DNA of 64,000 nucleotides from positions 25,134,809 to 25,198,808 of the forward strand of contig NC_057719.1 of the NCBI RefSeq assembly GCF_004010195.1. The letters are read 5' to 3'. The notes beneath the pieces are model-generated. The model searched no databases, had not been told where the DNA came from, and saw only the letters and a list, made by a program, of their open reading frames with translations. Shown here one piece after another: positions 1-64,000 of the stretch. This DNA comes from Chiloscyllium plagiosum. Lineage: Eukaryota. The position numbers were made by a program, and so were the translations under genes. The number at the start of each line of letters is the position of its first letter. Positions within the stretch are counted from its first letter, which is position 1.

Positions 1-385
1 TTCCAATGGACAACCTCACACTTGACAGGGTTGAACTCCATCTGCCACTCCTCAGCCCAGCTCTGCATCATATCTAAGTCCCTTTGCAGCCGACAACAGC
101 CCTCCTCACTATCCACAACTCCACCAATCTTTGTATCATCTGCAAATTTACTGACCCACCCTTCGACTTCCTCATCCAAGTCGTTAATAAAAATTACAAA
201 CAGCAGAGGACCCAGAACTGATCTCTGCGGAACTCCACTTGTAACTGGGCTCCAGGCTGAATATTTACCATCTACCACCACTCTCTGACTTCGACCGGTT
301 AGCCAGTTTTCTATCCAATTGGCCAAATTTCCCTCTATCCCATGCCTCCTGACTTTCCGCATAAGCCTACCATGGGGAACCTTAC
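1..385 (-). mobile_element. CR1-clade LINE ORF2 fragment (reverse transcriptase core)
   Basis: Minus strand reads KVPHGRL...[41 protein letters not shown]; runs off the window start. Confidence 0.9.
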
Positions 386-615
386 TGCTATTGGTCGACC
401 AGTTACTTACCATCTGCTTAGGCCAACTACCTCAAAATTACCCTGGAAAGCCAATTCTGCAGAAACCATTTGTTTTCATATCTCATTTAAGGCATGGCTA
501 AGGTAGAGTATGTTCTCAAGGCAATATGAACTCTTTGAATTTTTTGATTTCTCCGACAATCCAAAATCTCAGTTCAAGCCTCCATTCTTTATAGGGACTT
601 ACTTGTGTGGGAACA

Positions 616-746
616 GAGTCATAGAGATGTACAACATGGAAACTGGCCCTTCAGTCTAGCTTGTCCATGCTGATCAGATATCACAACCTAATTTAGTCCC
701 ATTTTCCAGCATTTGGCCCATATCCTTCTAAACACTTCCTATTCAA
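616..746 (-). mobile_element. CR1 LINE 3' tail fragment
   Basis: Reverse complement of the tail shared with 3040-3163 and 23640-23765, ending in CTCTATGACTCT. Confidence 0.8.
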
Positions 747-1204
747 TTATTTTATGCTTTTATCTTCAGCTGTGGACCCTGTAGAATTGTGCCAAACTGA
801 AACTAAATTTGGAAGGTTTATGATTGTTTCCCTTGAGCTTAAAACCCAGAATGTTCCGTTAGACAGCCTAATTTCCCATAATGTATACGTTTGTTCACTT
901 TCCCAATGTGAACAAAACTCCATTAGTTCTTAAACTCCATAGGCTACTAGTTCAAAATTCAAAAGTTTTTTTTAATATATGTAAATCTCACCCTACATTA
1001 CACTACAGATGGATTTTTTTTTTGTTATGCTAAAAATGCTAATGAAATAGACTATGATAGCTTAGTATACCTTAGAGACACAGGCCAATGTACTGGAATA
1101 TGATCAAATAGCTAGGGAAATAGATTCCCTTAGTATAAGTTTTTTTAGATTTGAAGTTCCAGACCAGAAGTGTTTGGTTGGAACCCTGAGGGCTTACCTG
1201 AAGA

Positions 1205-1833
1205 CACTCTGCGTGCACACACACACACACACACACACACTTTCTCACAATCCCCACCCCAGACAGACACATCCACAGACAGACAAAGACCCACATACAC
1301 ACATATATTTTGTGAGGTGAATTTGTACTGGCAGAGTTACATTGGACTTTGCTCAAAAACTGCATGCATTCATGTAGAACTCTGAGCTCAAAAACTGCAT
1401 GAATTTATGTAAACTCTGTTATCTCACTTTTTAGATTAGAATCAATCTAAACATCAGGTCATAGACAGAGAACACAGGGGGCCAACACCTTCAACATATT
1501 GTCTAGCTATCACCATTGTTAACAGTTAACCCGAGAATGCAACTTTAAAAAAAGGTTTTGTGATTTACACATGAAAGGAATGAAACTATCACTGTATTCT
1601 AACAGATGAAAGGCTTAACAGGCAATCAGTTTTTCAATGTATAATTTCAGTTACATCACACTGTAAATTTTTGCTATAATTTCTGTGTTACGATCGAGCC
1701 CTCCACAATCACCTGATGAAGGAGCGTCGCTCCAAAAGCTGGTGTGCTTCCAATTAAACCTGTTGGACTATAACCTGGTGTTGTGTGATTTTTAACTTTG
1801 AACACCCCAGTCCAACACCGGCATCTCCAAATC
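1205..1833 (+). mobile_element. Penelope-like element terminal repeat (family A pLTR plus tail)
   Basis: Homologous to 7040-7632, 4197-4332 and 57450-57774; contains (CA)n, a 35-bp tandem duplication, a hammerhead motif and the end ...CCCCAGTCCAACACCGGCATCTCC. Confidence 0.8.
1710..1744 (+). ncRNA. Degenerate minimal type I hammerhead ribozyme (family A)
   Basis: CAC-CTGATGA-A-GGAGC-gtc-GCTCC-(A)AA-AGCT-G-GTG: helix I CAC/GTG, perfect helix II, palindromic helix III; G12->A and G at the cleavage position. Confidence 0.75.
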
Positions 1834-2589
1834 AAGTCTAAGATCAGTTGTGTCAGTCAAGGAAGACATTCAGACCATGAATTGAAAGAAATAGACTAGT
1901 CCAACCTATCAATGTGATAGAGATGGGAACACACTCTAATGTTTGAATAAAGCAATATTATTAGGATAGATGGGATTGTAATTTATCTGTGTGTTTGGAT
2001 AATTTGAAGTTGTGTTGTATGTAAGTAGTTTTGTATTCTATTTGCTCTTAATTTTTCTTGTGTTAAATTTGTTTTATTGCTACAACGAGATGTGCAGCAT
2101 TGTATGTCTTGTATTGTAATGAAAGATCAGCTTGTTAAATTGGGGGGGGGGGGAACTCAATATGATCTATCAAGCCAGATTTCAGTTTGGAATATGACCT
2201 GCCTGATCACACCATGAGACACAATTCAACAGTCAGCAAATATTCTGCATGCATTGATCATTACCTCTCCTAGAAGAATTAAGTTATGTGTCTACACATC
2301 TAAAAGCTTTTTTTTTGATGTAATAATAAATTGCTTAAAATTTCTTTGGGGGGATTAAATATGATTTTACAAAGAAAAGATCTTGCATAACTCACAGGAA
2401 CTTTGATCTGTTTACTACTTTGGTTTGTCAATGTTTGCTGGCTCAGTATAATGTTTGCATTCAGTGATAGAGATCGATATGAAGTTATGGCTTGGAAATA
2501 TGAAATTCCTGATGTAGGGCCCTCCCAAGCCTCTCCATTGATTTGACATTGCATTTTCTTTCCTAGTTTCCATGTCCATCTGCATATCA

Positions 2590-3163
2590 TTGCGGCTGTA
2601 CAGGACATTGGTTAGGCCACTGTTGGAATATTGCATGCAATTCTGGTCTCCTTCCTCTCGGAAAGATGTTGTGAAACCTGAAAGGGCTCAGAAAAGATTT
2701 ACAAGGATTTAGCTGGGGTTGGAGGATTTGAGTTATAAGAAGAGGTTGAACAGGCTTGGGCTGTTTTCCCTCGAGCATCGGAGGCTGAGGGGTGACCTTA
2801 GAGGTTTACAAAATTGAGGTGCATGGATAGGGTAAATAGACAAGTCTTTTCCCTGGGATGGGGAGTCCAGAACTGGTGGAGGGGATAGGTTTCGGGGAGG
2901 GGAAAGATATAAAAGAGATCTAAGGGGCAACTTTTTCACACAGTGGATGGTATGTGTGTGGAATGAGCTGCCAGATGAAGTGGTGGAGGCTGATATAATT
3001 GCAACATTTTAAGAGGCATTTGGATGGGTATATGAATAGGAAGGGTTTGGAGTGTTATGGGCCGGGTGCTGGCAGGTGGGACTAGATTGGGTTGGGATAT
3101 CTGGTTGGCATGGACAAGTTGGACCAAAGGGTCTGTTTCTGTGCTGTGCATCTCTATGACTCT
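2590..3163 (+). mobile_element. CR1 LINE 3' fragment
   Basis: LYRTLVRPLLEYCMQFWSP...RFTR, then the GNFFTQ/WNELP region and 3' tail. Confidence 0.9.
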
Positions 3164-3657
3164 GTCTCTTGTCTCTTATGCTCTGTGCTTGTTTCACTTA
3201 CTCATTGGCATAGTATGACAAACCATATTAAGCAGTCGCTGGTCTTTATCAGAGTGAGTGTTACTGCATATCTATTTGAAAGGTGTGTGTGCTCATTCAG
3301 TGGATATTTGAATGAGCAGTGTTGCCTGAAACTTGTCTTAGTTTGAAATTCAACAGCAGACCTTTTGCTATAAACTTGTGGTTTTTAGAAATTTCTTGTC
3401 TCCTACTGTAATTAATTATGAAAGCGTTCCCTTATCCTGCCAGTTCCATTAGCTGGTATCTTGGTGTTTTGTGCCACTTCTCACCTGGTTTGGCAGCCAA
3501 CCACCAACAGAGTGGCAGGTTGGGTGCAATTATGTTGGCATTTCAGCCACTAACAAGATGTGAAATTGAAATAAAAGCAGAAAGTGATGGAGACACTTAG
3601 CCAATCTGACAGCAACTGTGGAGAGAGAAACAACAGTAAATGTTCTGAGTCTATCTT

Positions 3658-4037
3658 GCCTGAGGGACAACCTGATACATATCTCCAGAATTGAGAGGCA
3701 TAACTAGGGTGGATAGTTAAAGGCTTTTCCCCAAGATGCAAAGGTCAATTACAGGATGGCACAGATTCAAGGTGAGAGAAGGAAGTTTAGGGGAGAAGTG
3801 CAGGGAAAAGTTTTCTCCGAGAGGATGGTGGATGCCTGGAACAGACTGCCAGTGGAGGTGGCCGAAGTAGGCACGTTAGCAATATTTAAGGCATATCTTG
3901 ATAAACACGTGAATGGGGAGTGAATAGAGAGATAGAAACTCTGCATGGGCAATAAGTAGTGGGTCTAAATAAGGATTTGGAATTGGTGCAGGCTTGGTGG
4001 GTCTAAGGGCCTATTCGTGTGTTGTGTTGTATTGTAT
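3658..4037 (+). mobile_element. CR1 LINE 3' fragment (older subfamily)
   Basis: GHRFKVRE-like, FFSERMVDAWNRLP, FKAYLDKH motifs and a 3' tail. Confidence 0.75.
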
Positions 4038-4101
4038 CCCCTGTTCCAAAAGACAGCCCCACTGGGAAATATTTACTGCTTTTCTGTCTGCACAGATGCT
4101 G

Positions 4102-4332
4102 TTAAAAATCACACATTACCAGGTTATAGTCCAACAGATTTATTTGGAAGTAGTAGATTTTAGAGCACTGCTCCTTCAAGTAGCTGTGGAGCAGGATCCT
4201 GTTCTACAGCTACCTGATGAATGCGCAGCACTCCAAAAGCTAGTACTTCCTAATAGACCTGTTGGACTATGACCTGGTGTTGTGTGATTTTTAGCTTTGT
4301 CCACCTCAGTCCAACACTGGCACCTCCACATC
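4102..4332 (+). mobile_element. Fold-back Penelope terminus (family A) with 11-bp TSD
   Basis: Inverted arms 4103-4196/4197-4293 centred on CAGGATCCTG; tail 4294-4332 on one side only; CACAGATGCTG at 4091-4101 and 4333-4343. Confidence 0.9.
4211..4245 (+). ncRNA. Degenerate hammerhead ribozyme (family A)
   Basis: TAC-CTGATGA-A-helix II (mismatched)-AAAAGCTA-GTA; helix I is TAC/GTA here versus CAC/GTG in other copies (compensatory change). Confidence 0.65.
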
Positions 4333-5321
4333 CACAGATGCTGCCAGATCTGCTAAATCTTTCCATCATTTTCTTTGCTTTAATTTCAGTCCAACATCTG
4401 CTGTAGTTTACTTTCATTTTATAGAATAATGTGGTCCTCTATTTAAAATTTAAAATATCAGGTCTTTATAAGTTACTGTAGAATTTGTTATCTGGGAGGC
4501 ACTGTGATTGTTTGTAAATCAAAATTACCCAGTTAAGCCATTGCAATAGTAAGAATCAAATGAAAACATTTTTTTTTATTGAAGTATTTTGCAACTTGCA
4601 AAGGCCTTGAGCCTTTCAACCTTTGACTGCCGCTGTGAACATTCAGGGAAAAATACTTTGATTATCAACATTGCAGGTGCAGGTGACTGCACTGATGTTG
4701 CTTGTGAAGTGCAAATCCTTAATGTTTAAAAATAAATTGCCCCTAGTTGGGATTTCCTAGCACTGCTGCTCTATATAGTTACTAAAAGGCTTTAAAGCTT
4801 AATTGTAAATCTCTCCGAGCTGTGAAATGGAGAACTCATCCCGTCCTAATGAATATTGGTGATTGTTCCATCTCCTGTTGAGCTGCAGTTTTGGTGCCAG
4901 GTTGTAGTTTGTTTCTGCTGTTGCTTCTATTCCTACTCCAACTGAGCAGAGGTGGAGATGAAACTGTAAAGTGCATTGGCTTCCTCGTAAGATTTGATAA
5001 TAGCTCTGGAGCTAATCCCAGCTTGATGATTATGGGGTATGGATTCGAAAACATTGTAAAGAATGAGCATGGGCACCTGACTGCTCTTCCATTTTATGTA
5101 TTTTTCTTTAAAGGTGACTAATGACAGTCAGTAGTGAATACAATTATTAATTCAGCATGATGAAGCACAGCATATTTTCCTACTTTTTTTGACATCATGG
5201 TTGCGCCTCCACTCTCTCCCGTACACAGTTACCAATGGCTGATCATGACCTCACGCTCCTTTTAAAAGGAGCGAGAATTTTGGAGAAAACAGACCAAGTA
5301 TAGAAGTGGTACTTTCTACAA

Positions 5322-5369
5322 ATAAATCTTTCTGCTCCTCTGATGCTGCCTGACCTGCTGTGCTTTTCC
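5322..5369 (+). mobile_element. 48-bp Penelope terminus fragment (family B) with 20-bp TSD
   Basis: CTGCTCCTCTGATGCTGCCTGACCTGCTGTGCTTTTCC flanked by AGAAGTGGTACTT(T/C)CTACAA at 5302-5321 and 5370-5389. Confidence 0.8.
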
Positions 5370-5394
5370 AGAAGTGGTACTTCCTACAAGTCAA

Positions 5395-5965
5395 ATGCAC
5401 TATGCTGGAGAAACTCAACAGGTCTGACAGCATTTGTGGAGGGAACAGAGTTAATATTTTACATCCAGTACAACTCCTCTTCAGAACTGAAAGGTGCTGG
5501 AAAGTAGGTTCTTTTAAATGCTTTTGGCAGAGGCAGAGCAAGATGGCAGATGGTCTGGAGGCCCAACACAAAAACCAAAGGGTGGAGAAAAAGGTGGGGG
5601 AGAACAAGATGTAAAATAGTTGTCAATTAAAGTGCGAAAGGGAGAGAATTTTGTGCTTGTGAAATAAGAGGGTCTGGTGCAGTGGGAAGAGGATGCAAGA
5701 AAAGTTAGAGGGCAGACATAATGCAGTCGGTTTCTGGTGTTATTGAATTCAGTGTTAAGACATTTGAGGCTGTGAAGTGCCTGAGCAGAAGATGTGTTGT
5801 TTCTTGAAATTGTGTTGTGCCTCATTAGAGCATTGTCGCAAGCCCTGGACAGAAATGTCAGCATGATAGCAAGGTGGTTCAGTTAAAATAACAAGCCACT
5901 GGGAGGTTGGGGTCATTTGTGCCAATAGAATGGAGATGTTCTGCATAATAATCACACCCCGTGTT
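5395..5965 (-). mobile_element. Penelope-like element 3' part (GIY-YIG C-terminus remnant plus family C terminus)
   Basis: PPCYHADISVQGLRQCSNEAQH...GTSQP...LNTEFNN; terminus holds a decayed hammerhead GTT-CTGAAGA...AATATT-AAC (5450-5487). Confidence 0.75.
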
Positions 5966-5984
5966 TGATGCTCATAAAGGAGTA

Positions 5985-6320
5985 AGTTTGAAGCGCAAAA
6001 AGACTTAGAAGTTCTAGTCCAGGATTCTTTCAAGGTAAGCTTGCAGGTTGAGTCAGTAGTTAGGAAGGCAATGCATTGGTGGTATTTATTTTGAGAGGAC
6101 TTGAATATAAAAGCAAGGATGTATTTCTGAGGCTCTATAAGGATCTAGTCAGGCCACATTTAGAGTATTGTGCAGAGTTTTGGGCCCCGTATCTCAGGAT
6201 GGATGTACTGGCCCTGGAGCGTGTTCAGAGAAAGTTCATGAGAATGGTCCCAGGAATGAAAATCTTAACAGATGAGGAACATTTGAGGCCTCTGGGTCTA
6301 TTTTGAAGTTTAGAAAGATG
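5985..6320 (+). mobile_element. CR1 LINE ORF2 C-terminal fragment
   Basis: ORF 6076-6306: RLYKDLVRPHLEYCAEFWAPYLRMDVLALERVQRKFMRMVPG. Confidence 0.9.
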
Positions 6321-6880
6321 TAATGGTGGTATCTGTGTCGACACTCTAACACGTCTTGCAGTGGTTGTCATGACAGGGTTATACGGTGTAATGGTTGATG
6401 TTCACAGCAAACTGTCCAGCTTTCAGGACAACAATGACCTGTGTAAGATTTGATGGTTGTTTAAAGGCGAGAAGTGGAGGCATGGGGAAGGCCTTGGTGA
6501 GTTGCTCATCCTCATTGATAATGTGTTGCAGGCTGTGAAGAATATTTCATGGTTTTTCAGCTCTCGGAAAGTACTGGACAACGAAGGGTACCGTGTCGGT
6601 TGCAACCCGTTTCTGTCTCCTGAGGAGGTCATTACGGTTTGTCGCTGTGGCATGTTGGGATTGGCAATCGATGAGTTGAGCTTTGTACCCTGTTCTTATG
6701 AGGGCATCCTTTACAACCTTCAAGTGTCCGTCACGTTCCTCCTCATCTGAATAGATCCTGTGTATGCATTGGGCTTGGCCATAGGGGATGGCTGTTTTAA
6801 TATATTTAGGGTGGAAGCTGGACAAGTGTAGCATTGTGAGGTTATCAGGTGGGTTTGTGGTAGACTGAGGTGCCCATCTT
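6321..6880 (-). mobile_element. Penelope-like ORF fragment (RT thumb/linker toward GIY-YIG)
   Basis: LHLSSFHPKYIKTAIPYGQAQCIHRIYSDEEERDGHLKVVKDALIRTGY...VPFVVQYFP, then PPLLAFKQPSNL and CHDNHCKTC in shifted frames. Confidence 0.85.
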
Positions 6881-6937
6881 TGACTGAGATATACTTTACA
6901 TGCTTTACCATGTTTGTGTATGCGTGAACACACGTAC

Positions 6938-7042
6938 TCTCTCGCCCTCGCTCTCTCCCCCGCGCTCTCTCCCTCGCGCTCTCTCCCTCGCGCTCTCTCC
7001 CTCGCGCTCTCTCCCTCGCGCTCTCTCCCTCGCTCTCGCTCC
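6938..7042. repeat. CpG-rich 14-mer mini/microsatellite (CGCGCTCTCTCCCT)n
   Basis: About five near-perfect units plus degenerate flanks. Confidence 0.9.
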
Positions 7043-7151
7043 ATGTGCACACGTGTACACACACATGTTTATGGGGTGAATTTGTATTTGCAGATATATT
7101 CTATTTTGCTCAAAAAATGCACAATCTGCAGGCAGTTAAACCATGAAATAT

Positions 7152-7354
7152 TTTGTAAATTCCATTTTGGAAACAGAACCAGTCTGACTCAAGATTGGGA
7201 TACAGACAGACTCTAACCTCATTCCCTTAAGGAGAAAGTGAGGTCTGCAGATGCTGGAGATCAAAGTTGAAACTTTGTAAATTCCATTTTGGAAACAGAA
7301 CCAGTCTGACTCAAGATTGGGATACAGACAGACTCTAACCTCATTCCCTTAAGG
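7152..7354. repeat. 81-bp exact direct duplication flanking a ~42-bp family B Penelope tail
   Basis: 7152-7232 = 7274-7354; the insert reads GGAGAAAGTGAGGTCTGCAGATGCTGGAGATCAAAG. Confidence 0.9.
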
Positions 7355-7659
7355 CATTGTCTGTGCTGAGATGTCACCTTTTACAAAACCTTAAGTTATC
7401 TTGAGAATGTGACTTAAAAGAAGTTCGGGGATTTACATATGAATGAACCAAAACCAGCAAACCCATTCTAAAAGATGAAAGTCTTAACTATCTCGGTTTG
7501 TTCAGTGTATCATTATATCACTGTAATCTTTTGCTATAAGGTGTCTTCAGGTCCTGCTTTACAACCACCTTATGAAGAAGCAGCGCTTGAAAGCTAGTGC
7601 TTCCAATAAAACCCGTGGACTATAACCTGGTGTTGTGTGATTTTTTAACTTGGTCTAAA

Positions 7660-8492
7660 GTAGATAATATGATCACTATGTTTGCAGATGATACAAAAAT
7701 TGGTGTAGTGATAAATAACAAGGAGGAAAGGCATAGACTACAGGAAAAAGTGGAATTTAATCTACAGGAGTGTGAGGTGATTCATTTCTTTGGAGGACTA
7801 TCATTGGAAGGGAGTATACAACAAATGGTATACAACACAGGAAGTACAGATTCAGATTCACCTTGGCATGCATGACCACAGGTCCTTGGAGGCAACAAGG
7901 CTTGGTGGATTAGCCATGGTAAATATGGGGTTGCAGGATACACTGCAATAGGGCTGGGTGAGGTGCTCTTTGAGGGGTCGGTGCAGACTTGATGGGCCGA
8001 ATGGCCACTTCCTGTACTGCAGGGATTCTGTGAAACAGTGTACCTTTTGGACTGTGGGATGATACCGGAGCACCCTGTCGAAACCCATGCAGACATGGAA
8101 AATATGCAAACTTTCCAAGATGGTCACCCAAGGCTGGAATCAAAGCTGGGTTCCTGGCACTGGTAGGCAGAAATGCTAGCCACTGAGCCACCATATAAGA
8201 TGTATGTGACATTGTAGCGTGATAACCTGAATTGCACACAGGAAAGATATATGATTGCATTGGCCGGGGTGCAGAAAAGAATGTGGCCTGGGCTGGAATG
8301 ATTCAGTATGAACAGACTAGATAAACTGGGTTATTTTCCTGCGAGCAGAGAAGGTTGAGGTTGGGGGCAGGGGAGGATACTGATTCAGTACAAAACTGAG
8401 GGGCATACTTAGGGTAAATAGGAAGAATGTTTTTCCCCTTTAGTTGACGGGTCAATAAAAAGAGGGTATAATTTTAAACTAAGTGGCAGGAG
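7660..8492 (+). mobile_element. Decayed CR1 LINE fragments interrupted by SINE pieces
   Basis: [12 protein letters not shown]...FNLQECEVIHF at 7678-7790; ALAGVQKR-like and downstream motifs at 8250-8490. Confidence 0.65.
7900..8193. mobile_element. HE1-like V-SINE, rearranged (tail on +, head/core on -)
   Basis: 7900-8033 matches the SINE tail on +; 8045-8193 matches the V-domain and tRNA-like head on -. Confidence 0.75.
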
Positions 8493-9439
8493 GTCTGGCT
8501 GCTGACTGTATTGCATTAGCCTTCTGGTTTATTAAACACATTCCCTGGTCCCACTTCTTTCCATCAGGCTTTGTGGACAAGGAGATTTGGCAGTGTCTCC
8601 TAATACCCTTGGAAAATGCATGTCTGGCACAAGGAAGGCATTGACTTTCTGTTAACAAATGCAAAGTCCGGCAAGAAAACTCTCTTCAACCAGAAGCATT
8701 TAAATGTCAAAGCACCTCGAGTTAGTGAATGCGATAAATAATTAACATGTTAATGTTTTGAAGTTTTAATTGAAGCCTGCCTTCCTCTAGCATGATGTCA
8801 TCATTTACCAGAATAATACGGGGAGTAGGTTGGGCTTGAATGAAAGACTGCTTCAATTGTGTGTGATAACTATGCACCCACACACACACCAAATGAGGGC
8901 TCAGCAGTGCAGGCTCATTTTATAACCTTTTTGTATATTGTATAAACTATGATTCACGGAATGCTACTTACATAGTTGGAGAAACATTGTCGTAAACATT
9001 TATGGATTACCAGACTTTAAAGTTTAACTTGTTCTTGGGTTTTTAAGAATGCTGTTTATTTAAATATAGATATATTTGTCCTTCCGAGAATTTTTAATTT
9101 AATTTTGTTCTTAACCTAAATTAATAACATTTCTATGTAAAACATGGTAGAATCTTTTCATCCAAGTATGGAAATCTATAGAATTTAATTCTGCAACTGA
9201 ACGGTCTTGTCCTTTTTAGTAGTTGGAACCTGTTTTCTCTTTGGCCTTCTTTTTTTGACTTGAGTTTGAGATAATATTCCAGATCAACCTTTTTCTATTT
9301 TAGAGTCATGTCTGAAATACTTGTCTACACCATTAAGACTGATCTGCTCTTGATTCTGAAGTCCCCTTGTCTTGGCACTTATTAAAACCTGAATTTTTGT
9401 AGCTTACCCTCCTAACTCTGATAGCAGTTGTCAGTGGAT

Positions 9440-9520
9440 TTTGAAGAAGAGTACCTAGACTCAAAGTTAACTGTTTCTCTCCACAGATACTGCCAGACCT
9501 GAGTTTCTCCAGCAATTTGA
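9440..9520 (+). mobile_element. Penelope family C terminus remnant
   Basis: TTGAAGAAGAGT...GACTCAAAGTTAACTGTTTCTCTCCACAGATACTGCCAGACCTG, similar to 50295-50399 and 51655-51795. Confidence 0.6.
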
Positions 9521-10169
9521 GGGTGGGGAGGTTTTTGTTGTAGTTATTAGCATCCTGGCTCATGTATTGCCTCCCTCCACATTTGTGAAAACAAAATCAA
9601 GGTACTGCAATCCTGAGATTCATATATTTAATTATTCATTAATAAGATGACTTACATTTGCCGATGGGAAATGCACTTGGCAGAAAGACTATCATTTTCC
9701 AGCATCCAACCCAGACTAGAGTGTTGCTAATACCAAATTAGGAGATACAACGCTATCTACAAAATATACAGTTGAGCAGTTTTGTGCTGAAGTGTCTTGG
9801 TCCTTCAGCGTCAGCCAAAGCGCTAGCTTTGCTAATCTACTGGGTTGCATGTCCTATAATTTCCCTTTTAAAAATTAAGGTATTTGAATGGAAACTTGTG
9901 TATTGCAATTGATGCGATCAGTGTCCAAAAGCGCAATGATGAAAAAGAGCCAGTGAGAAATGAAAACAAATTGTCGCTTCAAGGAAAAACACTCTGGAAG
10001 TGAATCATTAGGTACTCTGGAACTGGCTGGGATTAGGAGAGTTAATGTTTGGCTTCCCTTTCCTTCTGAAATTGGCTGATTGGTGGAGTGTTATGTTTCC
10101 ACTGGCCCATTCATTACAATTCCAGCCATTTTGACAGCAGTTGAACCTTTCTATTAAAAAGTCCTAGAC

Positions 10170-10546
10170 ACTTGGGGCTGTTTTCATTAGAGAAAAGAAG
10201 GTTTAGGGGTGACTTGATTGAGGTGTACAAGATGATTAGGGGGTTAGATAGGGTTGACAGTGTGAACCTTTTCCCGCGTATGGAGTCGGGTATTACAAGG
10301 GGGCATAGCTTTAAATTAAGGGGGGGTAGATATAGGACTGAAGTTAGGGGTAGGTTCTTCACTCAGCGAGTCGTAAGTTCATGGAATGCCCTGCCAGCAG
10401 CAGTGGTGGACTCTCCCTCTTTATGGGCATTTAAGCGGGCATTGGATAGGTATATGGAGGATAGTGGGTTAGTATAGGTTAGGTGGGCTTGGATCGGTGC
10501 AACATCGAGGGCCAAAGGGCCTGTACTGCGCTGTATTCTTCTATGT
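10170..10546 (+). mobile_element. CR1 LINE 3' end with open ORF2 C-terminus
   Basis: GLFSLEKRRFRGDLIEVYKMIRG...TRGHSFKL...FFTQRVVSSWNALP...FKRALDRYM; retains CpGs, so relatively young. Confidence 0.92.
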
Positions 10547-11029
10547 TGTCTAAGTATGCATATCTCCTAAAGTGTCTTTGGGTGCTGGTCCTCTGTCCCG
10601 TCCCCCTCGATATCACCCCTTCCACAATGGGTATTTACCCTTTTGTAAGCTTAGGGTCACTTAATTCAATTGCTGCAATATAGATGAATTCAGAACCCTG
10701 AATTAAAAACCTGTTTACTACTGCTAGAACAAATATGGTTTATATTGTATTAGGACACTGAAATATCCAAAGCAAGTTGTGTTTTTAAGTATATTCCTGT
10801 CTTTGTCTTTTAGTGTTCAACACCACAAAACCTGCTCTTCAGACAACATGAATCTTGCTAGGATACTGTGCTACCAAATTCTACCTTCTTTTTGAAAATT
10901 GATATACTTTCTGTTTGTGTTTTTGAATTCTCCTCACTCTTCTTACGATTAACATTCTCGAGTCACCCGTTGGCCAGTAGAGTACAGGAAAATCATACAA
11001 TGGCTGTGAGATCAGATCTGGGGCTAGGC

Positions 11030-11340
11030 CATAGTCATACATCATGGAAACAGGTCCTGTTTCCATGGAAACAGGCTCAATTTGTCCATGTCGACGAGGT
11101 TTCCTGAACTGAACTAGTCCCATTTGACTGCATTTGGCCCATATCCCTCGATCTTTCTTATTCATGTACCTGTTGTAATTGTCTTTGAAATGTTGTAATT
11201 GTACCAGCCTCTACCACTTCCCTCTGGCAACTCATTCCATATACAAACCATCCTCTGCATGGAAAACTTTGTCCTTTTTAGGTCCCTTTTTAAATCTTTC
11301 CCCTATCATTCTAAACCTATGCCCTCTGGTTTTGGATTTC
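11030..11340 (-). mobile_element. CR1 LINE 3' fragment
   Basis: Reverse complement of the RGHRFR/WNELP/3' tail region. Confidence 0.8.
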
Positions 11341-13668
11341 TCTTGACTCCATCCAGCACCAAGTAATGCATTTGATTTTCGCTCTGTCCAGTAAGTCTAA
11401 ATTCTCCGGCAATCCTCTAAGTTTTTTGTTTTGACAGCACTCCTCAATGCTTAACTTTTCAACACCTAGAAGGATGTAAGCTGCACATACATTTGAACAC
11501 TCCTTTCCTCCAAGCCCCAGTCAATTCAGATTTGAAATTATGTTACTGTATATCTTCATAGGACTAATTCTGTAACTAACCACCTAACAGCATCTGTGAA
11601 ACATCTTCACTACAGAGCAAAGTTTTATCATCATCATCATCCTGAGACATGTAAGTTCTGACCTTGCATTTCAAGAATGAATGACTCATTTTCAAAAATT
11701 GCTTTGGCAGTTCATGAGGAACAATTACTAAAGTATGCTTATAGCCCTGCAGTTTCAAGCTCTTCCTGTTTGATTGGTTTAATCTAATTGTTTTATTGAA
11801 ACAGCCTCAAAACAGTTTGTGTGTGTGTGTATGTATGTATGTGTGTATATATACAGCTTAATTCAGATATCTATCACAGCTAACATACAAAGAACATTTT
11901 CGCATAAATATAAAACTTCTAATGAGTGCATAAGTCTTTTTAGAATTTTAGCTATTTGCCTGTTCCTATTGTCTGCAGAGACTTTGTGAAGCAAAGGTTA
12001 AAAAACAAAACATTTTATTTCTGTCCAAGATTTTCACTTTCCTGTTGCTGTTCAGAACTCTGTTTTGTTTTTATAGCTTTTTGTAGTTCAGAGAGAGGGC
12101 AAATTGATACATTTCAGTCAAAATCATCTGGTATAATTTCAGTGACATGCCCCTCATCTTTGTTCACTTCACAGTCATTGTCTGAGCATTCTGCGTTCTG
12201 TGGCAAATCATCCTTTTGCTGTGTGGCAATCATGGGTGAAGGAAAATCATAATTGCTGCTTTTATATCATCACCTTAAGAGATTGGTCACCACCATAGTA
12301 TTGAAGAATCACAGATTCCTTATCCTTAATGCACAGAATTTAGTATGTGGTAGATCAAATTCTCTCGTAGCGAGGTTTTTTTTTTATGGCAAACCACATC
12401 CTCTTGTACAAATGTAATGCTTGGCTGATTAAAGAATTGTGTTAAACTAATATGGGATCTAGAATGATGACTTCTTCTTAGAAATTGAACAATGTTTATT
12501 TAATTGGGATGGTAAGTAATGGAATGAGGTCTCTTTTATCAGTTAAATACTGTAGTTTGGTATCTTTTTTAAATCCAATAGTTTTGTGTTGGTTATATTA
12601 CAGAAGTCATGGTTAATAGCATCCAACCATACCTGTGAGTTTGGAAACTTGTATTAAACTTTTTTAAAAAAAATTAGAATTTTAAAAAATAAATCTGTTA
12701 TCTTCAAGATTGCCTTTTTTTTGAGATCTGATCTGCTATTGACCTTTCTAATATGGTTTTAGTCCCACAGTGATGTTGTTTTAGAAATGATCTAGCCATC
12801 ACTCACTGGCTTGGTGTTAAACAATTGTCAGTTTCTCCACCTTGAGGGACATGGGAACATTGACTAGAAGTTGTGCACTGTCTTGATTTGGACATGTGTT
12901 GACCCCATTTTTTTTTTGGATCAAGATCCTGGAACTCCGTACCTAACTGCATTGTGGAGGGGCTTCCATTAAATGTATTGCAGCGATTCAAGAAGAAAAC
13001 TTGTGTATACCACCTCAAGGGCATTTAGGGGATGGACAATACACGTGGGCCTTGTGTGTAGGACCCATGCCCCAAGAGTGTATTAAAATGCAATAATAGA
13101 TATTTTATGTCATTAGGCAGCGTGAAAGTGTTTTCAATATATGTAATCATTTTACCAAACCATTTAAAAATAAATACAAAGAAAGGGCACCTTGGTTTTA
13201 ATAAAGAAAGTTGCTGAGATTGACTTTTCAAAAAGATGTGTTTTTGTAACCTTGATAGAAGAGAATTTATGTCTCTGTCATTTTTATAACCAAGTCCAGT
13301 CATGTATGTGATCTCTGTAGCAACCTTGCGCATGATTGCACTGTACATAATATTACATATATCATCTAGACATTTATATTCCTCTAAACCTGGCTACACA
13401 TGTGGGTTATAGTCAAAGTATAAACTTTGTGTTCAAAACTAATTTGGACTGTATTATGATACAGTCCCTGAAATTGAAGAATGGATTTACTATTGCACGA
13501 CCAATTACTTCTGTTTGAAGAAGGGGAGTAGCTTTCCATCAGCTCAAATTTGCTTCTTTTTTGTATGACTGTCTTTTGAACTTAATGTGGCTTCCATTGA
13601 GTATGTGATCTCTGAAATGGGCCTACTATATGTGTGTCAAACTTCTGGCTTGGGAGAAGTAGAAATCA

Positions 13669-13861
13669 TCAAGGAGAAAGTGAGGACTGCAGATGCTGGA
13701 GATCAGAGCTGAAAATGTGTTGCTGGAAAAGCGCAGCAGGTCAGGCAGCATCCAAGGAGCAGGAGAATCGACGTTTAGGGAAGGGCTCATGCCCTAAACG
13801 TCGATTCTCCTGCTCCTTGGATGCTGCTTAACCTGCTGCGCTTTTCCAGCAGCACATTTTC
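13669..13861 (-). mobile_element. Fold-back Penelope terminus (family B) with 14-bp TSD
   Basis: 72-bp arms 13709-13780/13792-13863 (3 mismatches), 11-nt loop; tail on the left only; AGAAGTAGAAATCA at 13655-13668 and 13862-13875. Confidence 0.92.
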
Positions 13862-14751
13862 AGAAGTAGAAATCAGCCAGTTTTCCCATTCCGCATTGCC
13901 CTGCAGAAATCCCTGCTGAATATACCTGAATGTGCGTTGAGGATACGTTTAGGTTTGGTTGTGATTTTCCTGTCCTATTGATACTCTGCTGCCAAGCATG
14001 TAATTGCCACTTGGTTGAGAAGCAGGAGGCTGGATCATGGAATGGTGTTGGGGCAAGAAACCAGTTTGAGTGGTTGAGAAACCAATACCTTGTTTTTAGA
14101 TCATTGGGCAAAGGTCTGCCCAGATTTAGCCAAAAAAAACCTCCTGTCATTTGGAGAGATGGTGAGGATGCAAAATGAAAAATCTGAATTATGGGGCATC
14201 TGGGGATGTAATACTGAGTCTAAAACTAGCTAAAAACATTTACATTTCAGTGCAAGCTAACTTATGGAGTGAGTGGGCGATAGTTTCTCTCCACTGTGCC
14301 CACAGCTGTTATTGACTGAAACCATTATGACACTTTTAATCAGTGTAAGGCTATAATTATATGTTTATTTCATGTGGAAAGGGTGTAGAGCTGTTTTCAT
14401 CATTGTGGTTTTTGGTCTTGTTTACTTTTAATGCAAATTTTTCTGGTATGTAGATGGCTCTGTCCCGCTTTTCTGATGTACACTTTGAGTTAGTGTTAAT
14501 CCTTTTTGGATTATCATATTGTACAAAGGAAAGGATTTCAAGTCTCTCAGAGAAGATATTTGCACGTAATAAGTTACAAAAGTAATAAGGCTTGTTTGAA
14601 TACTGAATATGTAGGAAAGAGCTGTGATCATGAGTGGGTCCAAAATCTGAAGTTGACCTTCTGACGAAAGGTCCTTATTTGTAACTTTAGACTAGTTGCT
14701 GCTTGACCTGCTGAATATTTCTAGCATTTTCCGTTTTTACTTTGTTTCCAG

Positions 14752-15300
14752 TGTTATGGACTAGACAAACCCACCAAACCTTAGCCTAGACCCTAATTTT
14801 TTTTCTCATTTTAAAGATAAATACCAGGCTTTGCATTCCAGAAACAGTTCAATTGGTCAAAGTATTAGTCTTGAAGCAAAATATATTTTATTCGTATATT
14901 GTAGTTAAAAATGGCAAAAAGAAGAAATTGGAATAGCTTAACTCTATTAGAAACCTTAATAGAATAATAGATTATTTAACTGTAACTGTTCCAATATAGT
15001 AGCATCCCATAAACTCGGTCTTTGCAAAGGCAAATTCAGTTAAACAGATCACCTCAAATGCAATACTAGCAGCAGAAAGAGAACCCCAGCTTTTAGCTGT
15101 AACAGAGAGAGGAAAAACAACTTCCAAACCCAGCAGCAACTGAAGGCTAAAACTTAAAAAAAAAAAGTCCTGGTTTTCTGGGAGCTTAAGCACCCCCACC
15201 CCCATCATTCAGGCAGCTCCTATTGTTCCAACTTTTTAAAAAAAAAACCCAAGGTCTCAAGCTGTTTACTGTATTGGCTTTGAGGCCGACCACTCACCTC
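14752..15300. mobile_element. Possible LTR remnant
   Basis: Starts TGTTATGGAC like an LTR terminus and has repeat-like composition; no partner LTR or TSD found. Confidence 0.3.
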
Positions 15301-15304
15301 AAAC

Positions 15305-15580
15305 TCAACACTGAAGTGCTGCTGTCATTTCAGATGTGAGATTGATGCCCTGTCTGCCCTCTCAGGAAGATATCAAAATTTCTTTTCCACTGACTGAGGA
15401 ATAAATATTGGCTACAGATATCACACCTGCTCTTTCAATGTAATAAAAAGCATGATCTGATGACAATCAAATAGATTGTAAATTAGCAGACATGTTATCT
15501 GTATTGCAGCAGTGACTTCACGTTAAAAGTATTCTAATAGCTATAAAGCCCTTAAGATTTCTGGTGGTCATGAAATAGTT
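15305..15580 (+). mobile_element. Deu-domain SINE remnant
   Basis: CCCTGTCTGCCCTCTCAGG core and AGTGACTTCAC...AAAGTATTC tail, similar to 33915-34140 and 61981-62372. Confidence 0.5.
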
Positions 15581-15651
15581 TTTCTTTTAACTTTCCACAT
15601 TTTTATCATTCTTGAGTTTTTCTCAATGTTTTGTTTTTAATTCATTGATAT

Positions 15652-15975
15652 GGCCGGCACGGTGGCACAGTGGTTAGCACTGCTGTCTCACAGCGCCAGA
15701 GACCCGGGTTCAATTCCTACCTCAGGCAGACTGTCTGTGTGGAGTTTTGCACATTCTCCCCATGTCTGCGTGGGTTTCTTCCGGGTGCTCCGGTTTCCTC
15801 CCACAGTCCAAAAATGTGCAGGTTAGGTGAATTGGCCATGCTAAGTTGCCCATAGTGTTAGGTGAAGGGGTAAATGTAAGGGAATGGGTCTGGGTGGATT
15901 GTGCTTCGGTGGGTCGGCGTGGACTTGTTGGGCTAAAGGGCCTGTTTCCACACCGTAAGTAATCTAATCTAATCT
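15652..15975 (+). mobile_element. HE1-like tRNA-derived V-SINE, full length
   Basis: A box TGGCACAGTGG, B box GGTTCAATTCC, V-domain (TGTGTGGAGTTTTGCACATTCTCCCC...GGTTTCCTCCCACA), LINE-like tail, (AATCT)3 end. Confidence 0.92.
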
Positions 15976-16857
15976 CTGATGCACACTAGGAACGAGTGGA
16001 ACTAATCCTGACTGCCATCTAAATTATATTCTTCGTAAATCCCCCTTGGTGAGTGTCAGTGAGATATTTAGTTATAAAGACTATCACAGTTGATCCTCAT
16101 TGCATCCTATTACTGTTACATATGCAGACGCTTCTACTTTATGTAGCATTAATCCCATGTAAGTAATCCAGATTGATTTTTTTTTCTGCTCCCTAGCCCA
16201 TTATTGTTTGGGAGAGATGGTCCGATGACCTTCCCAAGTCTCTTCTCGGAATGGCACTAAGTGGTAGCATGCTTATGCAGTAATTCATTTAAGAGCAATG
16301 CGGTTAAAAATAATGTATGCTATCCATTGTTAAGCAGCTGTGTTTTTCAGTGCGCTTTAGTTTCAGAATCCTCTAGTTGGTTCTTGGCCTAGTTCACATT
16401 AGAAGGCCTTTAATTATTTACCTGTACTGAACATAAGGAACCTACATGGTTCAAAAATCAGAAACATTCCACTATATAGTGTTCCAAACAGTCGCTTTAG
16501 TGGGTAAGCAGCAGTGATGGCTGCTGGGATTGTGGCACTGAAATCAATGCTGGTGATTCTTCAGCAAGACACCGTTGTCATGTTTTTACTGAATAGTGCG
16601 GACTTAATACTCTTAAGACCACAACTGAATTTACAGACTGCTTGAACGTTCTTTGTTTAATTTAATTAGAGTAACAACATCACACTTTATTTAGCGTCAC
16701 TCTGTAAAATAAGAAGCATGTTTTGATTTGTAATGTGAAGTTTAAAACGGTAACTAACAGCACAGTGTTTAATGTGAACTCAGCATCAAGAGATTCTCTC
16801 ATGCCCTGCTTCCAACACCTCATTTCAAAGGCATGCATTAAAATGATTACTGCTTTA

Positions 16858-17385
16858 GCCAGGGCTCAGTTGGTAGCACACTTGGCATAAGGAGTCATAA
16901 AGTTATGGATTAAAATTCCATTCCAGTGCGTTCCAGCCATATTTCAGGCAGTCACTTCAGTGCATTATTGAAGGAGAGCAATATTGTTGGAGGCACAATC
17001 TATCAGTTGTGATCTTGAACTGCAAAGTCCCAATGATGTTATTCAAAAATGAACAGTCGTGTACACCTAGTGTTGTATTAATTCATTAACCAATATTACT
17101 GGTAATTGCTATTACAATAGTCCCAGGGGAACATAAGGCTGCTCTCTCATTAGAGGGAAATGTCTCCTGGTAGTTTTATCTGAGAGTCACCATGTCTCAA
17201 GCAAGGGGCAAGGTTGAGAAGAAGGGACCCTCACTAAAAATCAGATTTTCCCTATTGGAAGAATTTTTTCACTGCAAACTGGTTGCCATGGTTCCTGTAT
17301 TATAGTGGTAACCACACTTCAAGCATTATTGGCTTTATAGTGTTTTGTAACGTCCAGTGCTTGTGAAACCTGCTACATTTAAAAC
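16858..17385 (+). mobile_element. Deu-domain SINE (SacSINE1-like), old, with an internal insertion
   Basis: GGCTCAGTTGGTAGCAC head, CAGTGCATTATTGAAGGAG core, tail ending TGTGAAACCTGCTAC. Confidence 0.6.
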
Positions 17386-18129
17386 TCATTTCTACCTAAT
17401 GATGCAATATGAGGGGAACGGATTTCCAATTATAATCAAGAAAAGATAACCAGCGAGGTGGTTTCAACTTGTCAGAAATGTGTCATTATAGTAAGATAAA
17501 ATGCACAGAATTCAAAGTCTGCCTTTGTCCATCCATTTCTGACTTTAACTGATCCTTCTCTACAAAGTGGGTTTCTCATTGAAATTTGTTTTCTGGCAGA
17601 AGAGAGTATTTAAAAGATGGTCTAGCTGTTCATGCAACATTACTACACTGGCCACGCCAATATGGCTGTCAGCTGCAGTGAAATGAACCCTCAACACTTT
17701 TACAGAGGAATTGTCATTGGCTGAAAGCAAGAAATTTCACCATTTTAACATGGCCATTAGCCTATCCTGAATTACAGCAGGTTATTTGCTAAATCTGATT
17801 CCTGATGTAGGTGAAAAGTGACCTTCAAAAACTGGTCCAACTGATGCTTTAGTTCACTTCAGAGAGATCTTTCTCTGATCTATGTAGAGCAGTTGCTCAT
17901 GACAAAGCCAGTCAGTCTGAAAACTGCCCTGGACCATAATGTTTGAGCATACTTTCTCTTATCTCTCGATATTCCAGTTAAGCGTAATGTTCCAGAGTCA
18001 TCCATATGTGTTGCTGGCTTGGGGCTGGCTTGGGGCTGGACCTGCAGCCCACTTACTGAAGGTCATACATCGTTACAGTCTACAGCCGTTTTGGTGATAC
18101 AGGACATCGAGCATTGCTGAAAAACCACA

Positions 18130-18480
18130 CATTTTGTCAAAGCTTTTCACCTTGCAGTCATCATGACAATTAATAAGAAATACCAAAGTAAATGAGAAAC
18201 AACACTTATACTGCAAGATAGGAGACCACTGCTAGGTTGACAGGTGGATTCTGGTAGAGGCATTACCACGCAGAATGCATTATTTCATGATTACTGACAA
18301 TTAACAGAAAGAAATGCAGACAGCATGTGTATGTGCACTGTGCCTGTTTCAATGCAGTGAAGTAAATGACAGTCATTCTCTCATTTATTTCTTAGGGCAA
18401 AGTCTTGACCAATCAATCTGCCTGTTTTTAAACATTTCAAACCAAGCTTGGCAGCTTAACTGGATGAATGTTGTTAGTGA
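18130..18480. mobile_element. Old Penelope-like terminal remnant with a hammerhead-like motif on -
   Basis: Minus strand 18136-18167: GTC-aTGATGA-ctgcaaggt-GAA-AAGCTT-T-GAC. Confidence 0.45.
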
Positions 18481-18654
18481 CTGTTCAGCCACAGTCTTTA
18501 GCAGAGAAAACCAAACTGTTTAATTTCATTTGTGTTAACTTTGGGAGCAAAACACCATTTACACAGGAGATTTGAAAAATGGATGACAGCTGATTTTCCC
18601 CCATCCACAAATGATCACGTGTAATAGAGTCCTCAGTTACTAACAGTGCCAGAA

Positions 18655-18975
18655 GCATAAAGCCATAAGATAAAAAGCGGCAGAAGTAGACTATTGGGCC
18701 TACTGTGTTTGCTGTGTCATTAAAATCGATCATAGCTGATCTGATAAATCTTTTAACTCCACTTTTTTGCAGTTTTGCCCCATGACTCTAGATTCCCTTA
18801 CTGATGAACATTCTGTCTCTCTCCGCTTTGAAATATTCTTTATGATCTAGTCTCCAGGACCCTTTTATAGTAAAGAATTTCACATATTCATTCCCTACCA
18901 AGGGAAATAAATCCTCCTCGTCCCTGTCTTCAATGACAACCACCTTACTCAGATCCTGTTGTCTGGTCCTGGATA
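18655..18975 (-). mobile_element. CR1 LINE 3' fragment (old)
   Basis: Reverse complement of a 3' tail similar to 41640-41900. Confidence 0.65.
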
Positions 18976-18989
18976 CTCTGTCCTTCCAC

Positions 18990-19960
18990 CGAGCAAGTCT
19001 CCCATGCTAAAGCCAATCAATCATCCTTTAGGCATTTTCACTCACTAGAGTGTAATGCCACCACCAAAAACATCTTTCTCTCCCTTTCGGTTCTCTAAAG
19101 GTACTGTCCACTCTGTGACACCTGAGGCTCAATCTGCAAATATCACCAGTAGCACCTCTCTCTCAAAGACAGGAATAGCAGTAATTTTGCCTCCTCCCTT
19201 CCCTCTGCCCGTGGCATTGAATGTTATTTTCTACAGGCGAAACCGTGGTTTACTTCACAGAATCTCACAATTGTTGCAGAACAGAAGGAGCCATTGGACC
19301 CTTTATCTCTACTTGCTATAGGCTGCTCACCCAGTGCTAATTGATGCTTTCTGCCTAAAGCCCTGCACATTCTTCTGTTTTAAATTAACCATTAAACTTA
19401 TCTTTTAAATGTCTCAACTGTACCTACCTCTACCAGCATTCTCGTGCTTCTCTTAATTTTGTATAGTGTATTCTATTCTCACTGTTGTGATCTCCTAATA
19501 TTGGAAACTATTACAGGTATAGGTAATTCCTTGGCCAAACATGGCTATTCATGAGCATGATTTGAGCTCCTGGTCATTTGTCATTTTAATTCTCTATCCC
19601 ACTCTCATTTTACCCTCTGTCTCTCTCATTGTTCAAATGAAGCTCAATTAGAGTTGGAGAAAGAGAATCTGATCGTCCAATAAGGTACTTTACAGAATTT
19701 CAGACTCAACATTTGTATTCAACTGTTTCAGGTCATAGCCATTATTCCCATTTTTCTGTAGAGCAGTTGTTTGTAGAGATCCAGCTTTTAACACTTCCGT
19801 CTTCATTCACCCAATTTTTTGCTTGCTTGTTCCATTCCACTGACTTTTACCTTGCACCATCACTCTTTTTTTGACAATAACCAACATTTCCATTCCCTCC
19901 GCTCCCGTCTGTCATTGTTCACTTTGACCCTCTATTGTTTGAAAGTCTGTAGCTTTTTCC
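18990..19960 (+). mobile_element. Decayed Penelope-like element (GIY-YIG remnant) with a nested LINE tail
   Basis: CHFNSLSHSH...HCSNEAQLELEKENLI..GTLQ at 19579-19695, homologous to 5760-5900. Confidence 0.6.
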
Positions 19961-20589
19961 GGTATCTGTACAGAGTCTTGCTCAACTTGATGGAGTGAAT
20001 GGTTTAGTACTTCACCTATGTCTTTTTGGCTTAATGACCAATTATGACTCCTGATCCACCAACGCCAAGACTTTGAGCTTGAAATCCATTACTTTTAAAG
20101 TATTTCCCTAAAGTTTCTTTTCAAAGAAAACTTCAGGCCACAGCTCTTGAACTGTGATTTGACATCGCCATGATTTATTTTTGGTAAATCCGCATCGAAT
20201 AATTGTTGGTGACTGAAGATTGTTTGCACCTTCAAAGTATAATGCACTAGCTCCTAGGTATGTTTTCAAATCCCTCCATGACCTCTCTCCTCATTCCTCC
20301 TCTGACCCTTGGAAAGTCTAAATTTCCAGAATTCCTGCACTCTCCTAATTCCAATGTTGCTCATATGTTTGTCCAGTCATTGGTTGCCCTGTAGTCATGG
20401 GCTGAGCAGTAATCTATCAGTGCAGCTGTATGGAATATGTTTCACAAAGTTTCTGTATGTTGAGTCTGAAAGTATAAAGGTTTTGCAGTCTGGGAACCAA
20501 AAGTCATAACCATTGACTATGTAATAGCAGCATGCAAATGCAGGTGATTACTGTGAAAGGCTCAATTAAATGGAGTTTTATGTCTTTGA

Positions 20590-20905
20590 GAACTCCCAGG
20601 GTTGAAATGTCTAATACTAGGGGGCATACATTTAAGGTTAGAGGAGGAAAGCTCAAACAAGATGTGAGCGGCAAATTTTTGTTTGAGTGGTGGGAGTTTG
20701 CAAAGTGCTGTCAGGGATGATGGCGGAGGCAGATACAATAGAGATGTATTATGGATCTTTCACCCTGAATATAGAAGAAATGGGGGTGGGGTGTGTGTGT
20801 GGAATATGGACTAAGGGCAGGCAAAAGGGATTGGTCTAATTTGGTGTCATGTTCGACACAACATCATGGGCCGGGCCTGTTCCGGTGCTGTACTGTTCCA
20901 TGTTC
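20590..20905 (+). mobile_element. CR1 LINE 3' fragment
   Basis: PRVEMSNTRGHTFKVRGGK and tail GTGCTGTACTGTTC. Confidence 0.8.
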
Positions 20906-21309
20906 TAGAACTGAAGTCACAGTTGGCCGCTGGTCCAATAGAAGAAATGACACTTGCTGCTATATCTGAAGTTTTGGAAACTCAAATGTTAGCATCTTTC
21001 TTGCAATTAATTCTCTGCTTGGAATCCAATTGGCAACTAAATTGCTGTGATGAATTGGTGCTGGACGGGTTAGTGCTGTATTAACTCTTGCAAAGAAGAG
21101 TAAGAACGTACACTGTACCGAGCAGAATTGTCCTTCGCTTTCCTCAGCATCATTTTCTTTTTCTTATTGTTCCATCTGCATTTGTTCACCACGAAGAGAT
21201 CCGATAATCATAGAGTTCACAATAGACCAATCAGTTATCCTGGCTTGACCTTTTTGTTGCTGAGTAGTCTGTGTTCTTCAGTGTTATTTTCTGGGTCTGT
21301 CGATTGTGA

Positions 21310-23765
21310 AGGAACTAAAATGGCCTTTAGTAGAGTGATATGCGCTTCTTGTCAGATGTAGGAATTTAAAGAGAGTTTCAGGATTATTGCGGATTATATC
21401 TGCAATAAATGCTGTTGGTTGCAAATCTTATTGAATGGATCGGTTGGAGAGGGCAACTAGAAGCAATGAGGAATTTGCAACAGCAACAGTATGTGACAGA
21501 TGGTAGTAATAGGAAGGGGGGAAATGTCTCAGATACAGTCACATAGATGGGTTAACTCCAGGAAAGGTAAGAGAGGTAGGCAGCTAGTGCAGGTGCCTTC
21601 TGTCGCTATACCCATTTCAAACAAGTATGCTGTTTTGGAAAATGTAGGAGAACATAGCACGAACAGCCAAGTTTCTGGTGTTGATACTGGCTCCAATGCA
21701 ATGAGGGGTATGTCTGGTTCCAAGAGATCAATTGTGTTAGGGGACACTGTAGTCCAAGGTACAGACAGACGTTTCTGTGGCCAGGAGCAAAAAATCAGAA
21801 TGGTGTGTTGCTTCCCTGGTGCCAGGATCAAGGATGTCTCTGAGAGGGTATAGAATATTCTCAAGGGGGAGAGGGCCCAATATGGACAATGACATAGGAA
21901 GGGAAAAGGTTGAGATTCTGAAGGGAGATTACAGAGAGTTAGGCAGAAATTTAAAAAGAAGGTCCTCAAGAGTAGTAATATCTGGATTACTCCCGGTGCT
22001 ACGAGCTAGTGGCTGAGGAGCCAGTGTACAGGAGAAGGATTCACAATTTTGGAGCATTGGAATCTCTTTTGGGGTAGAAGTGATTTGTACAAGAAGGACG
22101 GTTTGCACCTAAATTGGAAGGGGACTAATATACTGGCAGGGAGATTTGCTAGAGCTGCTTGGGAGGATTTAAACTAGTAAGGTGGAGGTGTGGGACCCAG
22201 GGAGATAGTGAGGAAAGAGATCAATCTGGTGCAGTTGAGAACAGAAGCGAGTCAAACAAGCAGGCAGGGACAAGGTACAACTAAAAAATTAAACTGCATT
22301 TATTTCAATGCAAAGGGCCAACAGGGAAGGCAGATGAACTCAGGGCATGGTTAGGAACATGGGACTGGGATATCATAGCAATCACAGAAACATGGCTCAG
22401 AGATGGGCAGGACTGGCAGCTTAATGTTTCAGGATACAAATGCTTCAGGAAGGATAGAAAGGGAGGAAAGAGGAGGGGGAGTGGCATTTTTGATAAGGGA
22501 TAGCATTGAAGCTGTGCTGAGGGAGGATATTCCCGGAAATACATCCAGGGAGGTTATTTGGGTGGAACTGAGAAATAAGAAAGGGATGATCACCTTACTG
22601 GAATTGTAGTATAGGCCCCCTAATAGTCAGTGGGAAATTGAGAAACAAACTTGTAAGGAGATCTCAGCTATGGACTCGAGTAAGGCATTTGACAAGGTTC
22701 CCCATGGGAGACTGATTAGCAAGGTTAGATCTCATGGAATACAGGGAGAGCGAGCCATTTGGATACAGAACTGGCTCAAAGGTAGAAGACTGAGGGTGGT
22801 GGTGGAGGGTTGTTTTTCAGACTGGAGGCTTGTGACCATTGGAGTGCCACAAGGATCTGTGCTGGGTCCTCTACTTTCTGTCATTTACATAAATGATTTG
22901 GATGTGAGCATAAGAGGTACCGTTAGTAAGTTTGCAGATGACACCAAAATTGGAGGTGCAGTGGACAGCGAAGAAGGTTACCTCAGATTACAACAGGATC
23001 TTGATCAGATGGGCCAATGAGCTGAGAAGTGGCAGATGCATTTTGGGAAAGCAAATCTTAGCGGGACTTATCCACTTATTGGTAAGGTCTTAGGGAGTGT
23101 TGCTGGGCAAAGAGGTCTTTGAGTGCAGGTTCATAGCTCCTTGAAAGTGGAGTCGCAGGTAGATAGGATAGTGAAGAAGGCGTTTGGAATGCTTTCTTTT
23201 ATTGGTCAGAGTATTGAGTATAGGAGTTGGGAGGTCATGTTGATACTGTACAGGACATTGATTAGGCCACTGTTGGAATATTGCGTGCAATTCTGGTCTC
23301 CTTCCTATCGGAAAGCTGTTGTGAAACTTGAAAGGGTTCAGAAAAGATTTACAAGGATGTTGCCAGTGTTGGAGGATTTGAGCTATGGGAGGCTGAACAG
23401 GCTGGGGCCGTTTTCCCTGGAGCGTCGGAAGCTGAGGGGTGAGGGGCATGGATAGGATAAATAGACAAAGTCTTTTCCCTGGGGTGGGGAAGTCCAGAAC
23501 TAGAAGGCATAGGTTTAGGGTGAGAGGCAAAGATATAAAAGGGACCTAAGGGGTAACTTTTTCATGCAGAGGGTGGTATGTGTATGGAATAAGCTGCCGG
23601 AGGAACTGGTACAACTGCAACATTTAAAAGGCATTTGGATGGGTATATGAATAGGAAGGATATGGGCCAGGTGCTGGCAGGTGGGAATAGATTGGGTTGG
23701 GATATCTGGTCGGCATGGACGAGTTGGACTGAACTCTATGCTGTATATCTCTATGACTCTATGAT
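21310..23765 (+). mobile_element. CR1 LINE with ORF1 (Zn-finger plus SGNH esterase) and internally deleted ORF2 (APE start, RT), pseudogenised
   Basis: VICASCQM/YICNKC; IVLGDT...CFPGARIKDV...DGLHLN; IYFNAK...[38 protein letters not shown]; intact 3' tail; stops and frameshifts throughout. Confidence 0.93.
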
Positions 23766-24477
23766 TGAGTTGGTTCTGAATAGAGTGGAAAGTTTTGAAA
23801 CTCAGCACTCTCTCCTCATTCCTGTCCCAGCCTTGGTGTCGCTGATGGCTGACAGTCACAACGATGCAATCCTTTAAGATAGACCTGTGGTAGAGGTTCT
23901 CAGAAATCTATCCCATTTGGAAGCAGTTAAGAGGATGGGCTGTGTGTGTCACTTGTGGTCTTTGCCAACATTCATTGAGGTTTCTGTTCACAATGTGAGC
24001 AACTTGTAATTGATGTAACCTTTCTTTTCACGCAAAGCAAACTGGAAGATTCTTGATGCTTTTCTGAAGTTGTGTGTAATGTTCACTGCTCAATGCAATG
24101 CAATTAAAACCTGTACTGAGAGACCCAGCTTCCAAGAATGAAAATACTCAGTCAGCCAACAACTGTTCAGAGAGATACAAGTTATTGGTTAGAACCTTGC
24201 ACCTTGCTTCCCTGGTAGTTTTTGTGGTTGGGGAGGAGGTGATGGGGTGGCAGGTGAGCTATAGGTGGCAACGCCAACGCCACCTTGCTCCTCCCCGATT
24301 GGTTGGATTGGCAGGCTGGCCTGTGGATGACCTTCCCACCCTGTGCCAGTTGAAAATGGGCATGAATGGCCCACTTAAGGGCCTCACCCCACAGGCCCAT
24401 TGAGGAGGCTCTTCACAAAGGGAGCATGATCAATAAACTTCCTGTTCAACTCCCTGCTTGAGAGGGTTTGAAGGTCT

Positions 24478-24565
24478 GAGCTGAAAAATGTGTTGCTGGA
24501 AAAGCGCAGCAGGTCATGCAGCATCCAAGGAGCAGGAGAATCGACGTTTTGGGCATAAGCCCTTC
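24478..24565 (-). mobile_element. Penelope family B terminus with 15-bp TSD
   Basis: AGGGTTTGAAGGTCT at 24463-24477 and 24566-24580; element truncated inside the hammerhead core (minus strand TGAAGGGCTTATGCCCAAAACGTC). Confidence 0.88.
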
Positions 24566-24974
24566 AGGGTTTGAAGGTCTTCATTGCCTCCTTTAAGGAA
24601 CCTGGCAACAAGAGGGCACAACCCCATTAACCACCACCCACCTGCCCATGAACCAACTAGCCCCACAACCTGCTTGCCACCATCTTTCATTCACTAGTGC
24701 ATGGACATCTCTTCAATTCGAGGCCTTTGATAGCTCTGCTACTGCTAGCAGCCACCACCCTCAGCTGGGATTGCTGAACACAGGAACTGCCAGTCTTTGA
24801 TCTGCTCCCATTGGACAAGACCTCCACCTCTGGTGCCAAGGAAGACCCACTGAGTGGCAGCAGAGGCATTGGACATCCCCTAATAGAGGCAATATTGGAG
24901 TCTCGTTCAGTCTCCTGCAGGCAGTTGAGAAACCGTCCTCTACAGGCTCCTGCCTGGCCTGTTGGGCCAGTGGC

Positions 24975-25095
24975 AAAAAGTGAATACTGCAGATGCTGGA
25001 GATTAGAGTCAAGTGTGGTGCTGGAAAAGCACAGCAGGTCAGGCAGCATCCAAGGAGCAGGAAAATTGACGTTTCAGGCAAAAGCCCTACATCAG
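24975..25095 (-). mobile_element. Penelope family B terminus with near-intact hammerhead core
   Basis: Minus strand 25068-25095: CTGATGT-A-GGGC-tttt-GCCT-GAA-ACGT-C, followed by the family B body and tail. Confidence 0.8.
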
Positions 25096-25320
25096 CCTTT
25101 GGAAACTGTTCGTGATGTGCAGTGTATGGAATGAGGGCCAGGTGGATCACATCGATTCTGATATCCCTGATTTGGATCAGGTTAGTAACCCCAATTGGGG
25201 ATCTCCTATGCTGAGACCCACCTGACACACGTTCAATTTGCTGCAGATATAATGGACTTTGAAGTAAGTACAGAGCAATAGGCAATAAAGATCAAAAGGA
25301 AAGTTCTGAGTGAGTGGAGA

Positions 25321-25667
25321 ATAGAATCCTTACAGTGCAGAAGTAGGTCATTTGGCATGACGCTCTGAAGAGCATCCCACCCAGGCCCAGCCTGCTACCC
25401 TATCTCTGTAAACCCATCTCTGTAACCCCATGTTTACCATGTCTAATTCACCTACCCTGCACATCCCTGGACACTAGACAATTTAGCATGGCCAATCCAC
25501 CTAATCTGCACACCTTTGTACTGTGGGAGGAAACTGAAGCACCCAGAGGAAACCCATGCAGACATGGGGAGAATGTGCAAACTCCATAGTCGCCCAAAGC
25601 CGGAACCAAATCTGGGTCCCTGGCACTATGAGGCAGCAGTGCTAACCACTGAGTCATGATGCCACCC
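25321..25667 (-). mobile_element. HE1-like V-SINE
   Basis: Reverse complement of the head, V-domain and tail seen at 15652-15975. Confidence 0.88.
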
Positions 25668-27114
25668 TAAAGGGGTGTGTTTGGATTGTTAGGAGTGTTT
25701 GGATTATAAAAGTGATACAAATGCAGTGTTAGAGGTTATAACGGCAACCACGTAAACATGGGCCCATAGGTGGTGTGCATTGTGATAGCAGATCAGCAGA
25801 GGTGGTTCTGAAATAAGATCCTACAAATTACTAACCAGTCCTACCCTACTCTACTTTTACCAACTCTCACTTACTACAAGTAAGCTCTTCGTGAATGAGT
25901 GGACATAATGACGCTGCTTTAGACAAGACACCAATGAGGTGATGTTGAGCTGGGCTTCGCAATGAGCCATCTTCTCATCATTGAAAATCACATTTGGCAA
26001 TTATACGTTGTTTGGTGTGGCAGCAGGTTCTTCAGTGAGACACTGATGTCAGGCTCCAAGTCTGATCCAGAGGTGCACACTCTCTTGAAGGCTGTTGTTG
26101 CAAAGGGATGCACGAGACATTATGGCAAAGAGGAGAGGGCCAGAGAGTGTGACAGAAGAAAAGCAGGGCAGCTCTCAGGGCTTCGAGTGTGTGTGAGCCT
26201 TTCTCGTTCCAATGAGGGTCATTGTTTGATCCCAAAGACCGAGGTCAAAATGTGGGACAGTGAATTAAAGTGACAAGCAACAGGTAGCTAAGGGTCACAC
26301 TTAAAACTGAATGGAAGGCACAAAATACAGTGCATTCATTATTCTCGCTGCTTAGAGCTGATGCAAAGATTTAAATGAGTTGTTATCACGATGGTTCCTG
26401 AGTTGATTTTGAATTTTTTGATTCGGGCTACCTGCTTGAAATCTTATTTGAATTTTTCAGTGTGAAGTTGCCATCTGTCTCTGCTTTTCAGTAAGTGATG
26501 CCAGGTGGATCTAGATGATTGATTTAAGCTATGTGCCTTTTACATACAACCACGAAATTAGTGAGTAGTAGTCAAATGTCATCACTATTGTGAAATATCC
26601 AATAAACAATCCTGTAATCCTGTTGCGTATTACCCAAAAAGAGTGGTTTTTCTTAAATGATTACTATTTTAGAGTGAAGCTGGAGTGCCATGTAATTCCA
26701 TGTATGCAGGCTTTTTTTTTGGAGTTGTAAACATATGACTAACTAGTGTGCATGTTGGAGGATGAGAATTTCCTTCTATTACACTTTCTGTCTCTACCTT
26801 TCTATCTCCAAATGCTTCAGTCTCCAGCACCCATCATCATCGCCATGGATTCTCTTTCCCAGACAAAGATCTTTCGGGTTATGTGGAGAGTGGCGAGAAA
26901 TATTTTCCAGTTTCCTTTGAGCTAGGGCACAAACTCTTTGGTTCTTGGTGCTGCCTGGAGTTTCTGCATTTAAGTCACTGACCAAGAATTTGCACTTCGA
27001 CAGCACCATTTTTGAGTCTTGGGACTAATCCAATGTCCCTTTTAAAGACACTGCTTAATCTTTAAAGGTGTAGCTGCTGTTTCAACATAGGCATCTGTGT
27101 CTGCACTAAAGTAC

Positions 27115-27560
27115 ACCAGTGCCTTTCCACTATCTACAAGGTCCAAGTCAGTGCTGTGATGGAATACTCTTCCCTTGCCTGGATGGGTGCTCTTTCAATA
27201 ACACTTGACACGTCCAGGGGAAACACAACCTTTTTGATTGGCACCACGTCCAACACCTAGAAGATGCACTGCAATGACTCATCCAGGCTCATCTGCCAGA
27301 ATCTTAAAAATCTGTGACCTTTCTTATCTTGAAGGTGAAGACATGCAACTGCAGGAGACATCCACATTCTACACGTTCCCTGCCAAGCAGCACACCATCT
27401 TGGAACCTTCAGTGTCACTGGATCACAATTTTGGAACTCCCTTTCCAACCACAATGGGGACTAAACTACATGGGCTGCAGGGGTTTGAGAGGGCAGCTCA
27501 CCAGCACCTTTTCATGGACAATCACTGCTTGCTTAGCCAGCAATATAAACAAGTTCCTAT
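27115..27560 (+). mobile_element. L2/CR1-group LINE 3' fragment
   Basis: TIYKVQVSAVMEYSSLAWMG; the tail is shared with 48340-48695 and 49150-49560. Confidence 0.7.
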
Positions 27561-28749
27561 TTTAAAAAAAGTCTATTGGTTATGAGGTATTAAAGAGGGA
27601 CTGCTAACGAAATTGGTTGTGAGGGAGGGGATGGTAAAGGCTGGGTTACAATCATAAGCAGAAAAATAAATCCTTTTCTAATTATTTCTTCCATTCGACT
27701 GGATAAACTTGTAGAAGACCAACCTTTGCTCCCAAAAAAAATTTATTTGTGTTCAGTATTCTAAAGCATCTGTTTAAACACTCATTAAATAAATATCAGA
27801 AAGCATCTTTCAAAAGAACAGTAAAACCTTTGTTTCCCTGACACACCAGGTCATGTGGTTCGGAGACACATGGATCCAGGATGCTACGTGTAGTTCAGAC
27901 TCTGAATTTATTGTTTTGATTTTTATCAGCTTGGCAAACAGAACATCAACCAGTGTATTGCTTTTGGCAACATTTTTTTTCTGTTTTATGTCAAAAATGG
28001 TTCAGAAATGGTAAAACATTGTATCAGCATCACTCTGTGGCCGAGCATGAAGAAAGTGGGGATTGGATTACGACATAAGCAAGCCTTGCAGATGGTTCCT
28101 CCTCGGCGAAGCAGTCAGTGATGGAGCGACACACCAGCTGTAGCTCGCCTCTGAGTGCCTTTGTCAACTTGGATGAATCGCTACCAGAGCCAAGAAAAGC
28201 TTGTTTGGAGATTATTATAGTGCGTTTGAGATGATGTGGGCGTACTGAAATATTCCAGTACGTCATACAAATTAAAGCACCTGCTGGGGTGGTTTATTAA
28301 AGCTTCCAGCTGATCAAATGTTATGTTAACTCTACACAAGATCTCAATACAGAGCCAATTTTCCTGTCAACTAATGTTCAAAATAAAATATAATACTTGT
28401 TTACAACATTTTCATTGTTAGATTTTTATTTTTCCTCCCTTTTGTGAAAGGTCAGGTTATATTTAAAAAATTGTGAAATAATGAATGAGCAGATGATGTG
28501 ATTGCTCAATGTGTAATTGTGATCTTTTACTGAAGTAAATGCAATGTGGTAAACGTGGTTGGAAATATATTGGTATCATGAGGGAATGAAACATCTTAGT
28601 GGGTGAGGCACTACGTGATGGAGTACTAAGTTATTCATTTTGTAATTCCTTCCCAACGTCCCTCCCCAACTACTCTGATTTCATGTACCAGTACCTATCT
28701 ATGTTACATTAATGTAGAAGAAAGGTTTGTAGTTTATATAACTTTGAAA

Positions 28750-28860
28750 CACAAAAACCAAAATACCAAAGAAGTGCAGATGCTGGAAATCAGAAGTGGC
28801 TGGAAAACTCAGCAAATTATGGAGAGAAGGCAGAGTTACGTTTTGGGTCCAGTGTCCCCT
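28750..28860 (-). mobile_element. Penelope family C terminus remnant
   Basis: TGCAGATGCTGGAAATCAG...GCTGGAAAACTCAGC...GAGTTACGTTTTGGGTCCAGTGTCCC (helix II/III remnant on -). Confidence 0.6.
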
Positions 28861-28941
28861 GAATGAATTAGCTTTATTGCCATGTGCACTAGAATGAGTG
28901 CAGTGAAATATCGCTGCTTATGGCAGGTACAAGATACCTAA

Positions 28942-31558
28942 GTTTTATACAGGCCTCTGAATAATTCCAGAGATGTAGAGGAAAGGATAGCAAAGATGAT
29001 TCTCAATAGGAGCAAGAGTGACAGGGTAGTTGTTATGGGGGACTTTTAACTTTCCAAATATTGACTGGGAATACTATAGTTTGAGTACTTTAGATGGGTC
29101 AGTTTTTGTCCAATGCATGCAGGAGGGTTTCCTGACAAAATGTAGACAGGCCAGCAAGAGGTGAGATTAGATAACATTAGATTTGTTATTGGGCAATGAA
29201 CCCAGACAGGTGTTAGATTTGGAGGTTGGTGAGCACTTTGGTGATAGTGACCACAATTCGGTTATATTTACTTTAGTGATGGAAAGGGATAGATATATAC
29301 CGCTGGGCAAGAGTTATAGCTGGGGGAAAGGTAATTACAGGCGATTCAGCAAGATTTAGGATGCACGAGATGGGGAAGGAAACTGCAGGGGATGGGCACA
29401 ATTGAAATGTGGAGCTTATTCAAGGAATAGTTACAGCATATCCTTCATAAGTATGTACCTGTCAGGCAGGGTGTTGTCAAGCACAGGAGCTGTGATTTAT
29501 TAAAGAAGTTGAATCTCTTGACAAGAGGAAGAAGCAGGCATATGTTAGGATGAGATGTGAAGGCTCCGTTAGGGTGCTTGAGAATTACAGGTTTTAGCCA
29601 GGAAAGACTTGAGCAAAGAGTTAAGAGCCAGGAGAGAATATGAGATTAGATTACTTACAGTGTGGAAACAGGCCCTTCGGCCCAACAAGTCCACACCGCC
29701 CCGCCAAAGCGCAACCCACCCATACCCCTACATCTACCTCTTACCTAACACTACGGGCAATTTAGCATGGCCAATTCACCTGACCTGCACATCTTTGGAC
29801 TATGGGAGGAAACCGGAGCACCCGGAGGAAACCCACGCAGACACTGGGAGAATGTGCAAACTCCACACAGTCAGTCGCCTGAGGTGTGTCAGTGAGAGCT
29901 TTGCTGTGTGCAAATTGGGCTGCCTGAGGCGGGAATTGAACCCGGGTCTCTGGCACTGTGAGGCAGCAGTGCTAACCACTGTGCCAACGTGCCGCCCACG
30001 TTGGGGGATGTCGTTGGGGGATAGGTTCAAGGAAAACCATAAGGCTTTCTATACATATATTGGGAATAAAAGAATGACTAGAGTAAAATTAAGGCCAATC
30101 AAGCAATAGTATTGTGAAATTGTGCATGGAGTCAGGAGATGGAGGAAGCGCTATGTTGTTATTGTCTACAGGAATAGTGCCAGAAGACTAGAGGATAGCA
30201 AATGTTGTCCTTTTGTTCAAGAAGAGGCGTAGAGACAACCCTGGTAGTTATAGACCAGTGAGCCATACTTCAGTTGTGGGTAAAGTGTTGAAAAAGTTAC
30301 AAGAGATAGGATTTATAATCATCTAGAAAGGAATAAGCTGATTAGGGACAGTCAACACGGTTTTGTGAAGGGTAGGTTGTGCCTCTCAAACCTTAGAGTT
30401 CTTTGAGAAGGTGACCAAATGGGTGGATGAGGGTAAAGCAGTTGATGTGGTGTATATGGATTTTAGTAAGGCATTTGATAAGGTTCCCCACCTAGGCTGT
30501 TGCATAAATTACGGAGGCATGGGATAGAGGGTGATTTAGTGGTTTGGATCAGAAATTGGCTAACTGAAAGAAGACAGAAGGTAGTGGTTGATGGGAAATT
30601 TTCATCCTGGAGTTCAGGTATTAGTGGGGTACCGCAAGGGTCCGTTTTGGGGCTACAACTGTTTGTCATTTATATAAATGACCTTGATGAGGGTGTAGAT
30701 CAATTTGGTTAGTAAATTTGTGGATGACACTAAGTCTTGTGGATAGTGCAGAAGAATGTTGTAGGTTACAGAGGGACATAAGTAACTCCAGAGCTAGGCT
30801 GAGGGGTGGCAAATAGAGTTGAATATGGAAACGTGTGAGGTGATTCACTGTGGAAGGAGTAACAGGAATAGAGTACTGAGCTAATGGTAAGAGTCTTGGT
30901 AGTGTAGATGAGCAGAGGGATATCTGTCCATGTATATAGATCCCTTAAAGTTGCCACCCAGGTTGGTAGGGTTGTTAAGAAGGCATATGGTATGTTAATT
31001 TTTATTAGTAGAGGGATTGAGTTTTGGAACCATGAAGTCATGCTGCAGCTGTACAAAGCTCTGGTGTGGCCGCACTTGGATTATTGCGTACAGTTCTGGA
31101 GGCTTTGGAAAGGCCTCAGGAGATTCACTAGGATGTTGCTTGGTATGGAGGGAAGGTCTTCTGAGAGACTTCAGGCTGTTTTCTTTAGAGGTAAGAAGGT
31201 TAAGAGGCGACTTAATTGAGACATAAAGATAATCAGAGGGTTAGGTAGAGTAGAAAATGAGAGCCTTTTTCCTCACATGGTGATGGCTTGTGCAAGGGGA
31301 CATAGCTTTAAATTAAGGGGTGATAGATATAGGGACAGATGTAAGAGAGATTTTCTTTACTCTGAGTAGTAAGGGTGTGGAATGTACTGCCTTCAACAGT
31401 TGTAGACTCGCCAACTTTAAGGGCATTTAAATGGTCACTGGATAGACACATGGACGAAATGGAATAGTTTGGGTTACATGAGCTTCAGATTAGTTTCACA
31501 GGTCGATGCAACATCGAGCGCCAAAGGGTCTGTGCTGTGCTGTAATGTTCTAACATTC
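28942..31558 (+). mobile_element. 5'-truncated CR1 LINE ORF2 pseudogene
   Basis: RVVVMGDF, LDLLL, SDHNSV (APE); [38 protein letters not shown] (RT); 3' tail; many stops. Confidence 0.93.
29643..29997 (-). mobile_element. HE1-like V-SINE nested in CR1
   Basis: Full head, V-domain and tail on -; CpG-rich; carries a 37-bp internal insertion. Confidence 0.92.
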
Positions 31559-33914
31559 TATACCTAGGTACAGATACTTAAATATTTGGTACAAAATTGA
31601 AAGAATAATAAATGCAAATCCAGCATAAGAAGAAAAAGGAAAAATAACCTTCCTTTCAGTCACCCTTCCCTGTCTGTGCCAGCACCCAGCCTCCAGACTG
31701 CGTCAGGCCAAATCTCCAGACTGTGCTGGGCTTCGAAACCCGAGGCCTTGCAACAGTCCGCAAGGCCCCCTTCTCCCCACACTGGCCTCCAGTCTGCAAA
31801 AGCCTCATCTTCGGGACTGGGTGAACCTTTAAGTACTGTGACAAGTGGCCCATTACCTGCTCGTGAAAACCACTGCACCATTTACAAGTTCCAAGTTGTT
31901 TAGTGGAATATTCAGAATCTAACAGCACCATTCACAAAATTTCCTTCAACTTGGTTGATCCAGTGGAACTGGATGCACTAGCTACTCTCTCCAATGTTGT
32001 GACTGTAGTACAGTACACATCATTGTTCGTTTCTGTAGATAGTAGTCAAAGATATTGACTGAAAATACTAAGATAAGCTTGCTAAAGTAGTACTTAGCAA
32101 GGGCATAAACCTATTTAAGCACTGTCCATCTTCGTGTCCTGCCATTTTAACGTGGACGTTCTTGTAAGGTAACCTTTGTCAAAATCCTGAAATTTCCGAT
32201 GCAGCACCATTTTGGGAGCATTATAATCAGTGAGTGCAATGCTTTGAGCAAATCAACTACTTTCTCTGGAAAGCTGCCAACAGGCCATAAATAACTTTAT
32301 TTGAAATGCTCAATGTGTGATGCAATAAAAACTCTTGTATTTGGATGTGTGGGGACAGGAACATTAACGTATCCTATGAATGTGTCAGAACATATAAATG
32401 TGAAAAATATTTGAATGCCTCCGATAAATTTATCTGTTTAGCCACGTGTGATCAAATGTTACAGTGAGCAGTATAAGGCTTGTCTTCAAAATTACTGAAA
32501 TAAAAATCCATAACAACCCTTACCGATGTTTTAAAAAAAGTGACGCAAAATCCTGGCCTAAGTGTCTAATCTAATGATCATAATTCTGAGGTAAAACTGT
32601 AATATATTTTCTAATTTTGAAGCTGGAAATTACTCTATAGTTCCATAATTGTAAGATCTGTTTATTTTATGATACAGTATATTCTATCAACAGTTTAGAA
32701 TTACACTTTTTAATTGTAGCTTATGCTTAGAGTTCCTGTACAGAAGCGCTTATTAGCTGCATCTTTGTATGACCGTGGTGTTCAACTCTGGGAGCTGACT
32801 GCACAGTAGTAGGTATTCAGTTACTTGATTGGGCCATAGATTTTGGTGATGTAAATTATACAAAATAATCCAGTGCCAGACAAAATTCTTGCAGCCCTGC
32901 AAGTATTGCAGAGTATGGACTTTAGTGGTAAAACTTGCTGAGAACTTTATTGGTATAAAATTATGGTGTTTCATTTCAATTCAGGAAAAACCTTCATTAG
33001 AAGATAATTTCTCAACCTTTTTTTTTCTCTTGGCCAGTGTCAAGAACAAGTTATTTGCTTCCCTTTTTAGAGAAAGACAAGTCTGCTTTATCAAGTAAAT
33101 AGGATTGCACCAGTAAAACTACTTTCTCCCCCTGCCTTGTTATAACATTATTCCTCCCCTTTTAATATTTCATGTGTTAATTTAGAGAGCTGGTCACATG
33201 TCCTTACATGCAACTACAAGTGAGCAACAGCAGTTATCACTTTTGAATGTTAATTGTTTGATTTTTAATTTTAATTATAACGTTATGAAAAATAATTAAC
33301 TTGATTCTTTTAAAGTTACCCTTGCAGTTTGCTTTCCCTTTAGTTTGTTTTTGCTTATTCTTTGCTCTGTCCCCACTCTACCCATATATGGGGGTGAAAG
33401 CTTCTTTAGAAATATTCTTTGTAATTTGTAAATACATTTTCATTTTTCTCTTTTCTCTTGTCATTGACTCATGATGGAGTGTGTTTTCACACTGTCAAGT
33501 ACCCTCTGGTATCAGTGACCATTCTTTCGGTGAGGCATTGTTTGAGACTTAAGTTGTGGCATTGGGGGGTAAGACAGAAAGACAGACAAACACCACAGGG
33601 GAGTATCTGATTCCCTCTTTACCCAGCCTCCATGATGGCACATTCGTCGACTGGAATCACTCGTTAATGATTGAGCTGCTCACTGACATCTCCCTCCTCA
33701 TATGCCTGCAGTAACCAAGATCAGGTGTAAAACTTGTACAGCTCATTTCTGATAAGCACTTTAAATCATTGTGATGATGTAATGGATGTTTTTATTTGAG
33801 TTTCTGGAAAATTCAGCACTCAAGTCTTGGAGATCCTATTGTGTAATTGCTATAGAGATTTAGTAAATATGCATACGATGAATGACATGAAAAAAAATTT
33901 AAATTTAGTTTCCC

Positions 33915-34140
33915 GCTGCCCCTTCAGGTGAATTGTAAAGACCCCTTGATCTAATTCCAAAAACAGAGAGGAAGTTCTTCCAGGTTTTCTAACCAATATT
34001 GATTCCTTTATCAAAATCCCTTTTATGTTCCAAGAAATTACCTGATCTTCCATTTTCTTGCTGTACAAATCTGCTGTGCGTAAGTTGGGTGAGCATTTCT
34101 GAGGTTAGCAAAAGTGTTCTATAGGTGTGAGGCTTTTTCT
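33915..34140 (+). mobile_element. Deu-domain SINE remnant
   Basis: CTGCCCCTTCAGGTGAATTGTAAAGACCCC...GAAGTTCTTCC...CCAATAT...GCTGTGCGTAAGTTGG. Confidence 0.55.
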
Positions 34141-34627
34141 TGAGCCTTTTTCCACACCTGCCAGCCTTTGGGGACTTTTTAATGACATTGAGCTTGTTTT
34201 GATGCTGCTTTGGATATTGTTTTTGTCTTAGCTTTACAAAGACCAGAAGTCATTGCAACAGTTCATTGCTTTGATAGCTGTAATGTTCAAAATTTAATGA
34301 TCATGATCTCTGCTTAGTTTCTATAAGGGTCGTTGGGAGCCTCTAATATTTAGTTTGGTCACAGTTTGGACTTAATGGAAGTCTTTTCTGGCTAGTTATT
34401 TACTGGTGGATTTGTATTTGCTGAATGTGTCCCTTTGTTTAGCCAAGACCACCATGATCACGTGTTGTGTTGTAAGACTCATGTTACTTAATTGGGAAAT
34501 TTAAAACATGGTTACATTCTTTCAATGTAGCCTCATGACATCCACTGAAGTCATCTACTCCTCAGTTTCTTGTGATTGAGAATGACTTCTGATTCACTGG
34601 ATTTTGAGATGGCAGATCAGCCCAATG

Positions 34628-34832
34628 AATCATAGGTTCATGCTGCATGGAAACAGACTTTTCAGTCCAACTCGTCTATGCCAACGAAGTTTCCCAAAAT
34701 AAACTAGCTCCACTTGCCTGCGCCTGGCCCATATCCCTATAAACCTTTCCTATTTATGTATCCATCCAATGTCTTTAAAATGTTGCAACTGTACCTGCCT
34801 CTACCACTTCCTCTGGCAGTTCATTCTACAGA
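34628..34832 (-). mobile_element. CR1 LINE 3' tail
   Basis: Reverse complement of the NELP/FK.../tail region. Confidence 0.85.
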
Positions 34833-34844
34833 TGAACTGAGGGC

Positions 34845-35081
34845 CTGAGGGCCAACTTTTTCACACAGAGGGTGGTGTTTGGAGTGAGCTGCCAGTGGAG
34901 GTGATGGAGGCTGGTACAATTAGAACATTTAAAACGCATCTGGATGGGTACATGAATAGGAAGGGGTTGATGGATATGGATCAAATGCTCACAAATAGGA
35001 CTAGATTAATTTAGGATAGCTAGTTGACATGAATGAGTTGGCCCAAAGGGTCTATTTCCATGGTGTACAACTCTATGACTC
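34845..35081 (+). mobile_element. CR1 LINE 3' tail
   Basis: NFFTQRVV...FKTHLDGYMNRKG; ends CTCTATGACTC. Confidence 0.85.
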
Positions 35082-35245
35082 GATATCTCCTAAATGGTGA
35101 AGTAAATAGAAATTTTGTGCAAGGCTGCAATTCTTTCTGGTACTTCACTGACAACAATCCTGCCTTCTCTTGTCTCATTAAATGATGAGTGGTAGCACCA
35201 CTCTTCTCAATTGTGGGTAAAAACCTGGTCATCAGGTGTGAGGTT

Positions 35246-35400
35246 CTCTCGCTCTCTCGCTCTCTCGCTCTCTCGCTCTCTCGCTCTCTCGCGCTCTAGC
35301 GCTCTCGCGCTCACTCGCTCTTGCACTTGCATGCTCTCTCTCACTCTCGCACGCGCGCGCTTGATCTCTCTCGCACTCTCTCACGCTCTTGCTCTCTCTC
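35246..35400. repeat. (CTCTCG)n/(CT)n compound microsatellite inside the Tx1 ORF
   Basis: Direct inspection. Confidence 0.92.
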
Positions 35401-36461
35401 GTACGTGGTGCAAGTTTGGCCCATTACCATTACCTGTGACACCTGAGCCATCTTCCACTTCATCTGGAGTTCTAAGATGGACCATGTCTGCAGGGATACC
35501 ATGTACAAAGTTCTGGATAAGGGTGTGGAGGAGGGGGTTGCGATGAAGTTGCCCAACGCTGACCACATTCTGATGGCCACCTTTGTGTGTGGCTGCAACA
35601 AACTGGGCGAAAACTCTGTTCGCAAACACCAAGAGTCACTACGTACTGAGGTTCTACCTGACCCCTGTGTTGTGAAGAATGGGCCTGGCCTCGTTGCTGT
35701 GGAACACTCCAAGTAGTTGGACCGTTCCTTATCACCTATCCTTGTGAAATTTGTGAAGGAAAACACCGTTTGACCACAAGCCTGTCAGAAAGTGATTGAC
35801 ACAGTGTCCTCAAGACCCTGCAGGAAAAGGAGAGGGTGGATCATGTCATGTGGTTCCCTGAGCAGACTGTCAAAGTCATTTGGCAGAATGCCTCATCACC
35901 AGAAATTTCCAACAGGCACCAAGACATTGCTTGATTGGTGGTAAGGAGGGCACTATCTGTCAGATCATTCGTGTACGCTCAGTTTGTCTCCGCCACTGCG
36001 CACTGCCCTCAAAGCAGCTTTTGGAGGGGGTTGGTTGGGACTGTCACATCCATGCTGAAACGTGCCTTTGGAAAGGAAGTCTGCAGAGAGCGAGTCCATT
36101 TTTGTGAAGGTTCATCCTGAGCAGCTCCATGATGCCGGACTCTGTGCTCTATAGCATGTTCACCAAGACAAACATCGACTGCGCCTGGAGGACCAGCGAT
36201 TTGGTTAAAGATACTCTTTCGTCTGTTTGAAACTTGTTGGTCTCTCAGTGCAAGGAGTTAATCTTGATCGAGTGTTGCATTATGGACATTCCAAGGTCCA
36301 GGATTACATGCTGAGGGATGCACTCAAACTTCGGGCAGCTGCTGCCAAGGCGCACTTGGAAAAGACCACTGTTTAAGGTCTTTCTGCCGAAGTTAAGTGA
36401 GAGTCTATTCTGTTATTGGATCCTCCCAGTGTCTTAAATATATGTAAATGTAGTGAATGGT

Positions 36462-36574
36462 TTATGCCTAAAACATCAATTCTCCTACTCCTTGGATACT
36501 GCCTGACCTACTGTGCTTTTCCAGCACCACACTCTCGACTCTGATCTCCAGCATCTGCAGTCCTCACTTTCTCC
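36462..36574 (+). mobile_element. Penelope family B terminus nested in the Tx1 3' UTR
   Basis: TTATGCCTAAAACATCAATTCTCC...CTCCAGCATCTGCAGTCCTCACTTTCTCC. Confidence 0.85.
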
Positions 36575-37599
36575 TATAAATAAGAAATGCCTTGGGTTTG
36601 TTTGATCCTGTACAGACTTTATATATGTTGAATAAAGTGCTCTAGTGACTGTGATATACATGTCAATATAAATTTTTGTGAATAAAGCTTTTTTAAAATT
36701 TCAAACAAAGATATTATAGAGTATCTGCAGACGAGGCACTGTTATCTCATGTTAGGACTTTGGGAAGTTGGTATGGCCGATATATCGGGTATACCTGCTC
36801 ACACTGGAAGCTAAACGAAAACACCTTGTTTCCACCCACTGACTGTGAGATATCAGAAGAATGGGTGAAGGCAAAGTAATGTAACTTCTTCAGAACGATG
36901 ATCTTTTACTGTACTTTGTTGAATTCAGCTTAGGTGGAAAGTTATTCTCAGTAAGTGGGATTGAATGACTACGTGCCAAGAAAATCAAGTGAATCAGCCT
37001 ATAATGACACCTTCATCAGTTTGATCTATAATAAACTGACAGAAGTAGTATTGAAGATACTGCTGTGTGGTGGTTCCCCTGTAATGTAATTTCTTGTGAA
37101 GGCAAAGTTTTCAAATGCATTGAACCAAGCAGATTTGTAACGTTAAGACAGTTGTACATCTGCATAACCCACTAAAATGAATTTTCTTAGCCAACTGATG
37201 TCTTTACTGAACACATTGAACTTAAGCCTGGTGCTTAAAAACCCAACAAGTGTTTTAATCTCTCTTATCAGCGTTTTGAACATGGTTGATTACGGCAACT
37301 TAATTTTCCATAAGATATTTGATTATGGAAAGTGGTTATATGAGATTATGAATATTATGTAAATATCTGAGATCCTGGTCTGTGTGGCTTTGGAACTTCC
37401 AATTTTCTGTAATTCTTAGTATTAAAATGGTGGCAATCTGATGTTCTGTGGATAAAGCATTCGATGCTACCAGGCTGCTATTTTGACTCCAAAGCCTTCA
37501 GTGGTGGCAAAGTTTAAATTGGGGCAAGGCTGAGTTCTTTCTCCCTGTTTTTAAACTAAAATACCATTTGATAAATAGTCCATTGATGTTGTTGGATCT

Positions 37600-38125
37600 A
37601 TCTGCACAGAAACAGACCCTTTGGTCAACTTGTCTATGCTGACCAACGATCTTAAATTTATCTAGTCACATTTGGCAGTATTTGGCCCATGTCCCTCTAA
37701 ACCTTTCCTATTCTTTTACCCATCCCGATGCCTTCCAAATGTTGTAATTGTACCAGCCTCCACCACTTCCTCTAACAGCTCATTCCATACATGTACCACT
37801 CTCTGTGAAAATATTGACCCTTTTAAATCTTTCCCTTCTCATCTTAAACCTATGCCTTCCAGCTTTGGACTCCAGTACCTTGGGAAAATAAGTTTGGCTA
37901 TTTACTCTATCCATGCCCCTCATGATTTTATAAACCTGTACAGTCAACCCTCAGCCTCCGAAATTCCAAGGAAAATATCCCAGCCCATTCAGCATCTCCT
38001 TAGAGCTCAACCCTCCAACCCTAGCAACATCCTTGTAAATCTTTTTAAGTTTCATAACATCTTTCATATAGTAGGGAGACCAGAACTGAACATCCGAAAG
38101 TGGTCTGACCAATGTCCTGTCCATC
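37600..38125 (-). mobile_element. CR1 LINE 3' fragment
   Basis: ORF 37951-38166: RTLVRPLSDVQFWSPYYMKDV; tail at the left end. Confidence 0.85.
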
Positions 38126-41024
38126 TGCTCCAGTTTGTTGCATGAAGAATGCAGTGTCTTCATCATTAATTTTAAAGGCTGAGGGAGTGAAAACTACCAC
38201 TTGCCATTCTAACGTTTTTGGACCATGAAGAACCATGATTGTCTATGCACTGACTTCATGACGAGCGGTAGTGTATGAAACATAACAGTGAGCTGAAACG
38301 ACAAGTATTGCAGTTTAACAACACGTGATGAGGAATAGCAGCCCTCCTTTCCTCCAGAGTGGGAGCTCTGAACTTGGTACATACCAGAGATCGAGAAACA
38401 AACACTCCCTTGATCCTACTGCTCTTCCACAATTGAGGGCATTTTTAACAAGTATAATTTTAGTAAGAAAAACAAACAAGTAGCAGGAAACTGTTTTCCT
38501 CCTTTAGGGAATACTGGCTTTCTCAGGAGACTCCCACAGACTATTTTGGCCACATCTCTTTGAAATGGTATTTTCTCACCACTATCCACCCCTCTATTTG
38601 TGGTAGTGTTTGGCTTTTTGTGGCGTGTTTCGATAGTTTGGCTTGGTCCTCATATTACATTGAGGTTGATAGCATTGCAACTTTGAACATTTCAGACTTA
38701 ATACCAGCCTCACTACTGTGTTCATTCTCAAATGAATTTTGACACTTTACCTCATTTTGTGGAAGGTTTTGTGTGTAGGGATTAGGAAGATATGAGTAGA
38801 CAGCGTTGTGTTTTCAGTTACACCTGATGTAATTTACCATTTGGCCAGGGAGGAAACAAACTAATTTAAGTTTTGCACATAAAATGAAGATTTTAAAAAA
38901 GAATTTACTCCATCTGCCAATAACGTGGTTGCGTTGAAGTCTTATGAGAAGAGGGCTTGCATCATTGTCAATGCTGCTGTTTTAAGCTGTGAGATAAACC
39001 TATATTTAGGTGCAACTGGTTTGAAATCAACTAGTCAATTTTGAATTCTTCTTTTGAAGAGACTGTTCATCGACAGAGCCAAAATGTTACCAATTATTGA
39101 GCTATTCAATATAATGATGCTACTGTTGTGAACCAAATTGAATTACGTTTGTGGCATTCAACCTTTGAGGCTCCTGCTGATTGTTTGTTTTTCCCTGCAT
39201 TCCCTCATTTATTTTTTGCCTTCTCCCTCTGCTAATGAGTACATGTAGGATAACTTACATTCACCTTTATGAGTAAGAAAGTGCTGTATTATAATTAGAT
39301 AAGCAGTACCGAAACGAAACTGAATGAGAAAGATAATGCTGTGTCCCCAAAACACACATGCTGACGCTGTAAATGTTTGACTTTTAGAATGTAGGCTTTC
39401 GAAACTAATTGCACAGCACCATTTAAAAGTAAACATGCTCTGCATTAACTAGCCTCTAACATGTCCTGTCTGAGAATAGTGGCATCAAGATGTACAGCTT
39501 TGAAGAGTTCACTGCCAAAATGAGATGGCATTCAATCCTTGCACTAAAGTGAAACAAAGAACTGCGGACATTGAAGATCTGAAACACTTACTTTAATTCT
39601 GCTTTCTCTTCATGGATGCTCCCAAACCTGCTGAGTTTCTCCCACTGATTTCTATTTTTGTCTCAATTGTTGCATGTTGGGCCAAGTCTTGATCCAGTAC
39701 TTGTGCATTGGCAGAGGCATTGGTAATGTTAAAGAACAAGTTAGCAAGGCTGCCTTGGGACATCTTTACGATGGAAGAGAATAGGATGAATTGCAGAGGT
39801 CACTGTTCACAGAGTGAGTTAAGAGACATTGTGAGGCATAGTATTTGCTGCAACACTCCAATCCATAAATTCCATTGTTTGCCACTAGTTTTGCTGCCTG
39901 CAATAAACACAATGTTTGCAGGGTGGAGGGCGTTGCAGGGTGGAGAACTGCAAAGGATGTAGATAATAAATTACTTTGGCAGCTTGGTAGCCCTCTTGTT
40001 ATAATTGGGTTACTGCAGAATAGTCCATCTATGCCCTTAAACCAGGTGTTCGTAAGTTTGAAGTAATCTTGAATATCTTTTCCTGTGTTTTTGTGTTTGG
40101 CTTGTCCTTGCTGGCTGCTTGTACAATACCTCATGACCTAAACGTGTGAGACCAAGAGTCCGGTAGGATCAGTTCCCATTGCACAGAAGCTAAAACTTGT
40201 GGATGCTGGAAATCTGAAATAAAAGCAGAAATTGTTGAAGTTGACTTTTCAGGTCTGGTAGCATCTGTGGAGAGGGTAATGTAGTTAACATTACAGATCT
40301 GCCATTTTTCATTAAGGATCATTTTAAAGAGATATGTTTTTCTTTTTGACTAGAGAAAATGTGGAGGCAGACCCAGTGCAGGTATTTGTTTTATTTTTGA
40401 AAATTAATGTATAAATGAGGTGGGAGTAAAGGTCGTTTGTCACTTGCATAAGACTGAAGGGCACAAATCCAAACTTTGCAAGCTGTGAAGGCTCGAGATG
40501 AGAACAAACATGCTTTTATTTCCCCAGGGCATGTACTGAATGTGAAAGAAGTGGGCTTGATTGCTGCTTCAGTAGGAGGTGTGTTGACATCTGTAGCGTT
40601 GCAGGGTGGAGAACTGCAAAAGTATTTACCCACACTGTCACACGGCACTGACCCAAGGGAGAGGCCAGTGAAGGGAAATTAGTGCACATGGAAGTGAAGT
40701 GCTACAGGGCATGTAAGAGGGAGATTCACAGGATGAATGACACTTTCTCATTGTATTTCTGTTCGTTCTTGTCTGTCAAACATAGCTGACCACTAGTTTG
40801 AGCTAATAGAGAAGAAAAAGCTTAGATTGTTTTCACACCTAGAGCATGATTGTAAAGATTCAGTGGTGGGAGACCTGGGGAATAAAATTAACAGGGAGAG
40901 CAAGAGTATGGGGAATTTGCACGTCTATGTATCTTAACTGTTTGCTGTTTTGATACTGCCTGTTGTGCGTCAGCTGTAACTCAGCTTTCCTGTTTCCTTC
41001 TGTGTCACACTCCACCAGACTAAT

Positions 41025-41330
41025 GCTTCAATTGCAGTACTGAAACTGTCCTGTCGGAGGAGCTGTCGGATGAGACAGTACACCATGCTGCCACCATACC
41101 CCCTCCCTGCCCCACACCTCCCCCACCAACCCCACACCACCCTCAATCTCCATGCCCCTCAGGAATGTAAAATATCCCATTGCGTTGTGCAAAGAAAAAG
41201 GAGTGGGATTAACTACTGTATACTGACTGATATTTCTCCCTCAACTGACATTACAGAAACAGATTATCTGATCTCAGTCGTATTGATGGTTGTGGGAGCT
41301 TGCTGTGTGTAAATTGGCTGTTCTTTTTCC
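41025..41330 (+). mobile_element. Deu-domain SINE remnant
   Basis: TGCAGTACTGA..CTGTCGGAGG..CGGATGAGAC and AACAGATTATCTG...TGTGGGAGCTTGCTGTGTGTAAATTGGCTG. Confidence 0.6.
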
Positions 41331-41334
41331 CTGC

Positions 41335-41900
41335 AGGGATGTTATGCTGCAACTGTATAGGGTGCTGGTGAGGTTGTACCAAGAGTACTGTGTACAGTTT
41401 TGGTCTCCTTACCTGAAAAAGGATGTGATGCAGAGGAGGTTCACTGGGTTGATTCTGGAATTGAGAGTTGGCTTATGAGGAGCGATTGAGTGGACAGAGA
41501 CTATATTAATTGTAATTTAGAAGAACAAGGGGGGGCCTTATAAAACGTGTAGAATTATGAAGGAATAGATAAGTTTGTTTGTTTGTTACTGCTGGAGGGT
41601 GAAGTTAGTACTAGGGAACGTTGTCTCAAAATAAGGGGGAGCATATTTAGGACTGAGTTGAGGAACTTCTCCACCCAAAGGGTTGTGAATCTATGGAATT
41701 CCTGCCTGTGAAGCAGTTGAGGCTATCTTGTTGAGTCTTTTAAGGCAAAGATGGATATATTTTTGAACGGTAAAGGAAATAAGAGTTGTGGTGACCAGGC
41801 AGCTAAGTGGAGCTGAGTCCATGAAAAGATCAGCCATGATCTTATTGAACGGCAGAGCAGGCTGCAAGGGCCAGATGGCCTACTCCTCCTTGTTCTTATG
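41335..41900 (+). mobile_element. CR1 LINE 3' fragment
   Basis: DVMLQLYRVLVR..EYCVQFWSPYLKKD; tail GGCCAGATGGCCTACTCCTCC. Confidence 0.85.
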
Positions 41901-43918
41901 CTTTTATTAAAACAGTAACTGCACTCCAAATGTATTTCGGTGGCTGTAAAGCACAGAGAGATGTAATTATGCAACACAACCACCAGGCTAGTTTTTTTTT
42001 AAAAAAGAGATGCTGCACTGTTATCCACACCATGCAGAAATGAGCATTTTGATGTCATATTGAGCTGACATTTGTACAAAAAAAAATCAGCTAAATATCT
42101 GGGCTTTTGACTCCTTCCCTGTCAGATGGACTATGTTGTGGCTCTGTTTTGTTTACGTAGCACCAAGTTTCTTGCTTCGGTCAATATTAATGTGCTTGGG
42201 TATGAATAGGAAATTGTTTTCTACGTTATTTCATGCTGTAGAATAACCTATCTGTTGGGGAAAATATAGTCACCTTGATGGACAGCATGTCAGATCACCA
42301 ATACTTGCAGAAGTGAATGCTTCTGGTGACAATATGAAATATGAAAGCCAAATACTGAGGAGATTGGGATCAGAAATGAACAGTTACCATTTTAAGTTCA
42401 GTATGGATCTGAAACATTAATCATTTCCCTTTCCGGAGTGATTACCCACTGTGCATGTTTGGCTGCTGTGCATGCTCAAACACAGGCCACGAACATGGCC
42501 TGGCCATCGACAGCACACGCTGCAGGATGCATCAGTGCATGCATCGATGATTATCACTGCATTCCGTGTGCTGTGGTGTCAGTATCGGTGCATGCATCAC
42601 TGCTGGGGGTGGCTAGGCAGGGGTTTAGGCCCTGTTGGGTGCAGGGCAGCATTAAGGTTGGCGGAGTGTTGCTGCACCAGGGGACTGGGTTTGGGGAGGG
42701 CGAAACCAGGAGGCAGCCATCTTTTTCCCTGCAGAAGGCTGAGGGAAAATTTAGGGAGTGTGGTGGTGGGGGTGAGCAGGAGCAGGGATGGGTGAGAGGG
42801 GGAGGCTGCTCAGAGAAAATAAAACAAAAACTTATTTTTTTGTTTGATACAAGGGATATTATTTTACATCCAGTCACTTAATTCCCAATTGTTTGAGAAT
42901 TATGTCAACCTTCTTTTTGCTGTTTGAGTTACCAGGAGGTGATAGGTGCATTATACCGTCTTCTGTCTCCACAGATGCTTCCTGATCTGTTGAGTATATC
43001 TGGTATTGCTTTTATTTCAGATTTGCAAAAATGCTGCTTTTGTTTTAGAATGTTTTAACCTGGCAGATTGTGCTTTTTAAGGAAAGAAAGAGTTTGGGTT
43101 TTATAAATACCTGCTTCCTAACAGATACATTTCTGTGTATCTGAAGGCTGGTTTGAAGTCACTGTGCTTAACTCTATGGACTTTGTTAAATGGCATCAAT
43201 ATACACGAACATGGTTGGTGAGTTTTGTCAACTCATCTGTCTCATTAACTGGATAACACCAGATTGACAGAAAATTCTTGGAATCAGCTGCTTTATTTGG
43301 AGGAATTGAATGCAAAGGAAATCACTTGTTCTATTCATGATTTATTCTCTCATCTTCCTTTCTTCATTGCATCACTTTGACTGCTTCCCCCCCCCCCTTC
43401 TATTCCTTTTAAAACAGGAAGGCAAAACCTCATTGATAATTCAATATAAATACCCAGGAGTATGTTTTTAACTCACTGTGTTTAGGTTACATTGCAACAT
43501 CTCAGTTCTGTGAACAATGAATATTTTGAAGGAAGCGAGTGTTAGAAAGGAATTGTAACAGCTAGTCAACTACTGCAGCCTTCACGTAGAGCCAGCAGAT
43601 AAAATATCAATGAATGGCTTTGGAGGTGTTCAATTGAGGAAGGAAATCTTGGGCAGGACATCAGGAACGCCCCGTTTTCAAAACAAAAATACTAAAAGAC
43701 AAAAGCAAGAACTTGCATTTATATAGCACCTTTTGCAGTATCACTGCTTGCAGGCCAACAGAGAAACATTTAAGGATAGTCACTGATCTATTGAAGGAAA
43801 ATGATGTTTCCTACATGAATTTGATAAATGATCAGGTGATCTGTTGGTGACTTGGTTGAACTCATTTAGATAGATTTATGGGATATTTCAAGTGAACTTT
43901 AAGAACGCATGCTCTAAA

Positions 43919-44058
43919 AGTTCTGGTTGGAATGCCATGCTTCTAGGAATTCTCATGCGGGTTTTTGTTTGGCTTGTCCTAGGAATGATGTGGTGTCCTT
44001 CCTCATCCATGTGTAAGGATACTAGTGAGAGAGGGTCATGTCTTTTTGTGGCTAGGTG
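43919..44058 (-). repeat. Inverted copy of the Penelope segment at ~44500-44657
   Basis: AGTTCTGGTTGGAATGCCATGC...GTCTTTTTGTGGCTA is the reverse complement of the downstream GIY-YIG-coding segment, with a ~20-bp deletion. Confidence 0.88.
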
Positions 44059-44059
44059 A

Positions 44060-44905
44060 ACTACAGAAGCATCTACAAAGTAAGCTGCATCAGAATATTA
44101 TTTCAAAGAGCCAACACACACTGCAGCACAGAGGAACTATGCAGAGCAGAGGAAAATCACCTGTACAGTGTATTTTTAAAAAACGGGTAGCCAATGAACA
44201 CAGTCCACCGATTTCTCATCAACAAATCCAAACAAGCAGACAAAACACATTCAGAAACCCTAACCACTCTCCCCTACATCAAAGACATCTCGGAAATAAC
44301 TGCCAGATTACTCAGACCCCGTGGCATCATGGTAGTCCACAAACCCACCAACACACTAAACCAGCAGCTAATGAACTTGAAAGACCCTATACAGACCACA
44401 AGCAAAACTAATGTCATTTACAAAATACCATGCAAGGACTATAACAAATACTACATTGGACAAACTGGCAGAAAACTAGCCACCAAGATACATGAACACC
44501 AATTAGCCACAAAAAGACATGACCCTCTCTCGCTAGTATCCTTACATATGGATGAGGAAGGACACCACTTCGACTAGAACAACACATCTATCCTAAGACA
44601 AGCCAAACAAAGACATGCACGAGAATTCCTAAAAGCATGGCATTCCAACCAGAACTCTATCAACAAACACATTGACTTGGATCCCATTTAGCACCCCTGA
44701 GAAAAAGAACAGGAAATGACATCACCACAGGAAATGACATCAGCAACCCAAAGAAACCCAAACATATAAATAGAAAGCAGGAATTATCAGCAGTGCTTCG
44801 CCTGAGGCCCACTGAACATGTTACCTAGTGTGGTGACAAAATGTCTGGAAATGAACCTTCCAGCTCAGAGAGAGGACCTCAACCTGAGCTTCAAATCTTC
44901 TCATG
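44060..44905 (+). mobile_element. Penelope-like element 3' part encoding a GIY-YIG endonuclease (family D)
   Basis: ORF 44194-44577: LPYIKDISE...NVIYKIPCKDYNKYYIGQTGRKLATKIHEH...GHHFD* (premature stop; AREFL.AW follows). Confidence 0.92.
44809..44848 (+). ncRNA. Degenerate hammerhead ribozyme (family D)
   Basis: CCA-CTGAAcA-T-GTTACC-tagtgt-GGTGAC-aAA-ATGT-C-TGG; helix I CCA/TGG, 6-bp helix II. Confidence 0.7.
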
Positions 44906-45004
44906 ACTCTTTTCGAATCCCCAACCCGCCGACTGATCTAAACTGCCACTTTAATTGGGGAGTTTAACATCTTTGTAGGACAATGAAATGTATTATCGCC
45001 TGGA

Positions 45005-45250
45005 GGGATGCTTCTGGGTCTGCTCCTGGGCCTGGCCAGGTTGGCTATTGACAGGTTCAAGCAGCAGGATGTGGAGCGGGTCATAGCTATTGACTGTTTG
45101 CCCCTCTGCCATGGCTACATTTATACCTGGGTGACCTTGGAGAAGGAGCACCTGGTGTCCATCGATACACTCGAAGCCTTTCGAGAGAGTTGGGAGCCAT
45201 AGGGGATGGAGTGCTATATCTCTCCTTCCAACTCTATTCTGATTTGAGCC
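45005..45250 (+). mobile_element. Tx1-type LINE extreme 3' fragment
   Basis: LLGLLLGLARLAIDR...DCLPLCHGYI..VTLEKEH..TLEAFRESW. Confidence 0.65.
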
Positions 45251-45594
45251 TCATCCAGCTCTCCCTTCTTCCCCCTCACCTTTTGATTTGCATTGTGCCT
45301 AACAGGCTTCGCACGTAAATTACTCAATTGGTTTAAAAACAAAAGTGATTTATTGGTGGTGTTTGGGGAAAAAAAACACGGGTGATTTATTGATGGGGGA
45401 GAAAAATCACCTAGTTTTGTGTAAGAACACTTCTGGGAAAAAAAAGGAAGACCTTCCGTAAATGCACCCCCCCCTCCAAATCCTGTCCAACTATTATGTT
45501 TAAAAGTCAGCCCAGATCATGTACTCAAACCTCGATGTCACAGGACTGTGTACCTTTTCTATAAATGAGCCCTACTAAAGAAGCTAAGTTCAAG

Positions 45595-45725
45595 GATTTT
45601 GAGAAGATTTGTAGCTCTGATTGTGGATGTAATTGTTGGTTTATTTTCCGAGCTCATAGATTTGTATGCAGACATTTTGTCACTCTGCTAGGTAACATTG
45701 TCAGTATGCCTTCCGATGAAATGTT
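45595..45725 (-). mobile_element. Penelope family D-like terminus with decayed hammerhead
   Basis: Minus strand CTGACAA-T-GTTACC-tagcag-AGTGAC-AAAATGTC; the end GAGCTACAAATCTTCTCA matches 44887-44903. Confidence 0.65.
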
Positions 45726-46334
45726 GACATTTATTATATTTCTGTATGAATTTCAGATTGAAGAGTTTCTCAGCACTTAAGAGTAACTTTCTGTCACTTA
45801 TTTTTTATTGTGTCTGCAAACCTAGCTGCTTCTGATTTAAATCTCCACCCACTGTGAGATACTTGTTGGGCTACTGAGCAAAAATACTCAGTGGAAATGT
45901 TGATTGTAGCTCCACAGTTTTCAGCCCCAGCATCTCTTCAAGTTAGTTGCTTCTTAGACTGCCAGTACCCTCAGTATCAGTTGCAAGTGTTCCTTCCTGT
46001 GTGGCCTGTCCTTGTGTCTCTACAGACAATTTGCTACTGATGATTGTGGGAACACTCTGATTTTCTCAGTATCCACCTATGTACTTTTCCGATAGAAACC
46101 ACTGATAATTATCAAGAGTAGAAGCTCTAAGGCATGTCACTGCCTTGGCTAATATTTGGATAAAAATGTAAAGGTTTTGCATTTTATTCCAACAAAATCA
46201 ATTTAGATCTCAAAAGGCAAGCCTTTCGATGAGTGAATTGTTGGTTTGCTTTCCTGTAGGTCAAGATGACCAACTCTAGATGTCCTAGAATAGGGACACC
46301 TTGCTGCCATTATACAGGACCGTGGTGAGACTAT

Positions 46335-46760
46335 GCATAAACTCATACAGTACCAAAGAGGCCCTTCAGCCCTTCAAGTCTGTAATGCCAAAAACACAAT
46401 GCTGCATACACTCATCCCACTTTCTCGCACTAGGCCTTGACTGTTAAGACACGTGCATTTTTATTTTAAAGATTGTGAGGTTTCCTGCTTCAGCTACGAC
46501 CCCAGGCTGTGCATTCCAGATTTCCACCAGATTCTTCATGAAAAGGTTTTCCTCAAACCTCTCTAAATCTCCTGCCTTTCACTTTTAAAATTATGCCCCC
46601 TCCCCCTTTCTTATTGACCCTTCAACTAAGGGGAACAGCTGCTTTCTCTCCACCCTGTCCATGCACCTCCTAATCTTGTACATCATTATCAGGGTCTCCC
46701 TTCAGCCTTCTATGCTCTGAAGAAAACAATCCAAGCTTATCCATGCTCTCTCTTCATAGA
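46335..46760 (-). mobile_element. CR1 LINE 3' fragment
   Basis: Reverse complement of KLGLFS..RRL, GHNFK and WNAQP motifs plus tail. Confidence 0.75.
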
Positions 46761-47285
46761 TGGAGTATTGTGTGCAGTTCTGGTCTGTCTCGCGGAGAGA
46801 GGGTACAGTTTCCATAGCATCCATAGCGGGAGTACAATGGAGGTCCACTAGGCTGACACTGGAGATGGCTAGGCTGTCCTATGAGGAGCAATTGGTGCAG
46901 TTAGCCCTCTATTAACTATAGTTTACAGGGAAGGGAGGGGAGCTGATTGAAGCACAGAACTCCAACAGGGCTGGACAAATTAAATGCAGGGACGATGTTT
47001 CCCTGTTTGGGAAGTCTCTGGAACTGAAATAAACCATTTAGGATTGAGATGAGGAAAAGCTTCTTGTGGAAACAACTAACTCAGAAGGCTTTGGAGGCCA
47101 CATCACTGAGTAGATTGGAGAAAGACTTTTAAAAACGTATACCATTTAGATTTTAGAGTTATTAATGTCTAAGGAGAGAAATGGGAAATAAGGCAATAAG
47201 ATCAAGGGTTATTGAATATTGTATATTGAGTGGTTGAGCAGGGTTAAAGGGCCTCATAGACTTCTCCAGTCCTGGTTTCTATGTT
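46761..47285 (+). mobile_element. CR1 LINE 3' fragment (old)
   Basis: EYCVQFWS...SYEEQL and a decayed tail. Confidence 0.7.
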
Positions 47286-48339
47286 TTGAAGCTTCTACCC
47301 ATGCACCTAGTTCAGTTCAGATGTTTGAAAAGGCCAGTGCACTGAATTATTGATACCCGGAACCTGAGAAGGATGTGGAATGATTACACTGCAGATCTGA
47401 AGATATATTATTATGGCAGTTATGCAAATATAAATGAACAAGGTTTGTGTTTCATTTCCTTTTGGAGTTAGTTACATATTCACAGTAAGAATATCATCCG
47501 ATTCTAACACGTACTATTTACCTTGATTAACTGGTTGGTGAGCGATTATAGTAAATATGAACTTTGTACACTCATACTGATTTGAATGCAATACATTGAC
47601 ATTTGTGCAGGGCATTAGCTGTGCTCCTTGCGCTATGTAAGCACACTCATTTTATAATGCAATTCAGGATAGATGATGCGGTGTTCAGGTCAATCAGCAA
47701 TATAACCATAGCATGAAATGACATGAAATAAATGAGCTGTTTTTTGCTAGTGAGTATTACATTTCACCTTAGTTAGTTGGCTTATTTTGTTTGCAATGTT
47801 TGTTGCTGTTATTTGTGTATCAGTTATAGGTATTAACTGAGTTTCACTTGAGCACCTTAAATCTGAGACAGTTACTGAAATTGTGGTATGGTTGCATTAG
47901 GAGATGCATGCTTGCAATGTTTTACTCTGTAAATAAAAATTCGACTGAGTATGGATTAACTGGAGTGCCATCTGGAGTGTGATTGGCTTTTTCGAGTATA
48001 ATGCTTGCACTTTAGAATGATTACGTTAGATTTTCAACCATAACTTTAAAACATATTAATAACTTAATGTGTCATAAATTAGACTTGATTGCTATTTTTT
48101 TGGCATTTACAGTTCAAAAGATTACATTTCCTCTTCATGATGGTGAAATGCTTCCCATTGTGAGGCTGTGAAAACTTTTTAAGGCTTTTCATCAAGATTC
48201 GACTGGAATGTATAGATCAAGGATTTGGGAAAAAGCCAATTATGACGACAATTATTTGCAGGTTATAAACTGACACAGTCTGTTTGGAATGGCTCATTTC
48301 TGCATTAGAACTTTGGGCTTCTTATTGCATGTGGGAATC

Positions 48340-48695
48340 GTGAATGGCCCAAGTCATGAGGGTAACTCCTATGGGCTGCATACAGTAGCAACAATGTGCA
48401 CCATCTTCCAGTTGCATTGCAGCATCTCATTGAGGGCTCCTTTCATGGCACCCTGTGAAACTGTGGCCTGTACATCCCAGAGAGATAAGCACAGCAGGCA
48501 AGTAGGAGGCCTTACACCTGTAAGTTCCCTTCTGAATTATGCACCATGTTATATTGTTGTTTCTTTTACTGTCACTGGGTTAAAAACCTGGAATATCACC
48601 CCTATCAATGCTGACAGTGCACATACACTGTGCAGACTGCAATGGTTCAGGAAGATGGCTCACTATCACAGTCTCAAGGACAATAAAAGCTAGCC
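48340..48695 (+). mobile_element. L2/CR1-group LINE 3' remnant
   Basis: HTVATMCTIFQLHCS; tail GGTTCAGGAAGATGGCTCAC...TCTCAAGG. Confidence 0.55.
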
Positions 48696-48812
48696 ATAGG
48701 GTCTCACAGCATGGAAATAGACCCTTTGGTCCAACTAATCCACATTAGCCATGTTCCCAAACTAAACTAGTCCCATTTGCCTGCATTTGGCCCATGTCCC
48801 TCCAAACCTTTC
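48696..48812 (-). mobile_element. CR1 LINE 3' tail
   Basis: ACAGCATGGAAATAGACCCTTTGGTCCAACT...TTTGGCCCATGTCCCTCCAAACC. Confidence 0.8.
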
Positions 48813-49149
48813 ATAGTCATGTGGCCCCAGCTTGCATCCCAAGAATAAATAAATACAATAAATAAGATCAGGGCAAGAATGGAATTAGAACCTTGAGCTA
48901 TAATGTTTACCTGATTTTATTTTATTCTCTTTCTATGAAGCAAAGCTTCCTCCCTCATCATTACAACAGTATTTCAAATTTAACATGGCTAATGTACTTG
49001 CTTGATTCTAAAGTGCTTAATGATGTCAGGGAAGATGCTATATAAATAAAGCTTGTTTTTAAAAAAAACTTCTCATTTTGGCCACCAAGGGTTACTTTTG
49101 TAAACAAACTGCCATCTCCAGATGCTGATGTTGTGAATTTTGAAAATTT

Positions 49150-49560
49150 TTTCATGGGATGTGGATGTCACTGGCTGGTCCAGCAACTGTTGCCTTTGAG
49201 AAAGTAGGAACCACCTTCTTGTACTGTGGCAGGCCGTGGGATGGGCAAGGGGAAGGAACGGGGTACAGCTCCAGTATCGTTGGGAAGGGAATTCTGGGAT
49301 TTTGACACATTAACTGCAAAGGATGGTGTGTGGCTTGCATGGTAACAAGTAGGTGATGGTGTTGCCATGTGTGCCTTGTTCTGGGTTGCAGGGATTGTGG
49401 GTTTGGAAGGTGCTGCTGAAGGATCAATGGATGGGAGCTACTGTGCATTTTGTAAATGGTACAGTCTGTTGCTACCGTGCATTGGTGATGGAAGGAATGA
49501 ATATTTAATGGGATGGATTGGCTACAATCCAAAGAGGGCTGTTTTGTCCTGGATTGTCTT
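49150..49560 (-). mobile_element. L2/CR1-group LINE 3' fragment
   Basis: LNIHSFHHQCTVATDCTIYKMHSSSHPLILQQHLPNP. Confidence 0.7.
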
Positions 49561-49934
49561 GTGGTGTTGAATGCAAGTAATATGCAGTTGGATTAATATT
49601 TCCGAGCTTTGTTTAACACTGTTTACAAAGGCTGCACTCCTATCTCTGGGTATAGTGGTTATATCGCTCTACCAGACTCCACTACGTAATGCTAAACTAC
49701 TCATCAGATCTATTGCATCTGGGGTGTTGACTACTGGAGGTGCTAAACCCTCAGCACAAAGCCTGCTTCCAAAATGCTTTAAGCAGTCTAGATCAAAGCA
49801 GTTCTCTGAATCTTAGTATGTTTTGCCACCAACTTTGGCTTTCAGGTAATAGAGAATGGAAGTTTTTTGATATTTGATGAGTTACAACTGTGTTGATGTA
49901 TAACTTGCCTATCATGATATGCCCTCCAAAAGAT

Positions 49935-50520
49935 AGGGGAGATGGTGGTGTAGTGATAACGTCACTGGGCTAGTAAAGCAGGCTAATTCAAATCCAGCCA
50001 TGGCATTGGTGAAATATAAATTGATTTAGGAATAGAGATGGCTAATAATTACCCATATCCTATGAGCAAGTAAAATTAATCTGGAACGTAGTTTAGTATT
50101 GGTGACTATGTAACTGTCATTGCCTGTTGTAAAACTATATCTGGATCACTCATGTCCTTTCATAAGAGAGAATATTTACCTTCATTTGACAAAAAGCAAA
50201 AGAATTGTGGATGCAGTAAATCAGAGACCAAAATAGAAATTGCTGGAAAAGCTCAGCAGGCCTGGCAGCATCTGTGGAGAGAAATCAGAGTCAATATTTT
50301 GGAAAGGTCACCAGACCTGAAATGTCAACTCTGATTTCTCTACACAAATGCTGTGTCAGACCTGTTGAGCTTTTCCAGTAATTTCTACTTTTGCTTTCAT
50401 GTGATTTCAGACCTGGACCAACATGGTTGATTCTTAATTGCACTGTGACGTGACCTCACAAGCCATTCAGTTGTATCAGCAGTGGTGGTTCAAGAAGTTC
50501 ACAACAGCATCTTGAGGTGA
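49935..50520 (+). mobile_element. Old tRNA-derived SINE interrupted by a Penelope fold-back
   Basis: GGTGGTGTAGTG A-box-like and TTCAAATCC B-box-like motifs; GGTTCAAGAAG tail shared with the L2-like fragments. Confidence 0.5.
50188..50399 (-). mobile_element. Fold-back Penelope terminus (family C)
   Basis: Arms ~50225-50300/50308-50399; centre holds AGGTC-acca-GACCT-GAA-ATGT-C (hammerhead helix II/III); tail on the left only; no clear TSD. Confidence 0.8.
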
Positions 50521-50521
50521 T

Positions 50522-50634
50522 AGGAGAAAGTGAGGACTGCAGATGCTGGAGATCACAGTCGAAAAGTGTGGCGCTGAAAAAGCACAGCAGGTCAGGCAGA
50601 ATCTGAGGAACAGGAGAGTCGACAGGTCGGGCAT
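50522..50634 (-). mobile_element. Penelope family B terminus
   Basis: AGGAGAAAGTGAGGACTGCAGATGCTGGAGATC...CAGGAGAGTCGAC..CGGGCAT. Confidence 0.85.
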
Positions 50635-51654
50635 TAACTGAATTGTCGGCTACCAATTTTGACCTTGCTGGTACAAAGGATCAGTGCTCAAGTGTTCCCA
50701 TTCTGTCCTTTTGTACTTTTGTGATGTGCAGCTCCATGAGATCATCATCGAGTGTTTTGCCTGAGGGCCCTGATGCCCGTATGCTTGATCAAAAACCTCC
50801 TGAATATTTGAAGTACTTTTTCCGGACACAGCTCAAGGATTGGAGGGTTCATAGACTTGTACTGCTCGACCTTTTTCACAGTTAATCATTAAGTACAAAC
50901 ATCTTTACTGAGGATAAAATGGAAACAAAATATTGCAGATGCTGGAAATAAAACGGAATGTGCTGGAGAAACTCGGCAGGTTTGCCATTTGTAGAGAGTG
51001 AAACAGAGGCGAATATGACTCCTGCTCAATTCTGAAATTTCTAAATTTCATCTGCGCTGTTTTTACTTAGTGATGTCATCAATAAGTGGCCACACTGAGA
51101 AATTTAATTTTAAATAGTGATTGTAAAACAATGAATCAAAATGTTAATACATTTAAGCATGTTTAATGTTCTGTATGCTGTGTATGATTCCGTAGATCTT
51201 TTTTTGGTTTTTACATTTATTTACAAGGAGTACAACTCTGAGCAGGTACTCAAGAAGGGTCTTTTATAATTTATATCATTTCTGACTCCTTGCTTGATAT
51301 AAAGCAGGTTTCCATAACAGCGCAGCCAAGACTGGGAATTGTAACTACAACTGACAATTCTACTACGAAGCTGCATTTTAACACGACGTAGTCTTTGATA
51401 ACTTGCAAACTGTTAAAGCAGCCACTGGGGTTTGGCATTGGTGACTTTCTTCTCAGTCTGAACAAAATAGCACCTTTTTGTTTCGAGCCAGTGGCCTGTT
51501 TCATTACTCCTTTTTTTTGTTAGAAGTATTTTGCCCATTTACATTGGGATGTGTTTGCACCATATATAATGCATTGTTTTCACTTCGGTGAGTGTAATCA
51601 CAGAGGCCAGCACATGGAATTGTTAAGAGTTCTAGATTGAAGAGTTGAAGTGTT

Positions 51655-51795
51655 CTGAGTTTGAAGAATGGTCACTGGACTCGAAATATGAACTCTGCTT
51701 TCTCTCCACAAGCAGCCAGACTTGCTGAGTTTTTCCAGCAATTTCATTTTTTGTTTCTGATTTCCAGAATCTGCAGTTATTTTGTTTTCTTTTGT
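51655..51795 (+). mobile_element. Penelope family C terminus with decayed hammerhead
   Basis: TTGAAGA-A-TGGTC-actg-GACTC-GAA-ATAT-G-AAC, then CTCTCCACA...TCTGATTTCCAGAATCTGCAG. Confidence 0.7.
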
Positions 51796-52147
51796 TTAAT
51801 GTGAAATTGTTGTGTATTGTTGACGAGTTAGGATCACCCTCTTGTGACACTGTGATTTCTTGCAGTCATAAGATTCAGCTCAGCTTTGGCAACTTGCCTC
51901 ATTTCAGATTGCAGACTGGTATCAGGATGTGATATGAGCACCACTTTAAACCCCATTAGCAGCCCAAGCTATTGTGTTGTAAGACTTGGCATGGACAAAC
52001 CTGATATTGTCAATTGTAGGTATCAGATAAATGGAATTTGAGTGTTTATAGTTTGTTAAAAAATGTTAATTTGAGTGAACTTTATGATCTCATTCCTCTC
52101 AGCCAGTCATGGTTACCATTTTTGCCTGCCTGCCTGTTTGTCTGTGT

Positions 52148-52290
52148 GTGTATGTCTCGCTCTCTCCTTTCTTTCTTCCCTTCTCTTCCCTTCCTCTTTC
52201 TTTCTCTCTTTCTTCCCCCCCCACCATGTCTCTCCCGCGCTTTCTCTCACTCGAGTGCTGTCTTGCTCCTCACTCGCAAGCACTCTCATA
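52148..52290. repeat. Pyrimidine-rich low-complexity tract
   Basis: CT/CTT-rich degenerate microsatellite. Confidence 0.75.
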
Positions 52291-53597
52291 CTTCCTCTAA
52301 TTAATTCTGAAATTTATGTGATGGTTATTTCCGTCATTTCATTTAATGCAAGGTGATTAAAAGCAGTCATGTGAACTATTCTAAAGTCTGCTTCAGAGAA
52401 TGCCTGGTGTGGCTAGACGTCAAAGGGAGGCCCAGGTTATGTCATTGGAGCGATATTCACTTTTGAAGACAATAGCACAGATTCTAAAACTCCAGAAGTG
52501 CCATCAAGGTGCTGAAAGTTTATAGTTATGAACAGTTGTGCTGCAAGTGGTCAATTTACTTAAAATGTGAGAGCTGGGGGTCAGAAATAGCTCAATTTTG
52601 TTTTACCTGGATGCAAGTGTTTCACATTGTCTTGGGGGAGTGTGTAGAGAAAGCCATTTTTGAGTTGTTAAAGACTTCCTTGCAAGCCAATGACTATCAC
52701 AGACAATACTTTATGGTCAAGAGAGGAGCCTGTTTGGACTTTGTGCGCTCCCACAGTCAGATATAGGAAGGAAACTGTCTTGAGTCAATGCGTCCTGCAA
52801 CAGACATTGATAGACTCTGAGATTTATTCTGGTGTGGCCAGAGATTAAGATCACCAGGACTGGTTTTATTGCTGGTAGTGTATTTAGGAAACTCTGTACG
52901 TGGTGGTGATCACTCAAAGTTACTATCCACCAAAATCCATTAGAAATTGGGAGAAACGATGGATAGTTGGTTACGATAAGGACTGTGCAATGTGGCAAGT
53001 ACATGAAAAGGGAACATTCATATCAGTATTTTGAACTAGAAGTTGTGCACAAGAATTGTTCAGTCAATAGCACTTTAATCATTTATTGCAATAAAAGTTT
53101 TAAAGCACGAGATCTTCACATCATCCTTTTCTACTATCAAATGGAAGTTTGAATTTCTTCATAAACACTGTTCATACCAGCACTTGGAATTGCAGGTTTA
53201 AGACCTGATGCTGGGGAAGGGGTTTTTAATGGCGCATCTGAGCTGTGAGGGAGGATTATGGGGTGAGGATTGTGGTGCTAGTTAGCGCGGATAATCTCTC
53301 CAGTATTTTTGCTTTATTTTGATGATCGACAGAGCCTGAGTGATTTGGAACAAACCCCCTTTTGGGCAGGATATTTGCCACACGATTAACAAACGCCTCA
53401 ACACCAGCATTTGTGATAATATTAGAATTTCTGACTTGCATTCTCCCAACCACTATCAAAGTACCACTTAGTTCACTGCAGCCTTGTTAAATCCAATACA
53501 CTTGCTTACAAATGACGTAAAACACAGCAGTAGAGCTGTAGTAGTTTCAAATGTGATAGATACTAACAAAATGGTGAAGATTAAATAAATTACAAGA

Positions 53598-53932
53598 GCC
53601 ATAGAGAGAGAGATACAGCACGGAAACAGACCCTTCGGTCCAACTTATCCATGCTGACCAGACATCCCTAATCTAGACCCATTTGTCATCACTTGGCCCA
53701 TATCCCTGTAAACCCTTATTTTTCATATACCCATCCAGATGCCTTTTAAATGCTATAATTGTACTAGCATCCACTACTTCCTCTGGCAGCTCATTTTCAG
53801 ACACTCACCCCCTCTGTGTGAAAAAGTTTCCCCTTGGGTCCCTTTTATATCTTTCCCCTTTCACCCTAAATCTATGCCCTCTAGTTCTGCACACTCACAC
53901 CCCAGGGAAAACCCCTTGTCTATTTATCCTAT
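53598..53932 (-). mobile_element. CR1 LINE 3' fragment
   Basis: Reverse complement of RGHRFRV/GNFFTQR/FKRHLDGYM and tail. Confidence 0.9.
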
Positions 53933-56194
53933 CTATTGTCTAGTCTTTCTAGTAACTTGAATACCCGCCCTGTACCCAAGAAGGAAACATTGTGTGCATG
54001 GGTAGGTGTAAATAATGCGTGTGTCCTGCAGTGTCAAAGGGAGATAAGAACAGAAATCATGTCTTTGGACTGTGACAGACCTGAAAAAAGAAGTAAGAGG
54101 GAAGAGATTCCATAAAAATTATACCCATTCTGACAGAACTCACCCAGTGAAAAATGCAGAAATATGACTAATGCTTATTACCCAGTTTGCACTCCCATTG
54201 CAGCCTACATGCTGCAGAAATTGTTCACTAACAGTGAAACAGATCTGTGCATGTGTTTTGGGGGAGGACTGGGGGTTCAGAAGACGACATGTCAGCAACC
54301 AGCTGCATATCCCATTCCACCTTAAACAATTACCTCCTCACTCCCTTTAACTCTACGATGTGAATCTCAGGGATGCAAATGGCATCCAATGAAATGTCAG
54401 GGGAGCCAGTGTCCCCCAGAATCTTCGCATTTAGGGAAAGGCAGCTCCACAGGGAACCTGAAAGTACTTCCCCCTCCCGCAACCATCACCAAAAAACCCT
54501 GGGGCTCAGCAACATGTTGTGAACATCACCAATAATTAGAAGTCTCCTCTGTCTCCTCCACACACCCACAATGAAACAAACACAGGATTGATGTTCTGAT
54601 TGTATTTTGAAACCACTTGTTCTATTTGCCCTTTCACAATATGGTGGCTGTATATTTGTGATGTAAAATTCCAGACCTTTACGTGGAGTATCCGGACCTT
54701 GACAGGGTGTCTATCTGTTTAATCCAATGGGGTGAAACTAAAGATGTCAATATTAAGCCCAGTTCAAAGGCTTGTACATGAGTGATTGATCAAGTTCAAA
54801 GGAACAATGAATGGAATAAGTGAAGAGCAGATGCTTGGAGCTCATCCAGACCACGTATATGTCTTAATGCTCTGACTAGATAAACTGATTAGCATCCAGG
54901 CCAGAGCTTCAGTGTTTTGATTTGTTTTCACAGATCAAGTGGTTTGGATTGAATTCAAAGCTGCTTCCTCCTTGGTTTCAGCTTTGAATTTGATGCATGA
55001 GAAGTGAGCTTCCATCTCACTTGTTCCAGATGATGGATGACAATGCCCTGTTTCGATGCCTCTCCTGTAGGATCTGGTGGAGGAGAAACTTTGTGCCAAA
55101 TGACCCCACAAATAAGAGTCAAAGTTTATCTGTTCAGTTCCATGGCAAAACACAATGTCACTCATTAACAGTTTGTGATGCTCCCAGAAGTATTCTTCCA
55201 CCCTTATCCTTTTTTTGGGAGGTATGGAATCTGCCCACTTAGTAGTCATGAGGGATGGTGGGAAAGAAGGGGAGGGGTGTGTTGTTTTAGTGAACCAACT
55301 TAAAATAAGTAGAATGCGCTTTGCTGGCTTAAGCCTCAGTGAACCAGTGAGCTGTATGACAGAGGTTGGGTTATGTCAAATGGAAGTGCATGGCAAGTCA
55401 AAACTTTGAATTATCATTCTTAGATGGTTGATCCAGAAACATACCCATGGTATATGAAAGGAAATAGCTGTAGACCATGTCATGATTCAGTGGCATTGAA
55501 AGAGGAAATTTGGAGTGTACAGTGTATAGAAAGTGACCTTCAATCTTCAGGCGATAGTGCTGAGCAATCCTGGCAGAAATTCATTCTGTATACTAAGCAG
55601 TCTATTAGGTATCTCACAAGTTTCCCATTTCCAGCCTCCCTTTAGGTTCTTTGTATTGACTTTGTGCGCTAGGTATTCCTCCTTTTAAAGCAATGCTATG
55701 TCTTGGGGATCCATTAGAATGCAGTTGAAGAATTGGGTTTGTGGAGATGTTCTACTTGTGTGTTAGTGTTCACTGGAATCAGCAGCAAATGGGGGTTTTC
55801 AGAAGATTTTGTTGTTACTCAGATTGAACTAGGTAAAAATGACCACTTGACTGATGACTATTGAGTATATATTAATTTTCTTGTGTGCTATCTGCAGCAC
55901 AGAACCAACAGATAATTATTTGGTACCTTTCAATGTAATAAAATGTCCCAAAACACTTCATCAAAGCATCATGAAACAATGTTGAAACAAGAAAGGGGAT
56001 ACTGGGTCAGCTGACCAAAGACTTGGACAAAGGGTTGGAGATTAAGGAGCGTCTTAAAGATGTTCAGTGAGACAGCGAGGCTAAGAAACGATTTCTAAAA
56101 CTTGAGACCTAGACATGGCCAACAATGTTGGAGGTGGTGACCGAGATATGGAGGGGCAAAGAAATGGAGAGACTTGAAAGCAAGTATAAGAATA

Positions 56195-56780
56195 ACAGAG
56201 TATAGGAGTTGGGAGGTCATGTTGCAGCTGTACAGGATGGTGGTTAGGCCACTTTTGTGCGCAGTTCTGGTCGGTTTCCTATCAGGAGATGTGTGAAACT
56301 TGAAAGGGTTCAGAAAAGATTTACAAGGATGTTGCCAGGGTTGGAGGATTTGAACGATAGGGAGAGACTGAATAGGCTGCGGCTGTTTTCCCTGGAGCGT
56401 CAGAGGCTGAGGGGTGACCTTATAGAGGTTTACAAAATTATGAGAGGCGTGGATAGGGTAAATAGGCAAGGTCTTTTTCCTGGAGTGGTGGAGTTCAAAA
56501 TTAGAGGGCATAGGTTAGATGGGAAAGATTTTAAAAAGGACCTAAAGGGCAACTTTTTCACACAGATAGTGGTGCATGCATGGAATGAGCTGCCAGAGGA
56601 TGTGGTGGAGGCTGGTACAATTACAACATTTAAAAGGCATCTGGATGGGTATATGAATAGGAAGGGTTTGGTGGGATGTGGGCCAAATGCTATCAAATGG
56701 GACTAGATTTATTTCTGATATCTGTTTAGCGTGGACAAATTGGACCGAAGGGGCTGTTTCTGTGCTGTACATCTCTGACT
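56195..56780 (+). mobile_element. CR1 LINE 3' fragment
   Basis: KLERVQKRFTRMLPG...LRGDLIEVYKIMRG...WNELP...FKRHLDGYM. Confidence 0.92.
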
Positions 56781-57320
56781 CAAAGAAATAGATATTTAGC
56801 ATGACTAGTTCGCACCAGTGTTTATGACTCAGTGTTTATGACTCACTCCAGCCTCTGCCCACTTCTCTTCATCTAAATCTGTAAACATTGTTTCTTCCTG
56901 TGGGGCTAACCAAAATGAGACGATCACTATAGTGATGGTAACTAAAAAAATTCTGAAAAGGAATTCAGGAGAATGTCCTTTACCCAAAAGAGTGGTGAGG
57001 ATGTGCTCTGTGCTAGCATAGGGAGTGGTTAATGTAGCTGTATTTATGGTAAACTGGATCAGGCATGGAGACAGGGAATAGAGGGATATATTGCTACATT
57101 TTAGATGAGGAAAGACAGATGGAGGCTCACGGGGAACATATCTTGAATGGTTACTCCTGAGTACAAGGTAATCCCTGACATTTTTGCCAAACTCTTTGTA
57201 TTTACCAGTACTTGACTGCAAACTCATCTTAGCACAAGCCTACATGACTGCATCATAGACTAACACACCATTTGAACTTAACACAACACCAGGTTCCAGT
57301 CCAACAGGTTTATTTGGTAG

Positions 57321-57355
57321 TACAAGCTTTTGGAGCACTGCTCCTTCATCAGGTA
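57321..57355 (-). ncRNA. Degenerate hammerhead ribozyme (family A, left arm)
   Basis: TAC-CTGATGA-A-GGAGC-agt-GCTCC-aAA-AGCT-T-GTA; only G12 deviates from the core consensus. Confidence 0.75.
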
Positions 57356-57647
57356 GCTCGTGGAGAAGGACCATAAGACGCAGAACTTATAGCAAAACAT
57401 CATAGTGTCATACAACTGACACGATATATTGAACAAACCTTTTTTTGAATATAAAACCTTAAATTATCTTGGAATGCAAATTGAAAGAAATTCTGGGATT
57501 TACATATTAATGAACCAAAACCTGCAAACCATTCTAAAAGATGAAAGACTTAACATCAATCTAGGTTTGTTCAATATATCGCATCAGTTGTATGATATTA
57601 TGATGTTTTGCTATAAATTCTGTGTCTTAAGGTCCTACTCCACGAGC

Positions 57648-57682
57648 TACCTGATGAAGGAGCAGTGCTTCAAAAGCTTGTA
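57648..57682 (+). ncRNA. Degenerate hammerhead ribozyme (family A, right arm)
   Basis: TAC-CTGATGA-A-GGAGC-agt-GCTTC-aAA-AGCT-T-GTA. Confidence 0.75.
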
Positions 57683-59594
57683 CTACCAAATAAACCTGTT
57701 GAACTGGAACCTGGTGTTGGTGTGATTTTTTTTTAAACTTTGTCCACCCCAGTCCAACACTGGCTCCTCCTCATCACACCATTTGACGAATACAGTTTGG
57801 CAACTTCCCCACCGAGTCCTTTTTTTGAACAACTTTTTGATGCAAGGCAAATCTGTGATAGGAAGGTGATGGGAGAGGGTCGATTTTGATCTCTGGACAT
57901 CAGAGTGGAGTCACCTGGGTGTCCGTACCAGTTTTTCTCCAGAAGCAGCCCCTTAAATGGGCATCTCCGGTGAGATTTCTTTTCTTCATTGCTCTATTTT
58001 ACACCAAGGATTGTATCTAGGTACTCCATACATAAGATGATGCTGTGTGTTGGTGACATTATTATACCGAGGTAACATTAGAACTAAGATGGTGCTATAA
58101 GTGAAGAGTTGTATAACTTTTCACTGTACTCGTTTGAGTACATGTGACAATAAGCTAATTCAATTCAATTCAGTTGCATAACTGGGTGGGTGGCCAGGCA
58201 CATGGGAGCCACTTTTAGTCCTGGTCTCAAAAACATGTCAAAGGTGGTATGATTCTGGTTACTGACTCTCTACCTGTTGATCAAAATGTTTCACAACTTT
58301 ACAGACTTCTCTCCAGTCTTTCGTTTTCGACAGAAAAGAGCCCCAACATATGATACTTGTGAGTTCAGAGTTCTGGTATCATTCCAGTGAAACCTTTTTG
58401 GACCTTCTCCAGTGCTTCCAAAGCCTTTTAATAACATGAAGACCAGATACTCTTGCTTTGATGATCCATTTCATGATTCTGAATGAAGTTCACAAGGAGC
58501 TCTTAGAGCTTCACTTTGTCCCACACCAGGGAGCAGACCAAGGATTTTCTGGGAAGTGCAGACTTTCCTGTGGATTAAATGGTGAGACTGCAAGTCTTTT
58601 GCAATCCATTCCCTTTTTCTGAGGGAAGTTTGGATCGATTTGAGGGAAGCGTGCGGGGAACTGCAGAGGACATCTCACTACTGCCTTCTCTAGGGCAATT
58701 AAGGATGGGTGATATGACCTAGCTAGCTAAGCCACATTCTGTGAACAAACTGAGAAAAAAAAATCTTCATCCAAATGCAGATATTCAGCCGATTTGCACT
58801 GAATAATGCCTTTCATCAGGCAGTTTGCCAAAGTCTCACTTTGAGATTTAAGTTGTTTCAACAAAAGAAATCAAAACCTTCATAGTAATGCACAAATAGA
58901 ATTATGACATTGAAAACTGATATGTCAGCTGTTTCTAATAATGGATACATGGGCTACTGGCTGGGTTTTCTGTGATTCTATGGTGAGCCTCAAAACTGCT
59001 TCCCCCAGAAGTGACTGGGAGCAGTTCTGGATTGGCCATTTTGCCTATTTCTTGCATCACTGTAAAACTGATCTGGAATTTGATTAATAATGTACTCTGT
59101 CACATGGACGATTAAAAAGAAACATACAGTGGTTTGGACAGTTAAATTCCTCTTATTTTTTTAAAAAACTTATTTTTAAAGACAAACACATTTATGTAGG
59201 ATATTGTCCATATGATGTCTTTGTGACAAGTGACCAATAAAAAGAGCAGCAGGTTCCACCAATGAAATTGACAAGCGGCCCACTCTGTCTCTGAGTGTCA
59301 TTAAGCTTTGCTTGTCATTGTAACAACCAGACAAACTATTGGCCTATGTAGAGAAAGCAACAGAGAACCAGTGTCATTCCCATAAGGGTGCTAATTGTGA
59401 AACCTCTAGCTGCTCAAAGATATTCTATATAGTACAATAATATAAAAAAAGGTTTGGTTAAACATTACCATTTAATCAAAAACGTTTAAAACCAGTACTG
59501 ACATGGTATAAACTAGCAAATTACTGTCATGGCATGTTTTGCTTAGAAGCTGACATTGACAGGTTTCCAGATAAATCTGTGGCTACCCAGTCCA

Positions 59595-59767
59595 AGTCAT
59601 ACAGGACAGAAATAGACCCTTTGGTCCAACTCGTCCAGGTTGAGCTGATATCCTCAACTGACCCACCTCCGTTTGCCAGCATTTGGCCCATATCCCTCCT
59701 AAACCCTTTCTATTTATATACTCATCCAGATGCCTTTTACATGTCTTAATTGTACCAACCTCCACCA
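59595..59767 (-). mobile_element. CR1 LINE 3' tail
   Basis: VEVGTIKTCKRHLDEYINRKG and tail. Confidence 0.8.
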
Positions 59768-60020
59768 AGAAATCTTGTCACAGAAAAAGGAAGTGCATAC
59801 AGGAATAAAAAGCCATTTACCTTCCCAACAAGGCAAGAAGAAAGAAATATTGAACAATAAATTATTGTCTTTCATTCCTGAGTTATGGTACCCAAAACTG
59901 AAAGCAGAACTCTAGATGGTACCTGACCAACTGTGACTTTTGCTTCCTGCTTTTGATATTTCACTGTATTCGAAATAAACATTGCCATTCCCCTATTTGA
60001 TTCACACCTGCAACTCTGCA

Positions 60021-60227
60021 AGGAGAAAATGAGGACTGCAGATGCTGGAAATCAGACTCGAAGATTGTGGCACTGGAAAAGCAGAGCAGGTCAAGCAGCA
60101 TTCGAGGAGCAGAGAAATTGACATTTCGAGCATAAATTCTTCATCAGGCTTATGCCAGAAATGTCAACTCTCCTGCTTCTCAGATGCTGCCTGACTGGCT
60201 GTGCTTTTCCAACTGCACAGTCTTCGT
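60021..60227 (-). mobile_element. Fold-back Penelope terminus (family B) with 16-bp TSD
   Basis: Arms ~60059-60135/60150-60226; tail on the left only; CACCTGCAACTCTGCA at 60005-60020 and 60228-60243. Confidence 0.9.
60116..60150 (-). ncRNA. Hammerhead motif with intact core nucleotides but weakened helices (family B)
   Basis: CTGATGA-A-GAAT-ttat-GCTC-GAA-ATGT-C. Confidence 0.7.
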
Positions 60228-60654
60228 CACCTGCAACTCTGCACCCACTTTGAAATGATTTGCGGACACAGCCACTCAAATCCTGTTTCTTCCCCATGAT
60301 GATGAGACTCTCCATTCAGAAATTATTCCACTTTGTCTTTCCCAGACCGAAAGCAGTTGACTTCACGCCATTCGCCTCATACAATTCTTACCTTCAAGGC
60401 AGAAATATCCATCAAAAAGCAAGAGAGTATCACAGCACTTTTTCATCTGGGATTTTAAATAAAACTGTAAGGAATTTAAATAAAACTCTAAGGAATTATT
60501 GAGAACCATTGCACCAGGGAATCAATGTGAAACCAGCTGAACCCATGGGATAAGCGTGTTCCCACTGATAGACAGAACTCATGTCCTGGGCTTGTGCAGT
60601 AAATATCATTGGGGCAGATTCACTCAAAAAGAGCATACGGGAAATAGAGTTTTT

Positions 60655-60941
60655 TAGGTTCCCTACAGTGTGGAAACAGGCCATTCGGCCCAACAAGTCC
60701 ACACCGACCCTCTGAAGAGTAACCCACCCAGACCCATTCCCGTACCCTATGTTTACCCCAGACTATACGCGTAACACTATGGGCAATGTAGCATGACCAA
60801 TTTATCTGACCTGTGGGAGGAAACCCACGCAGACACGAAGAGAATGTGCAAACTCAACACAGACAGTTGCCCAGGGCAGGAATCGAACCTGGATCCCTGG
60901 TGCTGAGAACCGGTAGTGCTAACCACTGAGCCACCGTGCCG
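60655..60941 (-). mobile_element. HE1-like V-SINE with internal deletions
   Basis: On -: TGGCTCAGTGG A box, GGTTCGATTCC B box, partial V-domain, tail. Confidence 0.9.
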
Positions 60942-61980
60942 TTGAGGTAGTAAGTCAGCTGTGATTTTGAAGAATGGCAGAACAATGTTGCAGGTTCGGA
61001 AAATCAACTTCAGCTCCTATTTCCTATACATCAAAGTAACGCAACATAAGTCAAGAGGCTGAACGGTTTGGTGGTGGGGGGGGGGGGAGCTAAAATGAAA
61101 AGCTAACCATATACCCCAGAGGAGCATTTCTGATGGTTCATTTACTACTACTTCACACACTCCCCAGTGATGGTGTAGAAATTGCATTAGAGCTAAATGC
61201 AGGTCAAAAAGGGACCTTTAATGTCTAGCCACCTAAATATTGCAATCCCAATCTAGACCCTTTTTCCATCATCCCTCCATAACCAGACAGTGACACTGTA
61301 GTGTGTTTTCCTGCTTTGAAGAAGAATAGTTTGCTTCTTTTTTGTATGCATGGTTTTGAGATCGAGCATTCAGTTTTCTGTTTTGATAGCTCGCTAGTCG
61401 AGATCTGTTTTAGTCAGACAAAATTGGCAGCTTGTACAGTACAAACCACTTCCTAAAAAGGAGAGCTTTACAGCTGTGTTGTAATTAAGAGGTTGGTTCA
61501 GGATCAACATCGATGTGGTCTTTGTGGGCTTGGATATATAATGTTTATGACTGACAACGTACAAAATATTTTCCCCGCTCGGGTAAACAAAAATGGGCCT
61601 GCCTTATCCTATTAGCTCAAAGCTTAATGATTTTAGGGAAAAGAGGACTTGTGCAAAATGAATAGAATTTTCCTTCACCCTCCTGAGTTAATTTTAATTC
61701 CCTGTTTATTAATTGCTGCTGAGTTTATATTAGCTTAGATTGATGTGCTTTGCTTAAAGTGAGAGGTGAATCAGGTGGATGAAATAAAGAGAGATCTTTT
61801 CCTTGTTGTCATGATGGATGCACTTTTCCTGAGCCTGTGCTATGCCTGGCAACATGATTCCTTGGAATGTGACACTTTGTGGTTGTATTAGATTTTGCAG
61901 TTAACCCTATGACTTCCACAAAATTGGGACTTCACCAATTTTAGCAAGCTAGTCCTAGCTGCCACCGTTCCACCCAAGAA

Positions 61981-62372
61981 AGATTTGCATTGAAGTAACA
62001 CCTTTCATAACCTCAGGATGTCCCAGAATGCTTTGCAGGGAGCCAAGTCCTTTTGAATCGTAGTCACTGCTGTAACATAGGGCAGCTAACCTGTGCAAAG
62101 TGAGCTCCCACATTCAACAATGTGATAATGACCTGTTATATTTATGACCGATATCAACCAGTTACTTCTTGGAAATAGCGTTATCGTATCTTTTGCATCC
62201 ACTTCAGAACAGATAGGATCTATGTTTAACATCTCTGAAAGATGGCACCTCTGACTGTGTGGTGCTTTGTTAGCGGTGACGAGAGTATTGATGTGGGTTT
62301 TTTTTATTAATTAAAGTCAGTGACTGAACCCACAGCCTTGTGACTGGGATTAGAGTGCTGCACATTGAGCTA
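61981..62372 (-). mobile_element. Deu-domain SINE (SacSINE1-like), near full length, old
   Basis: On -: TAGCTCAATGTGCAGCAC...GTGGGTTCAG head, CAGAGGTGCCATCTTTCAGA core, GTGACTACGATTCAAAAG tail. Confidence 0.65.
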
Positions 62373-62529
62373 CTTATTTCCTGCTGCAGTAGTGAGAAGA
62401 TTGTATCGGAGGTAATAAAATGAGGTTAAATTCCAATGATAGCAATCTCAAATATTAATAAAGGTTGAGGACAAAAAAAGACTTTGGATGATTAGGTTCT
62501 TTATTGATCTGTTTCTCTTAACCTTGGGG

Positions 62530-63500
62530 TTGAACTTCTGGATAGATGCTTGCAAAAATGTTTCAAAGGTACATTAAAGGTCACAAAAGTTCAAACTTCT
62601 CAAACTGCTGAAAGACCAGATAGGTAAAAGAGAAGCAAAACCTCATGGGATGCAAGGGAAATTGGCAAGTTGGATACTGCATTGGCTCAGAGGCAAGATG
62701 TGAATGGTAATAATGGCTGTTGGGATTCTAATGCTTGGAAGGCAGTGGGCTTCTGTGGGGCTCTCTACCAGGCCCCTTGTATTTTATGTTCATTATGAAT
62801 TATTGATTGAAATTTAAATGTAGGGAGTGTGATTGAGAAGTTTGTGGGTGATACAAAAAGTGATCATGTGGTTAATAGCAAGAAAGAAAGCTGTAGACTG
62901 TAACATTATGATGGACTGTTCATGTGGGAAAAGGTTTGGCAAACTGTAGTTAAATCCAGAAAAGTAAAGTAACACACTAGCAAAGGACAAGCAAGGCAAA
63001 GGAATAGACAGTACCTGGCAGAGAACTGGAAAATACAGAGATCTTGGAATGCATGTCCATAGATCTGTGAAAATCGTTGGGTATGAGTATGAGAGATGAT
63101 GAGGGTTATTAGCTGAAGTATAGAATGAGAGAGCAGAGATGTTATGCTTGAACTGTCGTGAATACTATTTAGGCCACAGATGCATACTGCCATGATCACC
63201 ACATTGCTAGTGAATATGATTGCACTAGGAAAAATGAAACTTGCAAAGATGTTGCCAAGATAGGGGAATTCTAGCAATGAGGCAAGATAAAATACAGTTA
63301 GTTTGGAATTGTTACTTGACACAGCAGGGAGGAAAACTCTTTTTCATCCAAAAGGTGCAGGAAACTCACTGGTGACAGAAACCCTCAGACTTTTTTTAAA
63401 ACGTTCACGTCCTACAGATATGGATCAAGAGCTGAAAAAATGGGTTGGGCTGGATTGCTTATTCTCTTTGTGCTGTAAATTTCTGAGATTCTTTTCTATG
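62530..63500 (+). mobile_element. Highly decayed CR1 LINE RT-to-tail fragment
   Basis: KPHGMQGKLASWILHWLRG, KFVGDTK and downstream remnants. Confidence 0.6.
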
Positions 63501-64000
63501 ATTCTTAATAACATCATGAAGAACATGATTCCAAGCTTGTGATGTCATTTGTGCCTCATGCCCTTTGAACACCAAGAGGAACAGAGGTTTACAGGTCAGG
63601 TGGAAATGTGGCATTGAGGTTGAAGACAAGCCATGATCATCTTGAATTGCAGAACTGGCTCAAGGAGCTGTACTGCATGCCCTTCCTCTGAAGAAGAGCA
63701 GGAGAGAAATAAATGGCAAAGACCCACCATAGTGTCAACTGGCATATAGGTGGATGCATAGACTCTGAGAGTGAATTTATTTGGGTAAAGAAAGAATGAG
63801 ATAAGAAGGAAATAAAAAGTGGTTGTGTTCTTGTGTTTTTATTTTGGCTTCCTGTGGGTTAGGTTGCACAAAAGATGTCCTTCAGCCCATTGAGTCTGTC
63901 CCAACTTTCCTACATTACGTTGACTTTCCAGCACTTGGCCATATCCTTGAAAGTTATAAGATTTTTTTCATGTATTTTTTTTAAATGTTGAGGTTTCCCA

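Follow-up and report, generated by a model that had tools for sequence, protein, structure and literature searches.

Five short insertions in a 64,000-nt stretch of the Chiloscyllium plagiosum genome (the window; NC_057719.1, positions 25,134,809 to 25,198,808) are built of two inverted arms each, which raises the question whether such hairpins copy themselves or arise anew each time another element inserts. A first, sequence-only reading had described five hairpins of 190-500 bp and offered two origins, either stereotyped abortive products of target-primed reverse transcription by Penelope-like elements (PLEs) or non-autonomous hairpin retroelements mobilised in trans. All five are present in the window, with lengths of 193-499 bp. 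E1 (4102-4332, 231 bp) and E4 (57276-57774, 499 bp) belong to family A, E2 (13669-13861, 193 bp) and E5 (60021-60227, 207 bp) to family B and E3 (50190-50393, 204 bp) to family C. Three distinct families had been proposed; A stands apart, but B and C are related and their profiles cross-match.

Anatomy of the hairpins

The arms lie head to head in all five hairpins, and each hairpin has one tail. Measured on arm alignments, the tails of E1 to E5 are 39, 40, 38, 37 and 38 nt long, and the 35-40 nt extension of a single arm that had been described is thus found in 5/5 cases at 37-40 nt. The tail-less arm ends at most a few bases from the repeat/tail boundary, again as described, with a ragged end in E4. 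The exact TSDs reported for four hairpins are also there (11 bp in E1, 14 bp in E2, 12 bp in E4, 16 bp in E5), and E3 carries a decayed one with a 9/11 match. In a control on the same window, an exact anchored repeat of at least 11 occurred in 1 of 20,000 random end pairs. Coding sequence had been reported as absent, and a tblastn search with four PLE proteins (E<=1) gave no match within any of the five hairpins.

E1 consists of an inverted tail-less arm (4102-4196, minus strand) and a sense arm with a mutated hammerhead (4197-4332, plus strand) that ends in the 39-nt tail (4294-4332). The spacer between its arms is zero, and a GGATCC palindrome lies at the centre. The left copy of its TSD (4091-4101; right copy 4333-4343) belongs to an older family-C PLE end (4060-4420, plus strand) that was hit and split by E1. 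When aligned to other family-C copies, the halves of this split end overlap by exactly the 11-bp TSD, which gives a virtual empty site: E1 entered in a single event. E4, the other family-A hairpin, lies between TSDs at 57264-57275 and 57775-57786. It has an inverted tail-less arm (57276-57440, minus strand) and a sense arm with a mutated hammerhead and a tail of ~37 nt (57441-57774, plus strand), the 5' end of which is a 122-nt unpaired spacer; the arms mismatch at 13/165 columns.

In E2 the left TSD (13655-13668) is followed by the 40-nt tail (13669-13708) and the rest of the tail-bearing arm (13669-13780, minus strand), which starts in the 3' strand of hammerhead stem II. The tail-less arm (13780-13863, plus strand) starts ~12 nt more 5' than the tail-bearing arm, mismatches it at 3/71 columns and overlaps the right TSD (13862-13875) by 2 nt. 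E3 is arranged alike: behind a probable decayed left TSD (50179-50189, 9/11 match to 50394-50404) come the tail of ~38 nt and its arm (50190-50302, minus strand), which also starts in the 3' strand of stem II, and then a tail-less arm (50302-50393, plus strand) with a start further 5'. The junction of E3 is homologous to that of E2. E5, flanked by TSDs at 60005-60020 and 60228-60243, has a tail-bearing arm with a 38-nt tail (60021-60148, minus strand) and a tail-less arm (60147-60227, plus strand), with a 2-nt overlap at the junction.

The families are dense and nest in one another, so that two arms might have arrived separately, or a palindrome might have formed by rearrangement after insertion. 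The arms of E1 and E5 would suit such a history, as they mismatch at 17/97 and 21/80 columns despite exact TSDs (84% and 77% alike, no closer mutually than to other copies). However, a single TSD brackets both arms in 4/5 hairpins with no inner TSD, E1 fits its virtual empty site exactly, and the head-to-head, one-tail arrangement holds for all five. In addition, the arms of E2 and of E4 are 96% alike, those of E4 being 79-88% identical to other family-A copies. We therefore consider a separate origin of the arms very improbable.

Ribozyme remnants and relatives in the window

The hairpins are ends of hammerhead-bearing PLEs. A minimal type I hammerhead is recognisable by alignment in the terminal repeats of families A-C, whereas the Rfam search returned no hammerhead, only four sub-threshold chance matches. 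The cores are mutated in E1 and E4, the first core box is missing in both arms of E2 and E3, and the tail-bearing arm of E5 is the sole arm with a full core, its stem II being decayed; by pattern, none of 8 solo copies checked has a full core. Of the earlier idea that each hairpin, if transcribed, forms a long dsRNA stem masking its own ribozyme, the first half is supported by prediction and the second is largely moot. The predicted fold is strong (z -8.4 to -47.6; 10-30 shuffled sequences for each strand), and the stem would be expected if the hairpins were transcribed, but with an intact core in 1/10 arms there is little ribozyme to mask. The shark motifs resemble the minimal metazoan PLE hammerheads of PMC4209133 in the core boxes, the extra base before stem II and the palindromic helix III; they differ in that their cores are mostly decayed, and sharks are absent from the genomes named in the available part of that paper. 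The same part describes dual hammerhead motifs on opposite strands, 100-700 bp apart, in Schistosoma.

According to profile matches, families A-C contribute ~24 insertions to the window, five of them hairpins and ~19 not. One family-B copy is a tail-less, non-inverted stub (24478-24565, minus strand) with an exact 15-bp TSD and 94-97% identity to the arms of E2. Another (7230-7273, minus strand) is a tail-only insert with one copy of an 81-bp direct repeat on either side (7152-7232, 7274-7354; the copies are identical). Two relatives are coding. In the first (6319-7655), an antisense piece with RT thumb and Cys linker (6319-6883, minus strand) abuts sequence that reaches a family-A end (to 7655, plus strand), and the inverted parts do not overlap. 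This ORF piece is 64-68% identical to shark RT proteins, and its link to family A is adjacency at one junction. The fragment at 6319-6852 carries CX4CxxC, within the CX2-5CxxC linker before GIY-YIG by which the available text of PMC8557442 defines the Neptune/Nematis type, an assignment made by motif; Penelope and Poseidon do not have such a linker. Its homolog P0009 has CX4CxxC plus a DKG motif. The second coding relative (family D, 43912-44904) combines an inverted endonuclease piece (43912-44056) with a sense thumb/GIY-YIG ORF end, a decayed hammerhead and a tail, the last three being contiguous. Both coding remnants are inverted at ORF-internal points. Families B and C have no linked ORF within the window. 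The two coding remnants and most old solo copies showed no TSD.

These relatives bear on the label 'MITE-like' given by the sequence-only reading. The resemblance to MITEs is one of shape, as the hairpins are short and non-coding with inverted ends; it does not extend to class, because the TSDs, at 11-16 bp (11, 12, 14 and 16 bp where exact), do not have one fixed short length. Likewise, uniform copies bounded by TIRs are not what is seen: a one-sided extension lies outside the inverted repeat, and most siblings lack an inverted arm, some being 5'-truncated. With hammerhead remnants and PLE coding neighbours in addition, an origin from a DNA transposon has a negligible probability.

Non-LTR retrozymes (PMC7229834; bioRxiv 10.64898/2026.07.22.740005) share with the hairpins the small, non-coding format, a type I hammerhead, the kinship to PLE pLTRs and long TSDs. 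Their units are however arranged in tandem, head to tail, their ribozymes are intact and their RNA is circular, whereas the shark inserts are head to head with broken ribozymes, and head-to-tail units with complete hammerheads do not occur among them.

The closest likeness is to the complex insertions of EN+ PLEs. In the available text of PMC8557442 these comprise a 5'-truncated copy in inverted orientation and a tail of 30-40 bp that is often confined to one end; that of PMC3846280 describes an inverted pLTR, a 31-bp tail and 8-10 bp TSDs in rotifers, and that of PMC2377424 inverted repeats which differ in size between copies, transformed flies included. The inverted partial pLTR and short 3' extension cited by the sequence-only reading as PLE background agree with the first two of these papers. 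As far as the three texts go, the shark hairpins match them in the head-to-head end copy, the one-arm tail, the variable TSD and arm lengths and the hammerhead in the repeat. An adjacent, inverted, 5'-truncated copy, a TSD of variable length (four exact, one decayed) and a tail of 30-40 nt at one end (5/5) are all present. They differ in being cut down to the two ends alone (~200-500 bp, no ORF), and their TSDs of 11-16 bp exceed the rotifer lengths given in PMC3846280.

Junctions and the origin of the second arm

On the evidence of n = 5 hairpins, it is likely that each is a single, heavily 5'-truncated insertion by an endonuclease-bearing PLE, built at the landing site. The GIY-YIG enzyme of the PLE would nick both strands 11-16 nt apart, which would yield the TSD, and reverse transcription would start internally on the RNA, at either of two sites ~37-40 nt apart, which would yield the tail. 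Both nicks would prime, the outer site most likely giving the tailed arm and the inner site the tail-less arm; to this two-nick step, taken on its own, we give an even chance. Both cDNAs would reach 70-330 nt before synthesis ended, in many cases at the hammerhead, and the two would be joined head to head via 1-6 nt of microhomology. The product lacks an ORF and, as a rule, a working ribozyme; it was probably dead from the start, and we infer that it is incapable of further mobility.

Two known systems come close to this scheme. For PAc, a Poseidon element of the lizard Anolis, the available text of PMC11167929 reports that in vitro both strands are cut and extended, that two RT start sites correspond to the tail ends and that ribozyme cleavage is dispensable. 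These start sites did not differ between strands in vitro, so the strict pairing of one tail per hairpin lacks an explanation in the published data; the available text on PAc contains no analysis of inverted products, and the available part of PMC8557442 calls the way in which PLEs form inverted repeats and tails still undefined. In twin or dual priming of L1 (PMC2837659) both nicks also prime and two inverted pieces lie inside one TSD. L1 twin priming however gives inversions with deletion, while the hairpins are inverted duplications; these call either for another RNA (dual priming) or for copying one stretch of RNA twice.

A per-insertion product could also have obtained its second arm from one strand alone, either through self-priming or because host repair folded back a cDNA end; endonuclease resolution would then have added or trimmed the tail. 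Taken jointly, we regard these routes as possible though rather unlikely. Self-priming was proposed in PMC3846280, as far as its available text goes, from palindromes at inverted junctions, and E1 has a palindrome at its centre. In E4 and E5 the tail arm is longer and the microhomology is 2-3 nt, as one-cDNA fold-back predicts, and private variants are common to both arms in E2 and in E4. Small-hairpin inverted duplications are also known from breaks made by L1, where it is genomic DNA that is duplicated (10.1101/2024.12.14.628481). In E2 and E3, however, the tail-less arm extends more 5', neither arm contains the other and neither can have been copied from its partner. With the extra 5' bases on one arm and the tail on the other, the arrangement cannot result from fold-back of one target-primed cDNA, which argues against simple fold-back and for two-nick priming at the two start sites of the PLE. 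The inversion at 6319-7655, whose parts do not overlap, points the same way, although fold-back on an antisense template would be compatible with both observations.

If a few master hairpins were transcribed and copied whole in trans by PLE proteins, the second origin offered by the sequence-only reading, hairpins of one family should share their junction. Within the window they do not: the junctions differ between E1 and E4 and between E2 and E5, and from E1 to E5 the spacers are 0, ~7-12, ~13-17, 122 and ~10-14 nt. (An automatic measure of 36 nt for E3 was inflated by decay and was rejected in favour of the alignment figure.) This in-window check is not uniform, since E2 and E3, from families B and C, have homologous stem-II junctions, as a shared master would give; this we count against the per-insertion reading. 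Masters would also fit the very high abundance of family B (76,874 and 79,328 contigs matched in two DNA runs, summed contig depth not being taken as copy number), the existence of non-autonomous PLE derivatives and the ability of pLTRs alone to mobilise sequence in trans reported in the available text of PMC3846280. Most copies are however non-inverted, and the young subfamily of E2 also made the plain, TSD-flanked stub at 24478-24565.

Genome-wide reads at a solo family-B copy (24700-25350) add to this picture. Among the 15 joints listed of 68, 10 switch strand; these 10 lie at positions that all differ, and none is backed by more than 6 contigs. None of the 15 equals the E2 junction and none dominates. 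The joint table is an undercount, with far fewer inversions than the one-in-five share in the window predicts, and with 15 of 68 joints listed it is too weak to rule out a common junction. Some family-B contigs elsewhere contain go-back joints of ~85 nt. No sharp RNA start or end was found at this copy among 3,089 reads from a single-cell poly(A) run (~2% sampled). Taken together, and with the inversion of both coding remnants included, the evidence favours per-insertion products over amplified masters, whose existence seems improbable, and the earlier alternative of hairpin retroelements finds little support. The abortive-product alternative is supported by the anatomy, the varied junctions and the stubs.

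Several other observations were made at the same solo copy. An empty site was not found there; related organism B carries the insert too. Piles of loose ends at 25011-25015 were rejected as tail-less ends, the loose letters being family sequence at a place where the reference has its own indels. A>G places (31 in RNA, 19 and 23 in DNA) were not accepted as editing because the reads derive from thousands of paralogues. Beyond this copy, an exact-pattern scan of metagenome, viral and prokaryote genome contigs gave no further copies, and a run search for 12000-15500 listed no RNA data set, which says nothing about expression.

It is a long shot, and no better than that, that a subset of hairpins forms a replicating class of mini-retroelements, with hammerhead stem II fixing their centre. 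The E2/E3 junction would then be ancestral to the split of B and C or be remade in each cycle, with the PLE protein using the outer start site for one arm and the inner for the other, and the dead ribozyme fold would serve as a joining signal and not as a cutter.

Implications for PLE insertion

The hairpins look like the known insertion anatomy of PLEs at its shortest, not like a new self-copying element, and in annotation they should not be filed as MITEs or microRNA hairpins. With tens of thousands of such ends in the genome, these stubs are useful as a fossil record of PLE insertion. If exactly one tail per hairpin and a free choice of the longer arm hold, this would point to coupled use of the two RT start sites, one from each nick, a step that the existing in vitro PLE system could test.

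Hairpin insertions and their ends

A sliding scan of the window (64,000 bases, 41% G+C) listed 19 local inverted repeats, the long ones being five hairpin insertions, one repeat at 43919-44656 and an old pair of LINE ends at 34646-35062. The hairpins E1 (4102-4332), E2 (13669-13861), E3 (50190-50393), E4 (57276-57774) and E5 (60021-60227) measure 231, 193, 204, 499 and 207 bp, respectively. Exact target-site duplications (TSDs) flank four of the five (E1 11, E2 14, E4 12 and E5 16 bp), and the flanks of E3 match in 9 of 11 positions. Among 20,000 random end pairs from the window an exact anchored repeat of at least 11 bases occurred once. In each arm alignment one arm carries an extension of 37-40 nt, the tail, and the partner arm stops a few bases from the same boundary. 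No tblastn match with four proteins of Penelope-like elements (PLEs) was obtained inside E1-E5. Thus, the observations of the sequence-only reading on size, TSDs, one-sided tail and lack of coding sequence all stand.

The arms differ in 17 of 97 (E1), 3 of 71 (E2), 13 of 78 (E3), 13 of 165 (E4) and 21 of 80 (E5) aligned columns, and predicted folding lies far below that of shuffled sequences (z from -8.4 to -47.6; E2 -18.8 with 200 shuffles). In E5 (60005-60243) and E1 (4091-4343) the differences are mostly not of CpG type, and the TSDs are exact; this could mean two different templates, faster decay of hairpins or selection by the reader. The LINE pair (CR1/L2-like 3' ends, head to head at 34631-35081, 68-70% alike) has no clear TSD; as it is also inverted, inverted pairs in the window are not unique to PLEs.

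The hairpins are real, correctly assigned to PLEs and represent a known kind of insertion. Published PLE anatomy includes an inverted 5'-truncated copy and a 30-40 bp tail, often on a single end (PMC8557442). A rotifer PLE shows the same inverted copy and tail with TSDs (PMC3846280), Penelope has inverted repeats whose size varies by copy (PMC2377424), dual hammerhead motifs on opposite strands, 100-700 bp apart, were noted in Schistosoma (PMC4209133), and a curation guide names inverted pLTRs as well as extensions among the PLE peculiarities (PMC8969392). Retrozymes, unlike E1-E5, are tandem and not inverted (PMC7229834; bioRxiv 10.64898/2026.07.22.740005). Neither a shark-specific description of the pattern nor twin priming applied to PLEs was found in the literature searched, a set with few subscription papers and without the PLE reviews of 2005 and 2006.

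Families, hammerheads and coding remnants

In common orientation, the arms contain a first core box followed by a single extra base, then stem II, a second box and a palindromic helix III; by sequence this corresponds to the minimal type I hammerhead known from the terminal repeats of PLEs (PMC4209133). The tail lies downstream of the hammerhead, therefore the 3' ends face outward and the arms join head to head. Profiles for families A (E1, E4), B (E2, E5) and C (E3), built from window copies and so matching these by construction, recover about 24 insertions, five of them hairpins; three block-shuffled sets gave one match in total. Of the three families proposed as distinct, A is separate, whereas B and C are related, as their profiles cross-hit.

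The first core box is missing from E2 and E3, and the G of the second box is lost from E1 and E4. Since the full core survives in one of ten arms, little ribozyme remains to mask: the proposed dsRNA stems are predicted and would form if the loci were transcribed, but masking of their own ribozyme is largely void.

An antisense piece at 6319-6852 is 64-68% identical to shark RT proteins (E down to 2e-70; 32 of 100 candidates passed), and all homologs with a named host are from sharks. A homolog carries a DKG motif, RT domain, CX4CxxC linker and GIY-YIG-like end, which are Neptune/Nematis features (PMC8557442). At 43912-44904 an inverted endonuclease piece is followed by the end of a thumb/GIY-YIG ORF, with a Pfam match under the curated cut-off, and then by a decayed hammerhead and a tail. 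Both remnants are of the same class as the hairpins; no ORF linked to families B and C was seen in the window. The 43912-44904 copy is a sixth, coding, inverted PLE insertion, whose inverted arm does not begin at the tail boundary but some 250 nt away from the 3' end, within the GIY-YIG region. At 6319-7655 the antisense RT-thumb/linker piece adjoins, with no overlap, the sense-oriented 3' region of a family-A copy; inside the antisense piece a patch of 37 nt (about 6396-6432) runs the opposite way, and no TSD was found.

Non-inverted siblings form a spectrum of stubs, a tail-only insert and long family-A ends. One tail-less stub with a 15-bp TSD is 94-97% like the arms of E2, and another has a near-exact 20-bp TSD. 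The tail-only family-B insert (41-44 nt) lies between two identical 81-bp direct repeats (7152-7354) within an older family-A end; the event is young and its duplication unusually long. The TSD-flanked family-B stub 5319-5372 starts near the predicted site of hammerhead cleavage; most copies start upstream. On the sense strand, family-B copies (24975-25060 and others) show, by eye, a stretch of pyrimidines that closes with CAG some 18 nt past a branch-point-like word; lying directly ahead of the tail, it resembles a 3' splice site. An intron is known close to this part of PLEs.

Junctions and the unit of insertion

E1 lies within an older family-C end. When the two flanks were aligned one at a time to other C copies, the left one ended and the right one began with identical 11 bases (scores against one reference were equalled by 47 and 4 of 2,000 random slices, respectively); therefore the TSD arose by real duplication, and the two arms entered together. 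The arms of E4 share private variants and are 96% alike, versus 79-88% to other family-A copies. The older E1 (84%) and E5 (77%) give no arm-specific kinship signal. The stretch 3556-4420 may hold an older hairpin: two old family-C ends that resemble each other stand head to head, separated by the 3'-end fragment of a LINE (about 3665-4035), and E1 lies in the right-hand end. A TSD around this pair was not found.

If hairpins were amplified masters copied whole, junctions should recur, and mapping them had been suggested as a check. Within families none does: E1 has no spacer and E4 one of 122 nt, and neither arm of E2 starts where the corresponding arm of E5 does. However, the junctions of E2 and E3, members of the related families B and C, are homologous: in both, the arm with the tail begins within the 3' strand of stem II, and the arm lacking it begins immediately ahead of stem II. 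Because solo B and C copies tend to stop in the same zone, a shared stopping hot spot would, judged from sequence, be enough to explain this. Four public runs were matched to a solo family-B copy at 80% likeness, and 76,874 and 79,328 contigs fitted in the two DNA runs. Of 68 joints, the 15 listed include ten with a change of strand; these lie at ten different positions, each with no more than six contigs per run. No listed joint is the junction of E2, joints being undercounted. Absence of a heavily amplified master at the top of this table lends weak support to per-insertion origin, and masters are very improbable.

In one poly(A) single-cell run, whose library does not reach small RNAs, 3,089 of 12,955,460 reads fit the solo copy. 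As they run in both orientations, 98% continue into other sequence and no sharp start or end is seen, they fit passengers in host transcripts. A few contigs on 24977-25095 show go-back joints of 84-85 nt between tail boundary and hammerhead, a hint that the tail-less unit occurs in head-to-tail tandems; a few others join tail end to tail boundary on opposite strands.

Proposed priming of the two arms

According to PMC11167929, a PLE protein from a lizard cuts the two strands and extends each of them, its RT starts at two internal sites whose spacing equals the tail, and ribozyme cleavage is not needed. Inverted L1 inserts are modelled as priming from both nicks with one or two RNAs (PMC2837659). 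By such a scheme both nicks would prime, one at the outer and the other at the inner start site, and two short cDNAs would be joined via 1-6 nt microhomology; the non-overlapping 6319-7655 inversion would be a classical twin-priming outcome. All five hairpins have exactly one tail, a result expected at most once in 32 if the start sites were picked independently, in a set chosen for this pattern. For two-nick priming as the step we consider the case evenly balanced.

A single target-primed cDNA that folds back can only give a tail arm that outreaches its partner on the 5' side, as in E4 and E5; the arms are even in E1, but in E2 and E3 the tail-less arm is longer. Self-priming on an antisense template (PMC3846280) is a real rival to two-nick priming. 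By analogy with Drosophila Penelope, where transcription starts a few hundred bases upstream of the 34-bp repeat (PMC2377424), run-off at the RNA 5' end could explain the short stubs.

Between abortive PLE products and hairpin elements mobilised in trans, the two origins first offered, the former is favoured: all routes together, the hairpins are very probably per-insertion dead stubs.
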